Shown here: positions 1 through 64,000 of the stretch, piece by piece | How the letters are laid out: each line of letters begins with the position of its first letter | Numbering within the stretch: position 1 is the first letter of the stretch | Source of the DNA: Escherichia coli | Lineage (GTDB): Bacteria; Pseudomonadota; Gammaproteobacteria; Enterobacterales; Enterobacteriaceae | DNA length: 64,000 nt | Assembly: GCF_002854065.1 (NCBI RefSeq) | Contig: NZ_CP024147.1 | Direction: 5' to 3' (one strand) | The notes under the pieces: model-generated | The model's database searches: none | Told to the model about the DNA's origin: nothing | What the model saw: the letters and a program-made list of their open reading frames with translations, nothing else | Made by a program: the position numbers and the translations under genes

Positions 1-1
1 G

Positions 2-352
2 GACCCGGATGCACTCTCTATCAGCGGTTTGCACAACTATGTGAAGTATCTGAAGTCGAGCGGTCAGGATGCCGGACGTTATCAGCTCAACATGTGGAGC
101 AAAATCTTCCAGCCGCTATCCGTGGCGGTGATGATGCTGATGGCGCTGTCGTTCATCTTTGGCCCACTGCGTAGCGTACCGATGGGCGTGCGTGTGGTCA
201 CTGGTATTAGCTTCGGTTTTGTCTTCTACGTACTGGACCAGATCTTCGGCCCGCTGACGTTGGTTTACGGCATCCCGCCGATCATCGGCGCACTTTTGCC
301 AAGTGCCAGCTTCTTCTTAATCAGCCTGTGGCTGTTAATGAGAAAATCGTAA
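2..352 (+). CDS. lptG: LPS export ABC permease LptG, 3' end (gene starts upstream of the window)
   Basis: Open frame from position 2; hydrophobic C-terminus ending LISLWLLMRKS; followed by yjgR and the idn genes as in E. coli. Confidence 0.8.
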   Translation, partial: DPDALSISGLHNYVKYLKSSGQDAGRYQLNMWSKIFQPLSVAVMMLMALSFIFGPLRSVPMGVRVVTGISFGFVFYVLDQIFGPLTLVYGIPPIIGALLPSASFFLISLWLLMRKS

Positions 353-366
353 CCTGATGAACGAAT

Positions 367-394
367 AAAGGGAGCGAAAGCTCCCTTTATTATT
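367..394 (+). terminator. Rho-independent terminator after lptG
   Basis: Inverted repeat aaagggagc/gctcccttt followed by a T-run, 15 bp after the lptG stop. Confidence 0.6.
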
Positions 395-512
395 GTTAGC
401 AAAGTGTGCTTCGTTCATGCCTGAAAAATCATGAAAATTCAATATATTGCAGTGGTGTGGGCATGATAAGGCGCGCCAGCGTCGCATCAGGCAAAGACAA
501 ATCGCACCTGGC

Positions 513-2015
513 TTACCTTCTTCTCCCCCCCAGCAAACTCCCCAACATCCCGCGCACAATCTGATTCGTCACCTGGCGGGCGGCGCTTTTTGCCATTGTC
601 TGCACCACACCATCTTTCTTCCCGCCGCGTGGTCCAGTAGTGCCAAACAAAATATCCTTCAATCCACCGAGAATACCGTCATCCACCGCCACCTCTTTCC
701 CTTTCGCGGGAGGATTATTTTGCTGCTCGGTACTGGCCTGAAAGCCTTTTTGCAACATCTCATAGGCGGATTCACGGTCCACGTCATCCTCGTACTTGCC
801 ATACACCGGGGAGTGATTAATCAAGCCGTTACGCTCATCTTCCGTCACCGGCCCCATTCGCGAACAAGGCGCGATAACCATCGCCCGTTCCACCACTGAA
901 GGACTTCCTTTCGCATCGAGAAACGAGATTAACGCCTCACCGGTCCCCAGTTCCTGGATTGCCTTTTCGGTATCAAACGCCGGATTGGCCCGCATGGTTT
1001 GCGCCGCAGCTTTTACTGCTTTCTGATCTTTGGGCGTAAAAGCCCGCAAAGCGTGTTGAACGCGATTACCTAGCTGCCCGAGCACATTATCCGGAATATC
1101 TGACGGGTTTTGCGAAACGAACCAGACGCCCACGCCTTTTGAGCGAATAAGCCTTATCACCTGCTCAATCTTATCCAGCAGTACCTGTGGCGCATCGTTA
1201 AACAGCAGATGTGCTTCGTCGAAGAAAAACACCAGTTTTGGTTTCTCCAGATCGCCCGCTTCAGGCAATTGTTCATACAACTCTGAAAGCATCCACAGCA
1301 GGCTGGCGGCGTACAGTTTCGGCATCTGATAAAGCTTCTCGGCGCTGAGGATATTGATAACGCCTTTACCGTTGGCATCGGTACGCATCCAGTCTTTGAT
1401 ATCCAGCATCGGCTCACCAAAGAAGTGTGCTGCGCCTTGCTGTTCCAGCGATAACAGCCCGCGCTGGATGGCACCAACCGATGCGCTACTGATATTACCG
1501 TACTGATTCTGGAAGGATTTGGCGTTATCGCCGATGTACTGGGTAATTGCCCGCAGATCTTTAAAGTCGAGCAGTAACAGCCCCTGATCGTCAGCAATGC
1601 GGAAAATGATATTCAGCACGCCAGATTGCACATCGTTGAGATTCAACAGCCGCGCCAGCAACAGCGGCCCCAGATCCGAAACCGTCGCCCGCACCGGATG
1701 GCCCTTCTCGCCAAAGATATCCCACACCACCACCGGATTAGCATGCGGTTGCCAGTCATTTACGCCGATATTTTTAAGCCTTGCGAGCAGTTTTTCCGAC
1801 GCCGTTCCTGCCTGCGCGATGCCGGTCAGATCGCCTTTCACATCGGCCATAAACACCGGAACACCGATTTCCGATAGAGACTCCGCCAGTTTTTGCAGCG
1901 TGACAGTTTTACCCGTCCCCGTTGCGCCAGTAATCAGCCCGTGACGGTTAGCCATTCCCGGCAGTAAAAATAGTTCTGTGTCCGGCGTGCGGGCAATTAA
2001 CAGGGGTTCGCTCAT
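513..2015 (-). CDS. yjgR: YjgR, DUF853-family P-loop NTPase
   Basis: 500 aa ORF; Walker A GATGTGKT near the N-terminus; conserved position between lptG and idnR. Confidence 0.85.
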
Positions 2016-2092
2016 GAGATATCCTCCAGTTTCCTGCCTGGAGTATAGGCAACGTCCGGCAAAGAGAATACGTGTAATGAAGAGAAAATAAC

Positions 2093-3091
2093 CTAAAGCG
2101 TGTTGCCGTGATAAATCTGATACCCGAGGTCAACAGTGTTGTGGTTGTGATCGTTATTTTTAATTTTGCTCAGCAACATTTGGGCGGCCATCCGACCAAT
2201 ATCAAAACGGGGAGTAATTACGCTGGCGAGGCTTGGGATCATTTGCCTGCCAATCTCCAGCCCATGAAAACCCGCAATGGAAATTTGTTCTGGCACGGCG
2301 AGGTTTCGCTCGCGGCACAGCAGAAGCGCACCCATCGCAATATCGTCATTGGTGCAAAATACACCGTCTAAATCCGGGTTTGCGCTAAGGGCATCACGCA
2401 TTAACTGCATTCCTAAATGAATGGATGAGATGGCGCGTGGATTCATGCGTAATGGGGAAAGATTATGCAGCATCATCGCATCGCAATACCCCTGATAACG
2501 CTGTTCATCGCGGGTGTCATCTTTGGAACCGAGATACAGAATTTTGTGCCTGACTCGCTTCTCCAGCATGGTACACACCATGTCAAAAGCGGCCTGCCGA
2601 TTATCAAAACCGACCTCCATATCCAGCCGTTCTCCCTGTACATCCATCAATTCCACGACCGGAATGGTGGCTGAACGCAGAAATTTCACCGTCCTGATGG
2701 TGTGATATTTTTCCGAAAGTATAATCCCGTCAATGTTATAAGAGAGCAGGTTAATCACCGACTCTTCTTCGGAATCGCGATCGTAATTGTAATTAGCAAT
2801 AAGGGTCTGATAATTATGCTCAGAGGTGACGGATTCTATTCCCGCGAGAATGTCAGCGAAGAGTTGATTTTGAAATGACGGAATCAAGATACCGAGGGTA
2901 TAACTTTGTGCATTCAACAACATGCCGGGAGCGCGATTAGGGATATAATTGATCTCTTCCATAATTTTGGCGATGCGCTCGCCTGTTTCCTTTGCCACCT
3001 TTTTCGGCGAGCGGATATAACGACTCACGGTCATTTTTGTTACGCCAGCCAGCGTAGCGATATCCTGTAAAGAAATTCTGTGATTGCGCAT
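2093..3091 (-). CDS. idnR: LacI-family transcriptional regulator of the idonate operon
   Basis: N-terminal HTH ([21 protein letters not shown]) and periplasmic-binding-like fold; internal Met gives the 332 aa product. Confidence 0.85.
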
Positions 3092-3157
3092 AACTTCTCC
3101 CAACGTCGGGGGAATCTTCAATCTTCCCCCGAAACTACATCACAATATTTTATTCTT

Positions 3158-4477
3158 TCAGTGCAATACGGCGTTAATGGCTAACACGCCCAGCAAACCC
3201 ATAATAGAAATAAGGGTTTCCATCACCGTCCAGGTACGCAACGTTTCACCAACCGTCAGATTAAAATACCCTTTAAATAGCCAGAAGCCAGGGTCGTTTA
3301 CGTGTGACGCGATCACGCTGCCCGCACCGGTTGCCAGTACCATTAAAGCGGGATCGGCATGGGTAACGTTGATAATCGGCAACACCACACCCGCGGTGGT
3401 AATGGCCGCGACGGTGGCAGAGCCCAGAGCGATACGCAACAGCGCCGCAACAGTCCAGCACATCAATAACGGCGAAAGCGTAGTTCCGGTCATTAAGTGT
3501 GAAATATAGTGCCCGACACCGCTATCTACTAATACCTGCTTAAACGCGCCGCCGCCAGCGATAATAAACACAATCATCGCGATAGCGCCTATAGAATCCC
3601 CAATGATATCCATGATTTGCTCGATGGTGCGTCCATTACGTCGGCCCAGTGTGAAAATCGCAATAACAATGGCAATAAACAGCGCAACGGCAGGGTTACC
3701 GACAAATTCAAAGAAGAGGCGCACGGTGTTAGTTTTCGGTAACGTAATTTCACAAACGGCGGCGATAGCCATCAGGATGACCGGGATCACGGCAGCGAAA
3801 ATACTGTTCCAGAAGGAGGGCATCTCCTCTTCGCTAAACAGATGAGGATTAAATAAGCCTTCCGGTGGTGCTTTCTCAAAGCGAGTTAGCAGTTTAGAAA
3901 ACAGCGGTCCTGCGACAATAACTGTCGGAATGGTAATGATAAATCCATACAGTAAAGTCGTTCCGAGATTAGCCTCAAAGATAGTCGCGATGGCAGTAGG
4001 CCCTGGATGTGGCGGCAGAAAACAGTGGGTTACAGAGAGCGCTGCTACCATTGGTACGCCAACATACAACAGGGGTAATCCTGATGATGCTACGATGGTA
4101 AATACCAACGGCAACAGCAGGACAAAACCCACTTCAAAAAACATGGCGAGGCCCACAACCAGACCAGTGATCACTAGCGCCCATTGCACGCGTTTTTTAC
4201 CAAAAGTAGCAATCAGCGTAGTGGCGATACGTTGTGCCGCACCCGTATCAGAAATCAGCTTGCCTAACATGGCCCCGAAACCGAGGATCATTGCCAGCCC
4301 ACCGAGCGTGCTGCCGATACCATTTTGTATAGAGTGCAGGACGGCCTGTGCATCCATCCCTTCGGCAAATCCGACGACGGCAGCTACCAGAACGAGGGCA
4401 ATAAAGCCGTTAACTTTAAAGCCGATCATCAGGATAAGAAGCAGCGCGACGCCTGCCGCAATAATGATTAATGGCAT
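3158..4477 (-). CDS. idnT: GntP-family L-idonate/5-ketogluconate/gluconate transporter
   Basis: 439 aa polytopic membrane protein; C-terminal motif [16 protein letters not shown] typical of the GntP family. Confidence 0.85.
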   Translation of the reverse strand: MPLIIIAAGVALLLILMIGFKVNGFIALVLVAAVVGFAEGMDAQAVLHSIQNGIGSTLGGLAMILGFGAMLGKLISDTGAAQRIATTLIATFGKKRVQWALVITGLVVGLAMFFEVGFVLLLPLVFTIVASSGLPLLYVGVPMVAALSVTHCFLPPHPGPTAIATIFEANLGTTLLYGFIITIPTVIVAGPLFSKLLTRFEKAPPEGLFNPHLFSEEEMPSFWNSIFAAVIPVILMAIAAVCEITLPKTNTVRLFFEFVGNPAVALFIAIVIAIFTLGRRNGRTIEQIMDIIGDSIGAIAMIVFIIAGGGAFKQVLVDSGVGHYISHLMTGTTLSPLLMCWTVAALLRIALGSATVAAITTAGVVLPIINVTHADPALMVLATGAGSVIASHVNDPGFWLFKGYFNLTVGETLRTWTVMETLISIMGLLGVLAINAVLH

Positions 4478-4541
4478 AGTCTTTATCTCTTATTAGTGCC
4501 AGAAAAGCAGCGCTTTCGCGCTGCACGTAGGGTAGTAGGTG

Positions 4542-5306
4542 TTAAACAGCCACTAACATGCCGCCATCAACAAACAACAGGTGGCCGTTTACGAAATCAG
4601 AGGCTTTTGAAGAAAGGAACACCGCAGCACCAATCAGTTCCTGCGGATCTCCCCAGCGTGCGGCGGGGGTCCGTTTGCACAACCAGGCGGTGAAGGCTTC
4701 GTCCTCAACCAGTGCTTTAGTCATTTCTGTTTTGAAATAGCCCGGCGCAATACCGTTGACCTGAATATTGTGGCGCGCCAGCTCGACGCACATGCCGCGG
4801 GTGAGCATTTTTACCGCCCCTTTCGATGCGGCATAAGGGGTGATGGTGTCACGTCCCAGTTCGCTTTGCATCGAGCAAATATTAATAACTTTACCTGCCT
4901 TGCGTTCAACCATGTGACGAGTTACTGCTTGCGATACCAGGAACACGGCGGTCTGGTTTACTGCGATCACATCATTCCACTCTTGTTCAGGGAACTCAGT
5001 AAAAGGATGACGGCGCTGGATACCGGCGTTATTCACCAGCACATCAATGGGGCCGATGTCCTTTTCGATATGTTCAACGGCGGCATCAATTTCATGTTTA
5101 TGAGTAACATTAAAAGGTGCGGCAACGGCCTGAATACCCTCCTGGTGGAGTTTTTCTACAGCAAGTTCTGCGCGTTCGGCAGTAATATCATTAATAATTA
5201 TTTGTGCGCCATATTTACCCAGGCCGGTTGCCAGTAAAAAGCCAATGCCCTGTGCTGAACCGGTAATCAAGATATTTTTTCCTGCCAGTGAAAATAGATC
5301 GTTCAT
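4542..5306 (-). CDS. idnO: 5-keto-D-gluconate 5-reductase (SDR family)
   Basis: 254 aa; SDR glycine-rich motif ITGSAQGIG; operon position. Confidence 0.85.
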   Translation of the reverse strand: MNDLFSLAGKNILITGSAQGIGFLLATGLGKYGAQIIINDITAERAELAVEKLHQEGIQAVAAPFNVTHKHEIDAAVEHIEKDIGPIDVLVNNAGIQRRHPFTEFPEQEWNDVIAVNQTAVFLVSQAVTRHMVERKAGKVINICSMQSELGRDTITPYAASKGAVKMLTRGMCVELARHNIQVNGIAPGYFKTEMTKALVEDEAFTAWLCKRTPAARWGDPQELIGAAVFLSSKASDFVNGHLLFVDGGMLVAV

Positions 5307-5329
5307 TGTATTATTCCTTTATTTATCTC

Positions 5330-6361
5330 TTAGAAAACAAGCTGGACTTTTGCTGCCTGGGTTTTATCACCGGCGAAACGTAGCGCCTCTTCCAGGTCAG
5401 TGAAGGGATATTCAGCACTCAGTAAAGGCAGTGGATTGATAACGCCATTCGCCAGCCATGACACTGCGGTATTAAATTCGCTGGTAAAACGGAAAGAGCC
5501 TTTGAGTGAAATCTCCTTACCAATCAATGTCATCATTGGGAATTCTGCCATCGCGCCTCCCATACCTACCTGCACCATTACGCCGCGTGCACGAGTGACC
5601 TCCAGACAGGTATTCACTGATGAAGGATGACCGGACACTTCAAAGCTGACATCGAAATAGCCTTTTTCCGCTTTCCAGTGATCCATGTCGTCGTTTTGTG
5701 GGTTTACGAGCACATCCGCCCCCATCTCTTTACCCAGCGAAAGGGAACGGGGACTCACATCGGCACAGACAATTTCCGCGGCCCCCAGTGTTTTCACAGC
5801 ACTGACAATCAGGCAGCCAATGGGCCCAACACCAGAAATAAATACTCGCTTGCCCTGTAACTCGCCGGCCTGATGTGCGGCATGAATCGCGACGGCTAAA
5901 GGTTCGGCAAAAGCCATAACCTTTTCGTCAGCTTTGGCCGGATAAGGGACACATTGCGACGTTTCGACCATTTTATAACGGGTAAAACCACCATCAACAT
6001 GAGGGAAATACATGGCACTGCCAAAAAAACGCATATCTGTACACTGATTCTCGTTATGTTCAATGCAGTATTTGCAGTGACCGCACGGTTTAGACGGATT
6101 AATGGCTACCGTTTGCCCTTCATGTAATTCTGATGAGTCGCTATGAATAACTTTACCGATAACTTCATGACCTAACACCATCGGTGCCTTTATCATGAAA
6201 TTACCTACTTTTCCTTCCTGATAATAATGTAAATCGGAACCGCAAATTCCACCTCGGGTTATTTGTACTAATGTTCCATTATTATTCCAATCTATCGTCT
6301 GCTCGGTAACGGCAACAGTTTTCTTGCCCGCAACAACGCAGGACTGTGTTTTCACTTGCAT
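5330..6361 (-). CDS. idnD: L-idonate 5-dehydrogenase (zinc-dependent ADH family)
   Basis: 343 aa; GHE...CGxC zinc-ADH motifs (GHEVIGKV, CGHCKYC). Confidence 0.85.
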   Translation of the reverse strand: MQVKTQSCVVAGKKTVAVTEQTIDWNNNGTLVQITRGGICGSDLHYYQEGKVGNFMIKAPMVLGHEVIGKVIHSDSSELHEGQTVAINPSKPCGHCKYCIEHNENQCTDMRFFGSAMYFPHVDGGFTRYKMVETSQCVPYPAKADEKVMAFAEPLAVAIHAAHQAGELQGKRVFISGVGPIGCLIVSAVKTLGAAEIVCADVSPRSLSLGKEMGADVLVNPQNDDMDHWKAEKGYFDVSFEVSGHPSSVNTCLEVTRARGVMVQVGMGGAMAEFPMMTLIGKEISLKGSFRFTSEFNTAVSWLANGVINPLPLLSAEYPFTDLEEALRFAGDKTQAAKVQLVF

Positions 6362-6577
6362 AAATTCCTCACTGGTCAGGTAGACACCTCGGAAGCATTT
6401 AAGCGGTTTTAATTGTTATTATTTGTGATGAAGATCACGTCAGAAAATTGTTACATTACTATGTTACGCATAACGTGATGTGCCTTGTAATTCTTATCAG
6501 CAGAAATAAAAAAACGTGAAATTATTATGCCACCAGGCGTAGTATCGCAGCAGGTAAGATGATTCAGGAGATTTTAA

Positions 6578-7141
6578 ATGGCGGGTGAAAGCTTTATTTT
6601 GATGGGCGTTTCAGGGAGTGGTAAAACATTAATTGGTAGCAAGGTTGCCGCGTTATTATCTGCTAAATTTATTGATGGTGACGATCTTCATCCAGCCAAA
6701 AATATAGATAAAATGTCGCAGGGTATTCCATTATCTGATGAAGATCGACTTCCCTGGCTGGAACGCTTAAATGATGCTTCATACAGTCTTTATAAAAAGA
6801 ATGAAACAGGATTTATTGTCTGTTCATCATTAAAAAAACAGTATCGTGATATTTTACGCAAGGGTAGCCCCCATGTTCATTTCCTCTGGTTAGATGGCGA
6901 CTATGAAACTATTCTCGCGCGAATGCAGCGTCGGGCTGGGCATTTTATGCCGGTAGCGTTACTAAAAAGTCAGTTTGAGGCACTGGAGCGTCCACAAGAA
7001 GATGAACAGGATATTGTGCGCATTGATATCAACCATGATATTGCCAATGTCACTGAACAATGTCGGCAGGCTGTGCTGGCGATACGACAAAACAGAATAT
7101 GTGCGAAAGAGGGCAGCGCCTCAGATCAGCGCTGCGAATGA
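6578..7141 (+). CDS. idnK: Gluconokinase (thermosensitive, GntV)
   Basis: 187 aa; P-loop GVSGSGKT; divergent from idnD across a 216 bp promoter region. Confidence 0.85.
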   Translation: MAGESFILMGVSGSGKTLIGSKVAALLSAKFIDGDDLHPAKNIDKMSQGIPLSDEDRLPWLERLNDASYSLYKKNETGFIVCSSLKKQYRDILRKGSPHVHFLWLDGDYETILARMQRRAGHFMPVALLKSQFEALERPQEDEQDIVRIDINHDIANVTEQCRQAVLAIRQNRICAKEGSASDQRCE

Positions 7142-7144
7142 TTT

Positions 7145-8164
7145 TCAAAAATCGGCTTTCAACACCACGCGGTAACGCGCCTTACCGTCGCGCACATGCT
7201 GGATGGCGTCGTTAATTTTCGACATCGGGAACAATTCGGTAGTCGGCGCAACCTTGCTGCGGGCGGCAAAACGCATCAGCTTACGCAACTCATAAGGCGT
7301 GCCAGTAGCAGAGCCAGAGACACTGCGATCGCCCGCAATTAACGTAAAGGCCGGAACAGACAGCGGCGTGAGAACCGCACCGACCGTATGGAAATTACCG
7401 CCATACGTCAGCGCCTCAAAATAAGGCTGCCAGTCGAGGCTGACGTTCACAGTATTGATAATGAGATCAAACTGCCCCGCCAGAGTTTTCAGTGCCTGCG
7501 GATCGCGGCTATTCACCACTTTATCGGCACCCATCGCCAGTACTTCCTGCTCTTTCGCCGGATTTGAACTAAAGGCTGTCACCTCGCATCCCATTGCGTG
7601 CAGAAGTTTTATAGCGATATGCCCCAGCCCGCCAATACCAATTACCCCAACGCGGCTGGTAGCAGTGATATGGTGCATCAATAGTGGTTTAAAGACCGTG
7701 ATACCGCCGCACAACAGCGGCCCGGCGGACTCGATATCAATATTTTCTGGCAGTGGAATCACCCATTGCCAGTCCGCACGCAACTTCTCGGCAAAGCCAC
7801 CGCGATTCATAATCGTCGGCACCGCACCTTGCTCGCAGTTGATCTGATTACCGCTAATACAGGCGTCGCAGTGACCACAGCTACGCGCCGTCCAGCCAAT
7901 CCCGACACGCTGACCGACCTGCAAACCTTTATCCTGCGCGGCGCTCCCGAGTGCCACCACGCGCCCAATCACCTCATGCCCGGCAACCAGCGGATACTGT
8001 GAAAATCCCCATTCGTTATCGATCATCGACAGATCGGAATGGCAGATCCCGCAGTAATCCACCTGCACTTCAATATCTTGTGGCTTCAGCTCACCGGGAT
8101 CGTACTCATAAACTTCCAGTTCGCCGCCCGCTTCTTTTGCGGCATAGCTTTTTATCATCGACAT
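7145..8164 (-). CDS. ahr: NADPH-dependent aldehyde reductase Ahr (YjgB), zinc-ADH family
   Basis: Zinc-ADH motifs ([15 protein letters not shown]); start placed at the internal Met (MSMIKSYAA) giving 339 aa. Confidence 0.8.
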
Positions 8165-8359
8165 TTTTTGGTCCTTCTCTGGTGTTGTCTGGGAAGTGTA
8201 GAGCATGGCAGGGCGGGGTGCCTGGAGTGTGACAAAGGTTACACATCGCGGTATGCAATGCTGAAAATTTCAGCACTTAGCGAGGTGCGAGCAAGCTGGC
8301 GCTTGCATGGTGGTGCGTGACAGGTATAATTCACAACGTTTTCCGCATACCTCTTCAGT

Positions 8360-8444
8360 GCCGAAGTGGCGAAATCGGTAGACGCAGTTGATTCAAAATC
8401 AACCGTAGAAATACGTGCCGGTTCGAGTCCGGCCTTCGGCACCA
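8360..8444 (+). tRNA. leuX: tRNA-Leu (anticodon CAA)
   Basis: Sequence GCCGAAGTGGCGAAATCGGTAGACGCAGTTGATTCAAAATCAACCGTAGAAATACGTGCCGGTTCGAGTCCGGCCTTCGGCACCA read directly; anticodon loop TTCAAAA; long variable arm. Confidence 0.9.
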
Positions 8445-8458
8445 TCGGAACATTAATA

Positions 8459-8481
8459 GACGTCAACGGACGTCTTTTTTT
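8459..8481 (+). terminator. Rho-independent terminator of leuX
   Basis: Hairpin gacgtc-aacg-gacgtc followed by a run of seven T. Confidence 0.6.
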
Positions 8482-8642
8482 GTGCCTGAAATCCAGTATC
8501 CGCAAGGCTTTCCTCGCTTTTTCACTCAACCTAAGTCAACCTGATTCAATTTACATCAACTTACTGATGCGGGTACAACTGCGGGTATATCGCGGTTCGA
8601 TAATGTTTGTACCCACACAGAACCCTTGAAAGGATACTCATC

Positions 8643-9899
8643 ATGGCTCTGAGTGATGTGAAGGTTCGTTCGGCTAAGCCTGAAGCAAAAGCCTATAAAC
8701 TTACTGATGGTGACGGTTTGGTTTTGCTGGTTCACCCGAATGGCTCAAAATACTGGCGGCTGCGTTATCGTTTTGGCGGTAAGGAGAAGATGCTGGCGCT
8801 TGGGAAATACCCTGAAGTGTCGCTGGCGGATGCCCGGGCACGCCGGGATGAAGCTCGTAAGCTGTTAGCTAATGGCGTCGATCCCAGTGAGAACAAGAAA
8901 GCCGTTAAGGTAGAGCAGGAGCAAGAGGCGATAACGTTTGAATTGGTTGCCAGAGACTGGCACGCCAGCAATCAGAAGTGGTCTGCATCGCATAGAGCTC
9001 GAGTATTGAAAAGCCTCGAAGATAATCTCTTTGCTGCTATCGGTAAGCGGAACATTGCAGAACTGAAAACGCGAGACCTACTTGTACCCATCAAAGCGGT
9101 GGAATCATCCGGGCGACTCGAAGTCGCCGCCCGTTTACAGCAGCGAACTACTGCGATTATGCGCTTTGCCGTTCAGAGCGGCTTAATCGACTATAACCCC
9201 GCACAAGAGATTGCCGGTGCGGTAGCTACGGCGAAAAGACAACATCGTGCTGCTCTGGAACTTAATCGCATTCCTGAATTACTTCACCGCATTGATCACT
9301 ATTCTGGCAGGCCGTTAACTCGACTGGCGGTTGAACTCACTTTGTTGGTTTTCATCCGTTCAAGCGAGCTGCGTTTTGCTCGCTGGTCAGAAGTGGATTT
9401 TGATACTGCCATGTGGACGATTCCAGGGGAGCGTGAACCGCTGGAAGGCGTTAAACATTCTCAGCGTGGTTCAAAGATGCGGACTCCCCATCTTGTTCCT
9501 TTGTCGCGGCAGGCTCTGGCTATTTTGGAAAAGATCAAAAGCATGAATGGGAGCCGTGACCTGATCTTCGTAGGAGATCACGATCCGCGTAAGCCAATGA
9601 GTGAGAATACGCTTAATAAGGCCTTGCGAGTAATGGGCTATGACACGAAAACGGAAGTGTGTGGGCATGGTTTCAGGACGATGGCGTGTAGCTCATTGAT
9701 TGAATCGGGTTTGTGGTCGAGAGATGCGGTGGAAAGGCAGATGAGCCATCAAGAGCGTAGCTCTGTGCGTGCGGCGTATATTCATAAGGCGGAACATTTG
9801 GGAGAACGCAGGTTGATGCTGCAGTGGTGGGCTGATTTTCTTGATGCAAATCGTGAGAAGGCGATGAGTCCATTTGATTTTGCCAAACTTAGGCGGTGA
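8643..9899 (+). CDS. P4-like tyrosine integrase (site-specific recombinase) of the leuX island
   Basis: Lies immediately 3' of the tRNA; N-terminal SAKPEAKAYKLTDGDGL...WRLRYRFGGK motif typical of P4-family integrases; C-terminal HxxR and catalytic Tyr region (HGFRTMA...AAYIH). Confidence 0.85.
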   Translation: MALSDVKVRSAKPEAKAYKLTDGDGLVLLVHPNGSKYWRLRYRFGGKEKMLALGKYPEVSLADARARRDEARKLLANGVDPSENKKAVKVEQEQEAITFELVARDWHASNQKWSASHRARVLKSLEDNLFAAIGKRNIAELKTRDLLVPIKAVESSGRLEVAARLQQRTTAIMRFAVQSGLIDYNPAQEIAGAVATAKRQHRAALELNRIPELLHRIDHYSGRPLTRLAVELTLLVFIRSSELRFARWSEVDFDTAMWTIPGEREPLEGVKHSQRGSKMRTPHLVPLSRQALAILEKIKSMNGSRDLIFVGDHDPRKPMSENTLNKALRVMGYDTKTEVCGHGFRTMACSSLIESGLWSRDAVERQMSHQERSSVRAAYIHKAEHLGERRLMLQWWADFLDANREKAMSPFDFAKLRR

Positions 9900-10229
9900 T
9901 TAATTGCGGTTTCTCCCACATTATGCGGAGGGGGACGATGTATTGGTTAAAGCGGTCCATCCGAAGGAGACCAGTAGTGCCAGCAGTAATGCTGTTACTG
10001 CTGGTTAATGACATGCTTTTTTTTGTCTATTTTTCAATCTGCGTTATGTCTCTCGGAGGTAACTCTGTGTTAAATATTGATAGGGCTAGTTTGCACAATG
10101 AAGAACCGAACAAAGTATTGATTTAACATTAGTATTTACTTAGCTGTTCTGACCGGTTTCTGCGATACAATGCTACCAAGTATGTAACTAATTCTAAGCA
10201 AAGGTGCTTTATAATCGAGAGGCGATTGA

Positions 10230-13200
10230 ATGGATGCTTTAAGGGCTACAACATCGACAAATTTCAGTTTTCTCGCTGAACATGACCCGCTGTTTCTACA
10301 AATCGCCACTGCTGCAGAAAACGCCTTCTCAGGCGATCCCAACACCACCTTGATTAAGTTGCGCCAACTAGGTGAAGCCTTAGCACAACATATTGCTGCG
10401 CTGGTCGGGATCACGTTTGATGAACCGCCCACTCAGGCTGATTTACTCTACCGCCTCAATCGCGAGCTAAAATTTGAACCCACGGTACTCGAGCTATTTC
10501 ATCTATTGCGGATAGAGGGCAACAAGGCCACTCACCAGTTCAAAACCAAGCACAAAGAGGCGCTAGATGGCTTAAAAGTGGCGCGAGCGCTAGCTATCTG
10601 GTTCCACCAATCTTTCGGCAAGCAGGGCGCGGCCTTTAAACCCGGCGCTTTTATTGCTCCTCCAGACCCGAGCAATCAGCTTAGGCAACTCCAAACGGAA
10701 ATCGATCGCCTCAAAAGTGAGCTCACTACCGCCAACATACAGCTAGATTCCAGCCAACAGCTGCAAAATTTGCTGGTGCAGGAAAAGAGTGAATATGAAG
10801 CGCTGGCGTTAGCCATGGATGATGAAACTAAGGTGTTAGCATCGCAGGCGAAAGAGCAGGAAATTGCACTCGAACAGCTTCGACAGCAATACGAAGAAAA
10901 ATTAAAAATCCTGCAAGCGCAACTGACCGAAAAAGATGAAAAGCAGGCCCGAACACAACGGCGAGAGTTTGCCCAGAAGAGCCGCCGTGCCAGCCAACAT
11001 ATCGCGTTAAATGAAGAACTCACCCGTATATTGATTGACCAAAACTTAAATGATGCGGGCTGGCTTGCTGACAGTCAGGAACTGACCTGGGCTAACGGAA
11101 CTCGCCCTGAAAAGGGGATAAACAAAGCCATTGCCGAATGGCCTACGGAGTATCAGGGTAAAAAAGGTCGCGCTGATTACGTTCTATTTTGCGGCTTAAC
11201 TCCGCTGGCCACGGTCGAAGCCAAAAAAGAAAACACCGATGTTGCGGGAAAAATTCCGCAGGCAGAACGCTACAGCAAAGGCTTCAAAATCACGTCCCCC
11301 ATGATTGGCGCATGGGAGCGGGAAGGCCGAACCATTGCATGGGCGGATGAGACTGACGGGCATTATATTATCCCGTTTGTATACTCCTGCAACGGTCGCC
11401 CCTACGTGCCACAGTTGGCTGAGTCATCAGGAACTTGGTTCCGGGACGTGCGCGAACCGTCCAACATCCGCCGTGCGCTGCAAAAGTTTCATACCCCGCA
11501 AGGCTTGCTGGATAAACTCGAACGCAGCAAAGACAGCGCCGAACAGAAGCTAAAGCAAGAAGGCTTCGCTTACCTCCGGTTACGCGATTATCAGCAAAAG
11601 GCCATTCTCGCCGTTGAAAGCACATTGGCGCAAAACATCCGCAATGCCCTTCTGGCGATGGCGACCGGCACCGGGAAAACACGCACCATTGTTGGTCTAA
11701 TGTACCGTTTTCTGAAAACTGAACGCTTCAAGCGCATCCTCTTTCTGGTTGACCGTACGGCTTTGGGCGAGCAAGCCACGGACACCTTCAAAGAAGCGCC
11801 GTTGGAGCAAAACCAGACGCTGTCTCAGATTTACAATATCGCTGAGCTCGGCGATATGGCTACACAGGCAGAAACCCGAGTACAGGTCGCGACGGTACAG
11901 GCCATGGTTAGCCGCATTTTTTCCTCGGACACACCACCGCCGGTGGATGAATTTGACTGCATCATCGTTGATGAAGCCCACCGAGGCTACACCTTAGATC
12001 AGGAAATGACTGAAGGGGAACTCTCGACCCGCGACGCCAGCCAATATCTCTCCAGCTACCGTCGGGTGCTCGATTATTTCGACGCGGTAAAAATCGGCCT
12101 TACCGCCACTCCGGCGAAACATACCAGCGATATCTTCGGCAAACCGATTTACATCTACTCCTACCGTGAAGCCGTGGCGGATGATTGGCTTATCGATCAT
12201 GAACCTCCAATCCGTTATGAAACGCTGCTGACGCAAAATGGCATCCACTTTGACAAAGGGAGCCAGGTGCATGCCATTAATATCCACACCGGAGAGGTTG
12301 AGATTGATCAGCTAGAAGACGAAGTGGATTTCAACGTTGATGCATTTAACCGTGGCGTCATCAGTGAAAACTTTAATCGGGTTATTTGCCAACAGCTCGT
12401 GAAAGAGCTCGATCCCTTTGGCGAAGAGAAAACGCTGGTTTTCTGCGTTACAGACAAACATGCCGACATGGTCAAACGCTTGCTGGATGAAGCGTTCTCT
12501 GCTGAATATGAAAACTATAATCAAGCGGCCGTCGAGAAAATCACCGGTGAAAGTGACAAAGTCAAACAGTTGATCAAACAGTATAAAAATGAACGCTATC
12601 CGAATATTGCAATCACCGTTGATTTGCTTAGCACCGGCATTGACGTGCCGAAGATTTGTAATCTGGTTTTCATGCGTCGGGTGAAGTCACGTATTTTATT
12701 TGAACAGATGATAGGCCGCGCAACACGCCGCTGTGATGACATTGGCAAAACGGTCTTCCGTATTTACGATCCAGTAGATATTTATGAGGCTCTCAGTGAC
12801 GTTAACACCATGAAACCGCTGGTCAAAGACCCCAATATCACACTTGAACAATTGGTCGGCGAGCTAACCGATACTGAACAGCTCGAAAAAGCGCTCAACA
12901 GCCCCGGTGAACATACAGGTGAAACTCAGGCTGATGTGGTGCTCAGCCAGTTAAGCCAAAAGGTGATGCGCATCCTACGTAAGGCGGAGAAACGGGCAGA
13001 AAATCGCCCAGTGGTGAAACAAAAATTGGCTGACCTCCATCAACTGTGGGGCGTTGAGCCAAAACAGCTGCATCAACATCTGCATCACTTAGGGCCGCGT
13101 CAGGCGGCAGCCTTCATCCAACAACAGCAAGGGCTAATCTGCCAGCTCAACGAGATAGCTACATTACTCGGAAGTGAATACCGGCCGATTATTTCTGAGC

Positions 13201-13754
13201 ATCATGACCAACTACAGGAACGTAACCAGAGCTACGGTAGCCATCAGCGGCCAGAAGATTACCTGGAAAGCTTTGCGGATTTTATTCAGCAGCAGCTTAA
13301 CCAATCCACTGCGCTGGCCGTGGTTGTCAACAAACCCCGCGACCTCACTCGTGAACAGCTTAAAGAGATCCGCTTATTATTAGACGGTGCGGGCTATTCC
13401 GAAGCTAATCTACAAACCGCCGTGCGTAATCAAACCAATCAGGATATCGCCGCCAGCATTGTCGGCCACATTCGCCGTGCTGCACTAGGGGAGCCTCTTG
13501 TGCCTTTTGCACAGCGCGTATCACAGGCAATGATCAACATTTATAACAGCCGCGCATGGACAACCCAGCAACGAAAATGGCTGGATCGTCTGGCAAAACA
13601 GCTGGTTCATGAAGTGATCATTGATCACCAATTTATTAACAATAGTTTTGCTGATGATGGCGGCGTAAAACAGCTCAATAAGATATTGGTAGACCAACTG
13701 GACAGCGTGCTGGATGAACTTAACGGTGCGATATGGCCACAACAAAGCGCCTGA
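10230..13754 (+). CDS. hsdR: Type I restriction enzyme R subunit (EcoKI family, type IA)
   Basis: 1174 aa; PD-(D/E)xK nuclease motif (RADYVLF...VEAKK), SF2 helicase motifs (LAMATGTGKTRT, DCIIVDEAHRGY, QMIGRATRR); collinear with remembered EcoKI HsdR. Confidence 0.9.
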   Translation: MDALRATTSTNFSFLAEHDPLFLQIATAAENAFSGDPNTTLIKLRQLGEALAQHIAALVGITFDEPPTQADLLYRLNRELKFEPTVLELFHLLRIEGNKATHQFKTKHKEALDGLKVARALAIWFHQSFGKQGAAFKPGAFIAPPDPSNQLRQLQTEIDRLKSELTTANIQLDSSQQLQNLLVQEKSEYEALALAMDDETKVLASQAKEQEIALEQLRQQYEEKLKILQAQLTEKDEKQARTQRREFAQKSRRASQHIALNEELTRILIDQNLNDAGWLADSQELTWANGTRPEKGINKAIAEWPTEYQGKKGRADYVLFCGLTPLATVEAKKENTDVAGKIPQAERYSKGFKITSPMIGAWEREGRTIAWADETDGHYIIPFVYSCNGRPYVPQLAESSGTWFRDVREPSNIRRALQKFHTPQGLLDKLERSKDSAEQKLKQEGFAYLRLRDYQQKAILAVESTLAQNIRNALLAMATGTGKTRTIVGLMYRFLKTERFKRILFLVDRTALGEQATDTFKEAPLEQNQTLSQIYNIAELGDMATQAETRVQVATVQAMVSRIFSSDTPPPVDEFDCIIVDEAHRGYTLDQEMTEGELSTRDASQYLSSYRRVLDYFDAVKIGLTATPAKHTSDIFGKPIYIYSYREAVADDWLIDHEPPIRYETLLTQNGIHFDKGSQVHAINIHTGEVEIDQLEDEVDFNVDAFNRGVISENFNRVICQQLVKELDPFGEEKTLVFCVTDKHADMVKRLLDEAFSAEYENYNQAAVEKITGESDKVKQLIKQYKNERYPNIAITVDLLSTGIDVPKICNLVFMRRVKSRILFEQMIGRATRRCDDIGKTVFRIYDPVDIYEALSDVNTMKPLVKDPNITLEQLVGELTDTEQLEKALNSPGEHTGETQADVVLSQLSQKVMRILRKAEKRAENRPVVKQKLADLHQLWGVEPKQLHQHLHHLGPRQAAAFIQQQQGLICQLNEIATLLGSEYRPIISEHHDQLQERNQSYGSHQRPEDYLESFADFIQQQLNQSTALAVVVNKPRDLTREQLKEIRLLLDGAGYSEANLQTAVRNQTNQDIAASIVGHIRRAALGEPLVPFAQRVSQAMINIYNSRAWTTQQRKWLDRLAKQLVHEVIIDHQFINNSFADDGGVKQLNKILVDQLDSVLDELNGAIWPQQSA

Positions 13755-13833
13755 TTCTGGTAAAATTCGCTAGCGAAACACGCCTTTTTAATCGCGCTTG
13801 CGGCATATTTCGCGAGCGAATGCAGGAAAAATA

Positions 13834-15402
13834 ATGAGTAATAATAACGATATCGTACAAAAACTGTGGAACCTGTGTGATGTACTGCGTGATGACGGCA
13901 TCAACTACAGCGATTACGTCACCGAACTAGTGCTACTACTGTTTATCAAAATGGTGCATGAAAATACCGAAGCAGAATTATTAGATCAGCACACTTTACC
14001 GCAGGGCTGCCGCTGGAGCGATCTCAACAGTTTATCGGGCCTCAACTTGCTTAACCATTACAAACAAATGCTGTTGAAGCTCTCCAGCGGCAAAGACGCT
14101 GAAGGTAATTCGGTTCATGCTGACCCGCTGATTAGCGCCATTTATGACGATGCGCAGACCCGCCTGCGTGAGCCTCGTCATCTCGAACAGATGATCCGCA
14201 CCCTCGACCAAATTGACTGGTTTAGTGCTAAAAAAGACGGTCTCGGTGATCTTTATGAAGGTCTGCTGGAGAAAAACGCCGGAGAAACAAAATCTGGCGC
14301 AGGTCAATATTTTACGCCGCGGGCCTTAATTAACAGCATGGTACGCTGCATTAAGCCACAGGCTGGAGAAGTGATCCAAGATCCCGCTGCGGGCACCGCA
14401 GGGTTTTTGATTGCCGCCGATCAATACATCAAGCAACAAACTGACAACCTCTACGACCTTACTGCCAAAGCGAGAACCTTTCAAAAAAATAAAGCCTTTA
14501 TTGGTGTGGAACTGGTTCCGTCTACGCGCCGCCTGGCACTGATGAACTGCCTGCTACACGGCATCGAAGGGGATGACGAAGGCGTCGTGCATCAGGGCAA
14601 CGCGTTGGGCATGGTGGGTGCTAGCTTGCCCAAGGCCGATATCATTCTTGCTAACCCGCCGTTCGGTACGGCGAAAGGCGGTGAAGCCAGCATTACTCGT
14701 GATGACTTAACCTACCCAACTAGTAACAAACAGCTAGCGTTTTTACAGCATATCTACCGTAACTTAAAACCGGGTGGCCGTGCAGCTGTGGTGCTACCCG
14801 ACAACGTCCTGTTTGAAGCGGGTGTTGGCACCGATGTACGCCGCGACCTTATGAACAAATGTAACCTGCACACCATTTTACGTTTACCCACCGGGATTTT
14901 TTACGCCCAAGGGGTGAAAACCAACGTTTTGTTCTTCACCAAAGGCAGCGCCAACAACAAACATCAGGATGAAAATTGTACCGAAAACGTCTGGATCTAT
15001 GATCTGCGTAGTAACATGCCAAGCTTTGGCAAACGCACCCCGTTTGGTGAGCAACATTTAAAACCCTTTGAAGCGGTTTACGGCGACGATGCCAACGGTC
15101 AAAGCCCACGCAGTGAAGGGGAATGGAGTTTTAACTCCGACAAACTTGACGTGCCCGATAACGCCGAAAATCAGCACGTTGACAACCGCATGGCGACCAG
15201 CCGTTGGCGCACATTCAGCCGTGAATGGATCCGCGATGTTAAAGGTGATTCATTAGATATTGCATGGCTGAAAGATAACAACAGCGTTGATGTGACTAAC
15301 CTGCCTGAACCTAGTGTATTAGCGATTGAAGCAAAAGAAGAATTAACCACTGCTTTAGCAGAACTGGATGCTTTATTGACTTTATTAGGAGCAACTCGCT
15401 GA
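13834..15402 (+). CDS. hsdM: Type I restriction-modification N6-adenine methyltransferase subunit
   Basis: Strong collinear similarity to EcoKI HsdM (SGAGQYFTPR, DPAAGTAGFL, NPPFG motifs); start at the internal ATG 13834. Confidence 0.9.
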   Translation: MSNNNDIVQKLWNLCDVLRDDGINYSDYVTELVLLLFIKMVHENTEAELLDQHTLPQGCRWSDLNSLSGLNLLNHYKQMLLKLSSGKDAEGNSVHADPLISAIYDDAQTRLREPRHLEQMIRTLDQIDWFSAKKDGLGDLYEGLLEKNAGETKSGAGQYFTPRALINSMVRCIKPQAGEVIQDPAAGTAGFLIAADQYIKQQTDNLYDLTAKARTFQKNKAFIGVELVPSTRRLALMNCLLHGIEGDDEGVVHQGNALGMVGASLPKADIILANPPFGTAKGGEASITRDDLTYPTSNKQLAFLQHIYRNLKPGGRAAVVLPDNVLFEAGVGTDVRRDLMNKCNLHTILRLPTGIFYAQGVKTNVLFFTKGSANNKHQDENCTENVWIYDLRSNMPSFGKRTPFGEQHLKPFEAVYGDDANGQSPRSEGEWSFNSDKLDVPDNAENQHVDNRMATSRWRTFSREWIRDVKGDSLDIAWLKDNNSVDVTNLPEPSVLAIEAKEELTTALAELDALLTLLGATR

Positions 15403-16778
15403 TGAGTAAGATTATTCTACCTGAAGGGTGGTCCAATTGTACTCTTGCAGATATTGCTGAAGTTAACCCTAAAAAAATAGAGGCTGAACCTGACATAATT
15501 GCAGGCTTTGTTCCTATGTCTCATGCCCCAACAAACTATTACGGGAAATTAGAGTTTGAAGAAAAGACTTGGGGTGAAATTGGTAAATCTTACACTAACT
15601 TTAAAAATGATGATGTGATTTTTGCAAAAGTAACGCCTTGTTTTGAAAATGGTAAAGCAGCAATTGTAAAAGATATGCCAAATAATATCGGTGCAGGCAG
15701 CTCTGAATTTTATGTTCTACGCGCTCGTAATCAAGAGATACCAGCCAGTTATTTACTTGGGATTATTAAGACCAGAAAATTTATGCAGGAAGGTGCAGAA
15801 AATATGACAGGTGCTGTTGGTCTGCGCCGTGTTCCAAGGGCTTTCGTTGAAAGCTTTCCTTTGATACTTCCCCCTCTTGCAGAACATAAAATCATCGCCG
15901 ATAAACTCGATATTCTGTTAGCACAGGTCGAAAGCGCCAAAGCACGCCTTGAGCAAATACCACAAATCCTGAAGCGTTTTCGTCAAGCGGTGTTGGCATC
16001 TGCGGTGAGTGGAAAATTAATACCAAAGGATCAAAAGTCCAATGTACGATTTGATGTCTCAGTTGGTTCACTTTGTATAACTTCGTTTGATGGCCCTTTT
16101 GGGTCAAAATTAAAAACGGCTGATTATACAAATGCGGGTGTTCGTGTCGCTCGACTAGAAAATATTGGTCATTTAACATTTAATGATGAAAAAGAAACGT
16201 ATATCAGCGATACAAAATTTAATAGCCTAAAAGGAAATAAGCTCGAAAAGGATGATGTGTTATTCTCATCATTTGTAGATGAAGATGTTCGTGTATGTCT
16301 TTTTCCACATAACGATAAAATTTTTATAAACAAGGCAGATTGTTTTTGTTTAAGGATCAATCAAGAAATAGCATCACCAAAATATGTAGCTTTAACATTA
16401 GCAAGCAGAACTTCGTATGAACAAATTAAAGCACAGGTTCAAGGTGTAACACGACCTCGTATTAATTTAAAGACGTTAAGGTCTTTGTCGTTTACGTTTC
16501 CTTCTCTACAAGAACAAAACGAAATTGTTCGCCGCGTAGAACAACTCTTCGCCTATGCTGATGGCATCGAAAAGCAGGTACACAACGCCCTTGAGTGCGT
16601 CAACAACCTCACACAGTCGATTCTGGCTAAAGCATTTCGTGGGGAACTCACGGCGCAATGGCGTGCAGAAAATCCCGATTTAATTAGTGGTGAAAATAGC
16701 GCACAAGCATTACTGGTGAAAATTCAACAGCAGCGCAAAAACATAAAAAATATCAAACGCAACAAGGGTAATAATTGA
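15402..16778 (+). CDS. hsdS: Type I restriction-modification specificity subunit (two target-recognition domains)
   Basis: 458 aa; start overlaps the hsdM stop (TGATG); central and C-terminal conserved repeat regions between two variable TRDs. Confidence 0.85.
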   Translation: MSKIILPEGWSNCTLADIAEVNPKKIEAEPDIIAGFVPMSHAPTNYYGKLEFEEKTWGEIGKSYTNFKNDDVIFAKVTPCFENGKAAIVKDMPNNIGAGSSEFYVLRARNQEIPASYLLGIIKTRKFMQEGAENMTGAVGLRRVPRAFVESFPLILPPLAEHKIIADKLDILLAQVESAKARLEQIPQILKRFRQAVLASAVSGKLIPKDQKSNVRFDVSVGSLCITSFDGPFGSKLKTADYTNAGVRVARLENIGHLTFNDEKETYISDTKFNSLKGNKLEKDDVLFSSFVDEDVRVCLFPHNDKIFINKADCFCLRINQEIASPKYVALTLASRTSYEQIKAQVQGVTRPRINLKTLRSLSFTFPSLQEQNEIVRRVEQLFAYADGIEKQVHNALECVNNLTQSILAKAFRGELTAQWRAENPDLISGENSAQALLVKIQQQRKNIKNIKRNKGNN

Positions 16779-18481
16779 TGCGACTGATTTCTTTAGATTT
16801 GAGAGGCAGCTACAAAGGCTTGAAAGATCAATTCTTTGACTTCAGTTATGCCCAAGATAATATAATTGCATTGATTGGCCTTAATGGTTCTGGTAAATCT
16901 CAATTGCTTGAGTTAATCGGAGAAACTTTTGCTTATCTAGAGCGATGGCAACGTGCAGAGTTCAAAAATAAAACATCGTTAGGTTTTAGCGTCGCGGTAC
17001 ACTATCAATGGGATCTTAGAAATGATAGTGCTGTTATATCTTACCCAGACGAGCTCATGAATCATGGTGAGAGCATTGAGCTAAAGGTAACTATTGAGCT
17101 TGACGGCGATGTGTTTTTAAATGTTCGTGGTACTTATGAGTGGCATGTAATACAGCTTGGTGAGCGCCATTTCCCCATCCCTCTCGTGGTTGGTTATGCT
17201 TCGGGGCTAAACGAAAATTTACAGCGAAGTTTTATGAAAAATGCTGTGCAATATTTTGAAGTCCGTCGAATTAGTAGCCAGCGTCTAAAAATGCTATCAC
17301 GAGAAATTAATGATGAACAGTTGGCTGAAATCAATAAGAAGTATCTTAAAAAATACCCACACATATTTGATCCTTTATCAGAAGGTGATTTTTTTCCAAA
17401 TTATCACCTGAATTTGAGAGAAGTGAATCCTGCCCCTAGCAATTTTAACTATCTTGATTACGATAATATTGGGCTCTTAATTTTATCGCTATCGATTCTT
17501 CCGGCTGGGACAGTATTTCAACTATTAGATGAAATAACATATAAACATCCTGTCAAAGCTGTACTTCATTACGACTTTCGTTCTGGCATCATAGAAGATG
17601 ATGCCATTCGTGATGTGAAAATGTTGATCCGTATAGCAGGCTCCGATCAAGTAAGGCCAACAGGAGGCCGAACTACAGATAACCAGTATGAACTTTATGA
17701 GTTAGAATATCTGTCTGGAGAAATCACTCTCGAATTAAGTGATGAGGCTGTTTTAAACCGACTTCGTGAAGATAACTACTTTGATTCTTTCGCATTATTT
17801 AAAAGACTTAATAATATTCAACAGCTTGGCATAAAGAACTGGGATCGTACATCTCGTTTGAAATTGATGAAAGATGATTTTATAGGTACGGTAAAAAAAC
17901 CGCTTCAGTCAAGGTTACCTTTATCTGTTGTTGAGTTATTAATGGCTAATGAACAGGGCGATACCGTGAAGTTTGATGATTTATCTGACGGTGAAGCTCA
18001 ATTGATTCAGGTTGTTGCCGCAACAAGGATATTCAGTCAGGTTCAAGCGCTATTTCTTTTTGATGAGCCAGAAACACACCTTAATCCGTCTTGGCGTACC
18101 TATTTTCATCAGCGTTTAACTGAAGCATTTACACCTGGAAATGAGAGGAAAGGTCAATCGCAATTCTTTCTATCTACTCACTCACCATTCATGATTTCCT
18201 CGCTCAAACGCGAGAATGTATTTTTCTTCGAGCGTAGTGATATGGGTTGTATCAGTATGGAACCGGTGTCCAGCCAGACTTATGGCACATCATTTGATGT
18301 CTTGGTTAAGAACCACTACGGTCTGCGTTCCCTTATTTCACAGACAGTGGTGAAGGATGTTAAAAATCGATTACCAGAAGATAATAATCCTGAAGCAGTT
18401 ATAGCTGCGCGACTCTGGATTGAGGAAAATCTGGGAGAATCAATGGAAAAGGCTTATCTGCTAAGGAAACTAGATAGCTAA
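16778..18481 (+). CDS. ABC-type (AAA_15/AAA_21-like) ATPase, PtuA-like, coupled to hsdS
   Basis: Walker A GLNGSGKSQ near the N-terminus, Walker B LFLFDEPETHLNP and H-loop LSTHSPF near the C-terminus, with a long insert between; ATG overlaps the hsdS stop (TGATG). Confidence 0.6.
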   Translation: MRLISLDLRGSYKGLKDQFFDFSYAQDNIIALIGLNGSGKSQLLELIGETFAYLERWQRAEFKNKTSLGFSVAVHYQWDLRNDSAVISYPDELMNHGESIELKVTIELDGDVFLNVRGTYEWHVIQLGERHFPIPLVVGYASGLNENLQRSFMKNAVQYFEVRRISSQRLKMLSREINDEQLAEINKKYLKKYPHIFDPLSEGDFFPNYHLNLREVNPAPSNFNYLDYDNIGLLILSLSILPAGTVFQLLDEITYKHPVKAVLHYDFRSGIIEDDAIRDVKMLIRIAGSDQVRPTGGRTTDNQYELYELEYLSGEITLELSDEAVLNRLREDNYFDSFALFKRLNNIQQLGIKNWDRTSRLKLMKDDFIGTVKKPLQSRLPLSVVELLMANEQGDTVKFDDLSDGEAQLIQVVAATRIFSQVQALFLFDEPETHLNPSWRTYFHQRLTEAFTPGNERKGQSQFFLSTHSPFMISSLKRENVFFFERSDMGCISMEPVSSQTYGTSFDVLVKNHYGLRSLISQTVVKDVKNRLPEDNNPEAVIAARLWIEENLGESMEKAYLLRKLDS

Positions 18482-19647
18482 TGTTATTTTCACTTAATCC
18501 ACAGACGCCTCAATGTTCGGTATTTGCATTTCTTAATGCTGAATTTCTTCATTTTTTGCAAGCTACTATTAATGCTGATGTATTCTCAGAAAACTTATTC
18601 CGCACTTTTCCTGAGATGATTGAAGATACAGAAGTACTTGTCCCTAGTGTATGTTGGAGTAATGAGCCCACAAGAGAGAAATTTCTTGGGTTATGGGAAG
18701 CGCGGCCTACGACCGTTGCGCAGCGACGGGAGTTGTCAGACCAAATAAGTCAGGCTCAGGATATTAATGTATTTTTCAACAATACCCAAGCTGTATTGCC
18801 GCAATTAGTACCAGCCTCTTTATTCGAAGCATGTAAGGCGTTAACAACTCATTTGTTTACACGTACCAAAGATCTAGCTCAAGCAAAGTCACAATCCAAT
18901 AGTTCTATTGAAAAACATTATCAGAATTTCGTCAGAGAAAATAATAATAGCCATCTATGTCCTATTTGTGGCACTGCACTTCTCTCTCAAAATCGAGAAA
19001 GCGTAGCAGAGGAAGAACAATGGCGATCAGATTATGACCACATTCTTTGCAAAGATAAATATCCAGTTTACAGTGTCCATCCAGGAAACTTCATTCCGAC
19101 TTGCCATATTTGTAATAGTAAAGCTAAAGGGGCAAGGGACTTACTGAATACTGTTGGTCTCCAGAGACGATTAGCATTTTATCCACTTCCCCCATCACAA
19201 GAGTCATGTGAGCAATTTGTTGTGGTATCGCTTCACCTCAGTGACCGTAGAGATTTAATTGTGAATAGTTGGGAAACACCGTTGGAGTCAGCATCCATTT
19301 TATTCCCCAGAGCTCCAGCTGACATAGTAGATAAAATAGGTGTATGGAAAGAAGTTTATAAAGTACCAGAAAGAGTTGAACAGCATCTTAAGGTCAACTT
19401 TTGCGAGCGTATAGCCGCTGATCTACGACCAGTAAGCTTTGATGATTTCTGTGAGCAATTACATAGATATTCGAGACAAATGCCAGCAGACTATAGAAAA
19501 TCGGAATGGAGGTTTTGGTGGCAGAAAGTCTATGAATTCTTATCAGATCAAAATAGAGACTATTTACACGATGTGTGGATATTAATTGCCTGGAAATTAA
19601 GGTTATCAAATGATGCTGATATGGCTGATACGTTTAATCAAATTTAA
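18481..19647 (+). CDS. HNH endonuclease, PtuB-like partner of the ATPase
   Basis: HNH motif CPICG...DYDHI...NFIPTCHICNSKAKG; start overlaps the ATPase stop (TAATG). Confidence 0.6.
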   Translation: MLFSLNPQTPQCSVFAFLNAEFLHFLQATINADVFSENLFRTFPEMIEDTEVLVPSVCWSNEPTREKFLGLWEARPTTVAQRRELSDQISQAQDINVFFNNTQAVLPQLVPASLFEACKALTTHLFTRTKDLAQAKSQSNSSIEKHYQNFVRENNNSHLCPICGTALLSQNRESVAEEEQWRSDYDHILCKDKYPVYSVHPGNFIPTCHICNSKAKGARDLLNTVGLQRRLAFYPLPPSQESCEQFVVVSLHLSDRRDLIVNSWETPLESASILFPRAPADIVDKIGVWKEVYKVPERVEQHLKVNFCERIAADLRPVSFDDFCEQLHRYSRQMPADYRKSEWRFWWQKVYEFLSDQNRDYLHDVWILIAWKLRLSNDADMADTFNQI

Positions 19648-19675
19648 ATTTTACTTCAACAGGGTGAGAGTATTG

Positions 19676-20848
19676 TTACTCTCCCTTTTTAAAATACATT
19701 GTAGAAGGTGCGCTTATTACTACGCAACCATCAATGCCTTTTATCTTCAATACCCCTTCCTTGAATTTAACATGTTCTTGTGTTGCTCGAGTGCAGTCCC
19801 ACAGGAAGCTGATGATATACGAATCCTTATATTTTTCGTCGACACGATAAAGTGACGCATCTTCTGCAATTTCTCCTATTAGTGCAGGAAACGATTTTTT
19901 TGTATCTTTTCGGTATTTTACTTCAATAATTGTGTGCAGTGATGGCAGATAAAGGTCTATGCGGGGGTTTTTTTGTCCGACAGGCTGAAGATTCACCTCA
20001 TCTGCAATATCGTTGAATATTGGCGCAAGTAGGATATAAAGCAGATTCTGAACATGATATTCATTTTCAACTTGCCACTTTACGGGCTCTGCGCCTCTGG
20101 TTCGACCTGAGTCCTCCCATGTCCATCGTTTTAACCCTGCAGGGATATGTTCCAGAAATCCTAGCAGGTCATCCAGTGTCCATCCAGACGGTGGAGCAAT
20201 GGCAATTTCCTGATTAATTTGATTAAAAACGTAAAGCATTACACACAAGAGAGTAACTGAAGGATTTTCTGTAGCTTGTGCTTGAAATTCGCTCATGAAA
20301 CGTCCGACAAGAGAAAGTCGGTTCTGATGACTATTGATCTTCAATAACTTTCGATAATGAAGGAAGAGTGGTATGCAGGCACTACTAAAGGAGGCTGATT
20401 CGCTGTTACCGACATATGCCGCGATATCTTTCTCGAAGATACTTAGATGGTTGCTTTCAATTTGCTGAGCCAGAAACCCTGAAATCCACTTTTCGAACTC
20501 GTGATTTATGCTCTCATCTTGCATCTGTGCCGTTAGCCATTTCACTGCCATTACACCGAACATATCCGATACCCAAGGTCTCGGTGTTGAATCAATCTTG
20601 GGAGCTTGTCCGAGCAGGCGAGAGACATCCTGGACCGAGACAGTTTCATCTAGAATACCTAAACCTGAAATTGCACAGCGTTGGTATAAAGATAGGTCCG
20701 CAAAGCTAAAATTCGTAATGCAGCTTTTATCTCCTTCCAGGAGACTAAAAAAGCAGGACTTAAATGGATCAATGTGAGCGGATTCGATCACCTTACTGTG
20801 AAAATAGTCGCGTAGCTGATAAACGTTTTCTTTCTCTATAGGAACCAT
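19676..20848 (-). CDS. PD-(D/E)xK-type nuclease-like protein, candidate pAgo-associated effector
   Basis: 390 aa; C-terminal motif PRIDLYLPSLHTIIEVKYRK (D...ExK); start overlaps the end of the pAgo reading frame by 13 bp. Confidence 0.5.
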   Translation of the reverse strand: MVPIEKENVYQLRDYFHSKVIESAHIDPFKSCFFSLLEGDKSCITNFSFADLSLYQRCAISGLGILDETVSVQDVSRLLGQAPKIDSTPRPWVSDMFGVMAVKWLTAQMQDESINHEFEKWISGFLAQQIESNHLSIFEKDIAAYVGNSESASFSSACIPLFLHYRKLLKINSHQNRLSLVGRFMSEFQAQATENPSVTLLCVMLYVFNQINQEIAIAPPSGWTLDDLLGFLEHIPAGLKRWTWEDSGRTRGAEPVKWQVENEYHVQNLLYILLAPIFNDIADEVNLQPVGQKNPRIDLYLPSLHTIIEVKYRKDTKKSFPALIGEIAEDASLYRVDEKYKDSYIISFLWDCTRATQEHVKFKEGVLKIKGIDGCVVISAPSTMYFKKGE

Positions 20849-21271
20849 TGTGAATGCCCTATTTTTCCAATCATGACTGAGTCACTCCAGCCCGGAAGCT
20901 GATTCAACCATCCTAAATTATGGGCGATAAGATCGGAATAAGTGATGGTAACTGGCATGGGATTGGGGAAGTAACTACGCCAGGAGTGTGATGCGAAACT
21001 GTAGAGCTGAGCACTCAAATACTTAATATCTTTGAAGGTCGAGTCTTTATGAACGTTGACGATCACACCACGTGGATGACCGTCCGTTTCTTGTCGTAAT
21101 TCACGTTGGCCGATCAGGTAAACAAGCATTTCGTTTTTAGAAAGCTTAAACGTATTTCCGCGATGTGTCGCCAGGCGTCCTAGACTGGCCCCCTGAATCT
21201 CCAGACAACCAATATCACTTAAATAAGTGATAGTCTTAATACTAGTTTTTAGACTAGTCATTGGAGAACAG

Positions 21272-21637
21272 ATGATTGATGTCTTAGGGCCGGAGAAACG
21301 CAGACGGCGTACCACACAGGAAAAGATCGCAATTGTTCAGCAGAGCTTTGAACCGGGGATGACGGTCTCCCTCGTTGCCCGGCAACATGGTGTAGCAGCC
21401 AGCCAGTTATTTCTCTGGCGTAAGCAATACCAGGAAGGAAGTCTTACTGCTGTCGCCGCCGGAGAACAGGTTGTTCCTGCCTCTGAACTTGCTGCCGCCA
21501 TGAAGCAGATTAAAGAACTCCAGCGCCTGCTCGGCAAGAAAACGATGGAAAATGAACTCCTCAAAGAAGCCGTTGAATATGGACGGGCAAAAAAGTGGAT
21601 AGCGCACGCGCCCTTATTGCCCGGGGATGGGGAGTAA
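21272..21637 (+). CDS. insC: IS2 transposase OrfA (InsC)
   Basis: [33 protein letters not shown]... matches IS2 InsC. Confidence 0.9.
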
Positions 21638-22500
21638 GCTTAGTCAGCCGTTGTCTCCGGGTGTCGCGTGCGCAGTTGCACGTCATTCTCAGACGAACCG
21701 ATGACTGGATGGATGGCCGCCGCAGTCGTCACACTGATGATACGGATGTGCTTCTCCGTATACACCATGTTATCGGAGAGCTGCCCACGTATGGTTATCG
21801 TCGGGTATGGGCGCTGCTTCGCAGACAGGCAGAACTTGATGGTATGCCTGCGATCAATGCCAAACGTGTTTACCGGATCATGCGCCAGAATGCGCTGTTG
21901 CTTGAGCGAAAACCTGCTGTACCGCCATCGAAACGGGCACATACAGGCAGAGTGGCCGTGAAAGAAAGCAATCAGCGATGGTGCTCTGACGGGTTCGAGT
22001 TCTGCTGTGATAACGGAGAGAGACTGCGTGTCACGTTCGCGCTGGACTGCTGTGATCGTGAGGCACTGCACTGGGCGGTCACTACCGGCGGCTTCAACAG
22101 TGAAACAGTACAGGACGTCATGCTGGGAGCGGTGGAACGCCGCTTCGGCAACGATCTTCCGTCGTCTCCAGTGGAGTGGCTGACGGATAATGGTTCATGC
22201 TACCGGGCTAATGAAACACGCCAGTTCGCCCGGATGTTGGGACTTGAACCGAAGAACACGGCGGTGCGGAGTCCGGAGAGTAACGGAATAGCAGAGAGCT
22301 TCGTGAAAACGATAAAGCGTGACTACATCAGTATCATGCCCAAACCAGACGGGTTAACGGCAGCAAAGAACCTTGCAGAGGCGTTCGAGCATTATAACGA
22401 ATGGCATCCGCATAGTGCGCTGGGTTATCGCTCGCCACGGGAATATCTGCGGCAGCGGGCTTGTAATGGGTTAAGTGATAACAGATGTCTGGAAATATAG
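21595..22500 (+). CDS. insD: IS2 transposase OrfB (InsD, DDE integrase domain)
   Basis: 301 aa ORF overlapping insC in the -1 frame; DDE transposase. Confidence 0.9.
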
Positions 22501-24987
22501 GGGCAAATCCACGTCCTTTCGACATAGTCGCCGTTGAAGAGTCGAACATGTGGAGTCCGTGATTCTCTGAGATTTTTACGAAGGCATACTCGATCTGATA
22601 ATCTCTATACTTGTCGATTACCGCACGGACTGCCTGAATCTCTTCCTTATTGAACTTTTTGACTTGTACATGGAAAATTAAGCGAATCGTATCGCCTTTC
22701 TGCCAGTTCATTCGCCTTTGTATTTTTTCTATATTCTCGGCCAGAACAGAGGTTAGAGCGTCGCAGTAAGCTTCCGGTACAACGGCTTTGGACGTACTCG
22801 AGACAATGTAACTACCGTCTCCCGAAAATACGGTGGTGATTCCCATAATGCGCTGATTATGGGCACCACGCTCTTGGACTATATTTGCACTGCCAATACC
22901 GATCACGAGTTCATGGGATAGTGTTGGCGATGATTTGAGTAGCCACGGGACTCCACCCATCTTCGCATAGCAGGCCAGTGACATGTTATTAAGCGAGTAG
23001 CCGAGTGAATAATCAGACTGCGTTAGCAGCTCTATTGTGAAATCCTGTACAGGAACTTGGTGCAAGTAAAATAGGCTTTTACCAAGATAGTAAGGATTAT
23101 CAGCAACTTTGAGTTTTTTAAATGACTGCCGCACCTGTACGAGGGCCAGATCCCAACGTCCTCCTTCATCAGCTTTTTTGCGTATTGCAGCTTCGATGGC
23201 ATTTTTGTATGCATCGACGCTGTCTGTGGATGTTTCGAACACTTCAACACGACTGGTTCCAAGTGCAAATTTACCCTCAAGGCCATTTCTGAAATATTTG
23301 CTATTAGCAATGCCTTTCAGAAGCTTACGGACGAACTGCTCGACTCGCCCTTTGTCATGTTGGGCGCAGATCACGCAGATTGATGGATCGTTCCTATCGA
23401 AGGTACGCTTTGTATAGGGGCCATTTTGTGTAAGACCCTTCTCAGTCCAATCTGCTTCACCGTTATCGTTGAAGACGAACACCGGCTTTTGCATCTGTGC
23501 ACAATCTTTTTGAATATCGGATGGATCCTCAATTTCGATACGCGTTCCATCGAGCAGCGAGATGTTTGTCGCTTGGATATACTTCTTAAGGGCGTCGATG
23601 CGGTCTTTTTTATTCTCGCCTCCGTTGAAAATGGAAACGGACTGCCGAATATGTTCGACAATGGAGTCTTTCTTCGTACCATGCGTATGAAGGATGTAGT
23701 CGTCAAAATTAGCTCGACTAGCTTCGAGATAAACGTCTTTAGCCTCAGCATGAACTGCTTGGCCGTCGGGACGAATGACACTCAGAGTTCTCCCTTCGTG
23801 GCAGCTTTCTACAAACCCTAAAAGTTTTCTAAATCCGTCGTCCTGCTCGGTGACGACGTAGCGACCAATAACATTGAATCCGGTTTTTAGGAAAAACAGG
23901 CAGTTCTCTTTTACTACACGACGTGTTGAGCAATCAATTATAAGACACGGCTGACCTTGGACAGTACGAGTGTCGATTGAATACTTGGCACAAATTTTTA
24001 AGGGATAAGCCTCACCAAGAATTGAGGCTAAAAGATTGTCTTTTGGTTTGGCACTTACCACCTCGATAGGATTGAAGCCGCAAGGAGTTCGACCCAATCC
24101 AGCGAAGTGCTTGAGCAGACCATCTTTAACCAGAGAGCAAAAGGTTCCCAAATTATCCTTTAGTTGCAGTGTCTGCGGTGTACCAGGTTTGGGGAACGTA
24201 CCATCACTCGAAAAAATCTGAATATTGTCACCCTGACGCCGGAAGACGTGCGTCACTTTATGGGAGGAGCGGAGGCTATCTAGAGTCGTCTTGTCGTAGG
24301 GGATCTGGACAAATTTCAACTCCAATTCAGGGATTTTCAGTGGAAACGCATTCAGGACAATCGGCAAGACCCACCCCTTTTGTGTTAGTGAAAAATCCAA
24401 CATACTGCGTCTCGATAATTATTCCCAGTCAGGGATGTGCTGGCACCTGACTGGCGCTCGCTGTGGGTTCCCTCCATCCGACTCTGGAAATAACTGTTTC
24501 AACAATTAATTTTCCTACACTGTAGCGTAAATTTTCTTAAGGCTCCCAAAGCGATTATTTAACTCTTTAAACTAATCTAATGTAAAGACTAGGGAAATGA
24601 TACGAGTGTAGTCTATGTCTTCGCTGTGATGAGGATCTATTCTTCGGTGTACATAGGGGTACTTAAGTTCCGATATAACACTCAACCAGCCTAAATTACA
24701 TCTGCAGGATCTCATGATTAAAATGATCTATGTGGTAGGTCATTAAATGGAGTAACCGGTCTCTCATAGGCAGGCGTAAGCCACCCCTGAGGGGCAGACA
24801 GATGCCATGCAGTTGAATGGTTTAAAGGGTTTGAGAGGGTGATAGTGCTGCGGTTGTCACACTATAGAGTTCTGGCGTAAAAACAGTCAGGCATCTCGGC
24901 ATTTATCAACTCGTCCAACGCTCCTCTGAAATTTGCGGGATCGGTTTAGTTTCAGGTGGGGGCGCTGAGGCCCCCGATTTATCGTAC

Positions 24988-25380
24988 TCAGGATTGTGCG
25001 GTGTAATAGACCAAAGCCAGCTTGTTGCCATCGGGGTCTCTAACATAAGCGCTGTAGAAACCTTCGCCGTAATGCGGGCGCAGGCCAGGTGCTCCCTCGT
25101 CCGTGCCTCCTTGGTTTAAAGCGAGCGCGTGAAGCTGCTGGATATGTTCGGCAGTGCGGGCAATCAGGGCGACCATCACACCATTTCCGGTTGTGGCATC
25201 CTGTTTATCAAAAGGTATGCCGATACCCAGTGCCGTCGTGTTATTACCGTTGAAAACGCCCAGCTACGCGACGTCCTCATTCCTGCCACAATGGGTATAG
25301 CTCTGCATCTCCATGAACGGATAGTCGAATGTGAGGGCATGTGGCTGGTAGTTTGTTTTAAGCATAATGTAAGAAAACAT
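24988..25380 (-). pseudogene. VOC (glyoxalase/bleomycin-resistance) family gene remnant
   Basis: Paralogous to the intact VOC gene at 28022-28414 (same MFSY start, HIQQLHALAL and YVRDPDGNKLA motifs) but interrupted in frame. Confidence 0.5.
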
Positions 25381-25427
25381 GGGCTCTCCTTAATGGATTC
25401 AGGGGGAGTGACTATAATCAGCTCAAA

Positions 25428-25679
25428 TCACTCGTCCGCTTTATGAGCCCAGGCGGGCATTGCCGTCAGATAACGTTTTGCCCGCTTCAATGCTTCTTCC
25501 GGGCCGACTTTTTGCCAGGAATCAAGGAAGCTGGCTAAACCTGATACCGCTTCTTCCCAGGGTTTGAGATTGCCGTTGCTGTCGCTGCAGTACGCACAAT
25601 AGTGATCGCTTGCACTGTGTGCATCGGGTGCCGACATCGGCATTCCGCAAGCCTGACAGAACTGTTCATGTTGTGACAT
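25428..25679 (-). CDS. Small zinc-ribbon protein
   Basis: 83 aa with two CxxC pairs (CQAC...CAYC). Confidence 0.45.
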   Translation of the reverse strand: MSQHEQFCQACGMPMSAPDAHSASDHYCAYCSDSNGNLKPWEEAVSGLASFLDSWQKVGPEEALKRAKRYLTAMPAWAHKADE

Positions 25680-25806
25680 AAGATGCTCCTTATGGCGACG
25701 TGCTGATTAATAAACATACTGAATATGCATTGTGCAGGTGATGCATCAGATCAAAGCAAAGGCGAAGCTCCCGGTATCTCCAGTCAAAAATACCGGGAAG
25801 CTATTG

Positions 25807-27079
<1,273 letters not shown>

Positions 27080-27400
27080 TCATCATGTGCAAAACGTGCA
27101 AACACACAGCGGTGTCCGCATTCGATTTCGGCGCATTGATAATCAGTCCGGCCTGAAAAGGTCGGTAAGCTGATTATCGGATGATTACATTCTCCAGCAT
27201 CAAAGCCTCGGGTTGAGTTGAAAGGTATTTACGGAGCGAATAGTAACACGTAGTTTTAGGAGGGATATGTTTCAGTAGAAAAAGTGTGATGTACTTTGGA
27301 AATTGAATGCCAACCCATATACTGGGAAAGGCAGATGACACTGACGAATGCATGTTGAAGTACGTCAGAAATGGCCTCATCGGCTTTTCCCCTCCGGACG

Positions 27401-27907
27401 TTATTCTCCTTTTGTTAAATCCAGAACATAAATATGCTCACCCTCTTCGATGCCTGAAAAATGAAAGCCAGTCCTGATAAGTAATTTTATTGAAGAGGTA
27501 TTCTCCGGATCCACACCGGCTTTGATGAGTGAAAAACCGTTCTCCTTTATCCAGCCGATGGTGGCGGTAATGGCTTCAAATGCATATCCCTGGCGAGCAT
27601 GAGCGGGGCTGATGGTATAACCGAGCCAAAATACATCGCATTGCTGACGTAAATAGATATCACCAATCAAAACCTGCGTCAGCTTGTTGACGATGGCCAA
27701 TTGAATTCCCTGAGTAAGCGTAAGAACGCCCAGCAATGCTGATTCATAGTCCTCTTTTGTTAGACCCTTAAACCCCTGATATTTCATCCACTCCGCATCA
27801 TTGCGATACACCATAAAACTATCGATTTCGTGTGGCTGAAATGGCCGAATAATGCACCCTGGCGAAATTATTTGCATAAGACTTCCTTTTAAATGATTCA
27901 TCTGCAC
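27401..27907 (-). CDS. GNAT-family N-acetyltransferase
   Basis: Acetyl-CoA binding motif region (RQGYAFEAITATIGWIKENGF). Confidence 0.65.
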   Translation of the reverse strand: MQMNHLKGSLMQIISPGCIIRPFQPHEIDSFMVYRNDAEWMKYQGFKGLTKEDYESALLGVLTLTQGIQLAIVNKLTQVLIGDIYLRQQCDVFWLGYTISPAHARQGYAFEAITATIGWIKENGFSLIKAGVDPENTSSIKLLIRTGFHFSGIEEGEHIYVLDLTKGE

Positions 27908-28021
27908 CAGTCTCTGCGACCAAAAGAGTTACCGCCTGATGCTATGCCCGACAGCCGCTCCCTGACTATGTCCGGTGCGTCGCCGCTTTCATACACAACA
28001 CGAAAACTGTCAGTTTAATGT

Positions 28022-28414
28022 TCAACCCTCATCGGCATAGAACACAAAAGCCAGCTTATTCCCGTCCGGATCGCGTACATAAGCACTATGGAATCCCTGT
28101 CCGTATTGCGGCCTGTGCCCCGGCGCACCTTCATCCGCGCCTCCCAGACTAAGGGCAAGCGCATGCAACTGCTGGATGTGTTCAAACGAGCGGGCGTTCA
28201 GCGCCACCATCGTGCCATTACCAGCCCCGGCGGGTTGCATGTCAAAGGGCCTGCCGACGCACAATCCGATGGTATGGTTATCGCTGAACGTCCCCCAGGA
28301 TGCGCCTTCTTCATTTCGGCCTGCCTTTGGATACCCAAGCAATTCCATCAACGGATCGTAGAATCGGATGGCTCGTGGCAGATCGTTAGTACCCAGCATC
28401 ACGTAAGAAAACAT
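28022..28414 (-). CDS. VOC (glyoxalase/bleomycin-resistance/dioxygenase) family protein
   Basis: 130 aa, single VOC domain. Confidence 0.7.
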   Translation of the reverse strand: MFSYVMLGTNDLPRAIRFYDPLMELLGYPKAGRNEEGASWGTFSDNHTIGLCVGRPFDMQPAGAGNGTMVALNARSFEHIQQLHALALSLGGADEGAPGHRPQYGQGFHSAYVRDPDGNKLAFVFYADEG

Positions 28415-28423
28415 AAACCCTCC

Positions 28424-29695
28424 TTACTCACTTTTGTATTTTTGTTGCAGACAGCCTGCCGGTGATACTGACAGGCTCTGATGCTGCCCACGCAGTTTAA
28501 GCAGGCGGGCAACTGATATGATGACGGCTATACCGGCCAGCAGAGCCGCGCCGTGGAAAGCAATCCTGCCGCCGGCATGTAAGTAAACCCAGCGGGTTAT
28601 TTCAATGCTAAGGGCAATTATGCCAAGCGCCAGAATATTCAGCGTGGCAGAAACGGTGCCTTTTGGCAGGTTATGAGAAAAGAGCGTGAAGCGAAACAGC
28701 ACCGGATAGAGCAGTCCAATACCCAGGGCATAAAAGCTCGTTCCCAGTACTGACCATAGCCAGACGTGTGGCCATAGCAGATTGCCGACCAGCAAAGTCA
28801 GCAAGCCAGCAAGCTGTATCGGGACAGTCCCCCAGATAAAACGCGGTGAAGTCGGGTCTTTGATAAAATTCGCTACGATCGCACTGGCGATAATGATCCC
28901 ACTAAACACGGGCACCTGTGTCCAGGCATAGGTTCCGGGAGACATACCCCCGTGCTCAATCAGGATCACGGGTGAGAGCGCCACCCAGGTGATGATGGGC
29001 AGGTTGCCAAAAGCAACTGCCAGTGAGCCGGTCAGCACCACTGGATGGCGAAATGCCGCGATGAAATCTGACAGCACTTCACCCGGTTTGAATTCTCTTC
29101 CCTGAGATATAACTGTTTCCGGCATTTTGAGCAGTAGTAAAAACCATGCTACCAGACCAAACACACCGATGATGGCAAAGAGCAGTTTCCAGTGAATGAA
29201 CGCCATCAGCGCAGCGCCGGCCACAGGCCCGATAACTGGGGCGAGCAGAACAATAGAGGTCAGCGTAGCCATGATTCTGATGGAATCCATTTCACCAAAC
29301 GCCTCCTGAATTGAGACGTAACCAACGGTTGAGATAAAACAGATGCTGGTGCCCTGAATGAAGCGGGCGACGAAGTATTGTTCGATCGAGGTGACAAACA
29401 GCATGCTTAGACTGGCAAGGGCAAAGATCATTGCACCAGTGAGCAGGACAGGGCGGCGGCCAATCCGGTCGGAGAGTGGCCCCAGGAGCCACTGTAGCGC
29501 CAGTCCGCCTGCCATATACAAACTGACTGATGCTGGAGCCAGCGTCACATCCGCCTGTAGCTCATTTATAATGCTAATGACGCCCGGCTGAATAAGGTCC
29601 GTTGTCAGGTAGGCTGAAAAATCGTAGATGATCATCGCCAGTGGAAATAATAGAACGCCGCCATACCTGCTAAGGCGTCCCGAAAATGGCTTCAT
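28424..29695 (-). CDS. MFS multidrug efflux transporter, MdfA/Cmr-like
   Basis: Collinear similarity to E. coli MdfA (LLFPL...[24 protein letters not shown]-like motifs). Confidence 0.8.
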
Positions 29696-29733
29696 AAACG
29701 GGTTCTCCGTTTTTTATCATTGAATGGTTTTAA

Positions 29734-30309
29734 TCAACTCAGATCGTGCAGTTCTTTATCCATTGCAGGAGTCAGTCTGAGATCAAGAAATTCTACCTCC
29801 AACCCCTTGCGCTGAGGTGTACAACACATGATGCCCGTTTTTACAGGGCCCGTAGGGAAATGGCATAAGCGAAGTAATGGCCAGTGCTGTCCATCTGAGG
29901 AGTACTGCAGTCGTAACGCATCTTTTTTACGGGTCAGACGCAGCCAGAATTCCTTCGGATCCCCAGGAAAGAGTCCTGTAGCCCAGTCGGAATATCCCTG
30001 CGTGAGTACACTCCCGATTGCAGGTGTGCCATCGTTGAATTCGATGCCAGCTTTGAGCCAGTGCTGTTCGTCAGAGAGAATCATAATTCCGGCCTGGTCA
30101 TAGAGTGTGGTGAAGTTTGCGCGGATCCTGACCTGAAAAGTAAAATCACCTGTTACATCAGTAGCGTAGATGTGGCCGGTAAAACGCTCAAACCCGTACC
30201 AGGTACGGCACCAGAAATCAGTATGCTCATCTGTGATTACCGACAGGGCGTTATTTTCGTAGCACCATACGGCGGGCTCATTGATCCATTCAAACCTGCA
30301 ACTCATCAT
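29734..30309 (-). CDS. DUF1349-like protein (concanavalin-like fold, function unknown)
   Basis: 191 aa; family call from remembered similarity only. Confidence 0.4.
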   Translation of the reverse strand: MMSCRFEWINEPAVWCYENNALSVITDEHTDFWCRTWYGFERFTGHIYATDVTGDFTFQVRIRANFTTLYDQAGIMILSDEQHWLKAGIEFNDGTPAIGSVLTQGYSDWATGLFPGDPKEFWLRLTRKKDALRLQYSSDGQHWPLLRLCHFPTGPVKTGIMCCTPQRKGLEVEFLDLRLTPAMDKELHDLS

Positions 30310-30346
30310 TGTTCTCCTGTCATGCGGAACGCAGCATAACGATAGT

Positions 30347-31165
30347 TTAAAATGTCAGTTCCATTTCAAACTGGCATAACGGTTCAGCCTGATAACCCGC
30401 CGCAGTAAATAATGGTGCCAGCGTTTCTGGGATCGCGGCTGATGTACCTATGCCAGGCCATCTGGCATTGATTTTCTTAAGCATTGTTTTAGCCCGTCCC
30501 TGGTAACGATACGCCGGTTCCACAAACAAACAGCGGAGCTGAGGTTGTCCCATGAACTCGGCGACAGCACACCATGCATGTTCGTTATCCCTGAGGATGT
30601 CACAGGGAATAGACAAGAGCTGCAGGGGACTGGCCAGCCAGGGAAGATCATCATCTGGTGCAGACCAGACGGTACGCAGGAAGTCATCAACAGACTTGGA
30701 TTCCATAGCCCCTGAAGATATTTCCAGATGAGACTGTGGATCTCCCCGGTATTTGCACAGATGTCGGCGAACCTGAAAACCGAGCGCGTGATAGAGAGCG
30801 ATGGCCCGGGTATTTTCGCGCATCACTTCCAGCCTCACGCTGGAAAACTTTTTCTCTTTTAAGGAGGTAAACAGAGGAGTAAGCATCTGTTTTGCCAGTC
30901 CCTGGCTCCGGTACTCGGGTAACACACCAAATGCGGCCAGACGCGCTTTGTCCATTCTGCGGGTTACGATGGCTATTGCCGCCGGGTTATCATTGACCAG
31001 CCAGACAAACGAGTCTTCAAGACTGAGTCCTTCGGAAATGAAACGTAAGGCAAACATTTCCGGTGGCAACGCAAACGGTGTCATTGATTCATTAAAGCTG
31101 TCTGCAAGAATACGGCACAGCTCAGTAATGCTGCATTCAAGGGCTGATACCGGAATAACGTTCAT
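30347..31165 (-). CDS. GNAT-family acetyltransferase (possibly tandem GNAT domains)
   Basis: 272 aa; motif RLEVMRENTRAIALYHALGFQ. Confidence 0.6.
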   Translation of the reverse strand: MNVIPVSALECSITELCRILADSFNESMTPFALPPEMFALRFISEGLSLEDSFVWLVNDNPAAIAIVTRRMDKARLAAFGVLPEYRSQGLAKQMLTPLFTSLKEKKFSSVRLEVMRENTRAIALYHALGFQVRRHLCKYRGDPQSHLEISSGAMESKSVDDFLRTVWSAPDDDLPWLASPLQLLSIPCDILRDNEHAWCAVAEFMGQPQLRCLFVEPAYRYQGRAKTMLKKINARWPGIGTSAAIPETLAPLFTAAGYQAEPLCQFEMELTF

Positions 31166-31225
31166 AGATAAAGCTCTCCATTGCGGTTACCGGGAGCTAC
31201 AGGGGAAAATATGCTCCCTGTTTTC

Positions 31226-31660
31226 TCAGACAGTGAAGCTGATTTCTACAGAGCGGGCACTGCGATCACCCTCACCATGGTAAACAGCTTCGATGTTGTT
31301 ACCGTCCGGATCCAGAACAAAAGCGGCATAGTATCCGGGATGATAGGTTCGTTCGGCAGGTGCGCCGTTATCACGTCCGCCATGATTTAGTGCTGCGTGG
31401 TAAAACGCGTTCACCGATTCACGGTCTGCGGCCTGAAAGGCCAGATGGTGCCGTCCTGTAGGCACTCCGCCAGACTCCGAACTTTTTACTGACGAAATGA
31501 CCAGTTCGTCAGCCCAGATATAATCGTCATCGGTAATAACCATGGGGATCTTAAGTTCCGCCAGAACAGCAGTGTAAAACGCTTTGCTTGCGGCAAAGTC
31601 GTTTACCACGAGCTGGATATGGTCGATAAGTCTGCCACGATGCAGCGTATAGTTATCCAT
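31226..31660 (-). CDS. VOC (glyoxalase) family protein
   Basis: 144 aa, VOC fold motifs (HIQLVVND, VLDPDGNNIE). Confidence 0.7.
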   Translation of the reverse strand: MDNYTLHRGRLIDHIQLVVNDFAASKAFYTAVLAELKIPMVITDDDYIWADELVISSVKSSESGGVPTGRHHLAFQAADRESVNAFYHAALNHGGRDNGAPAERTYHPGYYAAFVLDPDGNNIEAVYHGEGDRSARSVEISFTV

Positions 31661-32629
31661 GGTTCATTTCCTTATTCAGATTCTGTCAGTCAGATCTTTA
31701 CCTGTGAAACTCAACAGAGGCACAACTCTACGTAATGATTGTGTTGTTGGAAAAAAATACATTAAGTTTTGTGCTCTGAACCCGACAGATATCAGAAAAT
31801 CATTCCAGATTTGGTCTTTGTACAGGAACTGCTATTCCGTTATTCGCTTATGACCAGGCTCTCAATTGCCAGTTGTAATATAACGAGCAGGGATGAGATA
31901 AGAGCAAGCCATTTTAAGGGGCGTAGTTTACGTTCAGGTATAGAGAGCGTGTAGAGTATGGCATGACGCTTCATTTTATTGAGTGGCATGCTGCCTCCTG
32001 AAAAAGAGCCGCCTGCACAGGCTGCTACACAATGAAAAAAGAATCATTCCACAAGCAAGGCACTTATGAGCAAGGTTAGTTGCCCTGGTGCTAACATAAC
32101 GGTTAAGGCGGTAAGAACAAGCCACTAGCGGCTAAACGTTTTCCTTCCGAGTTGACAGTTTCCTGCTTGAGAGCTGCTCGTTTGTTAGCCAGAACAGGTT
32201 AACGGATAAAATCAGTATATCCATAATAAATAAATAGTTGTTTAGCATTTATTTAAATAATGCCTTCCGAATAATACGCACTAAAATAATAAACAAGCTA
32301 GGACTATCCAGTACTGCTAATTGATAGGCGCTCATGAAAACTGGAGAGATAATTGCTTCTGATTAGCCATCAATGCAATTACATCCTGGTCTGGGGATTC
32401 CCGGGGGTTAAGTAGCGTGATTAACCATCATAAATATTGATTGAACTCATTTACCTAAAAAGCGCCATTTTGATAGGCTCGACTTAACTCGTTGACCATT
32501 TACAGGATTGTAACGTTGGAAATCTTTTTTTAACCCACTGAAAAGTATCTCTTAAATATTTTTCATACATAAAAATTCATGGTCCGTTCAGTACGGATCC
32601 GATTTTGTATGGGTTAAAAAAGGTACGTT

Positions 32630-33238
32630 ATGAAAGTTACATGGACCGTCACGCCTGTGGGGTATCAGCGCATCGCGAAACGATGCCCTTCATGCAACAT
32701 TAAACGGGACTTCACGCCGTCAGGTGCATTTCGGGTTAATTCACAAAAGAAGGTGCTGGACGTGTGGAGTATCTATAAATGCACACACTGTGATTACACC
32801 TGGAATATCTCCCTGTTTTCGCGTCTGCACGTCAGCAAAATTGACCGCCAGCTTTATCATCGACTAATGACAAACGATGCCGCCACGGTGCAGCACTTTG
32901 CATGTGATATCGCGATGCTGAAGCGGAACAATGCAGAGCTATCGGGTCGGCCTGATTTTCACGTTCAGGAGCGCTGGCCGGTAAGCATCACCGCCCACCA
33001 GCGGGTTCGCGTTAGTGTCAGGATCTCCCGTTCATTTCAGGTAAGTCTGCTGTCGATTTTGAAGCAGCAGCTCATGCTGAGCGCTGGTGAGATTCAGAGA
33101 ATGGTGGAAGCAGGGCATATAAGTGGCGTTACACTGAAGTTGCTTAAATCGAGAAAGCTGAAGGCAGCGGAATATCACTTTCAGCTGACTGCGGAAATGT
33201 TATATGCCCGGCGCAGGATCGTTCTGACGCATCGTTAA
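32630..33238 (+). CDS. Hypothetical protein with N-terminal zinc ribbon
   Basis: 202 aa; CPSC...CTHC pairs; isolated gene after about 900 bp of AT-rich ORF-free DNA. Confidence 0.4.
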   Translation: MKVTWTVTPVGYQRIAKRCPSCNIKRDFTPSGAFRVNSQKKVLDVWSIYKCTHCDYTWNISLFSRLHVSKIDRQLYHRLMTNDAATVQHFACDIAMLKRNNAELSGRPDFHVQERWPVSITAHQRVRVSVRISRSFQVSLLSILKQQLMLSAGEIQRMVEAGHISGVTLKLLKSRKLKAAEYHFQLTAEMLYARRRIVLTHR

Positions 33239-33454
33239 AATATTAAGCTCCCCTGAGGTAATAAACGCCCGTGTGGCAGCGGTTCAACATAATGCCAGAT
33301 AGGCCAGGGATAGGGGAGCTTCAGTTTTTCGGCTTCTGAATTGAGAACTTTAGTGAATGGGGTGATAGAGGATATCGCTTGAATTGTGCCGAGTCTAATG
33401 GTGCTTTAAGGATTGGGATATCGGGAAAGGTGTAGCTTAATTGAATGGGTTGTA

Positions 33455-33733
33455 TCAATGACCGCGTGAATCGGCAATGCGTTGCTGTAACCATAATTCG
33501 ACTTCACTTTTCTTCCAGCGGGAGCACCGGCCCAGCTTAATTGGCTTCGGGAACAGTCCGTCTTTTATCAACTTATAGAACCATTTATCCGTCAGCCCCG
33601 TTAGCTTTGTGATGAAGCGCATATCCACCAGTTGGTCATCAAGCAAAGAAATTTGTTCTGTCATGATGCTGTCTTCCATTGTGGGATTATCCTGAGCTGG
33701 TGGTTGATTGCTCGTTACTACCAGCCCTTCCAC
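33455..33733 (-). CDS. AlpA-family phage/island transcriptional regulator
   Basis: HTH-containing C-terminus (ITKLTGLTDKWFYKLIKDGLFPKPIKLGRCSRWKKSEVELWL); the true start may be the internal Met near 33664. Confidence 0.7.
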   Translation of the reverse strand: MEGLVVTSNQPPAQDNPTMEDSIMTEQISLLDDQLVDMRFITKLTGLTDKWFYKLIKDGLFPKPIKLGRCSRWKKSEVELWLQQRIADSRGH

Positions 33734-33771
33734 ATCAATGGATTGATACGTAAAAAAGTGCAGAACGTGAG

Positions 33772-34350
33772 TTATAGTGAGCGAGGACGCCCCAGTCCGC
33801 TGGGCGGCGGTACCTCACTGGCTCCGTAGTGATAGTGACCGTGCTTTTGCTCTTCTTTGGCAAGGTAGCTGATGATGTAGCGCAGGTTATCGATGGCTTC
33901 GGTATCATCGTAGTTCACCGGCTTATCAATACTGACGTCATAAGTAGGTTTGTATTCGCAGCGGTTGTAATAGCCTTCTCGTTGCGTTATTTCCCGCCAT
34001 ATTGTTCCGACTCTCTCAGCTATTGGGTAGGTAGCCTGGTTAAGGTGCCTGTCGAGATAGAACACGATATGAGCATGGCAGCCGTGGTCTACAGAGCTCT
34101 CCAGTACCCAGAAATACCCTGCCAGATTTGTGTGCTGCAGGGTGCGTTCAACCAGCATGCGTACCTCTCGCTCTGTTTCGTTCCATGAATGACGTTTAAA
34201 GCGCTCTGTACCTTTCTGATAGAACAGGTCGAGTCGGAGTGCCTGTATTTGGGAATATCGGTTCAGTAGCTGATTCAGGTGGTCATTGAGTAGAGACAGT
34301 AGAAACCAGTTCATCGTGTATCTGGGGTTAAATGGGTAAGGTGTATGCAT
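33772..34350 (-). CDS. Inovirus Gp2-family protein (island backbone)
   Basis: Family recognised from the conserved core (HAHIVFYLDRH); start uncertain, the longest ORF extends to 34539. Confidence 0.5.
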   Translation of the reverse strand: MHTPYPFNPRYTMNWFLLSLLNDHLNQLLNRYSQIQALRLDLFYQKGTERFKRHSWNETEREVRMLVERTLQHTNLAGYFWVLESSVDHGCHAHIVFYLDRHLNQATYPIAERVGTIWREITQREGYYNRCEYKPTYDVSIDKPVNYDDTEAIDNLRYIISYLAKEEQKHGHYHYGASEVPPPSGLGRPRSL

Positions 34351-34755
34351 TGATTTATCCTTTGTCAGGTGGAGTACAAAGGATTGGGATGGGATGTAAT
34401 TTTTAAGAGAAGCAGAGATACAGGGAACTGCGTATCCAGGGGAATACAGGCAGGGTTGCTTGTTGGGGAAGGGGCTATGAACAGAGTGGTATAGAAACAG
34501 GGAGTCCCCCTTAATTATACTAAAAACCCAAATGTTCATATCTGCTGTTGAACGATGCTAATGAGGTGAGCACAGGAGGATTGTAGGGTGAAAACAACAG
34601 GAATAATGCAGTAAAATGTCAGGCTTTTATCACAATTAAATCAGTAGGATATCAGTAAAAAATCAGCCATTCCTCAGCCTGTGACCCACCTCCCTCTACC
34701 TAAAAGATGCTCATGCTAATCTGTGTTCAGGAGCCAGAATTAGAGGGAGGAGACG

Positions 34756-35673
34756 ATGTTGCATTACGATATGATCCGCTATGAAATAATGTACCTAAAA
34801 ACGCTGGACAGGCATTTCAATACAGATCACTCGTTACTGTGCAGTACTTATGATAGGCCCGATGATTTTCGACGCTTGATCTCTCAGATACTTGAACGGC
34901 ATTTTCTTGGCGATCAGGACAGAATCAAAATTGCGCGGAAAACACTTAAAGAATGGGCTGACCTGCAACTGATTGATAAAGAATATTTTGATTGTTTCAA
35001 AGGCACACCAAGAGCATCGTGGTTTGCTCACCATTATATTTTTGAATACCCAGTATTACCTGCAGGGTTGAAACTTGGTGGGTTGGGGAATGACGTCGGT
35101 TGTTCAGGTGGTTTTAATTCTCTTTTAATGAACGATAATATCTTCACAAATCTTGATTTCTCTAATTTGAATATCGACCTGGACGATATAGATTGGGACC
35201 TGATAACAAATCCACAGGCCACTGCTTCGAAAAAAACGAAACGCGTTTTCTCCCGATTTTATCTGAACGCGGGAGCAAGTACCGATCTGTACAACCCCAC
35301 TCCGGTAACTGAGCGTGAACTCATCAATGGTGTGATGAGGTACATTGATGAAGCACCATGCTCACTTGGAGATAAGATCACTTATTTCAAAAAACTGCAT
35401 GAGCGCTGGCTTGAGCAATATGATTTTTTTCTAACAGATTTTGACTGGATGTCACGTGATGATGAAACTCAGTTAGTATATCTCTGGGACTATCTCAAAG
35501 GAAAGGGACGAATAGCGAGCTATCTTCGCCCTTATAATACGTCTATGCGTTATGACATGATTATTGCGGCTATGGATGTGTGGAACGCCCAACCTGAAGA
35601 GAAGCTGGAGTTTATTGAGAAGATGAAACATGCCTGGCAGGCAGCGAAATCTTACCGGAAATCTGCTAAATAG
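34756..35673 (+). CDS. Hypothetical protein
   Basis: 305 aa ORF with no recognised motif; reasonable coding length and context. Confidence 0.35.
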   Translation: MLHYDMIRYEIMYLKTLDRHFNTDHSLLCSTYDRPDDFRRLISQILERHFLGDQDRIKIARKTLKEWADLQLIDKEYFDCFKGTPRASWFAHHYIFEYPVLPAGLKLGGLGNDVGCSGGFNSLLMNDNIFTNLDFSNLNIDLDDIDWDLITNPQATASKKTKRVFSRFYLNAGASTDLYNPTPVTERELINGVMRYIDEAPCSLGDKITYFKKLHERWLEQYDFFLTDFDWMSRDDETQLVYLWDYLKGKGRIASYLRPYNTSMRYDMIIAAMDVWNAQPEEKLEFIEKMKHAWQAAKSYRKSAK

Positions 35674-36035
35674 CGTTGTGATCGCAGTGATGTCTTGGTC
35701 TGATTTCTCAATGTAGTCATGAATCTGAGTCGACCCAGGGTCCTCTAACTATCTTTTCCTTGTCCCGTTAGGTACAAGCACATACTGTTAAAGATTAATA
35801 TGGCGGGGTATGGACGTCGGAGCTATGCCTACCTTTTAGATCGTTTGCTTCTGACTCGAAGCTTACAAGCTAGCTGATCTGAAGGTCCACTGTGAGCGAG
35901 GAGCGGACACCACGACTCACCAATAACTTGCTGCCCGCTTACGACCCAAAACCACCTATTGTATGTTAATTAATCTAGCAAACAAATGTTTAGCTTTTTA
36001 TCCGGCGAATGAAGCAAGAGAAATTGAACCCATTG

Positions 36036-36512
36036 CTAAGTATTACTGGGATTATTAAAAGGGATAATACTGGCCAATCCGTCATCTACATCAAGACCAT
36101 AGGCAACTGCTATTTCTGCCACAGAGGTACCACACTTTTTTCGCAGTTTAAAAAGCGCTCGCTCAAGCATAGATACTTGCACAGGATGATCAAATCGGAT
36201 GAACTGAGGGGAGCCAACACTGTCACCGAATTCTTGGCATGCCTTTCTCATTTTCCTTAATTGATTTGCTAAATATGAATCGCTCGGTAAACCTTGTAGG
36301 ATTTTAGTCAATTCAGATCTAATGCTGATAACACTCTGAATGCAATGACTAGTATCCTCCATATCGACAGGATTGAAAAGAACTCGCTTGTCCTCAAGAA
36401 AAATGACGATCTTCTTCGCTTCGTCAGCTTCTATTATTGGAGCATTCCACTGAATCCCGAATATAGGGCAGCTAAGGCCTGTAATATTTTTATAGATTCG
36501 TTCAAATTTCAA
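36036..36512 (-). CDS. Hypothetical protein
   Basis: 158 aa ORF convergent with the preceding gene; no recognised motif. Confidence 0.3.
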   Translation of the reverse strand: MKFERIYKNITGLSCPIFGIQWNAPIIEADEAKKIVIFLEDKRVLFNPVDMEDTSHCIQSVISIRSELTKILQGLPSDSYLANQLRKMRKACQEFGDSVGSPQFIRFDHPVQVSMLERALFKLRKKCGTSVAEIAVAYGLDVDDGLASIIPFNNPSNT

Positions 36513-37085
36513 AACTCACTCCTTTGATGGACACATAACGCCTATACAGTCATGATGAGAAACGGACTCGGTTCGAGTAATCTGTTAGATAGCATCACTC
36601 GTAACTACTGTAAAAATAGTTGCTATCATGCTTATTGTCACTATAAATATTACTTAATGTCAGTCAGTTAAGAACGATTATTATCCCCCACAATATAAAA
36701 TGTGTGTGGGGGCTATTTTTTCCAAGAGGTAGGCTTCATCAAAGATAAACTACATGAGAAGAACGCCTTAACTTGCTCAAATGGATTGTGTTACAACAGT
36801 CTTGGTAACGTTTGCTATTGGCACATAGCGGGTCTTCAACCCAGTTAGCTCGCCCATTCTGTGCAAGTAGTGGACAATGAATGAAAAGATATTGGGTCGG
36901 ATTAACCTTGCGAAGGCCATCTAAGTCTGTGACGAACATTTCTTCAAGCATCTGAGGCCCTCAGCTCGCACCTAGAATTTTAATTTTGATGCATTTTGCC
37001 TTAGCTTGAGCATTGGAATGTGGCCTGATAACCGGTGTTTTCTTTTACTGGCCGTCCACAGACTCGATGACGCATTTATTCCCGA

Positions 37086-38903
37086 CTACCTTAAACCTGC
37101 CCCTCTCATTCGCTCCTCCAGTTCATCCAGAAATGGGGAACGCCCTAGACGCATAGGGCCGTAGCGACCATCAACAAAACCGGAATACAGCATATGCACC
37201 TCGTCCCGTGCGCGGGTCAGCCCCACATAGAAAAGACGTCGGCTTTCACGCAGCTTCTCTGGCGTCTCATTACGCCACGGCAAATTCCCCAGATCTAAGC
37301 CGACCATGATAACCACGTCATATTCGCAACCTTTGGCTGAGTGAAGTGTCAGCAAATTGAGGTGCTCAGGTGAACCGTCACGACCACCTAGGCTCGTGAT
37401 ATCCAACATCGCTAACGCACCGCCTTCGGCAAGTGCTGCAGTCATGCGATCTAGTTGCTCAGCCTGATCAGAAAGCGTTGGTTCAGTTGCCAGCAGGGAA
37501 TCAACGAGACCGTTGCGCAACGACGCGACAAAATCGGATGCAGAATGTTGGTCGGCACGAAGTGCCCAAAGTAGCCTGGTTAACTCCTGCCCCTTACTCC
37601 GGGCGCATGCATCATCCAGCCTTGCCCGATGAAATGCCAGATAACGGTCTATAAGTCCGCGCAGTTGAGGGCGCCCGATACGCCAACCGCCAGCACACCA
37701 TGCTGCGCAATCCTCCACCCAGCTCGTCAAGGCAACTTTGCGATAAGGTGCTGCGGTATCCACACGAATGTAATCAAAACCGCTAGCTGTCACCGCATCG
37801 GCCACAACATCGCCGGCACGGTAGTCCTTGTACAGAATGGCGATATCACCCAGTGTTCGGCCCGGCTTAGCAGCCAACGCAGCAGGAATAATCTGCTCGA
37901 CAGCATAGACAGCCTGATCCCCCAAGCCATCCGGACACAGCTGGAACGCAATGGTTGTCTGGCGGTTTGGGTCGTTTGCGCGATAACCACGAACCTCACC
38001 CAACACCATCTCCGATGCATTCACGATGTCCGCTCCTGATCTATAGTTCAACTGGAGCCGGACTGTTTCAACGTCTCTCCTGCCTGCCAGTTCTAGTAGT
38101 AACGCACCATCGGCACCAGTGAAACCGTAAATAGATTGGTCTGCATCACCCACTGCAAATAAGCGTACGCCTCCCTCGAAAGCCAGACGTTTGACCATAC
38201 GATGGAGTGCCACGCCCAAATCTTGATATTCATCTACCGCAAGGATCGGAAATTTCGCCTGTACTAGGGGCAGAACCCAATCATGCTCAATTATCAGACG
38301 CTGACCAAATATCACCATATCGTCGTAGTCTATCAGCCCTTGCTGCCGCAATGCAGCTTCGTAGGCCTCGGCCCATGCAGCGAGTTCCTCCTCTGTACGC
38401 CAGGCAACGCTGTTGCGATTCAACACCGAACGGCGATGCCGTCCGAGATCAATAGCCTTATAGGGATGGTTTGCGCCAAAGAGACGGTCACCAGATTGTC
38501 GAAGTAACCGTTCGCTCTCGCGCTGAGACGCTACTGACAGCGGAAATGGGATTGGCAGATCGGCCAGTCGCCCATAGGGCATCAACAGATGGCGCAAGCA
38601 GAACCCATGAACGGTTCCAATAAAGAGATTCGGTGCCTCTCTAAGCCCCAGCGCTTCGAGACGACGGGTTAGCTCGCGTGCGCATTCTTGGCTATATGTG
38701 ATACATGCCGCACCACGTGGAGCTTGAACATCCTCAGCTAGGATTCGTGCCAGCTTCAGCACAAGCGTCTTTGTCTTACCACTCCCCGGGCCCGCGAGCA
38801 CCACGCAGTGTCCCTGGGAGTGATACGCGGATAACTGGCCCGGATTCCCGGCCAGCTCGGCAGCCTGAGCTAAGTAGGCTGCACTGACACTACGTGACGG
38901 CAT
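37086..38903 (-). CDS. gajB: UvrD/PcrA-family SF1 helicase, GajB-like
   Basis: Motifs VLAGPGSGKTKTL (Walker A), ILAVDEYQDLG (motif II), AVGDADQSIYGFTGA (motif III); start set at the ATG overlapping the upstream gene by 14 bp. Confidence 0.7.
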   Translation of the reverse strand: MPSRSVSAAYLAQAAELAGNPGQLSAYHSQGHCVVLAGPGSGKTKTLVLKLARILAEDVQAPRGAACITYSQECARELTRRLEALGLREAPNLFIGTVHGFCLRHLLMPYGRLADLPIPFPLSVASQRESERLLRQSGDRLFGANHPYKAIDLGRHRRSVLNRNSVAWRTEEELAAWAEAYEAALRQQGLIDYDDMVIFGQRLIIEHDWVLPLVQAKFPILAVDEYQDLGVALHRMVKRLAFEGGVRLFAVGDADQSIYGFTGADGALLLELAGRRDVETVRLQLNYRSGADIVNASEMVLGEVRGYRANDPNRQTTIAFQLCPDGLGDQAVYAVEQIIPAALAAKPGRTLGDIAILYKDYRAGDVVADAVTASGFDYIRVDTAAPYRKVALTSWVEDCAAWCAGGWRIGRPQLRGLIDRYLAFHRARLDDACARSKGQELTRLLWALRADQHSASDFVASLRNGLVDSLLATEPTLSDQAEQLDRMTAALAEGGALAMLDITSLGGRDGSPEHLNLLTLHSAKGCEYDVVIMVGLDLGNLPWRNETPEKLRESRRLFYVGLTRARDEVHMLYSGFVDGRYGPMRLGRSPFLDELEERMRGAGLR

Positions 38904-40674
38904 CGCAGATATACTCCAGTGCTTCACGAATGTAATCCGGGCATACATCCTCCGACACCGAGGGTGCCAGCGCTTGGGCGAACCGCCCTTTGCCAATTCG
39001 CTCAATCAGTTTCAACAACCGGACATTATCAAGCTGGTCCGTGTCATCCACCCACGCCTGTATCCTGTTCAGAGTAGCTCGTCTAGGAGACAATTCCTGC
39101 TCGATAACCAACTTCATGGCTTCGCCCAGTCCACCGGTAAACAGCTCTGGCTCCAGAGTGGTCTCATTGACGAAGCATCCAAAATCTCCGGCACGTGCAA
39201 TCACCTCCTCGGTAGTCATATCATCATGATCAACATCGCTCTCAAGCACGTCTAAGATATTGATAAATCTCTTACGAACCAGCGGCTCTCCATCCTCCTC
39301 AGGATCGCGGTCTGTCAGAATCACATGTGGAATATTGAGTCCCCGCGGCCCTAGGAGCTTCACATACGGAGTGAAATTTGTTCCACCGATCGAGCACACC
39401 GTGATCCCAAGCATATCTAGGGGAATATTAAGAGCATCAGCGAATGCTGGGACAAGAAAGCGTTCAGCATCCCCTTCCACCAAGATCACCCCACGTGAAA
39501 AGAATATTTCGCCGCGAGTGACATCGATATAGCGCTGCAGATCATCTTCGTCCCGCGGCGTAAACGGTGCGTTTGCCGTTGAAACCGCAATCGTCTTCCC
39601 TCCCTCCGGATCATGGCGCAGCAAAACGATGGATCTGATTGGTGTGACGCTGGCGATATGCGGGGAATGGGTGGTCAGGATCGTTGTCAACGGTGTTCCT
39701 TCATCACCATTGTCTCCGTCAGTCCCTAGGAAATAACGGTAAACCAGGCGCTGTACGTGCGGATGTAGGTGCGCTTCCGGCTCCTCGACTACGAAAAACG
39801 TATGGTCTCGTTCTCCGTCATTAACAAGACGATCAAGTTCGAGGCTTTTTAGGGCAAGAAAAATCAGATTAGCTGTCCCCAGACTGGCATCGCCAATGCC
39901 ACGAATGCCACTATCAAGCAGCAAACGCAGGCTACGTAGCAGCGCATCAACGCGAGTCGGTGCAAGTCCGAGCGATACCGGAACGGCATGTTGCTCACCT
40001 GCGATAGCTATCAACCTTTCGCTAATTCGTTCGGCTGTCGCTGCCACCTCATCATGATCAGCCAGTTCCCGTTGAGCCTCATCAACTTGGGTTTGAATCT
40101 CCTCACGAGTCTCGTCGTCCAGAGATGCGGACAGTTCTTCAATAAGCGGTCTTAAGGGTGAATTACGCCAGCTTGAAAGGTCCTTCTCGGCATCACGCAA
40201 CGCGCCTTGAACATCAATGGGCAACATACGGCGAAAGGCACCACCAATATGCATGTCAGGATCAGCTCCACCGAAGATCACATACTCATAATCTTTTAAC
40301 GATTCAGGAGCTCGATTTAACGCGGTTTTGGGCTGAAAGCGGTAGGTAAGACGGGCCACCATCGGAGGCCCCGGATTTAGGACACAGTCATTCAGATGAG
40401 CCATCAATCGGGGATCGTCAGTGAACTCAGTAAGATCCACTGAAATTTCGATGGTCTCCCCCAGTTTGTCTTCGCCCAATCCATCCCAAAAATGTTCAAA
40501 ACCCAGTTGACGGTCACGCTCAGACAACCCTGGGTCAAGAATCAGCTGCAGGCCGCGAATAAAATTGCTCTTGCCAACCTTGTTTTCACCAACAATAACA
40601 ATACTCTCACCCGTTTCAACATCAACATCGGAGAAGTTGGCGAAATTAATTAACCGGATTCGGGAAATCCGCAT
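38890..40674 (-). CDS. gajA: OLD-family ATPase with C-terminal TOPRIM nuclease domain, GajA-like
   Basis: N-terminal ABC ATPase (IRLINFANF, GENKVGKSN, VVEEPEAHLHP, LTTHSP) and C-terminal TOPRIM (VILVEGDAERFLVPAF). Confidence 0.7.
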   Translation of the reverse strand: MRISRIRLINFANFSDVDVETGESIVIVGENKVGKSNFIRGLQLILDPGLSERDRQLGFEHFWDGLGEDKLGETIEISVDLTEFTDDPRLMAHLNDCVLNPGPPMVARLTYRFQPKTALNRAPESLKDYEYVIFGGADPDMHIGGAFRRMLPIDVQGALRDAEKDLSSWRNSPLRPLIEELSASLDDETREEIQTQVDEAQRELADHDEVAATAERISERLIAIAGEQHAVPVSLGLAPTRVDALLRSLRLLLDSGIRGIGDASLGTANLIFLALKSLELDRLVNDGERDHTFFVVEEPEAHLHPHVQRLVYRYFLGTDGDNGDEGTPLTTILTTHSPHIASVTPIRSIVLLRHDPEGGKTIAVSTANAPFTPRDEDDLQRYIDVTRGEIFFSRGVILVEGDAERFLVPAFADALNIPLDMLGITVCSIGGTNFTPYVKLLGPRGLNIPHVILTDRDPEEDGEPLVRKRFINILDVLESDVDHDDMTTEEVIARAGDFGCFVNETTLEPELFTGGLGEAMKLVIEQELSPRRATLNRIQAWVDDTDQLDNVRLLKLIERIGKGRFAQALAPSVSEDVCPDYIREALEYICDAVT

Positions 40675-41229
40675 TACTGCCTCCCTATCTTTTTAATTAT
40701 CTTCCCAAAATAAGAGTAGAACTCAAACCACAAGAGACTGCCTGGCACGACCAAATTTGCTGAGGGATACGGTTGCGATCAGAACGGTACTTGGTCATTG
40801 CACATTTTTTACTGTTCAAATCTATGCGTCCAACGAAGGTAACAACCTATCGTAACAGAGAGCTAAAACATGCCTATGATCCATCTCACATAGTGGCTGT
40901 TTGTCGTCACAGTCTTACAATGCACTCTGTGCAATGCATTACTCCCATTGGCCGACCAGACCGATGAACTGGCACGGCGGTGTGCTTCACACACTCTAGC
41001 GATACGGCACAATATCAACAGACACTGACTGGCCTCGTCAAAATAGTACAGTACAGACTTAGCACCGTCTGACTTTGGCGCTAAGCGGAGATCTTTCAGT
41101 CTTGGACTGCACAAAGTCCTTTGCGTTAATCTAAAATTCCAAATAATTTCAGACAGATATTATCTCATTGAATCCCCGCCTTCCTGACTGGATCGCGGGG
41201 TTTTTAATTTTTCACGCTGAGACTTCTGT

Positions 41230-42105
41230 ATGAATAAACCTGACGGCCTTCAGGCCTTTGAACAACCGCTTGCGTCGCTTCCGTGCACACTTCGCCAGCT
41301 TATTCTTGAACGTATCCAGAACCTGACCCATTACGAGCCGGTGATTGGAATCATGGGCAAAAGTGGTACAGGTAAATCCTCTCTCTGCAACGAACTTTTC
41401 CGGGGCGAGGTGTCCCCGGTGAGTGACGTGAATGCCTGTACTCGCGACGTGCTGCGTTTCCGGTTACGCAGTGGGCGTCACAGCCTGGTGATTGTTGATT
41501 TACCGGGCGTGGGCGAAAACGGGCAGCGGGATCAAGAATACCGTGCCCTGTACCGTCGAATCCTGCCGGAGCTGGACCTGGTGCTGTGGGTCATTAAGGC
41601 CGATGATCGGGCACTAACCGTGGACGAGCAGTTCTGGCACGGTGTGATGCAAACTTACAGGCAAAAGGTACTGTTCGTGATTAACCAGGCCGACAAAATC
41701 GAACCCTGCCATGAATGGGATACCCTCACCAGCAAACCTTCACCGCACCAACTGGGAAATCTTAAAGCGAAGCAGGCTGCGATTATGGTGATGTTTAAAC
41801 CGCATCATCCGGTCTGTGTGGTGTCAGCCCGCACTGGATGGGGCATTGAGGAGATGGTGGCAGCCATGATGCGCTGTCTGCCTGACCGCGCCACCAGCCC
41901 GGTGGTGACACAACTGCACAGGAAACTCTGCACAGAGCCGGTAAAGTCGCAGGCTCGTGACAGTTTCGGTGAAGCTGTGGGCCGGGTTTTCGATACCGCA
42001 GAATCATCTTCGTTCCTGTCTACATCGCTGAAAACGGTGATTCGTAGCGTGCGTGATGCGGTGGTGTCGGTCGCACGGGCCGTCTGGGACTGGATATTCT
42101 TCTGA
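41230..42105 (+). CDS. YfjP/YkfA-family GTPase (prophage CP4-57-like)
   Basis: G1 motif GKSGTGKSS, DLPG, NQADK. Confidence 0.75.
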   Translation: MNKPDGLQAFEQPLASLPCTLRQLILERIQNLTHYEPVIGIMGKSGTGKSSLCNELFRGEVSPVSDVNACTRDVLRFRLRSGRHSLVIVDLPGVGENGQRDQEYRALYRRILPELDLVLWVIKADDRALTVDEQFWHGVMQTYRQKVLFVINQADKIEPCHEWDTLTSKPSPHQLGNLKAKQAAIMVMFKPHHPVCVVSARTGWGIEEMVAAMMRCLPDRATSPVVTQLHRKLCTEPVKSQARDSFGEAVGRVFDTAESSSFLSTSLKTVIRSVRDAVVSVARAVWDWIFF

Positions 42106-42348
42106 TATCGCAATTTTCTCTGCGAATGATGAACTTGTTGTTAATGATGTGTTGATTGTGGACACGTCCTTTCCATTGCGTTTTATCATCAACAAAATCA
42201 GGAGAAGCATCATTATCTGTCAGACGAGCGCTCACAAGGCCGGGCTGCTCATAAAAAATAGTTCCGATGTTGTCCATACCCTGTCCACCCCTTCCTTTAA
42301 AGTAATCATTATTAATTCAGAGAGTTAACTTCTCAGGAGAAATCTTTC

Positions 42349-43065
42349 ATGACGCTTCAGGAGCGGCGACATGACCGGCTTGCCGTCAGGTTGTCGTTGA
42401 TTATCAGCCGCCTGGTGTCCGGTGAAACTCTGTTTATTCGCAAACTGGCAACTGAATTCGGGGTGTCAGAGCGCACGTTACGTCGTGACTTTCGGGAACG
42501 TCTGATGTATCTCGACCTGGATTATTACCAGGGGCAGTGCAGTCTGCGCTCGGATATTCACAGTACGCGGCAGGAAATAGATATTCTGACCTTTGCTCAC
42601 CGTACGGGGCTGGCCGGGGTTTTCCCGGGCTTTGACCGGCGACTGGTCAGCAGCCTGCTGGACTGTGATGATCGACCCTGTCTGGTATGGCATCAGGACA
42701 GACCTCATCCCCCGGCAGGAAAGCTCTCCTTCTACAGGCTGGTCAGAGCTATTTCTGAATGTCAGCGCATCACCATTCTGACTGAAGGGGAGCGTCATGA
42801 GGCCGTTGCACCTTACCGGCTAATCGCTCTGGACGGTTACTGGTATCTGGTCGCTGAACATAACAGGCAATTACGTGTCTTCCGGCTGGATGAGATTCAT
42901 CTGGTAAGGCCATCGCGGGAAACATTTATTCGCAGTGAGCTTCTCTATCAGCTGTCGGAGGATAAACATTTTATCTCTGCCTTACCTCATTTCCGTTTTA
43001 TTCAGCAGTCGCTGAATTCATTTTCTCCCTCAGAAAGTCGGGGGCAATCCGGACAAACTGATTAG
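42349..43065 (+). CDS. WYL-domain transcriptional regulator (YfjR-like)
   Basis: N-terminal HTH ([14 protein letters not shown]) and WYL-like region (DGYWYLVA). Confidence 0.65.
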
Positions 43066-43100
43066 AGATGGTCTCCATAATTAAATGTAAGGTTAATCTA

Positions 43101-43553
43101 ATGAAAGAATTGAAATTGTTGTCTTTACTGCCAGTCATATTGTTCCCCTTACTTATCGCAGGTAATGCTCACGCAGCACGTCCTTATAGCGGATTCCTGC
43201 CTGCAGCAGTGAATAATAAGAGTGGGAATATATTCTGGTGTGATGCCCACCGCCAGGTCAGAAAACTGTGTACAGCGACGGAAGTGGATTCAATGGGATG
43301 GTTTATTGTTGTTCGCTCGAAACCTTCCAGAGATTGTCCGGGGGGCCTTTGGGGGTGGATCACTCCCAGTAAAGACGATGTAGCAACAGGGTATACCATT
43401 ACGCCAGGTAAAGAATTCAATCTCACCATGAAGGATATGTGCAGTCCCGATATGAAAGTAACGTTCCGCCCGAATAAAAAGGACCCTCGTTATGACGATC
43501 TCGTCGGGATTTATGCAGGGAAAGAAGCTTTTCGCTACAAACAAATAAAATAA
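43101..43553 (+). CDS. Lipoprotein/secreted protein (YfjS-like)
   Basis: Signal peptide MKELKLLSLLPVILFPLLIAGNAHA. Confidence 0.5.
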   Translation: MKELKLLSLLPVILFPLLIAGNAHAARPYSGFLPAAVNNKSGNIFWCDAHRQVRKLCTATEVDSMGWFIVVRSKPSRDCPGGLWGWITPSKDDVATGYTITPGKEFNLTMKDMCSPDMKVTFRPNKKDPRYDDLVGIYAGKEAFRYKQIK

Positions 43554-43624
43554 TCCAACTGTTTTTTCGTTACTTTATTGTTTTAAACAACAAAAGCCTT
43601 ATTACATGATTTGAGGACAACATT

Positions 43625-44098
43625 ATGCGACTGCCTTACGTAATATTTACATTAGCTATGCTGGCTTCTGTATCAACAGCACAGGCTATTCCCAATATGT
43701 GGACGAGTGGTTTTGGGATGGGCGTGACCGAATATATTATTACCAGCCCGGAGAAGGTGGTGTTTAATCTGAACTGTACTGGCAATCCGGATGCGCAGAA
43801 TATTCTGCAACACGGTGTTGATCTCACCCTGCCTGATGGAACATCAGTAAGCTCTCATGACGACGGAACGGAAATCACGGTCGTCATGGATAACAGTCAG
43901 TATCCGTTACCGTCATTCCTCGGCTGGCGAAACGGTGACAATGCCTGGGTGTCATTTATTGACGCCCTGAGCCAGTCTGCGAATTTTGATGTTTACGTCA
44001 ACGATAAAAAAGTCGGCACCTTCAGTCCGGGGCTGAAGAATACGCAGAAAGAGCTGTCTGACCTCAGTGAGTGCCGGACCACACACTACAGCGATTAG
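43625..44098 (+). CDS. Secreted protein (YfjT-like)
   Basis: Signal peptide MRLPYVIFTLAMLASVSTAQA. Confidence 0.5.
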   Translation: MRLPYVIFTLAMLASVSTAQAIPNMWTSGFGMGVTEYIITSPEKVVFNLNCTGNPDAQNILQHGVDLTLPDGTSVSSHDDGTEITVVMDNSQYPLPSFLGWRNGDNAWVSFIDALSQSANFDVYVNDKKVGTFSPGLKNTQKELSDLSECRTTHYSD

Positions 44099-44218
44099 TT
44101 ACTTACATTTCAGACCTCTCCAGCCCGCTACGCACCAACACCAGATAGCAACAGGCCATGCTCCTTCGGGAACATGGCCTTTTTTGTTTTTATTTGATTA
44201 TCAGATAAGGAGTTAGCT

Positions 44219-45040
44219 ATGCGACTAGCCAGCCGCTTTGGCCGTATAAACCAGATACGCCGTGACCGGCCTCTGACCCACGAAGAGCTGATGAGTCATG
44301 TACCCAGCGTGTTCGGGAGTGACAAGCATGAATCTCGTTCAGACAGGTACACCTACATCCCGACCATCACCATCCTCGAAAGCCTGCAGCGGGAAGGCTT
44401 TGAGCCGTTCTTTGCCTGCCAGACAAAAGTTCGCGACCAGAGCAAGCGGGAGCACACCAAGCACATGCTTCGACTGCGTCGCTCCGGGCAACTGACCGGG
44501 CATCAGGTGCCGGAAATCATTCTACTTAACAGCCATGACGGCTCATCAAGCTACCAGATGCTGCCGGGCCTGTTTCGTGGCGTCTGTACCAACGGCCTGG
44601 TCTGCGGTCAGTCATTCGGAGAAGTGCGGGTACCGCATAAAGGGAATGTTGTCGAGAAGGTGATTGAAGGGGCTTACGAAGTGCTCGGTGTGTTTGACCG
44701 GGTGGAGGAGAAGCGCGATGCAATGCAGTCACTGGCACTGCCAGAACCAGCCCGTAACGCCCTGGCGAATGCCGCGCTGAAGTATCGCTTTGGTGAAGAC
44801 CACCAGCCGGTCACGGTATCGCAGTTGCTGACCCCACGTCGCCGGGAGGACTACAGCGATGACCTGTGGACCGTATACCAGCGCGTGCAGGAGAACCTGA
44901 TGAAAGGAGGTCTGTCAGGGCGAACCGCTCAGGGGAAAAGCAGCCGCACCCGTGCTGTTATCGGCATTGACGGCGATGTGAAACTCAATCGCGCCCTGTG
45001 GATTATGGCAGAAAACATGCTCGAATTTTTCGGGCGTTAA
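44219..45040 (+). CDS. DUF932-family protein (YfjQ-like)
   Basis: 273 aa; matches the remembered CP4-57/CP4-44 family and gene order. Confidence 0.6.
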   Translation: MRLASRFGRINQIRRDRPLTHEELMSHVPSVFGSDKHESRSDRYTYIPTITILESLQREGFEPFFACQTKVRDQSKREHTKHMLRLRRSGQLTGHQVPEIILLNSHDGSSSYQMLPGLFRGVCTNGLVCGQSFGEVRVPHKGNVVEKVIEGAYEVLGVFDRVEEKRDAMQSLALPEPARNALANAALKYRFGEDHQPVTVSQLLTPRRREDYSDDLWTVYQRVQENLMKGGLSGRTAQGKSSRTRAVIGIDGDVKLNRALWIMAENMLEFFGR

Positions 45041-45070
45041 ACAACCGTTCCGGCATAAGGAGATAGTTTA

Positions 45071-45511
45071 ATGGATACCCACAACCCTGAGTTTGCTGAG
45101 CAGGCAGCAATTACTGCCTCGGTAGTCCCTGACGAGTTACGTATCGGCTTCTGGCCAAAGCGCTTTGGATCTATCCCACAATGGATAACCCTTGAGCCCC
45201 AAATATTTGGCTGGATGGATCGTCTGTGCGCTGATTACAGCGGCGGCGCCTGGAGCTTTTACACACTCAGCAACGGCGGCGCATTTATGGCTCCGGAGCC
45301 CGACGGTGAGAAGTGGACGTTGTTCAACCCGATGAATGGAAACGATGCGGAGATGAGCGGAGAGGCTGCCGGTATAGCGGCCTGCCTGATGGCATACAGC
45401 CACCACGCTTGTCGCACCGAATGTGACGCGATGACTGAGCACTATTATCGCTTACGTGACTACGCGCTAAACCATCCGGAATGCAGCGCCATTATGTATC
45501 TAATCGACTGA
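45071..45511 (+). CDS. Antirestriction protein, ArdB/KlcA family (YfjX-like)
   Basis: 146 aa; family call from the conserved core (FYTLSNGGAFMAPE). Confidence 0.65.
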   Translation: MDTHNPEFAEQAAITASVVPDELRIGFWPKRFGSIPQWITLEPQIFGWMDRLCADYSGGAWSFYTLSNGGAFMAPEPDGEKWTLFNPMNGNDAEMSGEAAGIAACLMAYSHHACRTECDAMTEHYYRLRDYALNHPECSAIMYLID

Positions 45512-45523
45512 GGAATACCTGAC

Positions 45524-46066
45524 ATGAATATCGCATTATCCCCGGTATCATCGCAGCCTGAACTCTTTCCGCTGGCGGTTATGGCCCAGCATAGTTGCCT
45601 GCTCCCCGCGACCTCCGGATTGACACCTTATGCCCAACGGACCATTCGACGTGCTATCAACCTGCTGGATAAATATCTGCGCCAGCCCGGCATGTCCTTT
45701 ACCTCAAGCACGGCTGCCCGTGACTGGCTTCGGTTACAGCTGGCAGGACAAGAACGGGAAGTGTTTATGGTGCTCTATCTCGATAACCAGCACCGTTTAC
45801 TGGAGAGTGAAACGCTATTTGCCGGTTCGGTTAACCATGTCCAGGTCCATCCCCGTGAGGTGGTGAAGTCAGCGCTTCGCTTCAATGCTGCTGCTGTTGT
45901 GCTGGCGCATAACCATCCATCCGGTGATCCGGAGCCCAGCCAATGTGACCGCAACATTACGGGCAGGCTTAAAGAAGCGCTGGCACTGGTTGATGTGAAC
46001 ACTCTCGATCATCTGGTTATCGGTTCAGATGGAATTGTGTCGTTTGCAGAGCGAGGCTGGATATGA
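45524..46066 (+). CDS. RadC-like JAB/MPN domain protein (YfjY/YeeS-like)
   Basis: JAMM motif HNHPSGDPEPSQCD. Confidence 0.8.
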   Translation: MNIALSPVSSQPELFPLAVMAQHSCLLPATSGLTPYAQRTIRRAINLLDKYLRQPGMSFTSSTAARDWLRLQLAGQEREVFMVLYLDNQHRLLESETLFAGSVNHVQVHPREVVKSALRFNAAAVVLAHNHPSGDPEPSQCDRNITGRLKEALALVDVNTLDHLVIGSDGIVSFAERGWI

Positions 46067-46076
46067 GGGCACTTCA

Positions 46077-46418
46077 ATGAAATCTACTGACTCAGAGAAC
46101 GATTCATTTCTCAAGTGGGGTCTGAATCGTAATGTGACACCTTGCTTTGGCGCTCGTCTGGTACAGGAGGGAAACCGGCTGCACTATCTGGCTGACCGGG
46201 CCAGTATCACCGGTAAGTTCAGCGAAGCAGAATGTCTTAAGCTGGATATGGCATTCCCGCATTTTATTAGCCAGATGGAATCGATGCTGACTACTGGTGA
46301 AATGAATCCTCGCCATGCCCACTGTGTCACCCTGTACCACAATGGTTTCACCTGCGAAGCCGATACCCTTGGCAGTTGCGGCTACGTATACATCGCCGTT
46401 TACTCCACCCATCGTTAA
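46077..46418 (+). CDS. Type IV toxin-antitoxin antitoxin, CbeA/YeeU/YfjZ family
   Basis: Conserved [22 protein letters not shown]...CGYVY region. Confidence 0.8.
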
Positions 46419-46438
46419 CTACTTTCACAAGAGCAAAT

Positions 46439-46780
46439 ATGAAAACTCTACCTGCAACAAATCCGCAGGCGGCGAAGCTATGTCTGTCGCCCGTGGCTGT
46501 CTGGCAAATGCTGCTTGCACGCCTGCTGGAACAACATTATGGCCTGACACTCAACGACACGCCATTCAGTGATGAAACGGTAATTCAGCAACATATCGAT
46601 GCCGGTATATCTTTGGCCGATGCCGTTAATTTTCTGGTGGAAAAGTACGGGCTGGTTCGTATTGATCGCAGGGGATTCGACTGGCAAGAACAGTCCCCAT
46701 ATCTGCGGGCAGTCGATATTCTGCGGGCGCGACAGGCAACTGGTTTATTGAAAAGAAATCGTATTAGCGCGGCACGGTGA
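46439..46780 (+). CDS. Type IV toxin-antitoxin toxin, CbtA/YeeV/YpjF family
   Basis: 113 aa immediately downstream of the CbeA-like gene. Confidence 0.75.
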
Positions 46781-47043
46781 ATATTGGGAATAGCCTTCCT
46801 GATTCACACTGCAGCTTTCCTTACTTATTTAATTTACTCATTCCAAAAAGCACCTGCCGATGCTGGTTGGTGCTTTTACTTATATGGACGAAATATCATG
46901 CAAATAGAAGCTGTAATTTTAACTGGGCACATTATCGCAAGTACAATCCGGGAATGCTGGGCCGTCGTTGTTGATGGTTTTGACGCATGCGGCGAACAAG
47001 CTTATGATCCAGCTTAATTTCTTTTCCTCATGAAGGGACGGGT

Positions 47044-48051
47044 ATGGGCAACAGAATGTGGATGATTCGCGGTGACGGCGGCAAGCTCTATGACGATTTT
47101 CGCGATAAGCAAATTGTAGGCATCGGTTGGTCTCAGCTGGCTCCATTAGTCAAACCCGGCCTGTCCCGAGCCCAGTTACTCGCCTTATACCAGGAGGCAG
47201 ATCCCTTAACAAAGCTGGGAACAGCCCGTTCTGGTGCATCGCAGGTCTGGCGTTTTGTGAATGAGATCCAAAAGGGTGATTGGGTTATTACCTATTCGCC
47301 AGCCAACCGTACTTATTTGCTAGGCAAAGTCACATCCGACTTCCAATATCATCCTGAATGGGTGGAAGAGGGGATGGGGATCGCTCGGCAGGTTAAATGG
47401 AATACTCAAGAAATCGACCGCGATAGACTGTCTGTTGCTACCAAAAACACATTGGGTTCTACGCTGACGGTTTTTCAGCTTCCAGAATATGCGCTAGAAG
47501 AGCTTTTGCAGGATAAGAAACCCACTATAGATGTAATTACTCAGAATCCAGTTGCAATGGATGAAGATGAGGTCGTTTCTGATCCGCTTCGCGATATGGA
47601 AATGCTGGCGTTTGAGGGTATCAAAGATCGTATTAACTCTCTTGATTGGGACGAGATGCAAAATCTTGTTGCCGGAGTTTTACGCAGTATGGGCTATAAA
47701 ACGCAGGTTTCACCTGCGGGAGCCGATCGGGGTAAAGACATCATTGCTTCACCTGATGGGTTCGGTTTTGAAAATCCGCGTATTATCGTTGAGGTAAAGC
47801 ACCGCAGGGAACAGATGGGAAGCCAACAGATACGCAGCTTTATCGGCGGTCGCCATAAAGACGATCGCGGGCTTTATGTCAGTACAGGGGGTTTTACGAA
47901 AGATGCTCGATATGAAGCCGACCGTTCGACGATACCACTGACGCTCTGGACACTTGATGATCTCGTCCGTGCGCTTATTGAGAACTACGAACAAGTTGAT
48001 ATCGAGACTAAACTTTTGGTGCCTCTGAAGAAAACTTTCCTGCCTGCCTGA
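47044..48051 (+). CDS. Mrr-like restriction endonuclease (Mrr catalytic domain) with an uncharacterised N-terminal domain
   Basis: C-terminal core GADRGKDIIA...RIIVEVKHRR...GLYVSTGGFTKDA resembles the Mrr catalytic domain. Confidence 0.6.
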   Translation: MGNRMWMIRGDGGKLYDDFRDKQIVGIGWSQLAPLVKPGLSRAQLLALYQEADPLTKLGTARSGASQVWRFVNEIQKGDWVITYSPANRTYLLGKVTSDFQYHPEWVEEGMGIARQVKWNTQEIDRDRLSVATKNTLGSTLTVFQLPEYALEELLQDKKPTIDVITQNPVAMDEDEVVSDPLRDMEMLAFEGIKDRINSLDWDEMQNLVAGVLRSMGYKTQVSPAGADRGKDIIASPDGFGFENPRIIVEVKHRREQMGSQQIRSFIGGRHKDDRGLYVSTGGFTKDARYEADRSTIPLTLWTLDDLVRALIENYEQVDIETKLLVPLKKTFLPA

Positions 48052-48211
48052 ATCTTGCTTTGATAGCCATATCGGTGTTCTACTGGTATGGCTTTATACC
48101 CACTTGCAATGTCTATTTTTTATACGGACTTTAACTTGTGGGTACAAGTGTGGGTATAACTATTTATTCCTATTTATAAACTGCATTGATATCAGTCTGT
48201 TAGGTGTGAAA

Positions 48212-48430
48212 TTCGAGTCCGGCCTTCGCACCTTCGCACCTTCGCACCATCGGAACATCAATAGACATCAACGGACGTTTTTTTATGACTGAAATCCGCG
48301 CCACACAAGGCTTTTCGCTATTTTTCGCTCAACCTAAGTCAACCTACATCAACTTACTGATGTGGATACAGCTACAGCTGCGGCTATACCCCGATTCGAT
48401 AATGTTTGTACCCACACAAAACCCTTGAAA
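48212..48430. repeat. Partial direct repeat of the leuX 3' end plus integrase-upstream region (island right boundary / older att site)
   Basis: About 220 bp imperfect direct repeat of 8422-8640 (shared strings ttcgagtccggccttcg..., ...cggttcgataatgtttgtacccacaca.aacccttgaaagg). Confidence 0.75.
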
Positions 48431-49014
48431 GGCTACAAGGCTGAAATTGTCTAAACCATAGAGATGATTTTTATGATCCAGTCTTTCTCTTGTTGAGATA
48501 GTTCCAGTTTGCTCACTCGTGTTAAGAAGGTATTGATCACCTGAACATCCGAATTGGTGAGCCTATTTAATAGAGCGGGTGGTATACCTTTACTAACAAT
48601 CGCTTTGCGGTGACTTTCGTAGTTTTTATTACTCATTGTTGATCCTAAAAAATCATTGTATGGCGGCATTGATCGTTTCCAGCAACCTTTACTTACTCAC
48701 TTCGAACTGCATCCTCGTAGACTGTTCCACTACAATAATCGAAAAGGCGCGGATGTCCATTCAGGTATCCCGCTAATACGTATAGCAATAACAATGGCTT
48801 ATGCGGCGCGCGCTGTTCACCCTTGTGCCAGATTTTTATATTGGCAATTGCCTGCTGTAGCGATTTACTGGAAGCTATTGATATCCCTGGCAGTGAAATA
48901 ATTGCGATCATGCTCGCAAATTTTCTGCTGTTCAAGCCTGCAAGTGAAGATATATTACCTTGATCTCATTTGTTTTTTTGCTGCCTGTTCTGAGAACGTA
49001 TAAGGACATTCTCC

Positions 49015-49665
49015 ATGAATAAACTCCCTGATCATCTTCCGCGGCGGTATATCATCGAAGCTATCCATTTATGGGATGCGGGAGAAACTCATCAGTTCCA
49101 GCCTGCGCGGTTGTATGAGATTGAATATCATGGCCGACGTTACCCCTCGAAGGCGATTGCTGGCATCGCAGCGACATTGATGACGGGGACGCAATTTACC
49201 CCTGCGGATTTCACCGGCGGAATAAAATCTAAATGTGTCAAGCTACTCATAGAGCAGGGATTTCATATTCATCTGGATAAAGCCGCTGCGGCTCCCATAG
49301 CCGACGTTCTGTTCCCGGATGAGTTGCCGTCGCAGGAGACATACCTTGAAGGTGCGGCGATAAAGGTGACAGTAAACCGCTATGAACGCGATAAAAAGGC
49401 CCGAGATAAAGCGGTCGAACATCATGGATGCCAGTGCAACGTATGCGGTGTTGATCTGGTGAAGATCTATGGTGATATCGCTGAAGGCTTTATCCATGTG
49501 CATCACCTGGTGCCGCTGTCAGCCATTAAAGAGGATTACCAGCTGGATCCAGTTAATGATTTGCTGCCTGTGTACCCTAATTGCCATGCGATGTTGCACC
49601 GACGCAAACCACCGTTTACGCCGGAGCAGTTAAAAGCGCTGATGGATGCGAATAAATCAAATTAA
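49015..49665 (+). CDS. HNH endonuclease, possibly a modification-dependent restriction enzyme
   Basis: C-terminal HNH motif CQCNVCG...HVHHLVPL...NDLLPVYPNCHAMLH. Confidence 0.55.
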   Translation: MNKLPDHLPRRYIIEAIHLWDAGETHQFQPARLYEIEYHGRRYPSKAIAGIAATLMTGTQFTPADFTGGIKSKCVKLLIEQGFHIHLDKAAAAPIADVLFPDELPSQETYLEGAAIKVTVNRYERDKKARDKAVEHHGCQCNVCGVDLVKIYGDIAEGFIHVHHLVPLSAIKEDYQLDPVNDLLPVYPNCHAMLHRRKPPFTPEQLKALMDANKSN

Positions 49666-49672
49666 TGAACGC

Positions 49673-50680
49673 TCACCTTTCGCGCCAAAACTGCAAAATT
49701 GCTTCTACAAACTTGTCAGAAATAATCCCCCGACGGGCTGCCGTGCTGAAATGACTGCTTCGCAGTGCCGTCGTCCAGTTCTCCGGTGACCGGTACGCTG
49801 AACCGTAATATCCCGTGCTTAAATCGTCCGGGTCTTCATCAGGCGCGTTCGTCAGTCCTCTTTCACCTTGTTGCTGGAAGTCGACGAAAATAATATTGGC
49901 TAAAACATTATTTTGATAATTGCCATAAATAACTTCATACGCATGAGGGAAATTTTCTTTCCAGTACCAGGTGGTATCGCCGCAAAACCACGGTGCGTCA
50001 GTAATATTATTAAGCTGAGAATGGTATTGTTTTAGATCCCTACGAAAGGCTTCAACCATATGATTAAAGTGTTGAGGGTGTGACGCGTAGTCACTGGTCA
50101 TTAAGTCAAATTCGCCTTGCATCCAGCATACGCCGAGGAATTTGTTATGCGGATTTTTTGCCAGTGCGGCTCGCGTTCTGCTGACTAAATCCTGGTATAG
50201 CGGAGTATCCGTTCCCCAACGACAAGCATCATGGCTGGCTCCGTGCCGTTCTGAATATGTTCCTTCGCTGCCCGCGGTAAAAGCCGATCCGCCACGGCAA
50301 CACGGAACGATGAGAACCCCTGCATTATCAGGAATAAAGGGCAGTAATTTCCGTGCTATATGCAGTGCCTGGCCAACGGTGCCGTACTGTGTTTGATGAT
50401 TCGTTGCCAGAGGATGGTGATAACCCTGCATATCCTGAACATCGTGTGGGCAGTGAGTCAGTGGAATAATGTCGTTAAAGTGACATGACGGGCCTCCGGG
50501 ATGCGTATGCGCAAATCTCGCTAATTGTTTAATTCTGGGATGAGGCGCATCTTCCCTGTCCGGTAATGGCAGTCCTTCGCCATACGCCATGGCATTAGAC
50601 TGACCAGCAACGGTAAGAATATAGTAATAATCAGGCGATATTATTGCGTTCATATAAATTTCGCGTAATTGAAATGACAA
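49673..50680 (-). CDS. nanS: Sialate O-acetylesterase NanS
   Basis: 335 aa; conserved position upstream of nanM and nanC. Confidence 0.75.
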   Translation of the reverse strand: MSFQLREIYMNAIISPDYYYILTVAGQSNAMAYGEGLPLPDREDAPHPRIKQLARFAHTHPGGPSCHFNDIIPLTHCPHDVQDMQGYHHPLATNHQTQYGTVGQALHIARKLLPFIPDNAGVLIVPCCRGGSAFTAGSEGTYSERHGASHDACRWGTDTPLYQDLVSRTRAALAKNPHNKFLGVCWMQGEFDLMTSDYASHPQHFNHMVEAFRRDLKQYHSQLNNITDAPWFCGDTTWYWKENFPHAYEVIYGNYQNNVLANIIFVDFQQQGERGLTNAPDEDPDDLSTGYYGSAYRSPENWTTALRSSHFSTAARRGIISDKFVEAILQFWRER

Positions 50681-50717
50681 ATTGATAGCAGGGCCCCTTT
50701 ACCGGGGCCCTGAAGCG

Positions 50718-51824
50718 TTAGTTTTGTACTGTGACTTTATTATCCTTCACAGAAATTAAAACTGAATCCATCACTGCTTTGCCGCCTGCAGTTTCACCGC
50801 CAATAATTAATAAACTATTATTCCAGGGCAATGATACTCCGTAGGCCCGACCTTGCGATAATTCACCCGATTTATCCCATTTCCCGTTATACCAAAGATG
50901 AATATCAACGCTATATGATTTTTTCAGGCCTTCATGCGCATAGTTCTTACCGTTCTGGTAATTTTCTCGTGAACCTTTGAATCCGGCCCCTCCAGCAAAT
51001 ATAAGAGAATCATTGCTTATCCCCGCAAAACCGCCAGCGACGCCATCTGGTGATGAGACGGGATCAAGCTTATTCCATTTTAAATTATCACCGGTGAAGT
51101 CAAGTTCAAATACGGCATCCGTTCGCAATCCTGGTTTGGCTTCGCCATTAATAAGCCAGGTTTTATCACCTTTATTCACAACCGCCGCACCAGCCGTTCC
51201 GTACCAGGGAGATTCGCCAGCGTAACTCCATTGCTGTGTTGAGGGATCAAAAGACAACAGAAACTTATTGAAGAAATAATCTTCTGCTTTTTTGTCAAAA
51301 TAGTAGGCGTTGATTTTATCTATAGCGGTTGAATCTTTTCCAGCTTCGTTGAGATCTTCAAAATAGCCATTGAAGATATTCTGGTTAACACCGCCAGTAA
51401 CATAAGCCTTGCCGTTGTGTACAAAAGTCACATGGCCCGCCATGCCCATCGGCGCGTGCGACATCAATTTAACCCAGCTATTGGTTTTGGGGTTGTATTT
51501 GTGTACGTCATTAAATACCTGAGTCAAGCCCTCGCTGTTTTTGCCAATGCCGCCAAACACATACAGATTGCCATCAATAAATGCAGAGGTTGCTTGATCT
51601 CTCGGTCCGCCAGGGAATGCAGCTAACGCTGTCCATCTTTTATCTTTGGCCTGTGTATCCAGCTTGTACCATGCCGTACCTGCGCTACCTAAACCAATGT
51701 AGACAGTGTCGTTATCAATTGCTCCGGTACCACTTTTAAATGGCACAGGAGTTTCCGGTAATACAGACGCGTTTGCGGCAAATGAAGCCATTATGATAGT
51801 AAGCGCCGTTATTGTTTTATTCAT
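50718..51824 (-). CDS. nanM: N-acetylneuraminate mutarotase NanM (Kelch repeats)
   Basis: Signal peptide plus repeated Kelch-like blocks; internal Met start gives 368 aa. Confidence 0.8.
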   Translation of the reverse strand: MNKTITALTIIMASFAANASVLPETPVPFKSGTGAIDNDTVYIGLGSAGTAWYKLDTQAKDKRWTALAAFPGGPRDQATSAFIDGNLYVFGGIGKNSEGLTQVFNDVHKYNPKTNSWVKLMSHAPMGMAGHVTFVHNGKAYVTGGVNQNIFNGYFEDLNEAGKDSTAIDKINAYYFDKKAEDYFFNKFLLSFDPSTQQWSYAGESPWYGTAGAAVVNKGDKTWLINGEAKPGLRTDAVFELDFTGDNLKWNKLDPVSSPDGVAGGFAGISNDSLIFAGGAGFKGSRENYQNGKNYAHEGLKKSYSVDIHLWYNGKWDKSGELSQGRAYGVSLPWNNSLLIIGGETAGGKAVMDSVLISVKDNKVTVQN

Positions 51825-51843
51825 TGTGACTGTCTCCTGTCTA

Positions 51844-52560
51844 CTACAGTTTAAATGACACACCAATGCGATAACTGTTTTCCGATAAATTATCTCTGCC
51901 GTTGTAAACACCCTGACGGTCAAGGTAGTCATATTCTATGTATGGCGTAATATCGGGCGTCATATGGTATTGTAGAACAAATGCATTTTCCGTCGCCCAT
52001 TTCTTATGGTTTGCATAGCGATAATCGTTCTGTTTACTGTATAGCGTCGTTTGCCATGCGAAGGTGAAATCACTATTAATATGGTAAGTGACATATCCAT
52101 CCCAACGATGAACGTTATCACGAGACATATCACCAGATAAGTCTTGTTGTCGGTAAGCTTTCCAGTCGTAACGATAGCGAATGCCAAAATTAAGATCTTT
52201 TGTCGCGTCCCAGGACAGTTTTACGTAGGGTCCGTAGCGTGTGCCATTGCTGCTAAAATGCGTTAACATTCCCGGGCGCACCGTCCATTGATCATCAAGT
52301 TTAATCGCGTAATTAACTTCAACCTGAACATCATTGAGTGCGGCATTTTCCTTTTTATTATCATGAATGGTATTCCAGGTATTACTTTCCATGCTTGCCC
52401 ACCATCCATTTTGCCATCCCTCACTGACTTTGAGTCGAGTCTCATAGGCGTGGCTTCCACTACGATATCCACCACGTACGTCCAGTGTCGCAGCCTGAGA
52501 AATTAATGGGGACGAAAAGCACAGTAATAATACGCTAGAAAGTATTTTAGCCTTTTTCAT
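51844..52560 (-). CDS. nanC: N-acetylneuraminic acid outer-membrane channel NanC (KdgM family)
   Basis: Signal peptide and beta-barrel porin composition; 238 aa from the internal start. Confidence 0.8.
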   Translation of the reverse strand: MKKAKILSSVLLLCFSSPLISQAATLDVRGGYRSGSHAYETRLKVSEGWQNGWWASMESNTWNTIHDNKKENAALNDVQVEVNYAIKLDDQWTVRPGMLTHFSSNGTRYGPYVKLSWDATKDLNFGIRYRYDWKAYRQQDLSGDMSRDNVHRWDGYVTYHINSDFTFAWQTTLYSKQNDYRYANHKKWATENAFVLQYHMTPDITPYIEYDYLDRQGVYNGRDNLSENSYRIGVSFKL

Positions 52561-54013
52561 AAATTTCACTCATTTGTAGGATACAGAAAGCAATACAAAG
52601 CCCGCATAAACAATTAGCATTTATGTTGTGTAATATTTTTTTGCCAGGCTTATAGTGTCTTTGGCAACCGGTAGCTGTATTTTATATTTTTTGTATAATA
52701 TCTCCTGTGAAAAATCTCTTTCCACATTATTTAAATAAACAGAGGGCCAGATTAAATACCTGAGTATAAAATCTCTGCTGATGTTTAATTGATTTGAATT
52801 TTCGTAAGCTATATCGCTTACTCAATCCATTTTACCCAGAGTCATAAAATAGAGTGTCTGTTGATCTCATTTTCATATTCCTTTCAGACTGAAGTGCGTT
52901 TTCATCACCCGATGAGAAAGAACTGAAGTGATGTTTGCCATAGATTACGAGATGCCCAGTCTCATTGACTATCGCGGTGCACCTTTATACCTGTTATACC
53001 AGATCAAAAATCACGCAATCCATACAACAAAACCAGATTTGCAATTCGTGTCACAAAATATGTCGATCTTTTCCTAAGAAGCAGATGCCATGTGAAGCCA
53101 GACGAACACTTGCATTGGTCTTCAAAAACTAAAGGTTTTCTTTTAACAATCTGTTTTGTAAATAATTTATTTAGAATCTAAACAAAGAAAGCTTTGCAAG
53201 CTAACTCAGTGAGCTTGGTGAAAATAAGTGTTTACCCGCCATCAGGCTGAGTATAATTCTCATCATGAAATATGTTTCTTGGTTTGTGGCTTGTAACTGG
53301 TCACTCCTGATGTCGATCTGGAGAGGCTTGTTGATGTTGGTGTTTTCAGGATGATGTTTCACTTAGTTTGTTTGCCGTATCGCCCGGCGAATAGCTGTGA
53401 TTGAGGAAGGTTTAAGTCGTAGTGACCAAAGCCATAGTTACCAACGGATGTAGATGAAAAAGCGTCGCCTGCGTTCCCCCATATCTCCAGGATAAAAGGG
53501 AATGTAACAATCTCATGGCCTAAGCTGACGAACCAGGCAGGAATAATCGCTAGGGATCTAAGAATTAGCATGATAATAGCCACTAAGAAATTACTGCGTT
53601 CCATGAAATAGCCATTTTGTGGCAAATGCAGTTGACTAATAATGTCATATGTGAGACGGCTAGTTGAACGAATATTAAATTTTGCTGAATTTTTTATGTT
53701 GATTTTACTTGTTACAGAACATATCACATGATATATAGATAAGATTAGTTGCATTAATGATGAGGGTTATTATTCGATTCGTATCAGATTTATAAATATA
53801 TAAAGGTACATAGCATGCAAGAGCATGGCGTTTGTATGGCAAAGTTATTATAAGTAACTATCGCTACTCCATTTAAGTTCACTCAGAAGAACTGGTCCAC
53901 TTACGTTAGTTATTAAGCAAACGTTCGCTTTTATAAACATAATCAGGATTAAAATGTTGGATTATTGCTAACCCAGCACAGCTAGTGCGCGTCTGTAATT
54001 ATAAGGGAAAACG

Positions 54014-54616
54014 ATGAAGAATAAGGCTGATAACAAAAAAAGGAACTTCCTGACCCATAGTGAAATCGAATCACTCCTTAAAGCAGCAAATACCGGGCCT
54101 CATGCAGCACGTAATTATTGTCTGACTTTGCTTTGTTTTATTCATGGTTTCCGGGCGAGTGAAATTTGTCGATTGAGGATTTCGGATATTGATCTTAAGG
54201 CAAAGTGTATCTATATCCATCGATTAAAAAAAGGCTTTTCAACAACGCACCCGCTATTGAACAAAGAAGTTCAGGCTTTAAAAAACTGGTTGAGTATCCG
54301 TACTTCGTACCCGCATGCTGAGAGCGAATGGGTATTTTTATCGCGTAAGGGGAATCCGCTTTCTCGGCAACAGTTTTACCATATTATCTCGACTTCCGGT
54401 GGTAATGCCGGGTTGTCACTGGAGATTCATCCGCACATGTTACGCCATTCGTGTGGTTTTGCTTTGGCGAATATGGGAATAGATACGCGACTTATCCAGG
54501 ATTATCTTGGGCATCGCAATATTCGTCATACTGTCTGGTATACCGCCAGCAATGCAGGGCGTTTTTACGGCATCTGGGATAGGGCCAGAGGACGACAGCG
54601 TCACGCTGTTTTATAG
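54014..54616 (+). CDS. fimB: Type 1 fimbriae switch recombinase FimB
   Basis: 200 aa tyrosine recombinase; HxxR...Y motifs (HMLRHSCG, YLGHRNIRHTVWYT). Confidence 0.9.
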   Translation: MKNKADNKKRNFLTHSEIESLLKAANTGPHAARNYCLTLLCFIHGFRASEICRLRISDIDLKAKCIYIHRLKKGFSTTHPLLNKEVQALKNWLSIRTSYPHAESEWVFLSRKGNPLSRQQFYHIISTSGGNAGLSLEIHPHMLRHSCGFALANMGIDTRLIQDYLGHRNIRHTVWYTASNAGRFYGIWDRARGRQRHAVL

Positions 54617-55092
54617 AGATAGTTGAGATACCAGGGATGGTGTTAAAAACTACATTATTCTTACGATATATCAAAAATGATTAACCATTTATTAATTGAT
54701 GTTATTGTAAGTGTGATTCTTAATTATAATAATAAACATTAAGTTAACCATATCCATACAAAATACAATGGTTTATGTTCTTCAAAATAAATAAACAAAA
54801 TCATTCATAAATTTACACATCACTTAAATTCATCTGTTTTCACATTTTTTCTTTATTTTTTAAGCAACTGGAAGTTAATCCACTGCAATCTATTGTTATA
54901 TTGAATCAAATCAATGAAAATAGATGTTATCACATCAGTGATATTTTATTTTTGTATGATATTTAATGTAATTGACTGATAGCCACATCACTTCGTGTGT
55001 GGTTATCTTTTTATCTATTGGGCTAATTTTGACCGATTGAGGTTTCCTATAGGTATTCATTCAAATATATCTCAGTCAGGAGTACTACTATT

Positions 55093-64000: not shown

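Follow-up and report, generated by a model that had tools for sequence, protein, structure and literature searches.

The question raised by this locus is whether the DNA that follows leuX in this Escherichia coli chromosome is a single mobile element, where such an element ends, and what it carries. The window, that is, the whole stretch of 64,000 nucleotides that was analysed, was originally predicted to contain a tRNA-bounded, integrase-carrying leuX island of about 40 kb with at least four stacked defence modules. In all probability, a single integrase-bounded genomic island occupies the region, with 39,767 bp lying between its att cores; it is non-conjugative and tRNA-targeting and belongs to the KpLE2/CP4-6/CP4-57 family. 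Five anti-phage or anti-plasmid modules are recognised within it, each with an activity predicted from its sequence; four are intact and one, the Argonaute-nuclease module, is disrupted, as IS2 splits its pAgo gene.

Boundaries and integration state

The features that define the ends of the island and its mobility are as follows (coordinates in the window, strand):

8360-8444 (+): leuX, tRNA-Leu(CAA), intact (ARAGORN; Rfam tRNA, 59.4 bits; sequence)
8643-9899 (+): P4-type tyrosine integrase, 418 aa (Pfam Arm-DNA-bind_3, Phage_int_M and Phage_integrase; phrog_1)
33455-33664 (-): AlpA-like excisionase/regulator, 69 aa (PHROGs)
48212-48249 (+): attR, displaced leuX 3' end, with the octamer CACCTTCG three times (repeat search, sequence reading)
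48250-49672 (no strand): remnant of a second, older leuX island, outside the 39.8 kb element (HCP6S3_I1 alignment, strain 744, PGAP names)
48250-48432 (no strand): integrase leader without its integrase, left end of the second island (similarity to 8445-8640)
48729-48878 (-): phosphorothioate-dependent REase fragment in that remnant (PGAP name)
49015-49665 (+): HNH endonuclease in that remnant (PGAP name)

The attL core consists of the final 23 nt of leuX (8422-8444). The last 17 nt of the gene, TTCGAGTCCGGCCTTCG, have a single further exact copy, at 48212-48228 (0 expected in 100 shuffles), and the repeat search found no additional att copy inside the island, making two in all. The distal copy reads TTCGAGTCCGGCCTTCG(CACCTTCG)x2CACCA and ends at 48249; it carries a 15-nt octamer expansion, owing to which the full leuX copy is imperfect, and is missing a single G from the core, changes that might impair recombination.

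Alignment to E. coli genomes, proposed with the original prediction as a way of defining att boundaries and content, places the insertion exactly at the repeat. Among the 5,426 complete E. coli genomes searched, 10 have leuX and nanS within ~2 kb of each other. In the unoccupied strain HCP6S3_I1, leuX is joined to the sequence found downstream of attR in the window, and in strain 744 the right junction is identical to that of the window, with an att copy matching attR without the octamer expansion, and is followed by a second, intact integrase. At the level of sequence, these two strains confirm both junctions. The initial ~35 nt past attR are closer to the attL arm of the window than to the empty-site strain. 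The locus has an intact tRNA gene with an adjoining tyrosine integrase, a distal repeat, and presence/absence polymorphism at that repeat, between conserved core genes (idn/ahr on the left; nanS/M/C and fim on the right).

The partial direct repeat had been taken to extend to 48430, of which only the leuX 3' copy at 48212-48249 stands. The right end of the island is 48249, because the next segment, 48250-48432, is where a second and decayed island has its left end; this segment has 83% similarity to the integrase leader at 8445-8640. The long repeat therefore reads as a 23-nt-class att core plus the ~190 nt leader of a second tandem island with its integrase deleted. The segment from 48250 to 49672 aligns as near-identical to the sequence right after leuX in HCP6S3_I1, and the integrase absent from the remnant is intact at the same position in strain 744. 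The 39.8 kb island would accordingly have inserted ahead of an older leuX island.

The integrase matches phrog_1 (3.6e-63), shares 78% amino acid identity with IntB of K-12, and has the motifs RSSELR, HGFR and AAYIH readable in its sequence. It would recombine an island attP with the final ~23 nt of leuX, remaking the tRNA gene from island DNA and leaving the former 3' end displaced at the distal boundary. The AlpA-like protein, which matches phrog_66, phrog_2790 and phrog_9834 ("excisionase and transcriptional regulator", 8.7e-9 to 4.6e-5), probably serves as the excision factor. The island has neither transfer nor capsid genes, so its spread would depend on helpers, transduction or recombination through the flanks.

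Backbone, mosaic structure and origin

Besides the integrase and the AlpA-like gene, the backbone and non-defence cargo comprise:

24991-33238 (-; DUF1062 on +): non-defence backbone/cargo block (PGAP names via VTB96935v; K-12 DNA identity)
33772-34350 (-): YagK/YfjJ-domain protein (PGAP name)
34756-35673 (+): conserved 305-aa backbone protein (equal-length counterpart in the SE11 and strain 744 islands)
36036-36512 (-): DUF6650 protein in the variable slot beside Gabija (PGAP name; phrog_29952, 1.5e-96)
41230-46780 (+): CP4-type backbone with GTPase, WYL/HTH regulator, two small ORFs, DUF932, anti-restriction, RadC, YeeU and CbtA genes
45071-45511 (+): anti-restriction gene (phrog_10132, 6.8e-56)
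46077-46418 (+): YeeU antitoxin (100% identity to a PGAP-named "YeeU family antitoxin")
46439-46780 (+): CbtA toxin (100% identity to a PGAP-named "CbtA family toxin")

The proposed frame consists of int, a yjhP/topAI/VOC/MFS block, alpA, yfjJ, the 305-aa protein, GTPase, DUF932, anti-restriction, RadC and YeeU/CbtA. Three cargo slots would interrupt it: slot 1, past int, with EcoKI-family hsdRMS translationally coupled to a PtuA/PtuB-like pair and then EcBPAN; slot 2, with DUF6650 and Gabija; and slot 3, past cbtA, with an Mrr-domain nuclease. The block at 24991-33238, also present in the thrW island of SE11, holds a VOC pseudogene, a Zn-ribbon protein, yjhP, topAI, GNAT, VOC, an MdtM-like MFS transporter, DUF1349, GNAT and VOC, together with DUF1062; these names come from VTB96935v proteins with 100% identity. 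No yjhQ lies beside topAI in this block. The 305-aa protein, which had no match in Pfam, PADLOC, NCBIfam or PHROGs, has a counterpart of identical length at the same backbone position in both SE11 and strain 744. Names within 41230-46780 are those of PGAP on proteins with 99.6-100% identity; RadC also matches TIGR00608 (4.5e-45), and the WYL/HTH regulator matches WYL (1.1e-24). CbtA and YeeU are adjacent and appear to form a toxin-antitoxin pair, named from public annotation because the NCBIfam scan gave no match to either.

It had been expected that this content replaces the KpLE2 content of K-12, which does not hold, as yjhY-yjhP and topAI are kept at 88-94% DNA identity with K-12. The island is a relative of KpLE2 and not a replacement for it, given the integrase at 78% identity to IntB, the common yjhP and topAI, and the same backbone in SE11. 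The tail order GTPase ... DUF932 - anti-restriction - RadC - YeeU - CbtA matches that of the SE11 thrW island and of the cryptic CP4 elements of K-12 (CP4-6, CP4-57 and CP4-44). The island is a sister, and better-preserved, relative of KpLE2/CP4-6-type islands.

All island CDS but pAgo are intact, with 99.5-100% identity to VTB96935v. Among 5,426 complete E. coli genomes, only 1 has the left half of the island and 6 have the right half. Cargo varies between relatives: strain 744 carries a different type I RM with WYL and TIR genes in slot 1, and SE11, with the same backbone at thrW, has an ABC-three-component system in slot 1, DUF2971 in slot 2 and an empty slot 3. GC content within the island ranges from 0.39 (ATPase-HNH) to 0.53 (Gabija), and identity to relatives is segmental, so the island is the product of repeated recombination and not a clonal unit.

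Such a mosaic could also arise if leuX were a chromosomal hotspot filled piecemeal by independent insertions and by homologous exchanges between different islands, with the integrase and repeat marking only the oldest event. The strong GC heterogeneity, the two IS elements within the window, the adjoining decayed island, and a right half 100% identical to strain 744 beside different left cargo are all consistent with this. However, the ordered backbone recurs in SE11 with another integrase and tRNA, and in strain 744 with other slot-1 cargo, as a modular mobile family would; only two att copies exist, none of them internal; and HCP6S3_I1 has a clean unoccupied site. Piecemeal filling is therefore an unlikely account of the whole, but it is largely compatible with a single island whose slot cargo turns over within a mobile frame. 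That the region is a P4-like satellite or other cryptic prophage and not a defence island is highly improbable: the integrase is P4-type, several backbone proteins match PHROG families and the homologous K-12 locus is annotated as a cryptic prophage or phage-like element, but genes for capsid, tail, terminase, primase (alpha), Sid/Psu/Delta or lysis turned up neither in the PGAP annotation of a copy with 99.4-99.7% identity nor in PHROG and NCBIfam scans of the searched backbone proteins. Under the single-island reading, the "cryptic prophages" of KpLE2/CP4 type are decayed representatives of one modular family of islands, which has three slots for defence cargo.

Defence cargo

The gene classes named in advance were all recovered: integrase, hsdR/M/S, ATPase with HNH, pAgo with nuclease, GajA/GajB, Mrr-like, CbtA/YeeU and anti-restriction. 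The defence genes are:

10230-13754 (+): hsdR, type I restriction subunit, 1174 aa (PADLOC REase_I, 2.1e-269, full length)
13834-15402 (+): hsdM, EcoKI-family (type IA) methyltransferase (PADLOC MTase_I, 2.1e-223, full length)
15402-16778 (+): hsdS, specificity subunit (PADLOC Specificity_I, 1.9e-151, full length)
16778-18481 (+): ABC-type ATPase, PtuA-like, "restriction system-associated" (PADLOC, TIGR04435, Pfam AAA_21/AAA_15)
18481-19647 (+): PtuB-like HNH nuclease partner, 388 aa
19676-20848 (-): bAgaN, PD-(D/E)XK nuclease effector of EcBPAN, intact (PDB 23wq; PADLOC Aga_Helical-REase, 3.7e-132)
20836-21180 (-): pAgo 3' fragment, aa ~628-743 of the long-B Argonaute EcAgo (tblastn)
21181-22511 (+): IS2, 1331 bp, within pAgo (colinearity break against strain VTB96935v; ends read)
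22512-24403 (-): pAgo 5' fragment, aa 1-631 (tblastn; PADLOC pAgo_II, 5e-231)
37086-40674 (-): Gabija, gajA at 38890-40674 and gajB at 37086-38903 (PADLOC)
47044-48051 (+): Mrr-catalytic-domain endonuclease, 335 aa, PADLOC candidate PDC-S02 (Pfam Mrr_cat, PADLOC)

With HsdR, HsdM and HsdS all present at full length, the first module is assigned by homology to family IA (EcoKI-like), a comparison made for HsdM (681 bits, full length, against EcoKI M, PDB 2ar0/2y7c); as in known members, it would cut unmethylated DNA. The ATPase matches PtuA (5e-44, partial), AriA (1.3e-20) and PDC-M62A (6e-16) in PADLOC, the best PtuA stretch covering aa 389-531 only, in the C-terminal third. Its match to TIGR04435 (7e-50, 170 bits) falls under the cut-off of 300, and its nearest solved relatives are PtuA chains (E about 1e-5). 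A full-length, above-threshold PtuA was rejected on 44 bits against an NCBIfam cut-off of 500 and on the partial PADLOC coverage. The partner, without a match in Pfam or NCBIfam, is a PtuB-type HNH nuclease, and the pair would, by analogy with its family, serve as a Septu-like second layer. A free-standing Septu two-gene system was likewise rejected; the pair lies right after hsdS, or after a gene inserted there, in every one of the 9 intact loci examined, and therefore was never observed free-standing.

The pAgo pair is EcBPAN, a previously characterised system with a solved structure. bAgaN aligns to EcbAgaN (PDB 23wq) with 867 bits across residues 1-390, and the intact 743-aa pAgo of a relative aligns to EcAgo (PDB 23wq) with 1684 bits. 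Searched by tblastn, that protein gives aa 1-631 at 100% identity in the 5' fragment and aa 628-743 at 21186-20839. An intact long-B Argonaute was rejected for the window: the IS2 at 21181-22511, 99.9% identical to IS2K of K-12 and flanked by the 5-bp target duplication CGTCC (21176-21180 and 22512-22516), divides the gene at codon ~630 of 743. EcBPAN, which would kill cells upon sensing invading plasmids (mechanism in Song et al., 2023, PMC10620215), is very probably inactive here because the last ~113 residues of pAgo are lost. This suggests a natural case of an abortive-infection system disabled by IS2 with its nuclease left intact. Only a single complete E. coli genome among 5,426 has EcBPAN. 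The natural chromosomal context of this system is slot 1 of a leuX island, beside a type IA RM. The EcBPAN-containing block also lies beside a related integrase in Serratia fonticola, in the order of the window (int-hsdRMS-ATPase-HNH-bAgaN-pAgo).

GajA (ATPase-TOPRIM; 5.8e-234) and GajB (UvrD-like helicase; 5.7e-238) are adjacent, both full length in PADLOC, with ORFs overlapping by 14 nt, and are assigned to Gabija, which would nick DNA as its relatives do. The Mrr-like protein has a Pfam Mrr_cat domain at aa 198-310 (3.6e-24), no Pfam domain in aa 1-197, and a full-length match to the candidate system PDC-S02 (1.8e-81); an enzyme of this family would target modified DNA.

Comparison with known systems

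In the excerpted EcoSal Plus review (PMC12707154), leuX is E. coli defence hotspot #37, the most occupied one (Hochhauser et al., 2023), where type I RM and other defence clusters occur "with replacement" and metabolic genes are interspersed. Anchor tRNA and left-end arm-type integrase are the same as those of the island, but the frequency table, as excerpted, is without Argonaute, Gabija and Septu. As the site is a well-known defence hotspot, the island does not amount to a novel type of element: its parts are mostly known and their combination is rare, and current concepts of leuX as the busiest E. coli defence hotspot are unchanged.

KpLE2 of K-12 shares yjhY/yjhP, topAI and an integrase related through IntB with the island, but differs in its pseudogenised integrase, many IS elements and fec/sgc/yjhFGHI/nanXY cargo, and is without RM, pAgo, Gabija or a detectable attR copy. 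Gabija is an ordinary-looking member, sharing the overlapping two-gene operon of the known system. EcBPAN has the same gene order with overlapping pAgo and nuclease ORFs, whereas its pAgo is whole there and cut by IS2 after about residue 630 here.

The least charted part of the island is the hsdR-hsdM-hsdS-ATPase-HNH unit; a search of the accessible literature found no paper on this family. Stop and start codons overlap at hsdM-hsdS (TGATG), hsdS-ATPase (TGATG) and ATPase-HNH (TAATG). The unit is kept in 9 of the 10 other homologue contexts that were examined, the tenth being decayed and beside an hsdR fragment, and its order persists across Vibrio, Acinetobacter, Alteromonas, Vreelandella, Serratia and metagenomes, with HNH identity down to ~31%. 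Because of these overlaps and the order kept in all 9 intact loci, it is tentatively proposed that the five genes may form one integrated system, in which the PtuA/PtuB-like pair is coupled physically or functionally to the EcoKI-family enzyme, possibly as its guardian. This conserved unit is a candidate RM guardian, a paradigm covered in the same review excerpt (PMC12707154); the pair would fire upon inhibition of the RM complex by anti-restriction proteins such as Ocr, as could be modelled on PrrC/EcoprrI and PARIS. The effectors of Septu and retron I-A differ, with a PtuB of ~210-225 aa compared to 388 aa for the HNH partner here, and with an ATPase that here matches PtuA only in its C-terminal third. 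PrrC in EcoprrI and PARIS (AriA/AriB) likewise have an ABC-ATPase-based nuclease module genetically linked to type I RM, and the AriA profiles are also matched by this ATPase, but their effectors are an anticodon nuclease and a TOPRIM domain, respectively, whereas the effector here is an HNH nuclease.

Boundaries of the island at leuX

The tRNA-Leu(CAA) gene leuX (8360-8444) is the single tRNA of the window according to ARAGORN and Rfam, and since the Rfam scan of the whole window matched this tRNA alone, the island carries no retron or other known ncRNA. The last 17 nt of the tRNA, TTCGAGTCCGGCCTTCG, have a single further exact copy, at 48212-48228, whereas none would be expected by chance in 100 dinucleotide-preserving shuffles. 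The tRNA and its displaced 3' copy therefore do bracket the island, as stated in the original prediction, with 39,767 bp between the cores at a GC content of 0.478 (segments 0.39-0.53). The distal copy, whose last base is 48249, has the sequence TTCGAGTCCGGCCTTCG-CACCTTCG-CACCTTCG-CACCA; compared with the tRNA 3' end it has one G fewer and the octamer CACCTTCG three times. At the same junction in E. coli strain 744 the octamer is present as a single copy, against the three at 48229-48244 in this attR.

Empty sites were sought with a chimeric query joining the left flank (ahr-leuX) to the right flank (nanS-nanM). Among 5,426 complete E. coli genomes, 10 had the flanks no more than about 2 kb apart. 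In HCP6S3_I1, one of the 10, no IS separates the flanks; the alignment places sequence near-identical to ~48285-48720 of the window directly after leuX, and this sequence extends into the HNH endonuclease gene that the window also has, and into nanS. Strain 744 shares with the window the right island end together with the displaced tRNA fragment, but an intact second integrase comes next. These two junctions place the island end at 48249, which supplies the boundary that comparison with other E. coli genomes had been expected to define. The island has inserted into the 3' end of leuX and duplicated the core, and the insertion point is polymorphic for presence and absence.

The direct repeat had been taken to be longer than this. 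Its tRNA core stands, but the further ~190 nt do not belong to it; instead, a second, tandem island at leuX, now without its integrase, starts with them. This stretch past attR has 83% similarity to the leader of the integrase (8445-8640), and the sequence 3' of attR is the near-identical arm of this neighboring remnant, which comprises:

48250-49672, older leuX island remnant, with an integrase leader and no integrase
within 48250-49672, fragment (50 codons) of a phosphorothioate-dependent restriction endonuclease
within 48250-49672, intact HNH endonuclease of 216 aa, ending 8 nt from nanS

Nothing but the same remnant lies 3' of leuX in HCP6S3_I1, and ~250 nt of homologous remnant are found just upstream of nanS in K-12. 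The left "core" flank is itself polymorphic, because E. coli VTB96935v is without the idnR-idnT-idnO-idnD-idnK segment present in the window (2054-7145) between yjgR and ahr. An IS1 copy (62226-62993), 90.6% identical to K-12 IS1F and flanked by the 9-bp target duplication TAATTCGAG, lies in fimH; the flanking codons read PRVVYNSR before it and TDKPWP after it, so the adhesin gene of type 1 fimbriae is disrupted.

Gene content, relatives and cargo slots

VTB96935v is the closest relative, with a DNA identity of 99.4-99.7%, and no other complete genome covers >80% of the left half. Its island CDS correspond to intact ORFs in the window at 99.5-100% protein identity, with pAgo as the sole exception. 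Domain and profile matches, together with the VTB96935v annotation, recovered every one of the predicted integrase, type I RM, ATPase/HNH, Gabija-like, Mrr-like, toxin-antitoxin and anti-restriction genes. The integrase, 78% identical to K-12 IntB, has the domains Arm-DNA-bind_3, Phage_int_M and Phage_integrase, with the motifs RSSELR, HGFR and AAYIH seen in the sequence, and both its ORF and that of the excisionase are intact. Full-length PADLOC matches were obtained for hsdR, hsdM and hsdS, and the score of HsdM against EcoKI M (681 bits) assigns the type I RM to family IA. GajA and GajB of Gabija were also matched full length, whilst the Mrr-like protein (335 aa) has an Mrr catalytic domain and matches over its whole length PDC-S02, an already listed PADLOC candidate system. 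The remaining genes fall into two sets:

Backbone: AlpA-like excisionase, YfjJ-domain protein, GTPase, WYL/HTH regulator, DUF932, anti-restriction protein, RadC, YeeU, CbtA
Non-defence block: Zn-ribbon, yjhP, topAI, GNAT, VOC, MFS, DUF1349, DUF1062

The topAI gene (26553-27061) shares 94% identity with the TopAI toxin of K-12. The antitoxin gene for it, yjhQ, is missing, neither GNAT protein of the island resembles YjhQ, and the yjhP-topAI gap is ~220 nt in the window vs. ~580 nt in K-12; in E. coli SE11, yjhQ is frameshifted at the spot between these two genes. A 305-aa ORF (34756-35673) had no matches in PADLOC, NCBIfam, Pfam or PHROGs, and its homologues, in 27 clusters, come from Enterobacterales alone. 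In the islands of SE11 and strain 744, an equally long protein holds the same position, between yfjJ and the second cargo slot, and the ORF was therefore taken as backbone and rejected as a defence gene. Two stretches, 31660-32630 (970 nt) and 36512-37086 (574 nt), have no annotated gene, ORF of at least 100 aa or Rfam match.

Capsid, tail, terminase, primase and conjugation genes are absent from the PGAP annotation of the VTB96935v copy and from the PHROGs matches, so the island is neither a P4 satellite, a reading rejected for lack of P4 core genes, nor an ICE. From what is known of the family, integration and excision would be mediated by Int and AlpA, the island would be stabilized by CbtA/YeeU and RM addiction, and its transfer would be helper-dependent or recombinational. 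Defence would be layered, with the type IA RM followed by the PtuAB-like pair, Gabija and an Mrr-type nuclease against modified DNA.

Three cargo slots could be distinguished, the first after the integrase gene, the second holding Gabija and the third after cbtA. The right half of the strain 744 island is 100% identical to that of the window, and its slot 1 holds a different type I RM with a WYL and a TIR protein. SE11 (7451-39995, locus coordinates) has a sister island at tRNA-Thr (thrW/CP4-6 site), with a different integrase and the same ordered backbone: Zn-ribbon, yjhP, yjhQ, topAI, VOC, MFS, DUF1349, GNAT, VOC and DUF1062, then alpA-like, yfjJ, the 305-aa protein, GTPase, DUF932, anti-restriction, RadC, YeeU and CbtA. 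An ABC-three-component system occupies its slot 1, DUF2971 and hypothetical proteins slot 2, nothing follows cbtA, and a sugar-utilization module lies inside the yjh/VOC block. The suggested comparison of island content thus revealed slot cargo that varies among strain 744, SE11 and the window, and modular exchange of this cargo among relatives.

The proposal that the island replaces KpLE2 content of K-12 does not hold. KpLE2 has in common with the island the integrase family, yjhY/yjhP (88%) and topAI (94%), and differs from it in fec, sgc, yjhFGHI, nanXY and many IS elements; a copy of attR was not detectable there. The island is instead an allelic, better-preserved member of KpLE2's modular family, with turnover in its three slots.

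The Argonaute pair and its disruption by IS2

The pAgo/nuclease pair can be assigned from sequence similarity to a known system, EcBPAN: the nuclease bAgaN matches EcbAgaN (PDB 23wq) with 867 bits over all 390 residues, and the intact pAgo of VTB96935v matches EcAgo (PDB 23wq) with 1684 bits. The E. coli system combines a PD-(D/E)XK DNase with a catalytically inactive long-B Argonaute. The latter carries 5'-phosphorylated small RNAs, and its recognition of target DNA activates bAgaN, leading to indiscriminate DNA degradation (Song et al., 2023, PMC10620215). Cells carrying a CloDF13-origin plasmid die, the efficiency of plating was unreduced for every phage tested, and either protein expressed singly has little effect on viability (PMC10620215).

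The nuclease gene in the window is intact. The pAgo gene (743 codons) is not, being split into aa 1-631 and aa 628-743 by an IS2 of 1331 bp (21181-22511; 99.9% identical to K-12 IS2K; flanking duplication CGTCC). With the last ~113 residues of the Argonaute missing, EcBPAN is very probably dead in the window. It is speculative, but the loss may have been selected for, EcBPAN being toxic with certain plasmids. By megablast, the system was found in 1 of 5,426 complete E. coli genomes. Serratia fonticola CP072742.1 (165-14551, locus coordinates) has int-hsdRMS-ATPase-HNH-bAgaN-pAgo in the same order as the window, with an intact pAgo of 731 aa, followed by PLD-like and SNF2-family genes.

The ATPase-HNH pair and comparison with known systems

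The pair consists of an ABC-type ATPase (16778-18481, 567 aa) and an HNH partner (18481-19647, 388 aa), whose starts overlap the preceding stops (TGATG, TAATG). The best PADLOC family of the ATPase is PtuA (5e-44), in its C-terminal third only, followed by AriA (1.3e-20) and PDC-M62A, and its nearest solved relatives are PtuA chains (E about 1e-5). In NCBIfam it scored 170 bits against TIGR04435, "restriction system-associated AAA family ATPase", below the cut-off of 300, and 44 bits against PtuA, with a cut-off of 500. The partner had no matches in Pfam or NCBIfam, none in the PDB by sequence and nothing significant in Foldseek. Its motif, CxxC...DH...N...CxxCN, has residues invariant in 34 homologues down to 29% identity.

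The partner family numbers about 125 clusters at 90% identity; those with a named source are all gammaproteobacterial except one Phenylobacterium MAG, and all named members are annotated "hypothetical". Ten genomic contexts, with partner identity down to ~31%, were read. Nine of them (Vibrio, Acinetobacter inside a Tn7-like element, Vreelandella, Alteromonas, Serratia and four metagenomic/SRA-derived contigs) show the order hsdR(EcoEI_R_C)-[Fic]-hsdM-hsdS-ATPase-HNH, with a frequent Fic gene between hsdR and hsdM and an ATPase stop that overlaps the start of the partner gene. Only a decayed locus adjoining an hsdR fragment is left in the tenth, from Methylomonas. The genes hsdR-hsdM-hsdS-ATPase-HNH (10230-19647) are a conserved five-gene unit. 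Searches of the available literature found nothing specific on TIGR04435 or RM-linked Septu, and no paper on the HNH-partner family.

An EcoSal Plus review (PMC12707154, citing Hochhauser 2023) lists leuX as E. coli defence hotspot #37; it ranks first in occupancy among the 41 hotspots, 97% of isolates having defence genes there, and its left end carries an arm-type integrase. Known families account for the type I RM, Gabija, EcBPAN and CbtA/YeeU modules, and whilst their combination is rare, the kind of island is ordinary. Judged by its sequence features, the ATPase-HNH pair appears to work like Septu, yet it differs in that its ATPase has no full-length PtuA match, about half of the HNH partner is extra, and the pair is not a free-standing operon; it is weakly similar to the PADLOC candidate PDC-M62. 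Its tight linkage to RM is reminiscent of PrrC and PARIS, which are RM "guardian" systems, and it is conceivable, though rather doubtful, that the five genes form one integrated RM-guardian system.

Follow-up and report, generated by a model that had tools for sequence, protein, structure and literature searches.

Within a 64,000-nucleotide window of Escherichia coli DNA (contig NZ_CP024147.1 of assembly GCF_002854065.1), a set of type I restriction–modification (RM) genes lies beside a P4-type integrase and the tRNA gene leuX, raising the questions of how closely this system is related to EcoKI, where its operon ends, and what the genes that follow hsdS contribute to it. Judged from sequence, the locus is very probably an intact type I RM system of an EcoKI-like lineage that stands apart from classical type IA, carried as the integrase-proximal cargo of a 39.8-kb leuX island and equipped with a coupled PtuA/PtuB-type effector pair. 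As an RM system it adds little, being one more type I enzyme, probably of new specificity, at a hotspot known for such systems; the kinship of its subunits and the nature of the downstream pair are of wider consequence, and are considered below.

The hsd genes

Three genes on the forward strand form the RM core: hsdR (10230..13754), encoding a restriction/translocase subunit of 1174 amino acids with Pfam matches to ResIII, Helicase_C, EcoEI_R_C and HSDR_N; hsdM (13834..15402), encoding the N6-adenine methyltransferase subunit (N6_Mtase, HsdM_N), for which the mechanically called ORF begins at 13798 and the RefSeq-equivalent ATG at 13834 yields 522 amino acids; and hsdS (15402..16778), encoding a 458-amino-acid specificity subunit with two Methylase_S stretches. 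Matches of all three to Pfam, PADLOC (REase_I 2e-269, MTase_I 2e-223 and Specificity_I 2e-151) and NCBIfam are well beyond chance, with HsdR scoring 1616 bits against the EcoKI-type HsdR model NF008521 (cut-off 729). The first-pass annotation, which had placed an EcoKI-family type I RM system at 10230–16778, is borne out as to the presence and coordinates of the three genes, all of them intact.

HsdR combines an SF2 motor with a PD-(D/E)xK nuclease motif, its motifs being intact throughout (GTGKT at 480, DEAH at 581, the nuclease D...EAK as ADYVL at 315 and VEAK at 329, and QxxGR at 826); HsdM carries the AdoMet motif AAGTAGF at 185 and NPPF at 274; and HsdS consists of two variable target recognition domains (TRDs) split by conserved helices, with TRD1 at approximately residues 1–150, helix D1 at 156–207, TRD2 at approximately 208–368 and helix D2 at 369–445. 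With hsdR, hsdM and hsdS found together in Pfam, PADLOC and NCBIfam, assignment as a complete type I RM system is supported at the sequence level, EcoKI being the nearest characterised relative. By homology, HsdM2–HsdS would be an adenine methylase acting on a bipartite target that the two recognition domains of HsdS determine; a complex that includes HsdR would, at an unmodified target, use ATP to reel in DNA and cut it far from the site.

Two further genes after hsdS

An end of the operon at 16778, as first annotated, is correct for hsdS and premature for the operon, as two translationally coupled genes follow on the same strand: an ABC-type, PtuA-like ATPase gene (16778..18481; 567 amino acids; Pfam AAA_21 and AAA_15; PADLOC PtuA 5e-44), and a gene for an HNH nuclease-like protein (18481..19647; 388 amino acids) with a PtuB-like core and extra helical domains. 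Overlaps of a single nucleotide between stop and start codons, at 15402, 16778 and 18481, join hsdM, hsdS, the ATPase gene and the HNH gene (TGATG at the hsdS–ATPase junction and TAATG at the ATPase–HNH junction); because of these overlaps, taken by themselves, the four genes probably constitute one operon made from one transcript. Terminator-like sites were absent between the four genes, and a hairpin followed by a T-run (19666..19692, forward strand), lying after the last gene and between convergent genes, is the probable operon end as a consensus match only. A sigma-70 promoter scan returned 14 sites against 16.2 expected, no more than chance, and is silent on Pres and Pmod.

The ATPase carries a Walker A motif (GLNGSGKS at 34), signature (LSDGE at 402), Walker B (LFDEPE at 427) and H-loop (STHS at 466), and its partner the pattern CPIC(160)...DH(186)...N...CHICN(208). 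An ABC ATPase with intact Walker A, Walker B and signature motifs, adjoining an HNH nuclease, is the composition of Septu, and PADLOC matches the pair to PtuA and PtuB. Sequence similarity to the PtuA–PtuB of Septu and to the PtuAB of retron I-A (Ec78/Eco7, Ec83) is nonetheless weak: the best PDB matches of the ATPase are PtuA 8EE4 and retron I-A PtuA, at E ~1e-5 and over the C-terminal third only; its score against the curated PtuA model NF041760 is 44 bits, with a cut-off of 500; and a PDB profile search with the HNH partner found no PtuB. Two further differences separate the pair from these systems, namely the length of the partner (388 amino acids, against ~210–224) and its attachment to hsdS, where Septu and retron PtuAB stand alone or follow a retron.

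A closer parallel in context is provided by TIGR04435, the 'restriction system-associated AAA family ATPase'. The window ATPase, named 'AAA family ATPase' in RefSeq, scores 170 bits against this model (cut-off 300) and therefore represents a diverged sister family; it shares with TIGR04435 a position beside type I RM genes and a conserved partner. True TIGR04435 members in Kovacikia and Sphingobium follow hsdS in R-M-S loci and are themselves followed by a homologue of the window HNH protein (hhalign 99% and 96%), so that the gene order seen here, R-M-S-ATPase-HNH homologue, recurs on plasmids of a cyanobacterium and an alphaproteobacterium. Neither an experimental study of TIGR04435 nor a description of a PtuAB-like pair coupled to hsdS was found in the literature searched. 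The pair belongs to a widespread class of accessories that seem confined to type I RM systems.

Linkage of the pair to the RM system

Searches seeded with the ATPase placed the pair directly after hsdS in all eight places recovered (seven look-ups; 51–93% identity; six genera and metagenomes), and in the window it overlaps the hsdS stop codon, a setting at variance with an autonomous two-gene Septu. The reverse association is much looser: among the 80 best species-level related RM loci, approximately 75 of them assessable downstream, the pair is present in 16 (~20%), so that RM function does not need it, and a contig scan found some other ABC ATPase in 6 of the 80. An obligate five-gene system, with the pair fixed in the RM clade, was rejected on the same count of 16 among the 80 best loci. 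We infer that the pair, a PtuA/PtuB-type effector, provides a second nuclease layer that works in connection with the RM system and is not an independent neighbour.

Standalone Septu works without RM, and the pair could be an independent Septu-type defence that merely adjoins the RM genes and shares their transcript for convenience, an explanation to be taken seriously, if short of probable. It would account for the PADLOC matches to PtuA and PtuB, for the ~80% of related RM loci that lack the pair, and for a G+C content of ~39% in the pair against ~50% in hsdR and hsdM, and it accords with the frequent finding of defence systems inside or beside type I RM loci, in the same orientation (bioRxiv 10.1101/2024.01.29.577857). 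Standalone Septu is, however, rarely embedded in this way (0.7% in Hma; bioRxiv 10.1101/2024.01.29.577857), and chance adjacency fits poorly with a position after hsdS at every ATPase-found place, with recurrence of the arrangement in other phyla where the proteins are very diverged, with the name 'restriction system-associated' given by NCBI to the related family, and with the single-nucleotide overlaps, which argue for fixed co-expression.

The one-sided association, in which the accessory is always with RM and RM is often without the accessory, is matched by PrrC (bioRxiv 10.1101/2024.01.29.577857), and by analogy with PrrC and EcoprrI the pair might serve as a guard of the RM system, silenced by the RM complex and freed to cut DNA or tRNA when Ocr, ArdA or a Stp-like protein disables restriction. 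Such a role is plausible, if short of probable. It draws on the PtuAB of retron I-A, a toxin neutralised by its partner module (PMC11555353), and on related ABC ATPase systems that are triggered by Ocr or Stp (bioRxiv 10.1101/2024.01.29.577857), and is weakened by the small sample of contexts and by the nature of PrrC itself, a single protein combining an ABC ATPase with an anticodon nuclease, nested in a type IC locus; the present locus is EcoKI-like, with two proteins, one of them HNH, appended after hsdS. Likeness to PrrC/EcoprrI, to TgvAB (Vibrio cholerae VPI-2) and to DarTG2 (EPEC) lies in the presence of a second defence module in a type I RM operon, and PrrC, which is almost always found linked to RM, also contains an ABC ATPase domain. 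These three modules lie between hsd genes, unlike the present pair, and their effectors (an anticodon nuclease, a GmrSD-like protein and an ADP-ribosyltransferase, respectively) differ from an ATPase with a separate HNH protein.

An extension of the inferred dependence on RM can be offered only tentatively, in which the pair is a PtuAB-type toxin with the type I RM complex as its sensor or antitoxin, firing when Ocr, ArdA or Stp-like proteins disable restriction. Standalone Septu and retron I-A being the first two, this would constitute a third wiring of PtuAB, and the locus would exemplify a 'five-gene type I RM' of ancient origin, shared across phyla and so far noticed only as the name of a database family. 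Should the pair turn out to need the RM complex or to act as its guard, both the PrrC paradigm and the account of PtuAB effectors would be extended, which would help in foreseeing the anti-restriction strategies that such hosts can withstand.

Kinship with EcoKI

Resemblance of the RM core to EcoKI is extensive, encompassing R-M-S gene order, subunit sizes (1174, 522 and 458 amino acids here; 1170, 529 and 464 in EcoKI), translational coupling of hsdM to hsdS, and a TRD1-helix-TRD2-helix layout of HsdS. Collinearity of HsdR and HsdM with the EcoKI subunits, as previously asserted, is evident from end-to-end alignments (HsdR residues 10–1169 against 5–1166, 40% identity; HsdM residues 3–521 against 2–510, 59% identity), and the best solved relative of HsdM is EcoKI HsdM (2AR0; 682 bits, against 56 bits for EcoR124 M). 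The domain order S1-D1-S2-D2, which is the rule for IA (PMC3874165), is seen in the alignment of HsdS to EcoKI, with the N-terminus beginning in TRD1 and the C-terminus ending past D2.

Classical IA alleles within E. coli share 99% (HsdR) and 96% (HsdM) of their residues, far more than the 40% and 59% identity to EcoKI seen here, and the high identity that marks IA members by sequence is lacking. A DNA search with hsdM across E. coli genomes returned one match at 99.9% and 939 IA-carrying genomes at 67.9–69.1% over 69% of the gene, leaving a clean gap. The nearest relatives, drawn from several gammaproteobacterial orders, group coherently: their HsdR is 72–76% and their HsdM 78–81% identical to the window proteins, and all of them are ~40% (HsdR) and ~59% (HsdM) identical to EcoKI. 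The system belongs to this widespread sister clade of classical IA, a gammaproteobacterial lineage of its own that is represented in 1 of 5426 complete E. coli genomes. The earlier label of an EcoKI-family system accordingly holds for gene order, HsdS domain order and closest characterised relative, and fails for classical IA by sequence. 'EcoKI-like' thereby covers at least two deep enterobacterial lineages, only one of them the textbook IA, a distinction that matters for sequence-based classification of hsd genes.

The genomic settings differ as well. The K-12 genes lie between mcrBC and mrr, in keeping with the first-pass annotation, and between yjiA and yjiS, and are followed by symE in place of the two coupled genes found here at leuX. 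On the point flagged earlier for checking, whether the genome also has a canonical hsd locus, the immigration control region of the closest genome contains no hsd genes. Membership of type IA proper, a family defined at its founding by complementation of EcoKI mutants (PMC3874165), would require subunits that complement in this way and the transfer of an hsd allele out of the immigration control region into leuX. This is improbable: EcoKI does share the gene order, the sizes and the arrangement of HsdS domains, HsdR clears the NF008521 cut-off, the helices that hold HsdM are 80% (D1) and 84% (D2) identical to those of EcoKI, and IA systems do occur at this hotspot (see below), but the within-family identities, the gap in hsdM DNA identity and the coherence of the gammaproteobacterial clade all weigh against it.

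Specificity of HsdS

Helices D1 and D2 align to their EcoKI counterparts without gaps, whereas the TRDs are unrelated at 21–24% identity. Among 5426 E. coli genomes searched at the DNA level, no other hsdS with either TRD was found, the only matches being to the D1/D2 helices at 79–80%, and the DNA target is likely new for E. coli. The TRD2 is 24% identical to that of EcoKI, and GTGC is therefore probably not what it recognises. The first annotation had rightly cautioned that sequence alone does not reveal the recognition sequence, no motif being assignable from the TRDs. Members of the IA family have 8 bp between methylated adenines (PMC12707154); because both spacer helices equal those of EcoKI in length, the methylated adenines here are probably also 8 bp apart, a prediction that presumes spacing to be fixed by helix length alone. 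Nothing in the Mme2I paper was found to tie Mme2I to the present RM clade.

At the DNA level, the D1/D2 helices (~80%) are closer to IA than is hsdM (69%) and yet are not near-identical, on which ground recent recombination with an IA hsdS was rejected; an older exchange between the two is possible.

The leuX island and integrity of the locus

Upstream of hsdR, tRNA-Leu(CAA), or leuX, was identified by ARAGORN at 8360..8444 on the forward strand, its 3' end (8422–8444) forming the island's left attachment repeat on the basis of the direct repeat and its alignment. It is followed on the same strand by a P4-type tyrosine integrase (8643..9899; Pfam Arm-DNA-bind_3, Phage_int_M and Phage_integrase), for which the mechanical ORF starts at a TTG at 8607 and the RefSeq-equivalent start is the ATG at 8643; its counterpart in NZ_CP178662.1 carries an integrase annotation. 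At the far border, a copy of the leuX 3' end with a 15-nucleotide internal duplication forms the right attachment repeat (48212..48243, forward strand; repeat search and alignment), delimiting an island of 39.8 kb. The placement of the RM genes in a leuX island beside a P4-like integrase was thus accurately described, but its presentation as unusual was not: leuX is E. coli defence hotspot #37, the most occupied, with type I systems there in 17% of genomes and IA systems in 3% (PMC12707154), and the location is for this reason unsurprising. Anchored at tRNA-leuX, with an arm-type integrase at its left end and type I RM among its variable defence cargo, the island shows no essential difference from hotspot #37 (PMC12707154), the combination of RM, ATPase–HNH and pAgo cargo being rare (1 of 5426 complete genomes). 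The pAgo gene, a neighbour within the window, is interrupted by IS2. The 9.4-kb cassette was without a match in PLSDB plasmids.

All five ORFs of the RM system and the pair are full length with catalytic motifs intact, and the locus is 99.9–100% identical to VTB96935v and 93–98% identical to those of other genera; lengths equal or nearly equal to those of the 93–98% identical orthologues in Serratia, Phytobacter and Buttiauxella therefore give no sign of decay. A decaying or methylation-only remnant without restriction activity, for which the IS2-broken pAgo gene might be cited as evidence of an island gathering damage, is most improbable in view of these five ORFs and their conservation. Just past the right repeat, at 48244–48436, lies a remnant of a second integrase-upstream region.

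A type I restriction–modification operon with two appended genes

The three open reading frames that the first-pass annotation placed at 10230-16778 lie at those coordinates on the + strand and are identified by Pfam and PADLOC as hsdR (10230-13754; PADLOC 2e-269), hsdM (13798/13834-15402; 2e-223) and hsdS (15402-16778; 2e-151), with the HsdR product scoring 1616 bits against the EcoKI-type NCBIfam model NF008521 (cut-off 729). Catalytic motifs of the Hsd proteins, and of the ATPase encoded downstream, were intact on inspection; HsdR and HsdM are equal in length to orthologues of 94-98% identity from Serratia, Phytobacter and Buttiauxella, and no signs of decay were seen in hsdRMS by motif or by comparison of lengths. 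Homology shows a type I enzyme, predicted to methylate a bipartite site and to translocate unmodified DNA, cutting it at a distance.

The operon does not end with hsdS at 16778, as had been stated, but continues through two further overlapping + strand genes: the hsdS stop overlaps the ATG (TGATG) of a 567-aa, PtuA-like ABC ATPase (16778-18481), whose stop in turn overlaps the ATG (TAATG) of a 388-aa HNH protein with a PtuB-like core (18481-19647). An overlap of like kind joins hsdM and hsdS, a hairpin and T-run follow the last gene at 19666, and the overlaps suggest that M, S, ATPase and HNH protein would be co-translated. The ATPase carries Walker A, signature, Walker B and H-loop motifs, has the PtuA proteins of Septu and retron I-A as its best PDB matches, and matches PADLOC PtuA at 5e-44; against TIGR04435, the NCBIfam 'restriction system-associated AAA family ATPase', it scores 170 bits, below the cut-off of 300. 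Across 15200-19800 the G+C content falls from ∼50% (hsdR, hsdM) to 36-41% over hsdS and the ATPase and HNH genes, and the two halves of the operon, 5′ and 3′, may differ in their history.

Association of the ATPase–HNH pair with type I systems

Look-ups seeded with the ATPase returned seven homologues (51-93% identity; Serratia, Marinobacter, Acinetobacter, two Vibrio and two metagenomes), and in eight of eight places the gene lies directly after hsdS in an R-M-S locus, sometimes with a DUF3800 gene between. Seeded with HsdM, the pair was present in 16 of the best 80 loci and a different ABC ATPase in 6, so that in this sample the link is one-sided, the pair needing the restriction–modification (RM) system and the RM system having no need of the pair; PrrC shows a like one-sided pattern (bioRxiv 10.1101/2024.01.29.577857). 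True TIGR04435 members on one cyanobacterial and one alphaproteobacterial plasmid have the gene order of the window, and the 'hypothetical protein' encoded downstream in each is a homologue of the HNH protein (hhalign 99% and 96%), which argues for an old, cross-phylum R-M-S-ATPase-HNH arrangement. The database family name already flags this arrangement; a literature search found no paper studying an ATPase–HNH pair appended to type I RM.

This one-sided association suggests that the function of the pair is tied to the RM system, the main rival explanation being that the pair is simply an adjacent Septu-like system. A tied function could, speculatively, be that of a guard released once anti-restriction proteins block the enzyme, by analogy with PrrC/EcoprrI, with the PtuAB toxin of retron I-A, which RT-msDNA neutralises (PMC11555353), and with related ABC ATPase systems that respond to Ocr or Stp (bioRxiv 10.1101/2024.01.29.577857). 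The RM system itself, one more type I system at leuX, is of modest interest; the RM-linked, PtuAB-like appended pair is the part worth experiment.

Related loci vary in their accessory genes. In Vibrio-type loci the DUF3800 gene between hsdS and the ATPase overlaps the hsdS stop (L009 8015-8809, L091 6969-7781, L092 7092-7886), and in L092, a metagenomic copy, TniQ/TnsD-like genes (1-346 and 11095-11781) stand on either side of the five-gene cassette, suggesting carriage on a Tn7-like element. Many members of the RM clade have an insert of 1.2-1.9 kb between hsdR and hsdM, where the window has a gap of 80 bp; in locus L020 the insert (7906-8976) encodes a Fic/DOC-family protein (Fic_N, Fic, SoFic-like_C).

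Kinship to EcoKI and HsdS specificity

The observation of a type I system is confirmed and its interpretation as EcoKI-family partly supported. EcoKI is the nearest characterised system, its HsdM being by far the best solved relative (682 bits vs 56 bits for type IC EcoR124 M), and the architecture is common to both, including the S1-D1-S2-D2 order of type IA HsdS domains (PMC3874165). However, identities to K-12 EcoKI of 40% for HsdR (full length) and 59% for HsdM are far from within-family values: LR-27, among the matches listed the E. coli IA allele furthest from the query, retains 99% and 96% identity to K-12, respectively. A DNA search of E. coli genomes with hsdM found one genome at 99.9%, 939 at 67.9-69.1% and none between. 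Relatives from Marinobacter, Acinetobacter and Vibrio are 72-76% (HsdR) and 78-81% (HsdM) identical to the window proteins, and they and the window stand alike at ∼40% and ∼59% from EcoKI; screening one genome for each species gave 347 stretches with HsdM relatives, the best 80 of which are 73-96% identical. The IA family was first defined by complementation; judged by sequence, the true kin of the window system make up one coherent clade that spans orders of gammaproteobacteria and, given these identities and the gap in the hsdM search, we call the system an EcoKI-like sister lineage and not a classical IA member.

In HsdS, the conserved helices D1 (15867-16022) and D2 (16506-16736) are 80% and 84% identical to those of EcoKI, both gapless, and the target-recognition domains (TRDs) are unrelated (21-24%). 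The helices are at least as close to EcoKI as to HsdS of their own clade in other orders (D2 64-75%); such likeness alongside an HsdM at 59% hints that the two lineages exchanged hsdS in enterobacteria long ago, or that constraint is unusually strong. Since D1 and D2 equal the EcoKI helices in length, the 8 bp between methylated adenines of IA systems (PMC12707154) would be expected here also. Against the Serratia orthologue (L004 7619-9001), TRD1 is 96% and TRD2 23% identical, the pattern that crossing-over in D1 classically leaves when it reassorts domains, and the two enzymes probably have one half-site in common and the other different. No other E. coli hsdS with either TRD was found by DNA search of 5426 genomes.

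A canonical hsd locus was looked for in E. coli VTB96935v (chicken, South Africa), the nearest of the complete genomes, which matches the window at 99.9-100% identity, IS2 excepted. In its immigration control region (NZ_CP178662.1 3962926-3965466) yjiA and yjiS flank a penicillin G acylase gene, and hsd, mcrBC and mrr are all missing from there. The hsdM search, whose reach is type IA, matched a single place in the genome, so that no IA-type hsdM is present anywhere in it.

The leuX island and its cargo

Location in an island is borne out by leuX itself (tRNA-Leu(CAA), 8360-8444, +), an integrase (8607/8643-9899, +; Arm-DNA-bind_3, Phage_int_M, Phage_integrase) and a right attachment repeat at 48212-48243, which copies the leuX 3′ end (8422-8444) with a 15-nt internal duplication, CACCTTCGCACCTTC, and so sets the island at ∼39.8 kb. 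The repeat is followed, to 48436, by a ∼190-bp degraded copy of the integrase-upstream sequence without an integrase gene, and 48212-48436 is probably what remains of a second leuX element that stood in tandem; nanS/nanM-like and fim genes lie beyond.

Convergent to the RM operon is a nuclease–pAgo block (19676-24403, −), in which a partner nuclease (DpnII-MboI REase domain; 'Aga helical-REase', 4e-132) lies upstream of and overlaps a class II pAgo gene (PADLOC 5e-231). The pAgo gene (20836-24403, −) is split into 20836-21181 and 22518-24403 by an IS2 copy (21182-22517; 1331 bp plus a 5-bp target duplication, GTCCT); pAgo is intact (743 aa) in VTB96935v, Serratia and Phytobacter. RM, ATPase–HNH and nuclease–pAgo genes are shared with the Serratia and Phytobacter loci (L004, L010) at 93-99% protein identity, which argues that they move as one unit. 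The remaining cargo includes a Gabija-like pair (37086-40674, −), comprising an OLD-type AAA_15 and TOPRIM ATPase (38890-40674) and a UvrD-family helicase (37086-39005), and, just inside the right end, a nuclease with an Mrr_cat restriction endonuclease domain (47044-48051).

The entire 8300-20900 stretch was present in one of 5426 complete E. coli genomes by DNA search, and the 9.4-kb cassette within it was absent from PLSDB plasmids. Other strains have the distal part of the island in common without the RM, ATPase–HNH and pAgo block, which fits cassette-like replacement beside the integrase. As E. coli defence hotspot #37 in a 2025 EcoSal Plus review (PMC12707154), leuX has the highest occupancy of 41 hotspots, with type I systems in 17% of genomes (IA 3%, IB 7%, IC 4%, ID 3%); a type I system at this location is not surprising, and this cargo is rare.

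Follow-up and report, generated by a model that had tools for sequence, protein, structure and literature searches.

Does an ATPase-nuclease gene pair lying directly behind the specificity gene of a type I restriction-modification (RM) operon serve that operon, or does it only travel with it? The question is raised by a locus within 64,000 nucleotides of Escherichia coli DNA (contig NZ_CP024147.1; the whole stretch analysed is called the window here), in which the original prediction saw a Septu-like module wired to hsdS. We conclude that the pair is a real, RM-dedicated variant and a distant relative of the Septu ATPase-nuclease pair (PtuA/PtuB), and its position behind hsdS suggests that it may work with the RM system or guard it. 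The novelty of the arrangement had been overrated, since databases have long listed the ATPase superfamily under the label "restriction system-associated" (TIGR04435). The embedding of defense genes in type I RM systems has also been described before (Payne et al., 2024, bioRxiv 10.1101/2024.01.29.577857). Literature searches on TIGR04435 and on "restriction system-associated AAA" gave no results, and none that paired Septu with type I restriction, Ocr or anti-restriction turned up a study of such an arrangement.

Anatomy of the operon

All the genes considered lie on the plus strand. The first, hsdR (10230..13754), encodes a type IB (EcoEI/EcoAI-like) restriction subunit of 1174 residues that scores 1615.7 bits on NCBIfam NF008521 (cut-off 729), and the Pfam domain EcoEI_R_C is present in its relatives. 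This PRK11448/EcoEI-family HsdR and the order hsdR-hsdM-hsdS identify the host operon as type IB. The N6-adenine methyltransferase subunit is encoded by hsdM (13834..15402), whose relatives carry the HsdM_N and N6_Mtase domains; its start is more probably the ATG at 13834 chosen by RefSeq than the TTG at 13798, where the open reading frame begins. The specificity gene hsdS (15402..16778; 458 residues; NCBIfam NF007278, 8e-95) is followed by the genes for the ATPase (16778..18481; 567 residues) and for its HNH partner (18481..19647; 388 residues). The pair thus shares the RM operon, as had been proposed, but it occupies the 3' end (hsdR-hsdM-hsdS-A-B) and does not sit between the RM genes. Just past the partner's stop codon, between convergent genes, a consensus scan alone picks out a terminator-like hairpin followed by a T-run (19666..19683, plus strand); in the promoter and terminator scan the region overall was not enriched relative to shuffled sequences.

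The one-nucleotide overlaps claimed for three junctions can all be read directly. They are TGATG at 15400..15404 between hsdM and hsdS (TGA 15400-15402, ATG 15402-15404), TGATG at 16776..16780 between hsdS and the ATPase gene (TGA 16776-16778, ATG 16778-16780), and TAATG at 18479..18483 between the ATPase and HNH genes (TAA 18479-18481, ATG 18481-18483). Because overlaps of one or four bases are frequent within bacterial operons, three in succession are unremarkable by themselves. It is their conservation that goes beyond chance. The one-base ATPase/HNH overlap is near-universal among relatives, and the hsdS/ATPase overlap (-1 or -4) is kept in most related loci, recurring in Gamma- and Betaproteobacterial loci where the partner's identity to the one here is just 29-31%.

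The two proteins and their known relatives

The layout proposed for the ATPase, with an N-terminal Walker A, a C-terminal Walker B and H-loop and a long insert, is borne out by motifs that are invariant in 25 homologues. Walker A (G34-L-N-G-S-G-K-S41, 16877..16900; consensus G34-x-N-G-x-G-K-S41, n = 25) is separated by about 360 residues from the ABC signature (D400-D-L-S-D-G-E406, 17975..17995). Walker B follows (L425-F-L-F-D-E430, 18050..18067, with D429 and E430 invariant), then an invariant PETHLNP D-loop region, and finally the H-loop (H468-S-P470, 18179..18187). This is the architecture of PtuA, an ABC ATPase with a large insert. The partner contains an HNH (beta-beta-alpha-metal) zinc-finger core, C160-x2-C163 ... 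D186-H187 ... N203 ... C208-x2-C211-N212-S-K-A-K216 (18958..19128), and has the PtuB fold. Residues C160, C163, Y185-D186-H187, N203, C208, C211 and N212-S-K-A-K216 are invariant in 33/33 homologues, and with the reading frame they agree with the earlier description of an HNH protein of 388 residues, longer than PtuB.

The pair resembles Septu (e.g., PDB 8ee4/8ee7) as a two-gene cassette in which an ATPase gene precedes an adjacent HNH gene across overlapping stop and start codons, and its ABC and HNH catalytic motifs are intact. At the level of sequence the two part ways, and similarity is confined to the C-terminal ABC motifs and an HNH core of about 80 residues. The ATPase reaches only 44.1 bits on the NCBIfam PtuA model NF041760 (cut-off 500), a model that gives the canonical V. 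cholerae PtuA 694 bits, so it is not a member; its top PADLOC PtuA match (149 bits) involves mainly residues 389-531. The partner has no NCBIfam match to the PtuB family (TIGR02646/NF041761) and is not a member either, the PADLOC PtuB match (1e-7) covering only about 80 residues. A Pfam search of the partner detected no HNH domain, and a profile of the partner run against PDB sequences recovered no PtuB. Alignment of that profile to V. cholerae PtuB by hhalign was insignificant (E 0.13), so the long-partner family did not merely branch off recently from that canonical Septu. In addition, PtuB proteins measure about 210-280 residues as against 388 here, and Septu systems mostly stand alone, whereas the long-partner pair always lies behind hsdS. 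"Septu-like" therefore holds for the fold of both proteins, while neither passes the curated sequence models of PtuA and PtuB.

One of the closest known families is TIGR04435, of which the ATPase is a peripheral superfamily member: its 170.3 bits, in two stretches collinear with the 568-position model, fall below the 300-bit cut-off and place it at the family's edge. Distant relatives of the locus, L038-L048, are true members (351-789 bits) that also carry a long HNH partner, and the context behind the hsdS of type I restriction genes is shared throughout. The model itself is a "hypothetical equivalog" to which no function is assigned, and the partner has no model. Standard pipelines leave this partner nameless: it lacks a full-length model in Pfam, NCBIfam or PADLOC, and RefSeq labels the identical genes of E. 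coli VTB96935v "AAA family ATPase" and "hypothetical protein". A detection model could be built from the partner and ATPase alignments together with a context rule.

Among PADLOC candidates, PDC-M62 (3e-12) and PDC-M01 (1e-9) match the partner best. Both are two-gene ATPase and HNH-like systems that were discovered through their embedding in RM, BREX or DISARM (Payne et al., 2024), and both are themselves putative systems. Membership of PDC-M62 was rejected, as the partner aligns to PDC-M62B through its HNH core only, over 77/328 positions (about 23%), and the A-subunit match is weak (PDC-M62A, 6e-16, positions 391-509 of 601). PrrC-EcoprrI and RloC likewise couple an ABC-type NTPase to a nuclease, and their genes adjoin hsdS within type I RM operons. 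Nearly all occurrences of PrrC are within type I RM, and the RM inhibitor Stp activates it (Payne et al., 2024). Homology was nevertheless rejected: PrrC joins an N-terminal NTPase and a C-terminal anticodon-nuclease domain in one polypeptide, encoded between hsdS and hsdR, whereas here there are two separate proteins, the nuclease is HNH, and no sequence relationship to PrrC or RloC is found. No PADLOC PrrC or RloC model appears among the best matches listed. A precedent for a PtuAB module captured and restrained by a second defense module is provided by type I-A retrons (Ec78/Eco7, Ec83); in retron Ec78 the co-opted, sequestered PtuAB targets tRNA-Tyr and plasmid DNA (PMC12819146). The Septu system EcB88 also cuts tRNA-Tyr upon infection (PMC13096335). 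The locus differs from these retrons in having neither reverse transcriptase nor msDNA, and the candidate controller would instead be the type I methyltransferase core.

Linkage to hsdS across related loci

Loci were gathered from genomes and metagenomes by peptide patterns of the partner or the ATPase, ignoring RM context. Each of the 39 informative loci has the long-partner pair immediately behind an hsdS gene and in the same orientation, and in 32 of these loci hsdS touches or overlaps the gene for the ATPase. Five loci have other genes between the two (gaps of 0.3-2.1 kb), so the arrangement can do without direct translational coupling. The linkage still holds where partners are just 29-31% identical and in the true TIGR04435 clades, and only two partner copies lack their pair (L004 and L029), both deletion remnants beside hsdR or hsdM fragments. 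The linkage is exclusive and ancient. At L038 a single open reading frame of 984 residues encodes HsdS together with a bona fide TIGR04435 ATPase, and the long HNH partner and hsdM come after it. This fusion comes from a single contig in one sample (cluster size 1) and could be an assembly or frameshift artifact; 23 more metagenome loci yielded no further HsdS-ATPase fusion.

Among complete E. coli genomes a single one has closely related hsdRM DNA, and the pair's optionality was therefore judged from HsdR homologues in other genera. Loci of Buttiauxella massiliensis and Dickeya encode HsdR proteins 79% and 75% identical and have no pair, and in a V. cholerae relative a canonical Septu occupies its slot; the pair thus appears dispensable for related RM systems. 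The slot behind hsdS may be merely a favored landing site, as canonical short-PtuB Septu pairs lie behind hsdS at L034 and L051 yet stand free at L056-L060.

When pairwise-identity matrices are compared, HsdR and HsdM correlate with the ATPase and the partner (r = 0.90-0.96; Mantel p <= 0.001), a co-divergence partly confounded by host phylogeny (clusters of Gamma- versus Betaproteobacteria). The target-recognition domains of HsdS vary freely among loci (26-59% identity). The pair evolves faster than the enzyme, with mean pairwise identities of 0.51 for the ATPase and 0.43 for the partner versus 0.68 for HsdR and 0.76 for HsdM, as would be expected of a component facing phage proteins.

Possible roles of the pair

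A PrrC-like guard mechanism is the best hypothesis for the pair. It is plausible, though short of probable, that this Septu-type module is a dedicated accessory of a type IB-like RM system that guards the HsdM2-HsdS core and aborts infection. We infer a contact with HsdS/HsdM, a trigger, a substrate and an abortive outcome as follows. The pair is co-transcribed with hsdM-hsdS and translationally coupled to hsdS, and it would assemble with the HsdM2-HsdS methyltransferase core or be restrained by it. Phage anti-restriction proteins (DNA mimics or peptides) could then perturb the core, or infection could otherwise alter the state of the ATPase, and the HNH nuclease would be released. Its target might be nucleic acid of the host or of the phage (tRNA or DNA, the targets of other PtuAB systems), and the cutting would abort the infection. 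If the pair is truly wired to the methyltransferase core, a long-catalogued, uncharacterized ATPase family would be explained, the PrrC principle of a latent nuclease backing up phage-disabled restriction would extend to many Proteobacteria, and Septu-type modules would be reusable effectors for different sensors, from retron msDNA to a type I RM complex. A bolder version, which we hold only tentatively, counts the TIGR04435-type ATPase and the long HNH partner among the physical subunits of a type I enzyme with five components, docked on HsdS or the methyltransferase core; DNA mimics such as Ocr or ArdA, by blocking the core or taking it apart, would free the PtuB-like nuclease to act on tRNA or DNA. 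Translational coupling and the single HsdS::ATPase fusion hint at such docking. The RM complex would then be a guarded immune hub, with a two-protein PrrC analogue widespread across Proteobacteria and, after retrons, a second case of Septu effectors co-opted by another defense system.

The pair could instead be an autonomous Septu-like abortive-infection system that, like stand-alone PtuAB, does its own sensing and rides on the hsdMS unit and a mobile island, with no physical or regulatory RM link. Defense systems are often nested with no known interaction (Payne et al., 2024), and the canonical Septu found at this position in V. cholerae and at L051, the free-standing short-PtuB pairs and the genes that can intervene behind hsdS all fit such independence. 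An independent system should, however, also appear elsewhere, and every informative locus places the pair behind hsdS, even at the lowest partner identities and in the true TIGR04435 clades, with one HsdS-ATPase fusion besides; Payne et al. (2024) report embedding in Hma for only 0.7% of Septu systems. We regard autonomy as somewhat unlikely. Unlikely, too, is an auxiliary or alternative restriction effector, recruited by an HsdM2S core at unmodified sites to nick or cut foreign DNA and so supplement or replace HsdR. The pair is tied to hsdM-hsdS and not to hsdR: a Rheinheimera locus (L016) reads hsdM-hsdS-ATPase-HNH with no hsdR within 10 kb, and no hsdR is in view on the L038 contig, although both contexts are incomplete. 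The ATPase is weakly similar to the MAD3 ATPase of MADS, a methylation-associated system that has an S subunit of its own, and PtuAB can nick plasmid DNA (PMC12819146). Yet HsdR is intact and co-diverging at almost all loci, the partner does not follow the HsdS specificity domains, and known PtuAB are infection-triggered toxins acting on tRNA, not site-directed nucleases (PMC13096335).

A role outside defense, whether in DNA repair (an ABC ATPase of the RecF/RecN/Rad50 kind) or in regulating restriction (restriction alleviation), is very improbable. The housekeeping repair ATPase, which the original prediction had named as the identity that would count against it, was rejected: repair-ATPase matches reflect the shared ABC head only, none reaches family level, and PtuA proteins give better scores and longer alignments. 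The pair occurs in just 1/5426 complete E. coli genomes, within a horizontally acquired defense island at tRNA-Leu beside pAgo and Gabija, and the invariance of the partner's HNH catalytic residues points to an active nuclease.

The operon and its island

Five genes follow one another on a single strand: hsdR (10230-13754, a type IB restriction subunit), hsdM (13834-15402, with its ORF open from 13798), hsdS (15402-16778), the gene for a 567-aa ATPase (16778-18481), and that for its 388-aa HNH partner (18481-19647). The original prediction held that the last two genes are translationally chained to hsdS, and reading of the sequence confirms the three junction overlaps quoted for it, TGATG at 15400-15404 and 16776-16780 and TAATG at 18479-18483. 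With 1615.7 bits, where the cut-off is 729, HsdR clearly belongs to the EcoEI/PRK11448 type IB family. After the last gene there is a terminator-like hairpin (19666-19683), from a scan that as a whole gave no enrichment over shuffled sequence, and a convergent gene lies beyond it.

The operon sits within an integrase-bearing island at tRNA-Leu(CAA) (8360-8444 and 8643-9899), which also carries a class II pAgo system and Gabija (minus strand, about 37086-40674; GajA 776 bits and GajB 853 bits with the PADLOC models). The identical five-gene stretch is present in E. coli VTB96935v (NZ_CP178662.1), where it is annotated as hsdR, methyltransferase, subunit S, “AAA family ATPase” and “hypothetical protein”, and of 5426 complete E. 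coli genomes only one carries it. The pAgo gene of the window (20836-24403, minus strand) is broken by a 1330-bp IS2-like element (21182-22511; orfA 21227-21637, orfB 21595-22500); in the RefSeq island of VTB96935v, which is nearly identical in other respects, it is unbroken (743 aa). The pAgo-associated Aga Helical-REase gene (19676-20848, minus strand) is intact in the window.

Kinship of the pair with Septu

The ABC-ATPase motifs are complete in the ATPase and invariant across 25 homologues, with identity down to 40%: Walker A (G34-S41), Q149, the signature (D400-E406), Walker B (D429-E430), and H468. Its nearest relative in sequence searches is PtuA (PADLOC model PDLC00293, 5e-44; PDB entries for PtuA, 8ee4, 8e-6, and for retron PtuA, 1e-5), these matches being confined essentially to the C-terminal motif region. 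Against the curated PtuA model it scores 44 bits where 500 are required, and the best curated match is TIGR04435, the “restriction system-associated AAA family ATPase”, which is collinear at 170 bits, under its 300-bit cut-off.

The partner has no match in Pfam or NCBIfam. Its PADLOC matches (PDC-M62B, 3e-12; PDC-M01B; PtuB, 1e-7) cover only residues 140-225 or so, which form the HNH zinc finger, and within it C160, C163, D186-H187, N203, C208, C211 and N212-K216 are invariant across 33 homologues. The protein has about 150-180 additional residues; its C-terminal extension covers residues 230-388 or so. Foldseek found nothing with its structure model (pLDDT 89). The partner is widespread: homologues fall into 125 clusters (90% identity) in Gammaproteobacteria, every one named “hypothetical”, and a profile search returns 1870 representatives at E <= 1e-3, many of about 360 aa and aligned end to end. 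In architecture and fold, then, the pair resembles Septu. To this extent the predicted Septu-like module stands, but by sequence the two proteins do not qualify as PtuA and PtuB.

Linkage to hsdS

Related loci were collected by exact-protein look-ups, by scanning partner peptide patterns over 100,044 species genomes, and by scanning ATPase patterns over metagenomes, RM context being a selection criterion in none of these methods. They were tallied by tblastn and purpose-built HMMs, and a locus was informative when its upstream sequence sufficed for judgement. In all 39 informative loci with a long-partner pair, hsdS lies upstream on the same strand: it abuts or overlaps the ATPase gene in 32, is separated from it by about 0.1 kb in two, and by 0.3-2.1 kb with other inserted genes in five. 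The one-base overlap between ATPase and partner is almost universal. The association extends to loci from Betaproteobacteria in which the partner shares 29-31% identity with that of the window, and to loci with bona fide TIGR04435 ATPases (351-789 bits), in which HsdR is only distantly EcoAI/PRK11448-like. No hsdS was found near pairs that are further removed and whose PtuB-like partners are short, at 280-310 aa (L056-L060). Among the loci examined, the long-partner family is the Septu-type family confined to the slot downstream of hsdS.

Two copies of the partner lack the ATPase (L004 and L029); both are deletion derivatives, fused to or beside hsdR or hsdM fragments, in which the module has decayed in situ. 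In Methylomonas montana (L004:6829-9020) a C-terminal hsdR fragment directly adjoins the partner, and in L029:8879-10612 a truncated hsdM continues in frame into it from about residue 168. ATPase and partner diverge in step with HsdR and HsdM: their identity matrices are correlated (r = 0.90-0.96; Mantel p <= 0.001), a signal that host phylogeny confounds in part, and there is one clear module-swap outlier, L035. By pairwise identity, ATPase and partner evolve more rapidly than the RM subunits.

The pair is an accessory of type I RM. Three states occur among loci whose HsdR homologues are 74-79% identical: hsdRMS without the pair (Buttiauxella massiliensis, Dickeya chrysanthemi), hsdRMS with the long-partner pair (Pseudomonas psychrophila), and, in Vibrio cholerae (L034), hsdR-Fic-hsdM-hsdS with canonical Septu. 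This last lies directly behind hsdS (L034:16983-19393), with full-length PADLOC matches to PtuA (694 bits) and a short PtuB (335 bits). A canonical Septu pair with a short PtuB also directly follows hsdS in a related type I RM operon (L051:4105-6203). Taken with the long-partner pair, these two show that Septu-type modules are recurrent behind hsdS.

Other genes are inserted in such operons: a Fic-domain gene between hsdR and hsdM (L005:1905-3062, L034:12647-13726) and, between hsdS and the ATPase gene, a 656-aa SLFN/AlbA_2-like gene (L002:4287-6257) or an uncharacterised pair of 234 and 171 aa (L010:6766-7964). They are possible further embedded defence candidates. No HTH_26-type gene precedes hsdR in the window; L034 and L035 have one of 75 aa immediately upstream of hsdR (8752-8979 in both), reminiscent of RptR, the repressor described for a different type I RM defence island (PMC12255303).

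On a metagenome contig (Logan SRR31724218; L038:410-3364), a single 984-aa ORF encodes HsdS together with an ATPase that is a genuine TIGR04435 member; next come the gene for the long HNH partner, hsdM, and a gene of SLFN/AlbA_2 type. Such a fusion is the type of evidence that would point to physical interaction; as an unreplicated singleton cluster from one sample it is a lead only, and no second HsdS-ATPase fusion was found in 23 further loci.

Possible roles of the pair

Known PtuAB proteins are infection-triggered toxins (PMC13096335). Septu EcB88 cuts tRNA-Tyr in the variable loop upon T6 infection (PMC13096335), and in retron Ec78 PtuAB is sequestered, then released against tRNA-Tyr and plasmid DNA (PMC12819146). 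PrrC, which is built around an ABC-type NTPase, occurs nearly always inside type I RM systems, and Stp, an inhibitor of RM, activates it (Payne et al., 2024). On the most likely reading, a tentative one, the pair is an effector of Septu type that type I RM has co-opted. It would be co-produced with HsdS, the HsdM2S core probably holding it or being monitored by it, and perturbation of the core would unleash it. The pair is a sound lead, open to testing, on a possible abortive defence coupled to RM, but it is nothing categorically new. Nesting of defence genes in type I RM is already published (Payne et al., 2024), and the ATPase superfamily is already labelled restriction-associated in TIGRFAMs/NCBIfam, with no function given. 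As far as the searched literature shows, what is new is that TIGR04435-type ATPases are accompanied by a conserved, unannotated, enlarged PtuB-fold nuclease, that this two-gene family is Septu-like by structure and exclusive to the position downstream of hsdS over deep divergence, and that one HsdS::ATPase fusion exists.

The pair might instead act as a Septu-like system in its own right and share no more than the operon with RM, a somewhat unlikely arrangement that is weakened by the linkage to hsdS in 39 of 39 loci. It is unlikely, too, that the methyltransferase core guides the pair to unmodified DNA as an auxiliary or substitute nuclease, and a repair or regulatory role appears very improbable. 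The auxiliary nuclease is suggested by Rheinheimera sp. UJ63 (L016:5315-11152), where the order is hsdM-hsdS-ATPase-HNH and hsdR was undetected within 10 kb on either side. The genes upstream of this locus are glycosyltransferase-like.

Follow-up and report, generated by a model that had tools for sequence, protein, structure and literature searches.

IS2 interrupts the Argonaute gene of an EcBPAN defence operon in Escherichia coli

The window that we analysed, a 64,000-nt stretch of an Escherichia coli genome (NCBI RefSeq assembly GCF_002854065.1, contig NZ_CP024147.1), carries a two-gene operon in which an Argonaute gene lies upstream of a PD-(D/E)XK nuclease gene, in a defence island that adjoins the leuX tRNA-Leu gene. 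Neighbouring genes there include hsdRMS, Gabija and a Septu-like pair. An IS2 element divides the Argonaute gene into a long 5' part that runs into the element as a chimeric ORF and a detached 3' remnant, beyond which the nuclease gene follows undamaged (Table 1).

Table 1. Features of the interrupted operon and of the IS2 copy inside it, in window positions
Feature	Positions	Strand	Remarks
bAgaN nuclease gene, intact, 390 aa	19676-20848	-	PD-(D/E)XK; downstream of Argonaute
Orphaned Argonaute 3' remnant	20836-21180	-	codons 632-743, C-terminal third of PIWI, plus duplicated GGACG
Target-site duplication CGTCC, left copy	21176-21180	.	sequence; single copy in the VTB96935v empty site
IS2 (IS3 family), complete copy	21181-22511	+	1331 bp; 100% identical full-length to annotated copies
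IS2 IRL, 42 bp	21181-21222	+	TAGACTGG...CACTTAA; alignment; fits description in PMC3299598
IS2 orfA, 121 aa	21272-21637	+
A6G slippery site (AAAAAAG)	21589-21595	+	sequence; feature described in PMC3299598
IS2 orfB frame, 301 aa	21595-22500	+	DDE/rve catalytic part; identical copies annotated IS2 family transposase
IS2 IRR, 41 bp	22471-22511	+	ends ...GGGGCAAATCCA; alignment of ends
Target-site duplication CGTCC, right copy	22512-22516	.	sequence
Interrupted Argonaute ORF, 689 aa	22334-24403	-	EcAgo residues 1-631 plus 58 IS2-coded; stop 22336-22334

The nuclease gene that a sequence-only reading of the window had placed downstream of the Argonaute is indeed present as an intact EcbAgaN ORF, with its ATG and the Argonaute stop overlapping by 13 nt. 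Its product matches Pfam DpnII-MboI (5.5e-43), the PADLOC model Aga_Helical-REase (3.7e-132) and the EcbAgaN chain of PDB 23wq (1.9e-260), and it is 97% identical to the EcbAgaN described from E. coli CAP29 (379 of 390 residues, that is, with eleven substitutions), residues D298, E309 and K311 of the D-EVK motif being kept. When IS2 and one CGTCC are removed in silico, the Argonaute flanks rejoin into a 743-aa ORF identical to WP_197986481.1 of E. coli VTB96935v. This reconstructed protein matches PADLOC pAgo_II over residues 16-743 (9.6e-293) and shows three substitutions over 731 residues relative to EcAgo of PDB 23wq. By sequence, the broken gene is that of EcAgo, the long-B Argonaute of EcBPAN. 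The prototype long-B protein, RsAgo of Rhodobacter sphaeroides (PDB 5awh, 6d8a and others), is, EcAgo aside, the nearest homologue with a solved structure (E ~9e-71, the alignment running from residue 163 to the C-terminus), but it is a distant homologue from a different system, and the window protein goes with EcAgo by identity.

EcBPAN, which consists of EcAgo and EcbAgaN, was described in E. coli CAP29 as an abortive-infection system (Song et al., 2023, Nat Commun; PMC10620215). EcAgo, classed as a catalytically inactive long-B Argonaute, acts as an RNA-guided DNA sensor and activates EcbAgaN, which degrades the chromosome; on its own, EcbAgaN shows no activity at physiological salt and barely affects viability, and its activation requires guide- and target-loaded EcAgo (PMC10620215). 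From its near-identity to EcAgo, the PIWI domain of the Argonaute encoded here would be catalytically inactive as well. The operon resembles that of CAP29 in its gene order, in the class of its nuclease and in the catalytic residues, but differs in that the Argonaute is split by IS2 after codon 631, and the system is predicted to be non-functional.

The element itself is unremarkable. Matching copies in other E. coli genomes are annotated 'IS3-like element IS2 family transposase', and in length, sequence, terminal repeats, the orfA/orfB arrangement with its A6G site and the 5-bp duplication the copy is like reference IS2 without any difference, its particular feature being the insertion site. 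The ends of the copy align as imperfect terminal repeats (IRL TAG...TTAA, IRR TGGATT...TTAA), and the ends of IS2 have been described as a 42-bp IRL (TAG...TTAA) and a 41-bp IRR (TGGATT...TTAA), with the A6G site giving the -1 frameshift that yields the OrfAB transposase (PMC3299598). A near full-length IS2 copy occurs in 4058 of 5426 complete E. coli genomes and the element is multicopy in most E. coli genomes, with a median of 4 places per genome; the window holds one. The same window also holds an IS1 copy, within fimH.

The junctions read ...GCCAGGCGTCC / TAGACTGGCCCCC...(IS2)...GGGGCAAATCCA / CGTCCTTTCG, and the perfect CGTCC duplication that had been proposed to flank IS2 is confirmed to the base; the odds of a chance 5-bp match are ~1/1024. 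Uninterrupted alleles exist in E. coli VTB96935v and other assemblies. In VTB96935v the island is 99.9% identical and its 743-aa Argonaute gene unbroken, and the empty site on the chromosome reads GCCAGGCGTCCTTTCG, with a single CGTCC. Together, the 5-bp duplication, the exact IS ends and this empty site bear out the earlier view that the insertion is a simple transposition. We consider it highly probable that a recent transposition of IS2 into the EcAgo gene broke EcBPAN. A resident IS2 would have entered the EcAgo gene at codons 630-631, with CGTCC as its target, leaving the 5-bp duplication through its known copy-out, paste-in pathway via a minicircle. The insertion looks recent and strain-specific, since the IS2 is identical to other copies, the nuclease is undamaged and the operon, once IS2 is taken out, matches that of other E. 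coli assemblies (L008, L013, L015 and L017) at 100% identity. A megablast search of the nuclease plus 3' remnant against the 5426 complete E. coli genomes matched only VTB96935v, where the gene is intact.

What the insertion does to the Argonaute can be followed codon by codon. The first 630 codons are native; codon 631, although split across the junction, remains an Arg codon, and 58 IS2-coded codons follow before a stop 178 nt inside the element, which agrees within one codon with the run of 59 codons into IS2 that had been counted before. Pfam Piwi covers residues 444-718, and the truncation thus falls within PIWI, as had been read from the sequence; 112 C-terminal EcAgo residues are detached and 58 unrelated residues put on in their place. 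A 159-aa ORF leads from IS2 into the Argonaute 3' remnant. Neither this ORF nor the 689-aa chimeric ORF has an exact product on record in the assembly collection queried. Restart of translation in the 3' remnant appears unlikely, as the in-frame ATG in the IS2 left end lacks, by eye, a recognisable Shine-Dalgarno sequence. The EcAgo product is expected neither to fold nor to load guide RNA and recognise its target, although a truncated Argonaute may have residual or dominant-negative activity. Because the Argonaute activates an otherwise inert EcbAgaN, EcBPAN is almost certainly null in the source strain, and because EcbAgaN needs loaded EcAgo, the break would disarm the system regardless of nuclease transcription. 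The loss of function can thus be explained without any polar effect on the nuclease. The suggestion that the insertion silences a toxic effector has to be modified, as EcbAgaN alone is reported to be non-toxic (PMC10620215).

It is possible, if doubtful, that the insertion is an adaptive loss of function, with plasmid-bearing (CloDF13/ColE1-type) or autoimmune lineages selecting EcBPAN knock-outs. Expression of EcBPAN together with a CloDF13-origin plasmid leads to cell death and plasmid loss, while no protection was seen against T5, T7 or lambda-vir (PMC10620215), and the nuclease gene is broken independently in three of ~24-26 long contigs with an intact Argonaute: by an IS3 at codon 82 (L005), by W242stop (L010) and by a frameshift from a 1-bp deletion at codon 207 (L011). 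A fourth candidate, a nuclease called as 291 aa in L006, was rejected as a gene-calling artefact, the DNA encoding the full 390-aa ORF. These knock-outs lend some support to the earlier notion of recurrent inactivation in defence loci; the loci were dereplicated by neighbourhood, which favours variants, and 3 in 24 should not be read as a frequency. However, the Argonaute is intact in 24 of 24 long contigs with an identical nuclease, and the IS1 in fimH points to IS elements that are active in general and not to targeted selection. We regard it as unlikely that several independent natural EcBPAN knock-outs, the IS2 insertion among them, have been selected because ColE1/CloDF13-type origins trigger host killing. 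If this were true, conflict between defence and plasmids would be settled by losing the defence system, often via IS mutagenesis.

The transposition that we favour probably also reduces expression of the nuclease, a polar effect to which we give a somewhat better than even chance. The 13-nt overlap of the two genes suggests translational coupling, and 1485 nt between the premature Argonaute stop and the nuclease ATG are left untranslated. This interval has 28% C vs 23.5% G and contains several C>G windows, taken here as a proxy for Rho loading sites, the strongest at 20998-20915. Ribosomes would stop 1485 nt before the nuclease start, so that coupling would be lost and C-rich untranslated RNA exposed to Rho. 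In the gal operon of E. coli, classical IS2 insertions are polar in a Rho-dependent manner, and a 1985 study by Yarulin and Gorlenko (cited in PMC12095673) reportedly, by its title, dealt with polar IS2 insertions. As in gal, IS2 sits in the first gene of the operon here and the distal gene needs transcription through the element. IS2 is also antiparallel to the operon, as had been noted, with orfA/orfB on the plus strand and the Argonaute ORF on the minus strand, an arrangement that we take to be the strongly polar 'orientation I' of IS2.

Continued expression of the nuclease, through read-through or driven by a weak promoter located in the 3' remnant or at the left end of IS2, with an orphan EcbAgaN in a residual or new role, seems improbable to us. 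Many strains share the undamaged nuclease ORF in identical form, but an intact ORF is expected anyway after a recent event. Consensus-only scans of 19500-25000, whose hits were no more numerous than in shuffled sequence and which could thus have missed a weak internal promoter, predicted no minus-strand intrinsic terminator within IS2 or from the premature stop to the nuclease, which would favour read-through; on the other hand, they found no minus-strand match to a consensus sigma-70 promoter at 22494-20848, from the IRR junction to the nuclease start, a result that also counts for polarity. The sole minus-strand promoter match near IS2 (22522-22494, 9/12 matches) straddles the IRR junction and reads into IS2, and the known outward -35 of IS2, which sits in IRR, faces away from the nuclease. 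Even if it were expressed, EcbAgaN by itself reportedly lacks activity at physiological salt and is not toxic (PMC10620215). An assembly artefact, in which a collapsed or misplaced repeat was put into the Argonaute gene, has a negligible chance. Although most E. coli genomes have several IS2 copies and such repeats often confuse assemblers, misassembly would not make a perfect 5-bp duplication, the size that IS2 produces, at exact termini, nor would the flanks then rejoin into an unbroken ORF that equals a natural allele; given the duplication, the exact ends and the natural empty site, both chance and artefact can in practice be dismissed.

Both IS2 and EcBPAN have been described before, and the transposition into the EcAgo gene is as an event an ordinary IS gene disruption of low novelty. 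It does provide a natural null allele, resolved to the base, for an Argonaute-based abortive-infection system whose biochemistry has been studied. For genome-based inventories of defence systems it is a caution, as a tool that counts the nuclease and a fragment of the Argonaute could report the system as present though it is predicted to be non-functional. Together with the otherwise identical intact alleles, the null allele could act as an isogenic-like pair for the costs and benefits of EcBPAN in wild E. coli.

By its protein matches, the operon that is interrupted in the source strain is EcBPAN (Song et al. 2023, PMC10620215), the two-gene system in which the RNA-guided sensor EcAgo is paired with the PD-(D/E)XK nuclease EcbAgaN. 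The Argonaute matches the EcAgo chain of PDB entry 23wq across all 731 residues with three substitutions and is called pAgo_II by PADLOC (9.6e-293). The downstream 390-aa protein, which the sequence-only reading had rightly taken for a nuclease, is called Aga_Helical-REase (3.7e-132), matches the EcbAgaN chain of the same entry and has, by Pfam, a restriction-endonuclease-like DpnII-MboI domain (residues 234-382). Its ORF is undamaged, 379 of its 390 residues are identical to published EcbAgaN, and D298, E309 and K311 are all present. In the published work EcAgo takes up small RNAs with a 5' phosphate and, once it has recognised complementary single-stranded DNA, switches on EcbAgaN, whose degradation of genomic DNA is lethal to the cell; the trigger was the CloDF13 origin, no protection was observed against T5, T7 or lambda-vir, and neither EcAgo alone nor EcbAgaN alone affected viability much (PMC10620215). 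A protein search with the intact Argonaute also returned long-B Argonautes of the EcAgo type (about 730 aa) that share 76-85% identity and whose source names span very different bacteria: Herbaspirillum, Methylomicrobium, Desulfobulbus, Pseudomonas aeruginosa, Nitrospira and Acidobacteriaceae. Such conservation is unusually high for a defence protein and would imply wide, recent horizontal spread.

The interrupting element is a 1331-bp IS2 at 21181-22511 (first bases TAGACTGGCCCCCTGAATC, last bases GGGGCAAATCCA; window 21000-22700 read and sliced by script), abutted by CGTCC on the left (21176-21180) and on the right (22512-22516). When aligned, its termini correspond to the published 42-bp IRL and 41-bp IRR of IS2, and its ORFs run antiparallel to the Argonaute ORF; coordinates, duplication and orientation are thus as first read from the sequence. 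Among 5426 complete genomes of E. coli, megablast recovered full-length copies at 100% identity, annotated as 'IS3-like element IS2 family transposase', and near full-length IS2 in 4058 genomes, with a median of 4 places in each.

That this was a simple transposition, as had been proposed, is borne out by intact alleles. Removal of IS2 and one CGTCC in silico regains a 743-aa ORF, and the flank that holds the nuclease gene and the Argonaute 3' remnant has a match in just one complete genome of E. coli, that of strain VTB96935v (NZ_CP178662.1; chicken, South Africa), where the empty site reads GCCAGGCGTCCTTTCG with CGTCC once only. The intact 'argonaute/piwi family protein' annotated there (WP_197986481.1) is identical to the Argonaute reconstructed from the window, and the window aligns to that chromosome at 99.87-99.98% either side of IS2. 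Uninterrupted alleles are found elsewhere too: by exact-sequence look-up the intact protein is indexed in 681 blocks of public assemblies, a 743-aa Argonaute lies upstream of the identical nuclease in all 24 long contigs carrying that nuclease, and the operon minus IS2 is 100% identical to the operon of four other assemblies (L008, L013, L015, L017). Since in silico rejoining, the natural empty site and identical intact operons agree, the insertion is real. Exact-product look-up in the assembly collection found no record of the 689-aa chimeric product or of the 159-aa ORF that runs from IS2 into the Argonaute remnant; the insertion probably happened recently and, within the collections searched, is specific to the source strain.

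Codons 1-630 of the interrupted ORF are native, codon 631 spans the junction with its Arg retained, and 58 IS2-coded codons then lead to a stop, within one codon of the 59 first counted. Because the Pfam Piwi domain covers residues 444-718, the break after residue 631 falls inside PIWI, as had been claimed. The last 112 Argonaute residues are detached, with 58 unrelated residues in their place. In Argonautes the C-terminus lies against the 5'-phosphate pocket of MID. Loss of a third of PIWI together with the native C-terminus should abolish sensor function, so that the EcBPAN system of the source strain is very probably null.

The sequence-only reading also had the insertion probably silence the nuclease gene by polarity. 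The nuclease ATG sits 13 nt within the end of the Argonaute ORF, an overlap that suggests translational coupling. Since ribosomes now terminate at 22334, the 1485 nt from there to the nuclease ATG are left untranslated. This interval contains 28% C and 23.5% G, with several windows at a C/G of at least 1.5 (maximum 3.4 at 20998-20915), features that resemble Rho-loading sites, and polar IS2 insertions in gal are classically Rho-dependent. A consensus scan of the minus strand found no intrinsic terminator, nor any consensus sigma-70 promoter from the IRR junction to the nuclease start. IS2 has a known outward-facing -35 in IRR, and here it points away from the nuclease. Taken together, it appears reasonably likely that the insertion is polar on the nuclease gene. 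The system would lose its function even without polarity, since EcbAgaN is inert in the absence of its Argonaute (PMC10620215); this is the main correction to the earlier reasoning.

Coordinates of the IS2, Argonaute, island and knock-out features (window positions, or positions in the named E. coli locus)
Feature	Position	Strand	Remark
orfA (IS2)	21272-21637	+	
orfB (IS2)	21595-22500	+	
A6G frameshift site (IS2)	21589-21595	+	
Interrupted Argonaute ORF	24403..22334	-	689 aa
hsdR, hsdM, hsdS			type I restriction-modification system
Septu-like ATPase and partner	16775-19647	+	adjoins and convergent with nuclease gene
Gabija system	37086-40674	-	GajA + GajB
GajA	38890-40674	-	5.8e-234
GajB	37086-39005	-	2.3e-258
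PDC-S02 candidate	47044-48051		1.8e-81
L005 (GCA_900449205.1)	6464-7721		1258-bp IS3 at nuclease codon 82
L010	operon position 3144		nuclease W242stop
L011	operon position 3039		1-bp deletion at nuclease codon 207

The operon lies in an island that adjoins tRNA-Leu (leuX) and ahr and contains a tyrosine integrase. Its order is hsdR/hsdM/hsdS, a Septu-like pair, the disrupted EcBPAN operon and, further on, Gabija and a PDC-S02 candidate, a content that marks it as a predicted multi-system defence island. The pair consists of a 568-aa PtuA-like AAA ATPase (5e-44) and a 388-aa partner with weak PDC-M62B/PtuB-like matches, which makes it a candidate two-gene defence system resembling Septu or PDC-M62. 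A VOC-family gene just upstream of the EcAgo operon (16053-16445 in the VTB96935v locus, equivalent to about 24988-25380 in the window after the IS2 shift) is annotated in VTB96935v as a pseudogene containing an internal stop. VTB96935v lacks the idn operon that the window has at about 2055-7144. Because the island (7600-34516) is 99.9% identical to VTB96935v whereas the flanking core genes within 1-7600 are less so (yjgR 94.8%, ahr 96.7%), the island is likely to have moved horizontally between separate lineages of E. coli.

DNA comparison of places with an intact Argonaute revealed three independent nuclease knock-outs (at L005, L010 and L011), which do not represent a frequency since the places compared were dereplicated. 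L011 also has an IS3-family transposase gene just upstream of Argonaute. The truncated nuclease of another locus, L006, was rejected, its short gene call being an artefact by the same comparison. The three knock-outs are compatible with a carriage cost of EcBPAN, for example through conflict with ColE1/CloDF13-type plasmids, and equally compatible with ordinary accessory-gene decay. The window holds a second IS-mediated gene disruption, a 768-bp IS1 (62226-62993) flanked by the 9-bp duplication TAATTCGAG (62217-62225 and 62994-63002) in fimH, the type 1 fimbrial adhesin gene, which is uninterrupted in VTB96935v.

The earlier observation is accurate, and the empty-site control and the exact identity of the disrupted system are now added to it. 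IS2 and EcBPAN are both already characterised, insertion sequences commonly disrupt accessory and defence genes, and novelty is low. The value that is left lies in a natural pair of intact and null alleles, and in the hint that EcBPAN, an abortive-infection system, is repeatedly lost.

Follow-up and report, generated by a model that had tools for sequence, protein, structure and literature searches.

A probable cassette seam between a backbone gene and a lone DUF6650 gene in a CP4-57-type island of Escherichia coli

Variable slots for defence genes are known in islands of the CP4-57 type and in the FI/G (Z/fun) hotspot of P2 phages (Rousset et al. 2022, PMC9122126; bioRxiv 10.64898/2026.02.27.708500). 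The locus analysed here resembles them in that a fixed flanking pair of backbone genes is accompanied by rapidly swapped defence cargo, and its DUF6650 cargo is seen both in the P2 hotspot and in an unrelated island. The difference concerns the borders: PMC9122126 and bioRxiv 10.64898/2026.02.27.708500 credit general recombination and are silent on palindromes, hairpins or motifs where cargo begins and ends, whereas here the borders fall on a specific repeated unit.

The other closely related system is type VI Thoeris, where DUF6650 is the domain of the effector ThsG, which responds to 2'cADPR and belongs to a family for which a hexamer, predicted to be a homo-hexameric tube, has been modelled with ligand pockets of positive charge (bioRxiv 10.64898/2025.12.03.692087). 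The type VI effectors tested in that preprint were either E. coli proteins with transmembrane (TM) helices or distant proteins from Bacillus, and the clade of the 158-aa protein described below lies outside this set. TM-less DUF6650 effectors of Bacillus defended together with their TIR; how TM-less ThsG proteins could be toxic the authors say they do not know, and Thoeris operons with two effectors were also reported (bioRxiv 10.64898/2025.12.03.692087). DefensePredictor predicts a 158-aa E. coli protein, WP_010377994.1, to be a novel defence gene (log-odds 6.5), and HHpred coverage of DUF6650 in it extends over residues 6-148 (PMC13092281). This entry, a prediction, matches our gene in length, species and DUF6650 family. 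The one “DUF6650” protein that was validated in the DefensePredictor study, DS-27 “SMEK”, is not detectably similar to the 158-aa clade (hhalign probability 0.2%).

The window, by which we mean the whole 64-kb stretch of E. coli DNA that was analysed, is 100% identical to E. coli chromosomes. It includes a CP4-57-type integrative island at tRNA-Leu (leuX), and the seam on the left side of this island's cargo slot falls within positions 34756-36512. A preliminary description of this segment reported two convergent open reading frames separated by an ORF-free gap, and both frames were found exactly where it had placed them. RefSeq annotates the two genes in an identical E. coli chromosome as WP_001756917.1 (hypothetical) and WP_050495415.1 (“DUF6650 family protein”), respectively. 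The order of the island and its main parts are as follows.

Island layout: tRNA-Leu and integrase, further on AlpA, YagK/YfjJ, the 305-aa gene, DUF6650, GajB/A, GTPase and WYL, and further still CbtA
34756..35673, plus strand: 305-aa backbone gene from the list of open reading frames, ATG start
35674..35842, no strand assigned: non-coding backbone tail, about 80-90% alike in islands that carry other cargo, with internal indels and no structured-RNA signal
35909..36035, minus strand: 3' non-coding part of the DUF6650 cassette, common to the P2-hotspot and Edwardsiella prophage copies and not to other islands
36036..36512, minus strand: solo DUF6650 (ThsG-like) gene of 158 aa with a TTG start and without a TM segment
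36513..36809, minus strand: region upstream of the DUF6650 gene in its cassette, with putative promoter-like sites at 36667-36613
36686-36711: GC-rich hairpin upstream of DUF6650, CCCCCACA..TGTGGGGG, followed by T-rich sequence on the plus strand
37086..40674, minus strand: Gabija cassette, with GajB at 37086-38903 as annotated in RefSeq and GajA at 38890-40674

With a probability of roughly 0.6 we read this segment as a backbone gene of 305 aa, a cargo cassette holding a solo DUF6650 gene, and a gap that represents the seam of this cassette. Observed here are the anatomy, the distributions and the membership in families; every biochemical function and the role in recombination are inferred. 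The limits of the slot were set by comparison with islands carrying unrelated cargo: backbone homology stops at 35907-35912 and returns at about 41063-41084. The same 8.7 kb are present in Klebsiella pneumoniae ATCC 13883 with 97.6% identity. In Buttiauxella the slot is empty and the GTPase gene directly follows the 305-aa homologue; strain C51 carries a Gabija different from the one found here, alone and without DUF6650, while W284, SE11, FDAARGOS_1373 and R2 have other cargo, and in CP4-57 of K-12 AbpAB and RnlAB sit between yfjJ and yfjP. The Gabija-like pair mentioned in the preliminary description was confirmed as GajA and GajB by PADLOC. Its suggestion that both convergent genes occupy a place for accessory defence or anti-defence functions proved right for the 158-aa gene, which lies in a variable slot holding Gabija or other cargo, and wrong for the 305-aa gene, which belongs to the backbone and is present whatever the cargo. 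The DUF6650 gene was also considered as a third component of Gabija and rejected in this role, since it occurs without Gabija in nine contexts, Gabija of C51 lacks it, and a junction repeat divides the two here.

Comparison of sequences across islands thus makes the 305-aa gene a conserved part of the CP4-57-type backbone rather than cargo. Its synteny with the YagK_YfjJ_C gene is retained in E. coli, Klebsiella, Enterobacter and Citrobacter loci whatever cargo they carry, and even in relatives with about 20% identity (Neptuniibacter and a metagenome) a YagK_YfjJ_C gene runs divergently from it and AlpA is in the vicinity. Within the backbone it forms a divergent pair with the YagK/YfjJ gene, which is inovirus Gp2-like and Rep-related. 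The frame is preceded by the Shine-Dalgarno sequence GGAGGAG and evolves under purifying selection (dN/dS 0.18-0.28). Close homologues of the product (n=27) all come from Enterobacterales and none of them is named; YfjH, YagM and YagJ of K-12 were compared with it and turned out not to be homologous. The preliminary description saw no recognisable motifs in either protein, which holds for this one, as no match was obtained in Pfam, NCBIfam, PHROGs or PADLOC, but not for the 158-aa protein (see below). The structure-based homology search that it recommended gave for the 305-aa protein nothing below E=6 (Foldseek against PDB), and the single-sequence AF2 model, with pLDDT of 38, was unusable.

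In the protein, residues 1-100 form a helical N-domain, residues from about 108 to 170 a disordered linker and residues 180-305 a helical C-domain, and the latter has a motif common to about 100 representatives of the family. We compared this architecture with MatP, the macrodomain Ter protein, which binds matS and consists of an N-terminal helical bundle, a ribbon-helix-helix (RHH) and a coiled coil. The C-domain of the family aligns to the N-domain of MatP via the motifs W-x-W-x-YL and KMK..AW..K.R, and distant members run on into an RHH exactly as MatP does; in the tail of the family a RepB-RCR_reg match was found in 5 of 83 aligned members and RHH_1 in 3 of the 83. The match of the family profile to MatP is, however, statistically weak (E=0.0057), and the C-terminal domain may resemble the N-domain of MatP. 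The subfamily considered here differs in that it ends with ...KSYRKSAK before the RHH and thus lacks both the RHH-bearing tail of its distant relatives and a coiled coil, has an extra helical N-terminal domain of 100 aa with the disordered linker, is island-borne and is paired with a Gp2-like gene. Since the C-domain appears to be related to the N-domain of MatP and distant relatives have a ribbon-helix-helix of the CopG/RepB type, we infer that the product may belong to the maintenance module of the island as an accessory or a regulator associated with DNA.

The 158-aa gene has a Shine-Dalgarno sequence AAGGAG 7 nt before its TTG codon. The N-terminus of the protein, MKFERIYKNITG, is kept from residue 1 in 33 homologues, and dN/dS of 0.07-0.35 testifies to purifying selection. 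The product matches PF20355 (DUF6650) over residues 9-101 with 61.5 bits against the gathering cut-off of 27 (E=1.1e-16), and phrog_29952 of PHROGs over its full length (E=1.5e-96). A tblastn search of a phage collection found no match for either the 305-aa or the 158-aa protein, although PHROGs holds a full-length DUF6650 family. Nearly all of the 107 homologues are 156-170 aa long; their alignment contains 16 invariant residues including R43 and R124, while R65 and R89 are near-invariant. These arginines are compatible with basic pockets of a ThsG-type hexamer and prove nothing about them. An 83-aa frame starting from 36009 runs antisense to the gene and is conserved only because the two overlap.

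At identities of 70–89% the DUF6650 gene travels alone among P2 and lambdoid prophages and islands found in several proteobacterial classes. Its contexts include the P2 FI/G hotspot, the early region of a lambdoid prophage, an integrase island and a locus beside type II Thoeris, and no other gene is common to nine independent contexts within 4 kb (BLASTP, E<1e-5). The proteins of 211-243 aa encoded downstream of it are mutually unrelated and none of them is a TIR. Similarity to ThsG is seen in a PF20355 score above the gathering level, in the small size without a known catalytic domain and in the location among defence genes on mobile elements. The dissimilarity lies in the lack of an adjacent TIR (ThsB), in the lack of the TM helices found in type VI effectors of E. 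coli, and in the tightly conserved clade of 156-170 aa to which the protein belongs and whose genes move singly, next to no fixed neighbour. Judged by family membership and surroundings, the 158-aa gene is probably a small self-contained anti-phage gene, a lone DUF6650/ThsG-like one. Its product would oligomerise, bind a nucleotide-derived signal and arrest the infected cell. The cargo adjoining Gabija may in this way include an effector against phages that either works by itself or is activated in trans.

Two other ways of understanding the DUF6650 protein have to be weighed here. The gene may be an orphan effector of type VI Thoeris, silent by itself and triggered in trans by 2'cADPR from a TIR protein whose gene sits in another part of the genome or on a different mobile element. 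The known response of the ThsG domain to this signal and the existence of two-effector operons speak for such dependence, as does the arrangement in Pseudomonas spirodelae, where the 158-aa DUF6650 protein is encoded two genes away from ThsA_Macro and ThsB_TIR on the same strand. Yet this is the sole case with a TIR ThsB nearby: type VI Thoeris has it in the same operon, whereas annotation of the 64-kb window shows no TIR gene, the neighbours of DUF6650 there being the 305-aa backbone gene and GajB, and no TIR was detected at E<=1 among 17 scanned neighbours of clade members elsewhere. A partner-dependent gene would, moreover, be expected to travel with its partner, while DUF6650 has no conserved neighbour, and we consider the orphan state rather unlikely. 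Alternatively, by analogy with Tad1 and Tad2, the protein might be an anti-defence sponge that sequesters the TIR-derived signal and blunts Thoeris of the host. Its small size, its solubility and the lack of an effector or TM domain would suit this function, as would the prophage-borne position, including the lambdoid early region, the charged pockets of the modelled hexamer and the toxicity route left unexplained for TM-less ThsG. Sequestration has, however, no direct evidence behind it, TM-less effectors of Bacillus defended with their TIR, the gene occupies slots that hold defence systems (Gabija, P2 FI/G hotspot), and a 158-aa homologue was scored as defensive by DefensePredictor, all of which makes the sponge quite improbable.

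As for the two genes taken together, they are unrelated neighbours and not a functional pair, because each of them occurs without the other. That they might form one accessory two-gene system of defence or anti-defence could be thought of because six E. coli genomes have them adjacent and convergent, as does K. pneumoniae ATCC 13883. But the 305-aa gene also accompanies six further sets of cargo as well as an empty slot, DUF6650 is found in nine other contexts without it, and the cassette junction divides the two; a protein of 305 aa encoded next to DUF6650 in Achromobacter proved to be unrelated to the backbone protein, the equal length being coincidental. These distributions largely refute a functional pairing, and the chance of such a system is negligible. 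The preliminary description proposed a small RNA or terminators in the gap at 35674-36035, which indeed contains, in its 362 bp with 45% GC, no ORF of at least 40 aa. In favour of a small RNA or a bidirectional terminator serving both genes, convergent genes need termination, the palindromes of the gap have arms that could pair in RNA, and the first 235 bp are conserved among islands. This conservation does not exceed that of the adjacent coding sequence, however, and indels of 40-70 bp are tolerated. Rfam gave no match at E<=1 and the terminator scan no site with a hairpin and a U-tract within the gap; its minimum free energy was no better than that of shuffled sequences on either strand (z of +0.92 and +0.39), and the covariation term of alifold was -0.19 kcal/mol. 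The centres of the repeat units described below are better kept than their arms, and the orientation of genes relative to them varies. An RNA-level role of the gap thus looks very unlikely. In the cassette reading that we prefer, the gap is not a gene; it consists of the non-coding tail of the backbone, a composite junction repeat of about 66 bp and the 3' region of the cassette.

The junction repeat consists of two 24-bp units, A and B, each of about the form GTCCGC-N12-GCGGAC, with the conserved centres TGGCWC and TGAGCGA. Its copies in the slot are the following.

35843..35866, plus strand: unit A with decayed arms, GTTTGC-TTCTGACTCGAA-GCTTAC
35885..35908, plus strand: unit B, GTCCAC-TGTGAGCGAGGA-GCGGAC
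36810..36875, plus strand: second composite junction, between DUF6650 and Gabija, match with E=3.8e-7 on the minus and 0.011 on the plus strand
36810-36833, plus strand: unit A of the second junction, GTTTGC-TATTGGCACATA-GCGGGT
36852-36875, plus strand: decayed second unit of the second junction
41067..41090, plus strand: lone unit A at the right slot edge, GTCTGA-CTTTGGCGCTAA-GCGGAG

A cassette has the form B...gene(s)...A, and the whole slot can be written as [A B] DUF6650 [A B'] Gabija [A]. Backbone homology ends within approximately 5 bp after unit B in 13 islands, and the same unit is present 3' of DUF6650 in P2 and lambdoid prophages. At the right edge homology returns at 41076-41084 in most islands and at 41063 in one; unit A is decayed there (3 arm mismatches, nhmmer E=0.49), yet it stands at the predicted place. 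Altogether about 54 units were found at cargo borders in about 20 loci, including P2 hotspots and other islands, and no long repeats other than these short units flank the slot. The composite junction occurs in 907 of 5426 E. coli genomes, with 1-3 copies per genome, is annotated in none of them, and is also present in the hotspot of the P2-like phage 899.

Arm substitutions in the units are mostly non-compensatory. The units most likely act at the level of DNA. They could be passive relics, and no recombinase was tied to them. Otherwise P2 hotspots, lambdoid prophages and islands might exchange cassettes by means of them, the units being either recombination points common to all of these or short homology arms that move with the cassette. 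Short imperfect palindromes at cassette borders or in intergenic DNA are familiar from integron attC sites, REP-BIME elements and the end hairpins of IS200-IS605. Units A and B are similar to them in being short imperfect palindromes, two of which make a composite junction, but instead of a long stem they have 6-bp arms and a conserved 12-bp centre. By inspection they contain no GTTRRRY core of attC, and no integron integrase is annotated in the window; they are unlike the E. coli REP consensus, and no Y1 transposase is linked to them. It is conceivable, and we suggest it tentatively, that the units are working sites of an uncharacterised route of cassette exchange. Single defence genes in the form B...gene...A, the solo DUF6650 gene among them, would by this route reach hotspots of P2 phages, lambdoid prophages, tRNA islands and pathogenicity islands from one another, either by a dedicated recombinase or with the units as universal short homology arms for phage recombinases. 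Part of this idea may already have been proposed for P2 phages, as the title of a 2004 work by Nilsson et al. (Mol Biol Evol 21:1) suggests.

The family of the 305-aa protein has a domain that may be MatP-like and a Gp2/Rep-like protein as its partner; it belongs to the core of a type of island that is very common in enterobacteria, and it is unstudied. Solo DUF6650 would be a strongly conserved, TIR-less, single-gene form of effector that spreads on prophages and islands, and it offers a compact case in which a self-sufficient domain, a listener to a signal provided in trans and a sponge can be told apart. The hopping of defence systems between P2/P4 hotspots and “cryptic islands” has so far been ascribed to recombination of an unspecified kind. 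The repeat, about 24 bp long and placed precisely on the borders of cargo in hundreds of E. coli genomes, offers something concrete to mutate when this process is studied, as well as a simple tag by which unknown cargo genes can be recognised in sequences, and if the exchange of cassettes is indeed based on it, enterobacteria would possess an integron-like modular system for their defence genes.

The two facing open reading frames lie where the preliminary description had placed them, and the gap between them (35674–36035; 362 bp, 45% GC) likewise contained no ORF of at least 40 aa in the ORF listing. Both coding sequences are carried by RefSeq on the identical E. coli chromosome NZ_CP178662.1. 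Ribosome-binding sites read from the sequence are strong at both genes, 33 homologues of the 158-aa protein show conservation of its N-terminus from residue 1 onwards, and dN/dS values (0.07–0.35 for the 158-aa gene, 0.18–0.28 for the 305-aa gene) indicate purifying selection on both. The observation as such was confirmed; its interpretation was upheld only in part. The features discussed here are as follows:

34756–35673, plus strand: 305-aa ORF, ATG start
35843–35866: unit A of the junction repeat, its arms decayed; an 18-bp spacer comes next
35885–35908: unit B, after the spacer
36036–36512, minus strand: 158-aa ORF (DUF6650), TTG start
36810–36875: second A-B composite, between DUF6650 and GajB (nhmmer, E=3.8e-7 on the minus strand)
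41067–41090: decayed unit A (nhmmer)

The window is a piece of E. coli chromosome with a long island that starts with a tRNA-Leu gene and an integrase. In its first part the island bears K-12-like genes, a type I R-M system and a pAgo accompanied by a nuclease. At ~22170–25570 (locus L004 282–3673) the argonaute/piwi-family gene (743 aa) overlaps by 13 bp a gene with a PD-(D/E)XK nuclease domain, and this pair adjoins the R-M system, to which a further AAA ATPase gene and a hypothetical gene belong. The CP4-57-type module is composed of a left part (DUF1062, AlpA-like HTH, Gp2-like YagK/YfjJ and the 305-aa gene), cargo (DUF6650, GajB and GajA, the last two confirmed by PADLOC) and a right part (YeeP/YfjP-like GTPase, WYL-HTH, DUF932, antirestriction, RadC and YeeU/CbtA). 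Because in blastn the backbone homology stops at 35907–35912 and restarts at ~41063–41084, the variable slot extends over ~35910–41075. Unrelated cargo was registered between the 305-aa and GTPase genes in W284 (three hypotheticals), FDAARGOS_1373 (a small AAA ATPase), SE11 (DUF2971 and two hypotheticals), C51 (a different Gabija, alone) and R2 (an FRG-domain protein and a 692-aa protein); in K-12 CP4-57 AbpAB and RnlAB sit between yfjJ and yfjP. The load of the window, DUF6650 plus Gabija, is found in K. pneumoniae ATCC 13883, where 8.7 kb are 97.6% identical. The slot of Buttiauxella is empty, and the 305-aa homologue is followed by ~100 bp with a terminator-like hairpin and then by the GTPase gene. 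Comparison of this apparently empty slot of Buttiauxella massiliensis (L032 ~4254–4400) with window positions 41140–41230 revealed AATAATTTCAGAYAGATATTAT and a hairpin common to both just upstream of the GTPase gene.

The genes had been described as a convergent pair in a position where accessory defence or anti-defence genes are often found in islands. A megablast search of 5426 complete E. coli genomes located the 305-aa gene, together with the 235 bp on the left side of the gap, at ~90% identity in DUF6650-free islands; the DUF6650 gene was located, also at ~90%, in other genomes that lack the 305-aa gene. Each is thus found without the other, and the two are independent, not a pair. The proposed role of the position fits the 158-aa gene, which is defence-type cargo, but not the 305-aa gene, which belongs to the backbone.

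The absence of recognisable motifs held for the 305-aa protein, which had no match in Pfam, NCBIfam, PHROGs or PADLOC. Its close homologues (63–93% identity) come exclusively from Enterobacterales, each annotated as hypothetical. Exhaustive phmmer searches collected ~100 cluster representatives of 280–330 aa sharing its C-terminal 120 residues, with the motif F.WL...DE.Q..WAW.YL...P...Y..I.A.D.W...P..K..F..KMK.AW.QKK.R. AF2 without an alignment gave an unusable model (pLDDT 38); with an alignment of 83 sequences (pLDDT 84.6, pTM 0.77) it predicted a helical N-domain (1–100), a disordered linker (108–170) and a helical C-domain (180–305). Distant members have an additional tail of ~45 residues beyond the C-domain, which in the 83 members scanned matches RepB-RCR_reg in five and RHH_1 in three, and the 305-aa subfamily ends in the alignment just short of it. 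The PDB match of the family profile is MatP (E=0.0057), whose N-domain and RHH are both covered; the 305-aa subfamily has lost the obvious DNA-binding RHH. The protein is unrelated to K-12 YfjH, YagM and YagJ. In Neptuniibacter and a metagenomic contig, relatives with ~20% identity are divergent from an adjacent YagK_YfjJ_C gene across an intergenic gap of ~480 bp, with AlpA and RadC nearby. We conclude that the 305-aa gene belongs to the island core and has a functional link with the Gp2/Rep-like protein, and infer a putative DNA-associated role of its product, regulatory or architectural.

The suggestion that the gap holds a small RNA or terminators found no support. Rfam gave nothing at E≤1 over 31500–37500, the terminator scan registered no terminator-like sites in the gap, its conserved part folded no better than shuffled sequences on either strand, and in alifold of 11 sequences covariation contributed only −0.19 kcal/mol. 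The first ~170 bp tolerate indels of 40–70 bp among islands; the next ~66 bp represent one copy of a repeat element composed of units A and B, each approximately GTCCGC-N12-GCGGAC. Unit B with the next 125 bp is common to the DUF6650 copies of a P2 and an Edwardsiella prophage, and the A-B composite of the gap is also present in islands without DUF6650, so that the seam lies within the repeat element. What the gap holds is a cassette junction, not an sRNA or a terminator.

The nhmmer profile, which was derived from ten composites, revealed a consistent order of units across loci. Islands have A-B, cargo and a lone A exactly where backbone homology restarts; P2 hotspots show sheath, B, cassette, A-B, cassette, A and tail-fibre assembly. 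In the P2 hotspot of E. coli LS4 (L003; units at 7905/8760/8802/9683) B at 7905 and A-B at 8760/8802 bracket DUF6650; locus L040 has units at 3535/4970/5012/6716, and L039, L041, L043 and L044 also contain the element. Given the composite at 36810–36875 and the decayed A at 41067–41090, the slot of the window reads [A B] DUF6650 [A B'] Gabija [A], where B' is a decayed second unit. The composite is present in 907 of the 5426 genomes, in one to three copies and always in unannotated intergenic DNA, as well as in P2-like phage 899, a prophage-like region near dicB, a tRNA-Phe island and a CFT073 pathogenicity island. Besides this pathogenicity island, cargo bracketed by the element was found in tRNA islands, lambdoid prophages and P2 hotspots. 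Neither Rousset et al. 2022 nor a preprint from 2026 about P2/P4 defence shuttling speaks of palindromes, hairpins or motifs where cargo borders lie. Over ~54 units the centres are almost invariant (TGGCWC in A, TGAGCGA in B), the arms vary mostly without compensation, and gene orientation relative to B→A is not constant, which argues for a DNA-level site and not an RNA hairpin or directional terminator. No recombinase linked to the units was found, and short-homology exchange by phage recombinases would be just as good a reading.

The 158-aa protein, also described as motif-free, belongs to DUF6650 (PF20355, 61.5 bits against a cut-off of 27) and matches phrog_29952 along its full length. Its clade comprises 107 homologues, nearly all of 156–170 aa, with 16 invariant residues and 70–89% identity across Escherichia, Edwardsiella, Aeromonas, Shewanella, Pseudomonas, Achromobacter and Cohaesibacter. 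Nine independent contexts, including a P2 tail-sheath/tail-fibre-assembly hotspot, a lambdoid early region and an integrase island, had no other gene in common within 4 kb. Neither a TM segment nor a TIR neighbour accompanies the protein, 17 unannotated neighbours of DUF6650 genes lacked TIR at E≤1, and more distant members (38–44% identity) are TIR-less too. The gene is therefore a single-gene cassette. In SE11 the DUF2971 cargo occupies L018 7553–8281, and in Comamonas (L010 6539–7264) the gene directly downstream of DUF6650 has a weak DUF2971 match (E=0.001), which may reflect either chance or a cargo family that recurs. At 36686–36721 (plus strand) there is a strong GC hairpin, CCCCCACA-N10-TGTGGGGG followed by CTATTTTTT, present in the Edwardsiella prophage copy and absent from the P2 copy. 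It resembles a plus-strand intrinsic terminator, though it is upstream of the minus-strand DUF6650 gene, and was overlooked by the terminator scan, probably owing to its 10-nt loop versus the 8-nt limit.

Operons of TIR and DUF6650 have been named type VI Thoeris; their DUF6650 effector, ThsG, is responsive to 2'cADPR, and its model is a hexameric tube whose pockets are basic. The authors consider it unclear by what means ThsG proteins lacking TM helices exert toxicity (bioRxiv 10.64898/2025.12.03.692087). DefensePredictor counts DUF6650 among domains newly implicated in defence; the 158-aa E. coli DUF6650 protein WP_010377994.1 (log-odds 6.5) is listed there as a 'predicted novel defence gene' (PMC13092281). 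The SMEK protein DS-27, validated in that work, has no detectable similarity to the 158-aa clade. One of the DUF6650 contexts adjoins a type II Thoeris system. In Pseudomonas spirodelae (L008 6001–8821) the same 158-aa DUF6650 protein comes first in a same-strand run; next are a 243-aa protein whose N-terminus bears a hydrophobic segment, then ThsA_Macro and ThsB_TIR. The run may represent a Thoeris operon that has acquired additional effectors. Strict dependence of the 158-aa protein, as an orphan effector, on a TIR encoded elsewhere seems unlikely, and even less credit can be given to an anti-Thoeris sponge. The leading explanation is a putative signal-binding abortive effector, either self-sufficient or activated in trans. 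What makes this region of interest is its solo ThsG-like gene without a TIR, along with the junction repeat; simple experiments can test both.

What the first reader, a model, noticed from the sequence alone, without database searches (positions are those of the whole stretch)
37086..40674. Gabija-like OLD-family ATPase/TOPRIM plus UvrD-like helicase pair
The 594 aa protein combines an ABC ATPase head with a C-terminal TOPRIM domain (GajA/OLD architecture), and the downstream protein is an SF1 helicase with UvrD motifs (GajB-like). The upstream ORF annotated for the helicase would overlap gajA by 116 bp; a start at the ATG 38901-38903 gives a 14 bp overlap and a more plausible product. The pair sits next to the CP4-57-like module, separated from the other defense genes by unknown ORFs.
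Basis: partly seen in the sequence, partly recalled or inferred. Interest (0 to 1): 0.6.

Follow-up and report, generated by a model that had tools for sequence, protein, structure and literature searches.

The report
Ordinary Gabija anti-phage gene pair
This is an intact two-gene Gabija anti-phage system (an OLD-type nuclease plus a UvrD-like helicase) carried as a mobile cassette in an E. coli genomic island; it is real and correctly read, but it belongs to an already well-described family.

Summary
gajA is 38890-40674 (594 aa). gajB is 37086-38903 (605 aa). They share a 14-bp overlap, ATGCCGTCACGTAG.

PADLOC's GajA and GajB profiles match end to end, at 776 and 790 bits. The C-terminal 220 aa of GajA are 75% identical to the crystallised Xanthomonas Class 2 OLD nuclease. 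All seven catalytic residues defined in the Burkholderia enzyme (E400, E404, D455, D457, T506, E508, K562) sit at the same residue numbers. Every SF1 helicase motif in GajB is intact.

The proposed ATG start is already the RefSeq annotation. Diverged homologues support it: they keep 8-23 bp overlaps, and one has an in-frame stop one codon upstream of the aligned ATG.

The pair is a 3.9-kb, roughly 55% GC cassette found in 20 of 5,426 complete E. coli genomes and in different islands. Here it occupies the cargo slot of a CP4-57-type element at leuX, the slot that holds abpAB and rnlAB in K-12.

The one point of interest is that this clade differs from the Bacillus cereus type system. GajA is only 16% identical to it, and the helicase looks more like genuine UvrD. 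Anti-phage activity of this clade was not found tested in the papers read.

Verdict: already known, low interest.

The parts
38890..40674 (-). gajA: Class 2 OLD-family nuclease, 594 aa. Walker A is G29-S36 (K35). Walker B and the catalytic Glu are E297/E298. The H-loop residue is H336. TOPRIM residues are E400, G401, E404 and D455-x-D457. The class-2 helical insert carries T506, E508 and K562.
   Evidence: ORF. Pfam AAA_15 plus OLD-like_TOPRIM. PADLOC GajA PDLC00070 at 776 bits, residues 1-593 on profile 1-595 of 596. Motif positions. Invariance across 74 homologues. Model and fold matches.
39556..40674 (-). gajA N-terminal region (aa 1-373): ABC ATPase head with an inserted helical dimerisation-type domain (helices at about aa 175-285).
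   Evidence: Pfam AAA_15/AAA_21/AAA_29. Secondary structure of the model. Full-length fold match to B. cereus GajA 8SM3_A/8U7I_A at TM 0.62-0.67.
38896..39555 (-). gajA C-terminal region (aa 374-593): TOPRIM domain plus the Class 2-specific helical domain. This is the nuclease active site.
   Evidence: phmmer against PDB: 6NJV (Xanthomonas OLD CTR) E=2.6e-104 and 6NK8 (Burkholderia) E=6.4e-86. Identity 75% (165/220). Foldseek TMt 0.94, rmsd about 1 A. Catalytic residues as defined in PMC6755086.
37086..38903 (-). gajB: SF1A UvrD-like helicase, 605 aa, starting at ATG 38903. Motif I is GPGSGKT 38-44. Motif Ia is TVHGF 97-101. Motif II is DEYQD 224-228. Motif III is GDADQSIYGF 252-261. Motif IV is NYRS 286-289. 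Motif V is TLHSAKG 519-525. Motif VI is YVGLTRA 559-565.
   Evidence: PADLOC GajB PDLC00117 at 790 bits; RefSeq WP_001757884.1.
38890..38903 (-). 14-bp gajA/gajB overlap (ATGCCGTCACGTAG). The gajB start codon lies inside the last codons of gajA, an arrangement consistent with translational coupling.
   Evidence: Sequence. The same 14-bp overlap occurs in the Rhodobacter and Pseudomonas cassettes. Overlaps of 8-23 bp occur in other diverged homologues.
38914..38917 (-). GGAG Shine-Dalgarno-like element 10 nt upstream of the gajB ATG.
   Evidence: Sequence. GGAG is kept in the E. coli, Rhodobacter and Pseudomonas junctions, and GGGAG in Staphylococcus. It lies inside gajA coding sequence, so its conservation is not independent evidence.
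40680..40686 (-). AGGGAGG Shine-Dalgarno sequence 5 nt upstream of the gajA ATG (40674).
   Evidence: Sequence. The upstream reading frame is closed by TAA in the window.
36988..40910 (.). Mobile gajAB cassette: the block shared at 91-95% nucleotide identity with E. coli loci that otherwise have different flanks. It includes about 236 bp upstream of gajA and about 98 bp downstream of gajB. GC is about 0.52-0.55, against 0.40-0.43 in the left flank.
   Evidence: blastn of the window against L003, L004 and L005. Contexts. Composition.

Best explanation
This is an intact, horizontally acquired Gabija system (a Class 2 OLD nuclease, GajA, plus its dedicated UvrD-like helicase, GajB). The two genes are probably expressed as one operon.

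The likely mechanism is as follows.
- GajA oligomerises through its ATPase and dimerisation domains and docks GajB, forming a nuclease-helicase complex. This is inferred from the B. cereus 4:4 structure.
- The complex is held inactive in uninfected cells.
- On infection it engages phage DNA, and the TOPRIM site cuts it by two-metal catalysis. Metal A is held by E400, D455 and D457. Metal B is held by E404, T506 and E508. K562 acts on the scissile phosphate.
- The result is a block to genome circularisation or replication.

Shown here: gene integrity, all catalytic motifs, the fold, conserved gene linkage and cassette mobility.

Inferred from homologues: complex formation, the trigger, and the anti-phage outcome.

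This GajA is 75% identical over its nuclease region to Xanthomonas OLD. Its closest biochemical model is therefore the Xanthomonas and Burkholderia enzymes, which are non-specific metal-dependent nickase/exonucleases that hydrolyse ATP and are not inhibited by it. The sequence-specific, ATP-inhibited nickase of B. cereus is a poorer model.

The helicase keeps a UvrD-like pin hairpin. I therefore favour a model in which the complex attacks exposed linear DNA ends, as proposed for Pseudomonas PA14 Gabija, over a purely nucleotide-depletion-sensing abortive model.

The confidence of 0.9 is for the identification as a Gabija / Class 2 OLD pair. That it actively protects this host from phage I put at about 0.7, and the DNA-end trigger model at about 0.3-0.4.
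For: Family assignment:
- PADLOC GajA at 776 bits and GajB at 790 bits, both full length.
- Pfam AAA_15 plus OLD-like_TOPRIM, and UvrD-helicase plus UvrD_C.

Active site:
- E400, E404, D455, D457, T506, E508 and K562 are all present.
- These are the residues shown by mutagenesis and crystallography in Burkholderia OLD (PMC6755086).
- They are invariant or at least 90% conserved across 74 homologues of 32-81% identity.

Structure:
- GajA model pLDDT 92.8.
- The best full-length PDB matches are B. cereus GajA (TM 0.62-0.67).
- The C-terminal region matches 6NJV and 6NK8 at TM 0.94.
- GajB model pLDDT 87.1 with a UvrD/PcrA/Rep fold at E about 1e-31.

Linkage:
- A 593-608 aa UvrD-type helicase follows gajA with an 8-23 bp overlap in Rhodobacter, Rhizobium, Staphylococcus, Pantoea, Pseudomonas and three metagenomic homologues down to 38% identity.

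Mobility and defence context:
- The same cassette sits in a CP4-57-type island here, at a tRNA-Thr island, in an ICE next to Hachiman or ABC-three-component systems and a CHAT protein, and in PAPI-1-type ICEs.
- The slot used here holds abpAB and rnlAB in K-12.

Function of the family:
- Gabija defence was shown for B. cereus, an E. coli plasmid system and PA14 (PMC10781630; 10.1101/2022.08.21.504612; PMC12407980).
- Class 2 OLD is treated as synonymous with GajA in PMC10568477.
Against: - In the papers I read, no member of this particular clade has been tested against phage. The 2023 review lists phage targets of Burkholderia OLD as 'Unknown'.
- GajA is only about 16% identical to the experimentally defined B. 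cereus GajA, and phmmer aligns only residues 292-459.
- The helicase resembles genuine UvrD (TMq 0.62-0.67) much more than B. cereus GajB (TMq 0.37, rank 50). Complex architecture may therefore differ.
- No convincing sigma-70 promoter or terminator was found by the consensus scan.
- The upstream region is not conserved outside enterobacterial cassettes.
- The choice between the trigger models is inference only.
Confidence: 0.9

Rival explanations
1. The pair is a DNA-repair or recombination helicase-nuclease (a UvrD/Rep/AddAB-like paralogue) that serves the host or the island, not an immune system.
For: The GajB sequence and fold are closest to UvrD, PcrA and Rep. It keeps a pin-like hairpin. 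Burkholderia and Xanthomonas OLD behave in vitro as non-specific nucleases.
Against: - GajB scores 157-179 bits against equivalog cut-offs of 911-1168 for PcrA, UvrD and Rep.
- It lacks UvrD's C-terminal roughly 70 aa and the GIG motif.
- The pair is present in only 20 of 5,426 E. coli genomes.
- It is always on mobile elements among other defence genes.
- It is strictly linked to an OLD nuclease across phyla.
Confidence: 0.03
2. The genes are an inactive remnant, cargo decaying inside a cryptic CP4-57-like element.
For: The surrounding island is mosaic, with pseudogenes and IS fragments in the related strain 744. No consensus promoter was detected. One distant homologue locus (L017) has a degraded helicase.
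Against: - Both ORFs are full length relative to homologues.
- All catalytic and nucleotide-binding motifs are intact.
- A strong SD precedes gajA.
- The cassette is 99.7-100% identical in six E. coli genomes from unrelated sources.
Confidence: 0.05
3. It is a functional Gabija that works like the B. cereus type system. GajA would be a sequence-specific nickase kept off by physiological NTP/dNTP. It would be switched on when phage replication depletes nucleotides. GajB would then hydrolyse nucleotides, producing abortive infection.
For: This is the published model for B. cereus Gabija (PMC8136825; summarised). The ATPase motifs that mediate nucleotide sensing (K35 and the H-loop His) are conserved here.
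Against: - The nearest characterised enzymes (Burkholderia and Xanthomonas OLD, 59-75% identical in the nuclease region) are non-specific, hydrolyse ATP and are not inhibited by it.
- PA14 Gabija was reported to be non-abortive and to act before replication.
- B. cereus GajB lacks the pin and does not unwind DNA, whereas this GajB keeps the pin segment.
Confidence: 0.25
4. Its main role is competition between mobile elements, excluding incoming plasmids, ICEs or transduced DNA for the benefit of the island. Phage defence would be a side effect.
For: The cassette travels on ICEs, plasmids and islands. PA14 Gabija also restricts transduced plasmid DNA under some conditions. E. coli plasmid Gabija sits in plasmid leading regions.
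Against: This is not exclusive with phage defence, and there are no data for this clade. Every experimental reading of Gabija so far includes phage restriction.
Confidence: 0.1

Closest known systems
Class 2 OLD nucleases of Xanthomonas campestris pv. campestris and Burkholderia pseudomallei, with their adjacent UvrD/PcrA/Rep-like helicases (Schiltz et al. 2019, PDB 6NJV/6NJW/6NJX and 6NK8)
   Same: - Same protein length class (594 aa).
- The C-terminal 220 aa are 75% identical to Xcc OLD. By Foldseek they are 59% identical to Bp OLD.
- The model superposes at TM 0.94.
- The seven catalytic residues sit at identical residue numbers.
- A helicase gene lies immediately downstream.
- Full-length Xanthomonas homologues are 79-80% identical.
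   Different: The host is E. coli, and the carrier is a CP4-57-type island at leuX. Only the isolated C-terminal regions of the Xcc and Bp enzymes were crystallised, and their anti-phage activity is listed as unknown.
Bacillus cereus VD045 Gabija, GajA-GajB (Doron 2018; PDB 8SM3, 8U7I, 8J4T, 8TJY, 8X5I)
   Same: - Two-gene operon of an OLD ATPase-TOPRIM nuclease followed by an SF1 UvrD-like protein.
- It is the best full-length fold match for GajA (TM 0.62-0.67).
- TOPRIM E/G/DxD and Walker A Lys are conserved.
   Different: - GajA is about 16% identical, and phmmer aligns only residues 292-459.
- GajB here is 605 aa against 494 aa. It matches BcGajB at only TMq 0.37, against 0.62-0.67 for UvrD.
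- It keeps a pin-like hairpin that BcGajB lacks.
- Biochemistry probably follows the Bp/Xcc type (non-specific, ATP-hydrolysing) rather than the ATP-inhibited site-specific nickase.
Pseudomonas aeruginosa PA14 Gabija on PAPI-1 (Hong et al. 2025 preprint, PMC12407980)
   Same: Proteobacterial Gabija carried on an ICE or island. Homologues 81% (GajA) and 85% (GajB) identical to the window's proteins sit in PAPI-1-type ICEs of P. aeruginosa with the same 14-bp overlap.
   Different: I could not show that the PA14 proteins are this clade. The paper quotes the GajB DExx motif as DESQ, whereas this GajB and its Pseudomonas relatives have DEYQD.
E. coli housekeeping UvrD (and Rep, PcrA)
   Same: SF1A fold with all helicase motifs. 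About 25% identity with colinear 1A/1B/2A domains, and a pin-hairpin segment of equal length.
   Different: - Far below the equivalog cut-offs.
- Shorter, divergent 2B domain without the GIG motif.
- No C-terminal extension.
- Encoded on a mobile cassette and overlapping an OLD nuclease gene.

Membership tests
Gabija / Class 2 OLD system (GajA + GajB) | GajA has an N-terminal ABC-type ATPase with Walker A, Walker B and an H-loop | tested here: met
   GENKVGKS 29-36, EE 297-298 and H336. K35 and E298 are invariant, and E297 and H336 are at least 90% conserved, in 74 homologues. Pfam AAA_15/AAA_21.
Gabija / Class 2 OLD system (GajA + GajB) | C-terminal TOPRIM domain with the invariant Glu, the Gly and the DxD motif | tested here: met
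   E400, G401 and D455-R-D457, all invariant in alignment A1. Pfam OLD-like_TOPRIM E=1.9e-19.
Gabija / Class 2 OLD system (GajA + GajB) | Class 2-specific helical domain after TOPRIM that supplies the metal-B ligands and the catalytic Lys (Bp OLD T506, E508, K562) | tested here: met
   T506, E508 and K562 are present at the same numbers. Residues 374-593 match 6NJV at E=2.6e-104. Foldseek TMt 0.94, rmsd about 1 A.
Gabija / Class 2 OLD system (GajA + GajB) | UvrD/PcrA/Rep-like SF1 helicase gene immediately downstream on the same strand | tested here: met
   gajB 37086-38903 overlaps gajA by 14 bp. Pfam UvrD-helicase plus UvrD_C. Motifs I-VI are intact.
Gabija / Class 2 OLD system (GajA + GajB) | The nuclease-helicase linkage is conserved in diverged relatives, so it is a system and not a chance neighbourhood | tested here: met
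   8 of 9 diverged loci checked (35-81% GajA identity) keep a 593-608 aa helicase with an 8-23 bp overlap. One locus has a degraded helicase.
Gabija / Class 2 OLD system (GajA + GajB) | Match to curated GajA and GajB profile HMMs | tested here: met
   PADLOC PDLC00070 at 776 bits and PDLC00117 at 790 bits, both essentially full length.
Gabija / Class 2 OLD system (GajA + GajB) | Overall GajA fold like the solved GajA | tested here: met
   Model pLDDT 92.8. 8U7I_A, 8SM3_A and 8X5I at TM 0.62-0.67 rank above Class 1 TsOLD (TMq 0.49) and retron-Eco8 OLD (0.47).
Gabija / Class 2 OLD system (GajA + GajB) | GajB fold like the solved B. cereus GajB | tested here: inconclusive
   8SM3_B is matched (E=9e-17) but only at TMq 0.37/TMt 0.43, rank 50. 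UvrD, PcrA and Rep fit better.
Gabija / Class 2 OLD system (GajA + GajB) | GajA tetramer plus four GajB form a 4:4 complex | not testable with these tools
   Only monomer prediction is available. This needs co-purification with SEC-MALS, or cryo-EM.
Gabija / Class 2 OLD system (GajA + GajB) | Both genes are required for protection against phage | not testable with these tools
   This needs plaque assays. No test of this clade was found in the papers read.
Housekeeping UvrD / Rep / PcrA helicases | Score above the NCBIfam equivalog cut-off | tested here: not met
   PcrA 179 against 911. UvrD 157-168 against 965-1144. Rep 131-158 against 951-1168.
Housekeeping UvrD / Rep / PcrA helicases | 2B-domain GIG motif and a C-terminal extension | tested here: not met
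   In the alignment with E. coli UvrD there is no GIG, the 2B domain is shorter, and the last roughly 70 aa of UvrD are absent.
Class 1 OLD (stand-alone: P2 Old, TsOLD, YbjD) | Single gene with no partner helicase, and no helical insert after TOPRIM | tested here: not met
   A helicase partner is present and the Class 2 helical domain is present. The Pfam DUF2813 (YbjD) match is weak at 24 bits.
Class 3 OLD (retron Eco8-type effector) | Adjacent reverse transcriptase and ncRNA, and a match to the retron_eff_Eco8 model | tested here: not met
   NF038234 scores 44 bits against a cut-off of 250. The neighbours are a helicase and a GTPase gene, with no RT.
PARIS (AriA/AriB) and Septu (PtuA/PtuB) | The ATPase and the nuclease are separate proteins (AriB TOPRIM, PtuB HNH) | tested here: not met
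   ATPase and TOPRIM are fused in one 594-aa protein. The PtuA model scores 26 bits against 500. All of the 25 best PADLOC hits shown are GajA models.

The most novel reading that the evidence does not exclude
The proteobacterial Bp/Xcc-type clade, to which this cassette belongs, may work differently from the B. cereus type system. GajB would be a true unwinding helicase: it has a UvrD-like fold and a retained pin hairpin. It would feed DNA to a non-specific, ATP-hydrolysing GajA nuclease. That makes a RecBCD-like end-processing machine that destroys linear DNA ends not occupied by RecBCD. It would not be a nucleotide-depletion-sensing, site-specific nickase causing abortive infection.
Probability: 0.3. 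Interest if true: 0.4.

Novelty: already known. Interest (0 to 1): 0.15.

Why it matters
It matters little as a discovery. Gabija is one of the commonest and best-studied of the newer anti-phage systems, and existing profile HMMs recognise this pair at full length.

It has some modest uses:
- It gives an E. coli-native representative of the Bp/Xcc Class 2 OLD clade. For that clade there are crystal structures and in-vitro nuclease data, but the papers I read report no phage phenotype. An E. coli copy could be tested directly with the standard coliphage panel and recBCD genetics.
- It documents that the yfjJ-yfjP slot of CP4-57-type elements is a swap site for defence cargo (abpAB and rnlAB in K-12, Gabija here). 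This flags the two uncharacterised neighbouring ORFs as candidates.
- It settles the gajB start codon.

Tried and rejected
- Longer gajB ORF (TTG 39005, or ATG 38948). Rejected. ATG 38948 is lost in a 92.6%-identical relative. The extension is not conserved as protein. A Staphylococcus homologue has a stop one codon before the aligned ATG. Profile register and homologue lengths fit 605 aa.
- Longer gajA. PGAP or 605 aa in two relatives. Rejected for the window: the upstream frame is closed by TAA, and the longer calls stem from a 1-nt indel.
- A third gene in the system. The DUF6650 gene (36036-36512) and the 305-aa ORF (34756-35673) were considered. Rejected: they are absent next to the cassette in other contexts, and each occurs on its own elsewhere.
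- A conserved regulatory element upstream of gajA. The 236-bp block is conserved only among enterobacterial cassettes, not in Pseudomonas or Rhodobacter. No significant inverted repeats were found. No consensus promoter or terminator was found on the correct strand.
- Linking this clade to the experimentally tested PA14 Gabija. No sequences or primers are held in the supplements, and no residue numbers appear in the text. The motif quoted there (DESQ) differs from DEYQD here, so the link was left open.
- Phage-borne copies. Only four weak hits (24-32% identity) turned up in 50,697 phage records.

Full report
**Observation**

The region holds two long minus-strand ORFs. The first is 38890..40674 (594 aa, ATG). 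The second ends at 37086, and its longest mechanical form starts at TTG 39005 (639 aa).

Reading the junction shows ATG at 38903-38901 and the upstream gene's TAG at 38892-38890. Starting the helicase at that ATG gives a 605-aa product and a 14-bp overlap (ATGCCGTCACGTAG). The TTG form would overlap by 116 bp.

A strong ribosome-binding site (AGGGAGG, 5-nt spacer) precedes the first gene. The upstream frame is closed by TAA. A GGAG lies 10 nt before the helicase ATG.

**What the proteins are**

The 594-aa protein carries an ABC-type ATPase and an OLD-like TOPRIM domain:
- Pfam AAA_15, 2e-22.
- Pfam AAA_21, 1e-13.
- Pfam PF20469 (OLD-like TOPRIM), 1.9e-19.

The 605-aa protein carries UvrD-helicase (1.8e-39) and UvrD_C (5.9e-22).

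Against PADLOC, both match Gabija profiles end to end:
- GajA PDLC00070, 776 bits, residues 1-593 on profile 1-595 of 596.
- GajB PDLC00117, 790 bits, residues 5-600 on profile 2-601 of 604.

Against NCBIfam, the helicase is far below the cut-offs for every housekeeping SF1 helicase, for example PcrA at 179 bits against 911 and UvrD at 157 against 1144. The nuclease is far below the retron-Eco8 and PtuA effector models.

**Catalytic machinery**

A sequence search of the PDB found that residues 374-593 match two crystallised C-terminal regions of Class 2 OLD nucleases:
- Xanthomonas campestris, 6NJV, E=2.6e-104, 75% identity (165/220).
- Burkholderia pseudomallei, 6NK8, E=6.4e-86.

The paper describing those structures defines the two-metal site as E400, D455 and D457 (metal A), E404, T506 and E508 (metal B), and K562 (PMC6755086). 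All seven residues are present here at the same residue numbers.

In an alignment of 74 homologues of 32-81% identity:
- K35, E298, E400, G401, D455, D457, E508 and K562 are invariant.
- E297, H336, E404 and T506 are at least 90% conserved.

GajB has all SF1A motifs: GPGSGKT 38-44, TVHGF, DEYQD 224-228, GDADQSIYGF, NYRS, TLHSAKG and YVGLTRA. They are invariant or nearly so in 28 homologues.

**Structure**

An AlphaFold2 model of GajA built on that alignment is confident, with pLDDT 92.8 and pTM 0.89. Foldseek against the PDB gave these matches:

| Target | Score |
|---|---|
| B. cereus GajA (8U7I_A, 8SM3_A, 8X5I), full length | TM 0.62-0.67, about 16% identity |
| Class 1 Thermus OLD, full length | TMq 0.49 |
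| Retron-Eco8 OLD, full length | TMq 0.47 |
| Xcc and Bp C-terminal-region crystal structures | TMt 0.94, rmsd about 1 A |

B. cereus GajA is therefore the best full-length match.

The GajB model has pLDDT 87.1. It matches UvrD, PcrA and Rep best (E about 1e-31, TMq 0.62-0.67). B. cereus GajB appears only at rank 50 (TMq 0.37).

Aligned with E. coli UvrD, this GajB:
- keeps a segment of equal length at UvrD's separation-pin hairpin (GRYGPMRLGRSPF against RRLYGKEVYHRPSRF);
- lacks the GIG motif;
- has a shorter 2B domain;
- lacks UvrD's C-terminal roughly 70 residues.

B. cereus GajB was reported to lack the pin, the gating helix and GIG, and not to unwind DNA (PMC10681800). The pin reading is an inference from the alignment and the model. 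One distant family member (L016) lacks the segment.

**Start codon**

RefSeq already annotates the helicase from ATG 38903 (WP_001757884.1). Five further lines of evidence agree:
- The ATG is conserved in three E. coli relatives, while the alternative in-frame ATG (38948) is Ile in one of them.
- Diverged homologues start at the aligned Met, with overlaps of 14 bp (Rhodobacter), 8 bp (Rhizobium, Pantoea) and 20 bp (Staphylococcus xylosus).
- In the Staphylococcus locus an in-frame stop lies one codon upstream of that Met.
- Of 120 homologue clusters at 75-94% identity, 116 are 603-607 aa.
- Three metagenomic relatives at 38-47% GajA identity have 596-608 aa helicases with 20-23 bp overlaps.

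**Genomic setting**

The window is E. coli. Six complete genomes carry the region at 99.7-100% identity. Twenty of 5,426 carry it at 90% or more.

The window as a whole is not identical to any one of them. It is colinear with strain 744 only over 26658-48232.

The shared block in otherwise unrelated contexts is 36988-40910. Its GC is 0.52-0.55, against 0.40-0.43 to its left.

Contexts differ between genomes:
- Here it lies between a YfjJ/AlpA-like pair and a YfjP-like GTPase gene, followed by DUF932, antirestriction, RadC and YeeU/CbtA genes.
- In strain R32_14_1F it lies in a similar element at tRNA-Thr.
- In others it lies in an ICE near tRNA-Asn, beside Hachiman or an ABC-three-component system and a CHAT protein.

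In K-12 CP4-57 the yfjJ-yfjP interval holds abpBA, yfjM and rnlAB. The same slot therefore carries defence cargo in both.

The island sits between tRNA-Leu(CAA) at 8360-8444 and nanS/nanM/nanC/fimB.

Relatives at about 80% identity are spread across Pseudomonas, Burkholderia, Xanthomonas, Stenotrophomonas, Sinorhizobium and others. In P. aeruginosa they sit in PAPI-1-type ICEs with the same 14-bp overlap. Plasmid copies occur in Rhizobium, Agrobacterium, Streptomyces, Enterobacter and Staphylococcus. Phage copies are essentially absent.

**Mechanism**

Class 2 OLD is treated in the literature as synonymous with GajA (PMC10568477).

For B. cereus:
- GajA tetramers dock four GajB, and complex formation is required for defence (PMC10781630).
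- GajA is a site-specific nickase inhibited by physiological NTPs (PMC8136825).

For Burkholderia and Xanthomonas OLD, the closest characterised relatives of this protein:
- Cleavage is non-specific.
- ATP is hydrolysed.
- ATP does not affect cleavage.

For PA14 Gabija, defence is non-abortive and blocks circularisation of linear DNA that RecBCD does not occupy (PMC12407980).

I therefore commit to a GajA-GajB nuclease-helicase complex that cuts phage DNA by two-metal TOPRIM catalysis. I lean towards the DNA-end model for this clade. The complex, the trigger and the phenotype are inferred, not shown. I could not establish whether the PA14 proteins belong to this clade, because the motif quoted there is DESQ and the motif here is DEYQD.

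**Verdict**

This is a standard Gabija / Class 2 OLD pair that current tools and RefSeq already handle.

The only non-trivial points are:
- its membership in the Bp/Xcc clade, which differs markedly from the B. cereus type system and appears untested against phage;
- its location in a recurrent cargo slot of CP4-57-type elements.

Interest is low.

Noticed in passing
window 10230-19647: A type I restriction-modification operon: hsdR 10230-13754, hsdM 13798-15402 and hsdS 15402-16778. It is followed in the same direction, with overlapping stops and starts, by a PtuA-like ABC ATPase (16775-18481; PADLOC PtuA 149 bits, weaker AriA and mad3 hits). Next comes a 388-aa protein with PtuB, PDC-M62B and PDC-M01B hits (18481-19647). 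This looks like a Septu-like pair fused onto an RM operon.
   Followed up: partly
window 19676-24403: A prokaryotic Argonaute locus. It has pAgo class II (22334-24403, PADLOC 767 bits, no Pfam hit) and an 'Aga_Helical-REase' partner with a DpnII/MboI-type nuclease domain (19676-20848, 440 bits). Two unexamined ORFs lie between them (20836-21315 and 21595-22500).
   Followed up: partly
window 34756-35673 (+) and 36036-36512 (-): Two uncharacterised genes share the yfjJ-yfjP cargo slot with gajAB. One is a 305-aa protein with no Pfam or PADLOC hit. The other is a DUF6650 protein. Each occurs without the other, and without gajAB, in other E. coli genomes. They are independent cargo in a slot that otherwise holds defence systems, which makes them possible uncharacterised defence candidates.
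   Followed up: partly
window 33455-34539 and 41230-48051; K-12 locus L018: The interval between the yfjJ-like gene and the yfjP-like GTPase gene of CP4-57-type elements appears to be a swap site for defence cargo. It holds abpBA, yfjM and rnlAB in K-12. It holds gajAB plus two unknown genes here. In strain R32_14_1F it holds an HNH/Dcm pair, an AAA ATPase pair, a restriction endonuclease and gajAB. An Mrr-type restriction endonuclease (47044-48051) and a YeeU/CbtA pair close the module on the right.
   Followed up: partly
L003 10903-12810; L004 10903-12720: RefSeq calls GajA as 635 aa and 605 aa in two E. coli relatives, against 594 aa here. The extra N-terminal residues arise from a 1-nt indel that opens the upstream frame. 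The conserved start with the strong SD is the MRISRIRL Met. This is an annotation inconsistency, not biology.
   Followed up: yes
window 1-26657 and 48233-64000: The window is colinear with the best-matching genome (strain 744) only over 26658-48232. The left part of the leuX island is different cargo: strain 744 has a different type I RM, a WYL protein and a TIR protein. On the right, strain 744 has a second integrase, IS elements, Hachiman and reverse transcriptases, where the window runs straight into nanS-nanM-nanC-fimB-fimE-fimA-fimD. The leuX island is highly mosaic between strains.
   Followed up: partly
L017 5232-6973: In one distant GajA homologue locus (35% identity, GCA_025148065.2) the helicase partner is reduced to a 114-aa UvrD_C fragment after an uncalled gap. 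This suggests a decayed Gabija.
   Followed up: no
plasmid-collection hit H16, CP125156.1: A 5.37-Mb Klebsiella pneumoniae record in the plasmid collection carries a 92.4%-identical GajA. From its size, the record is almost certainly a chromosome filed as a plasmid.
   Followed up: no
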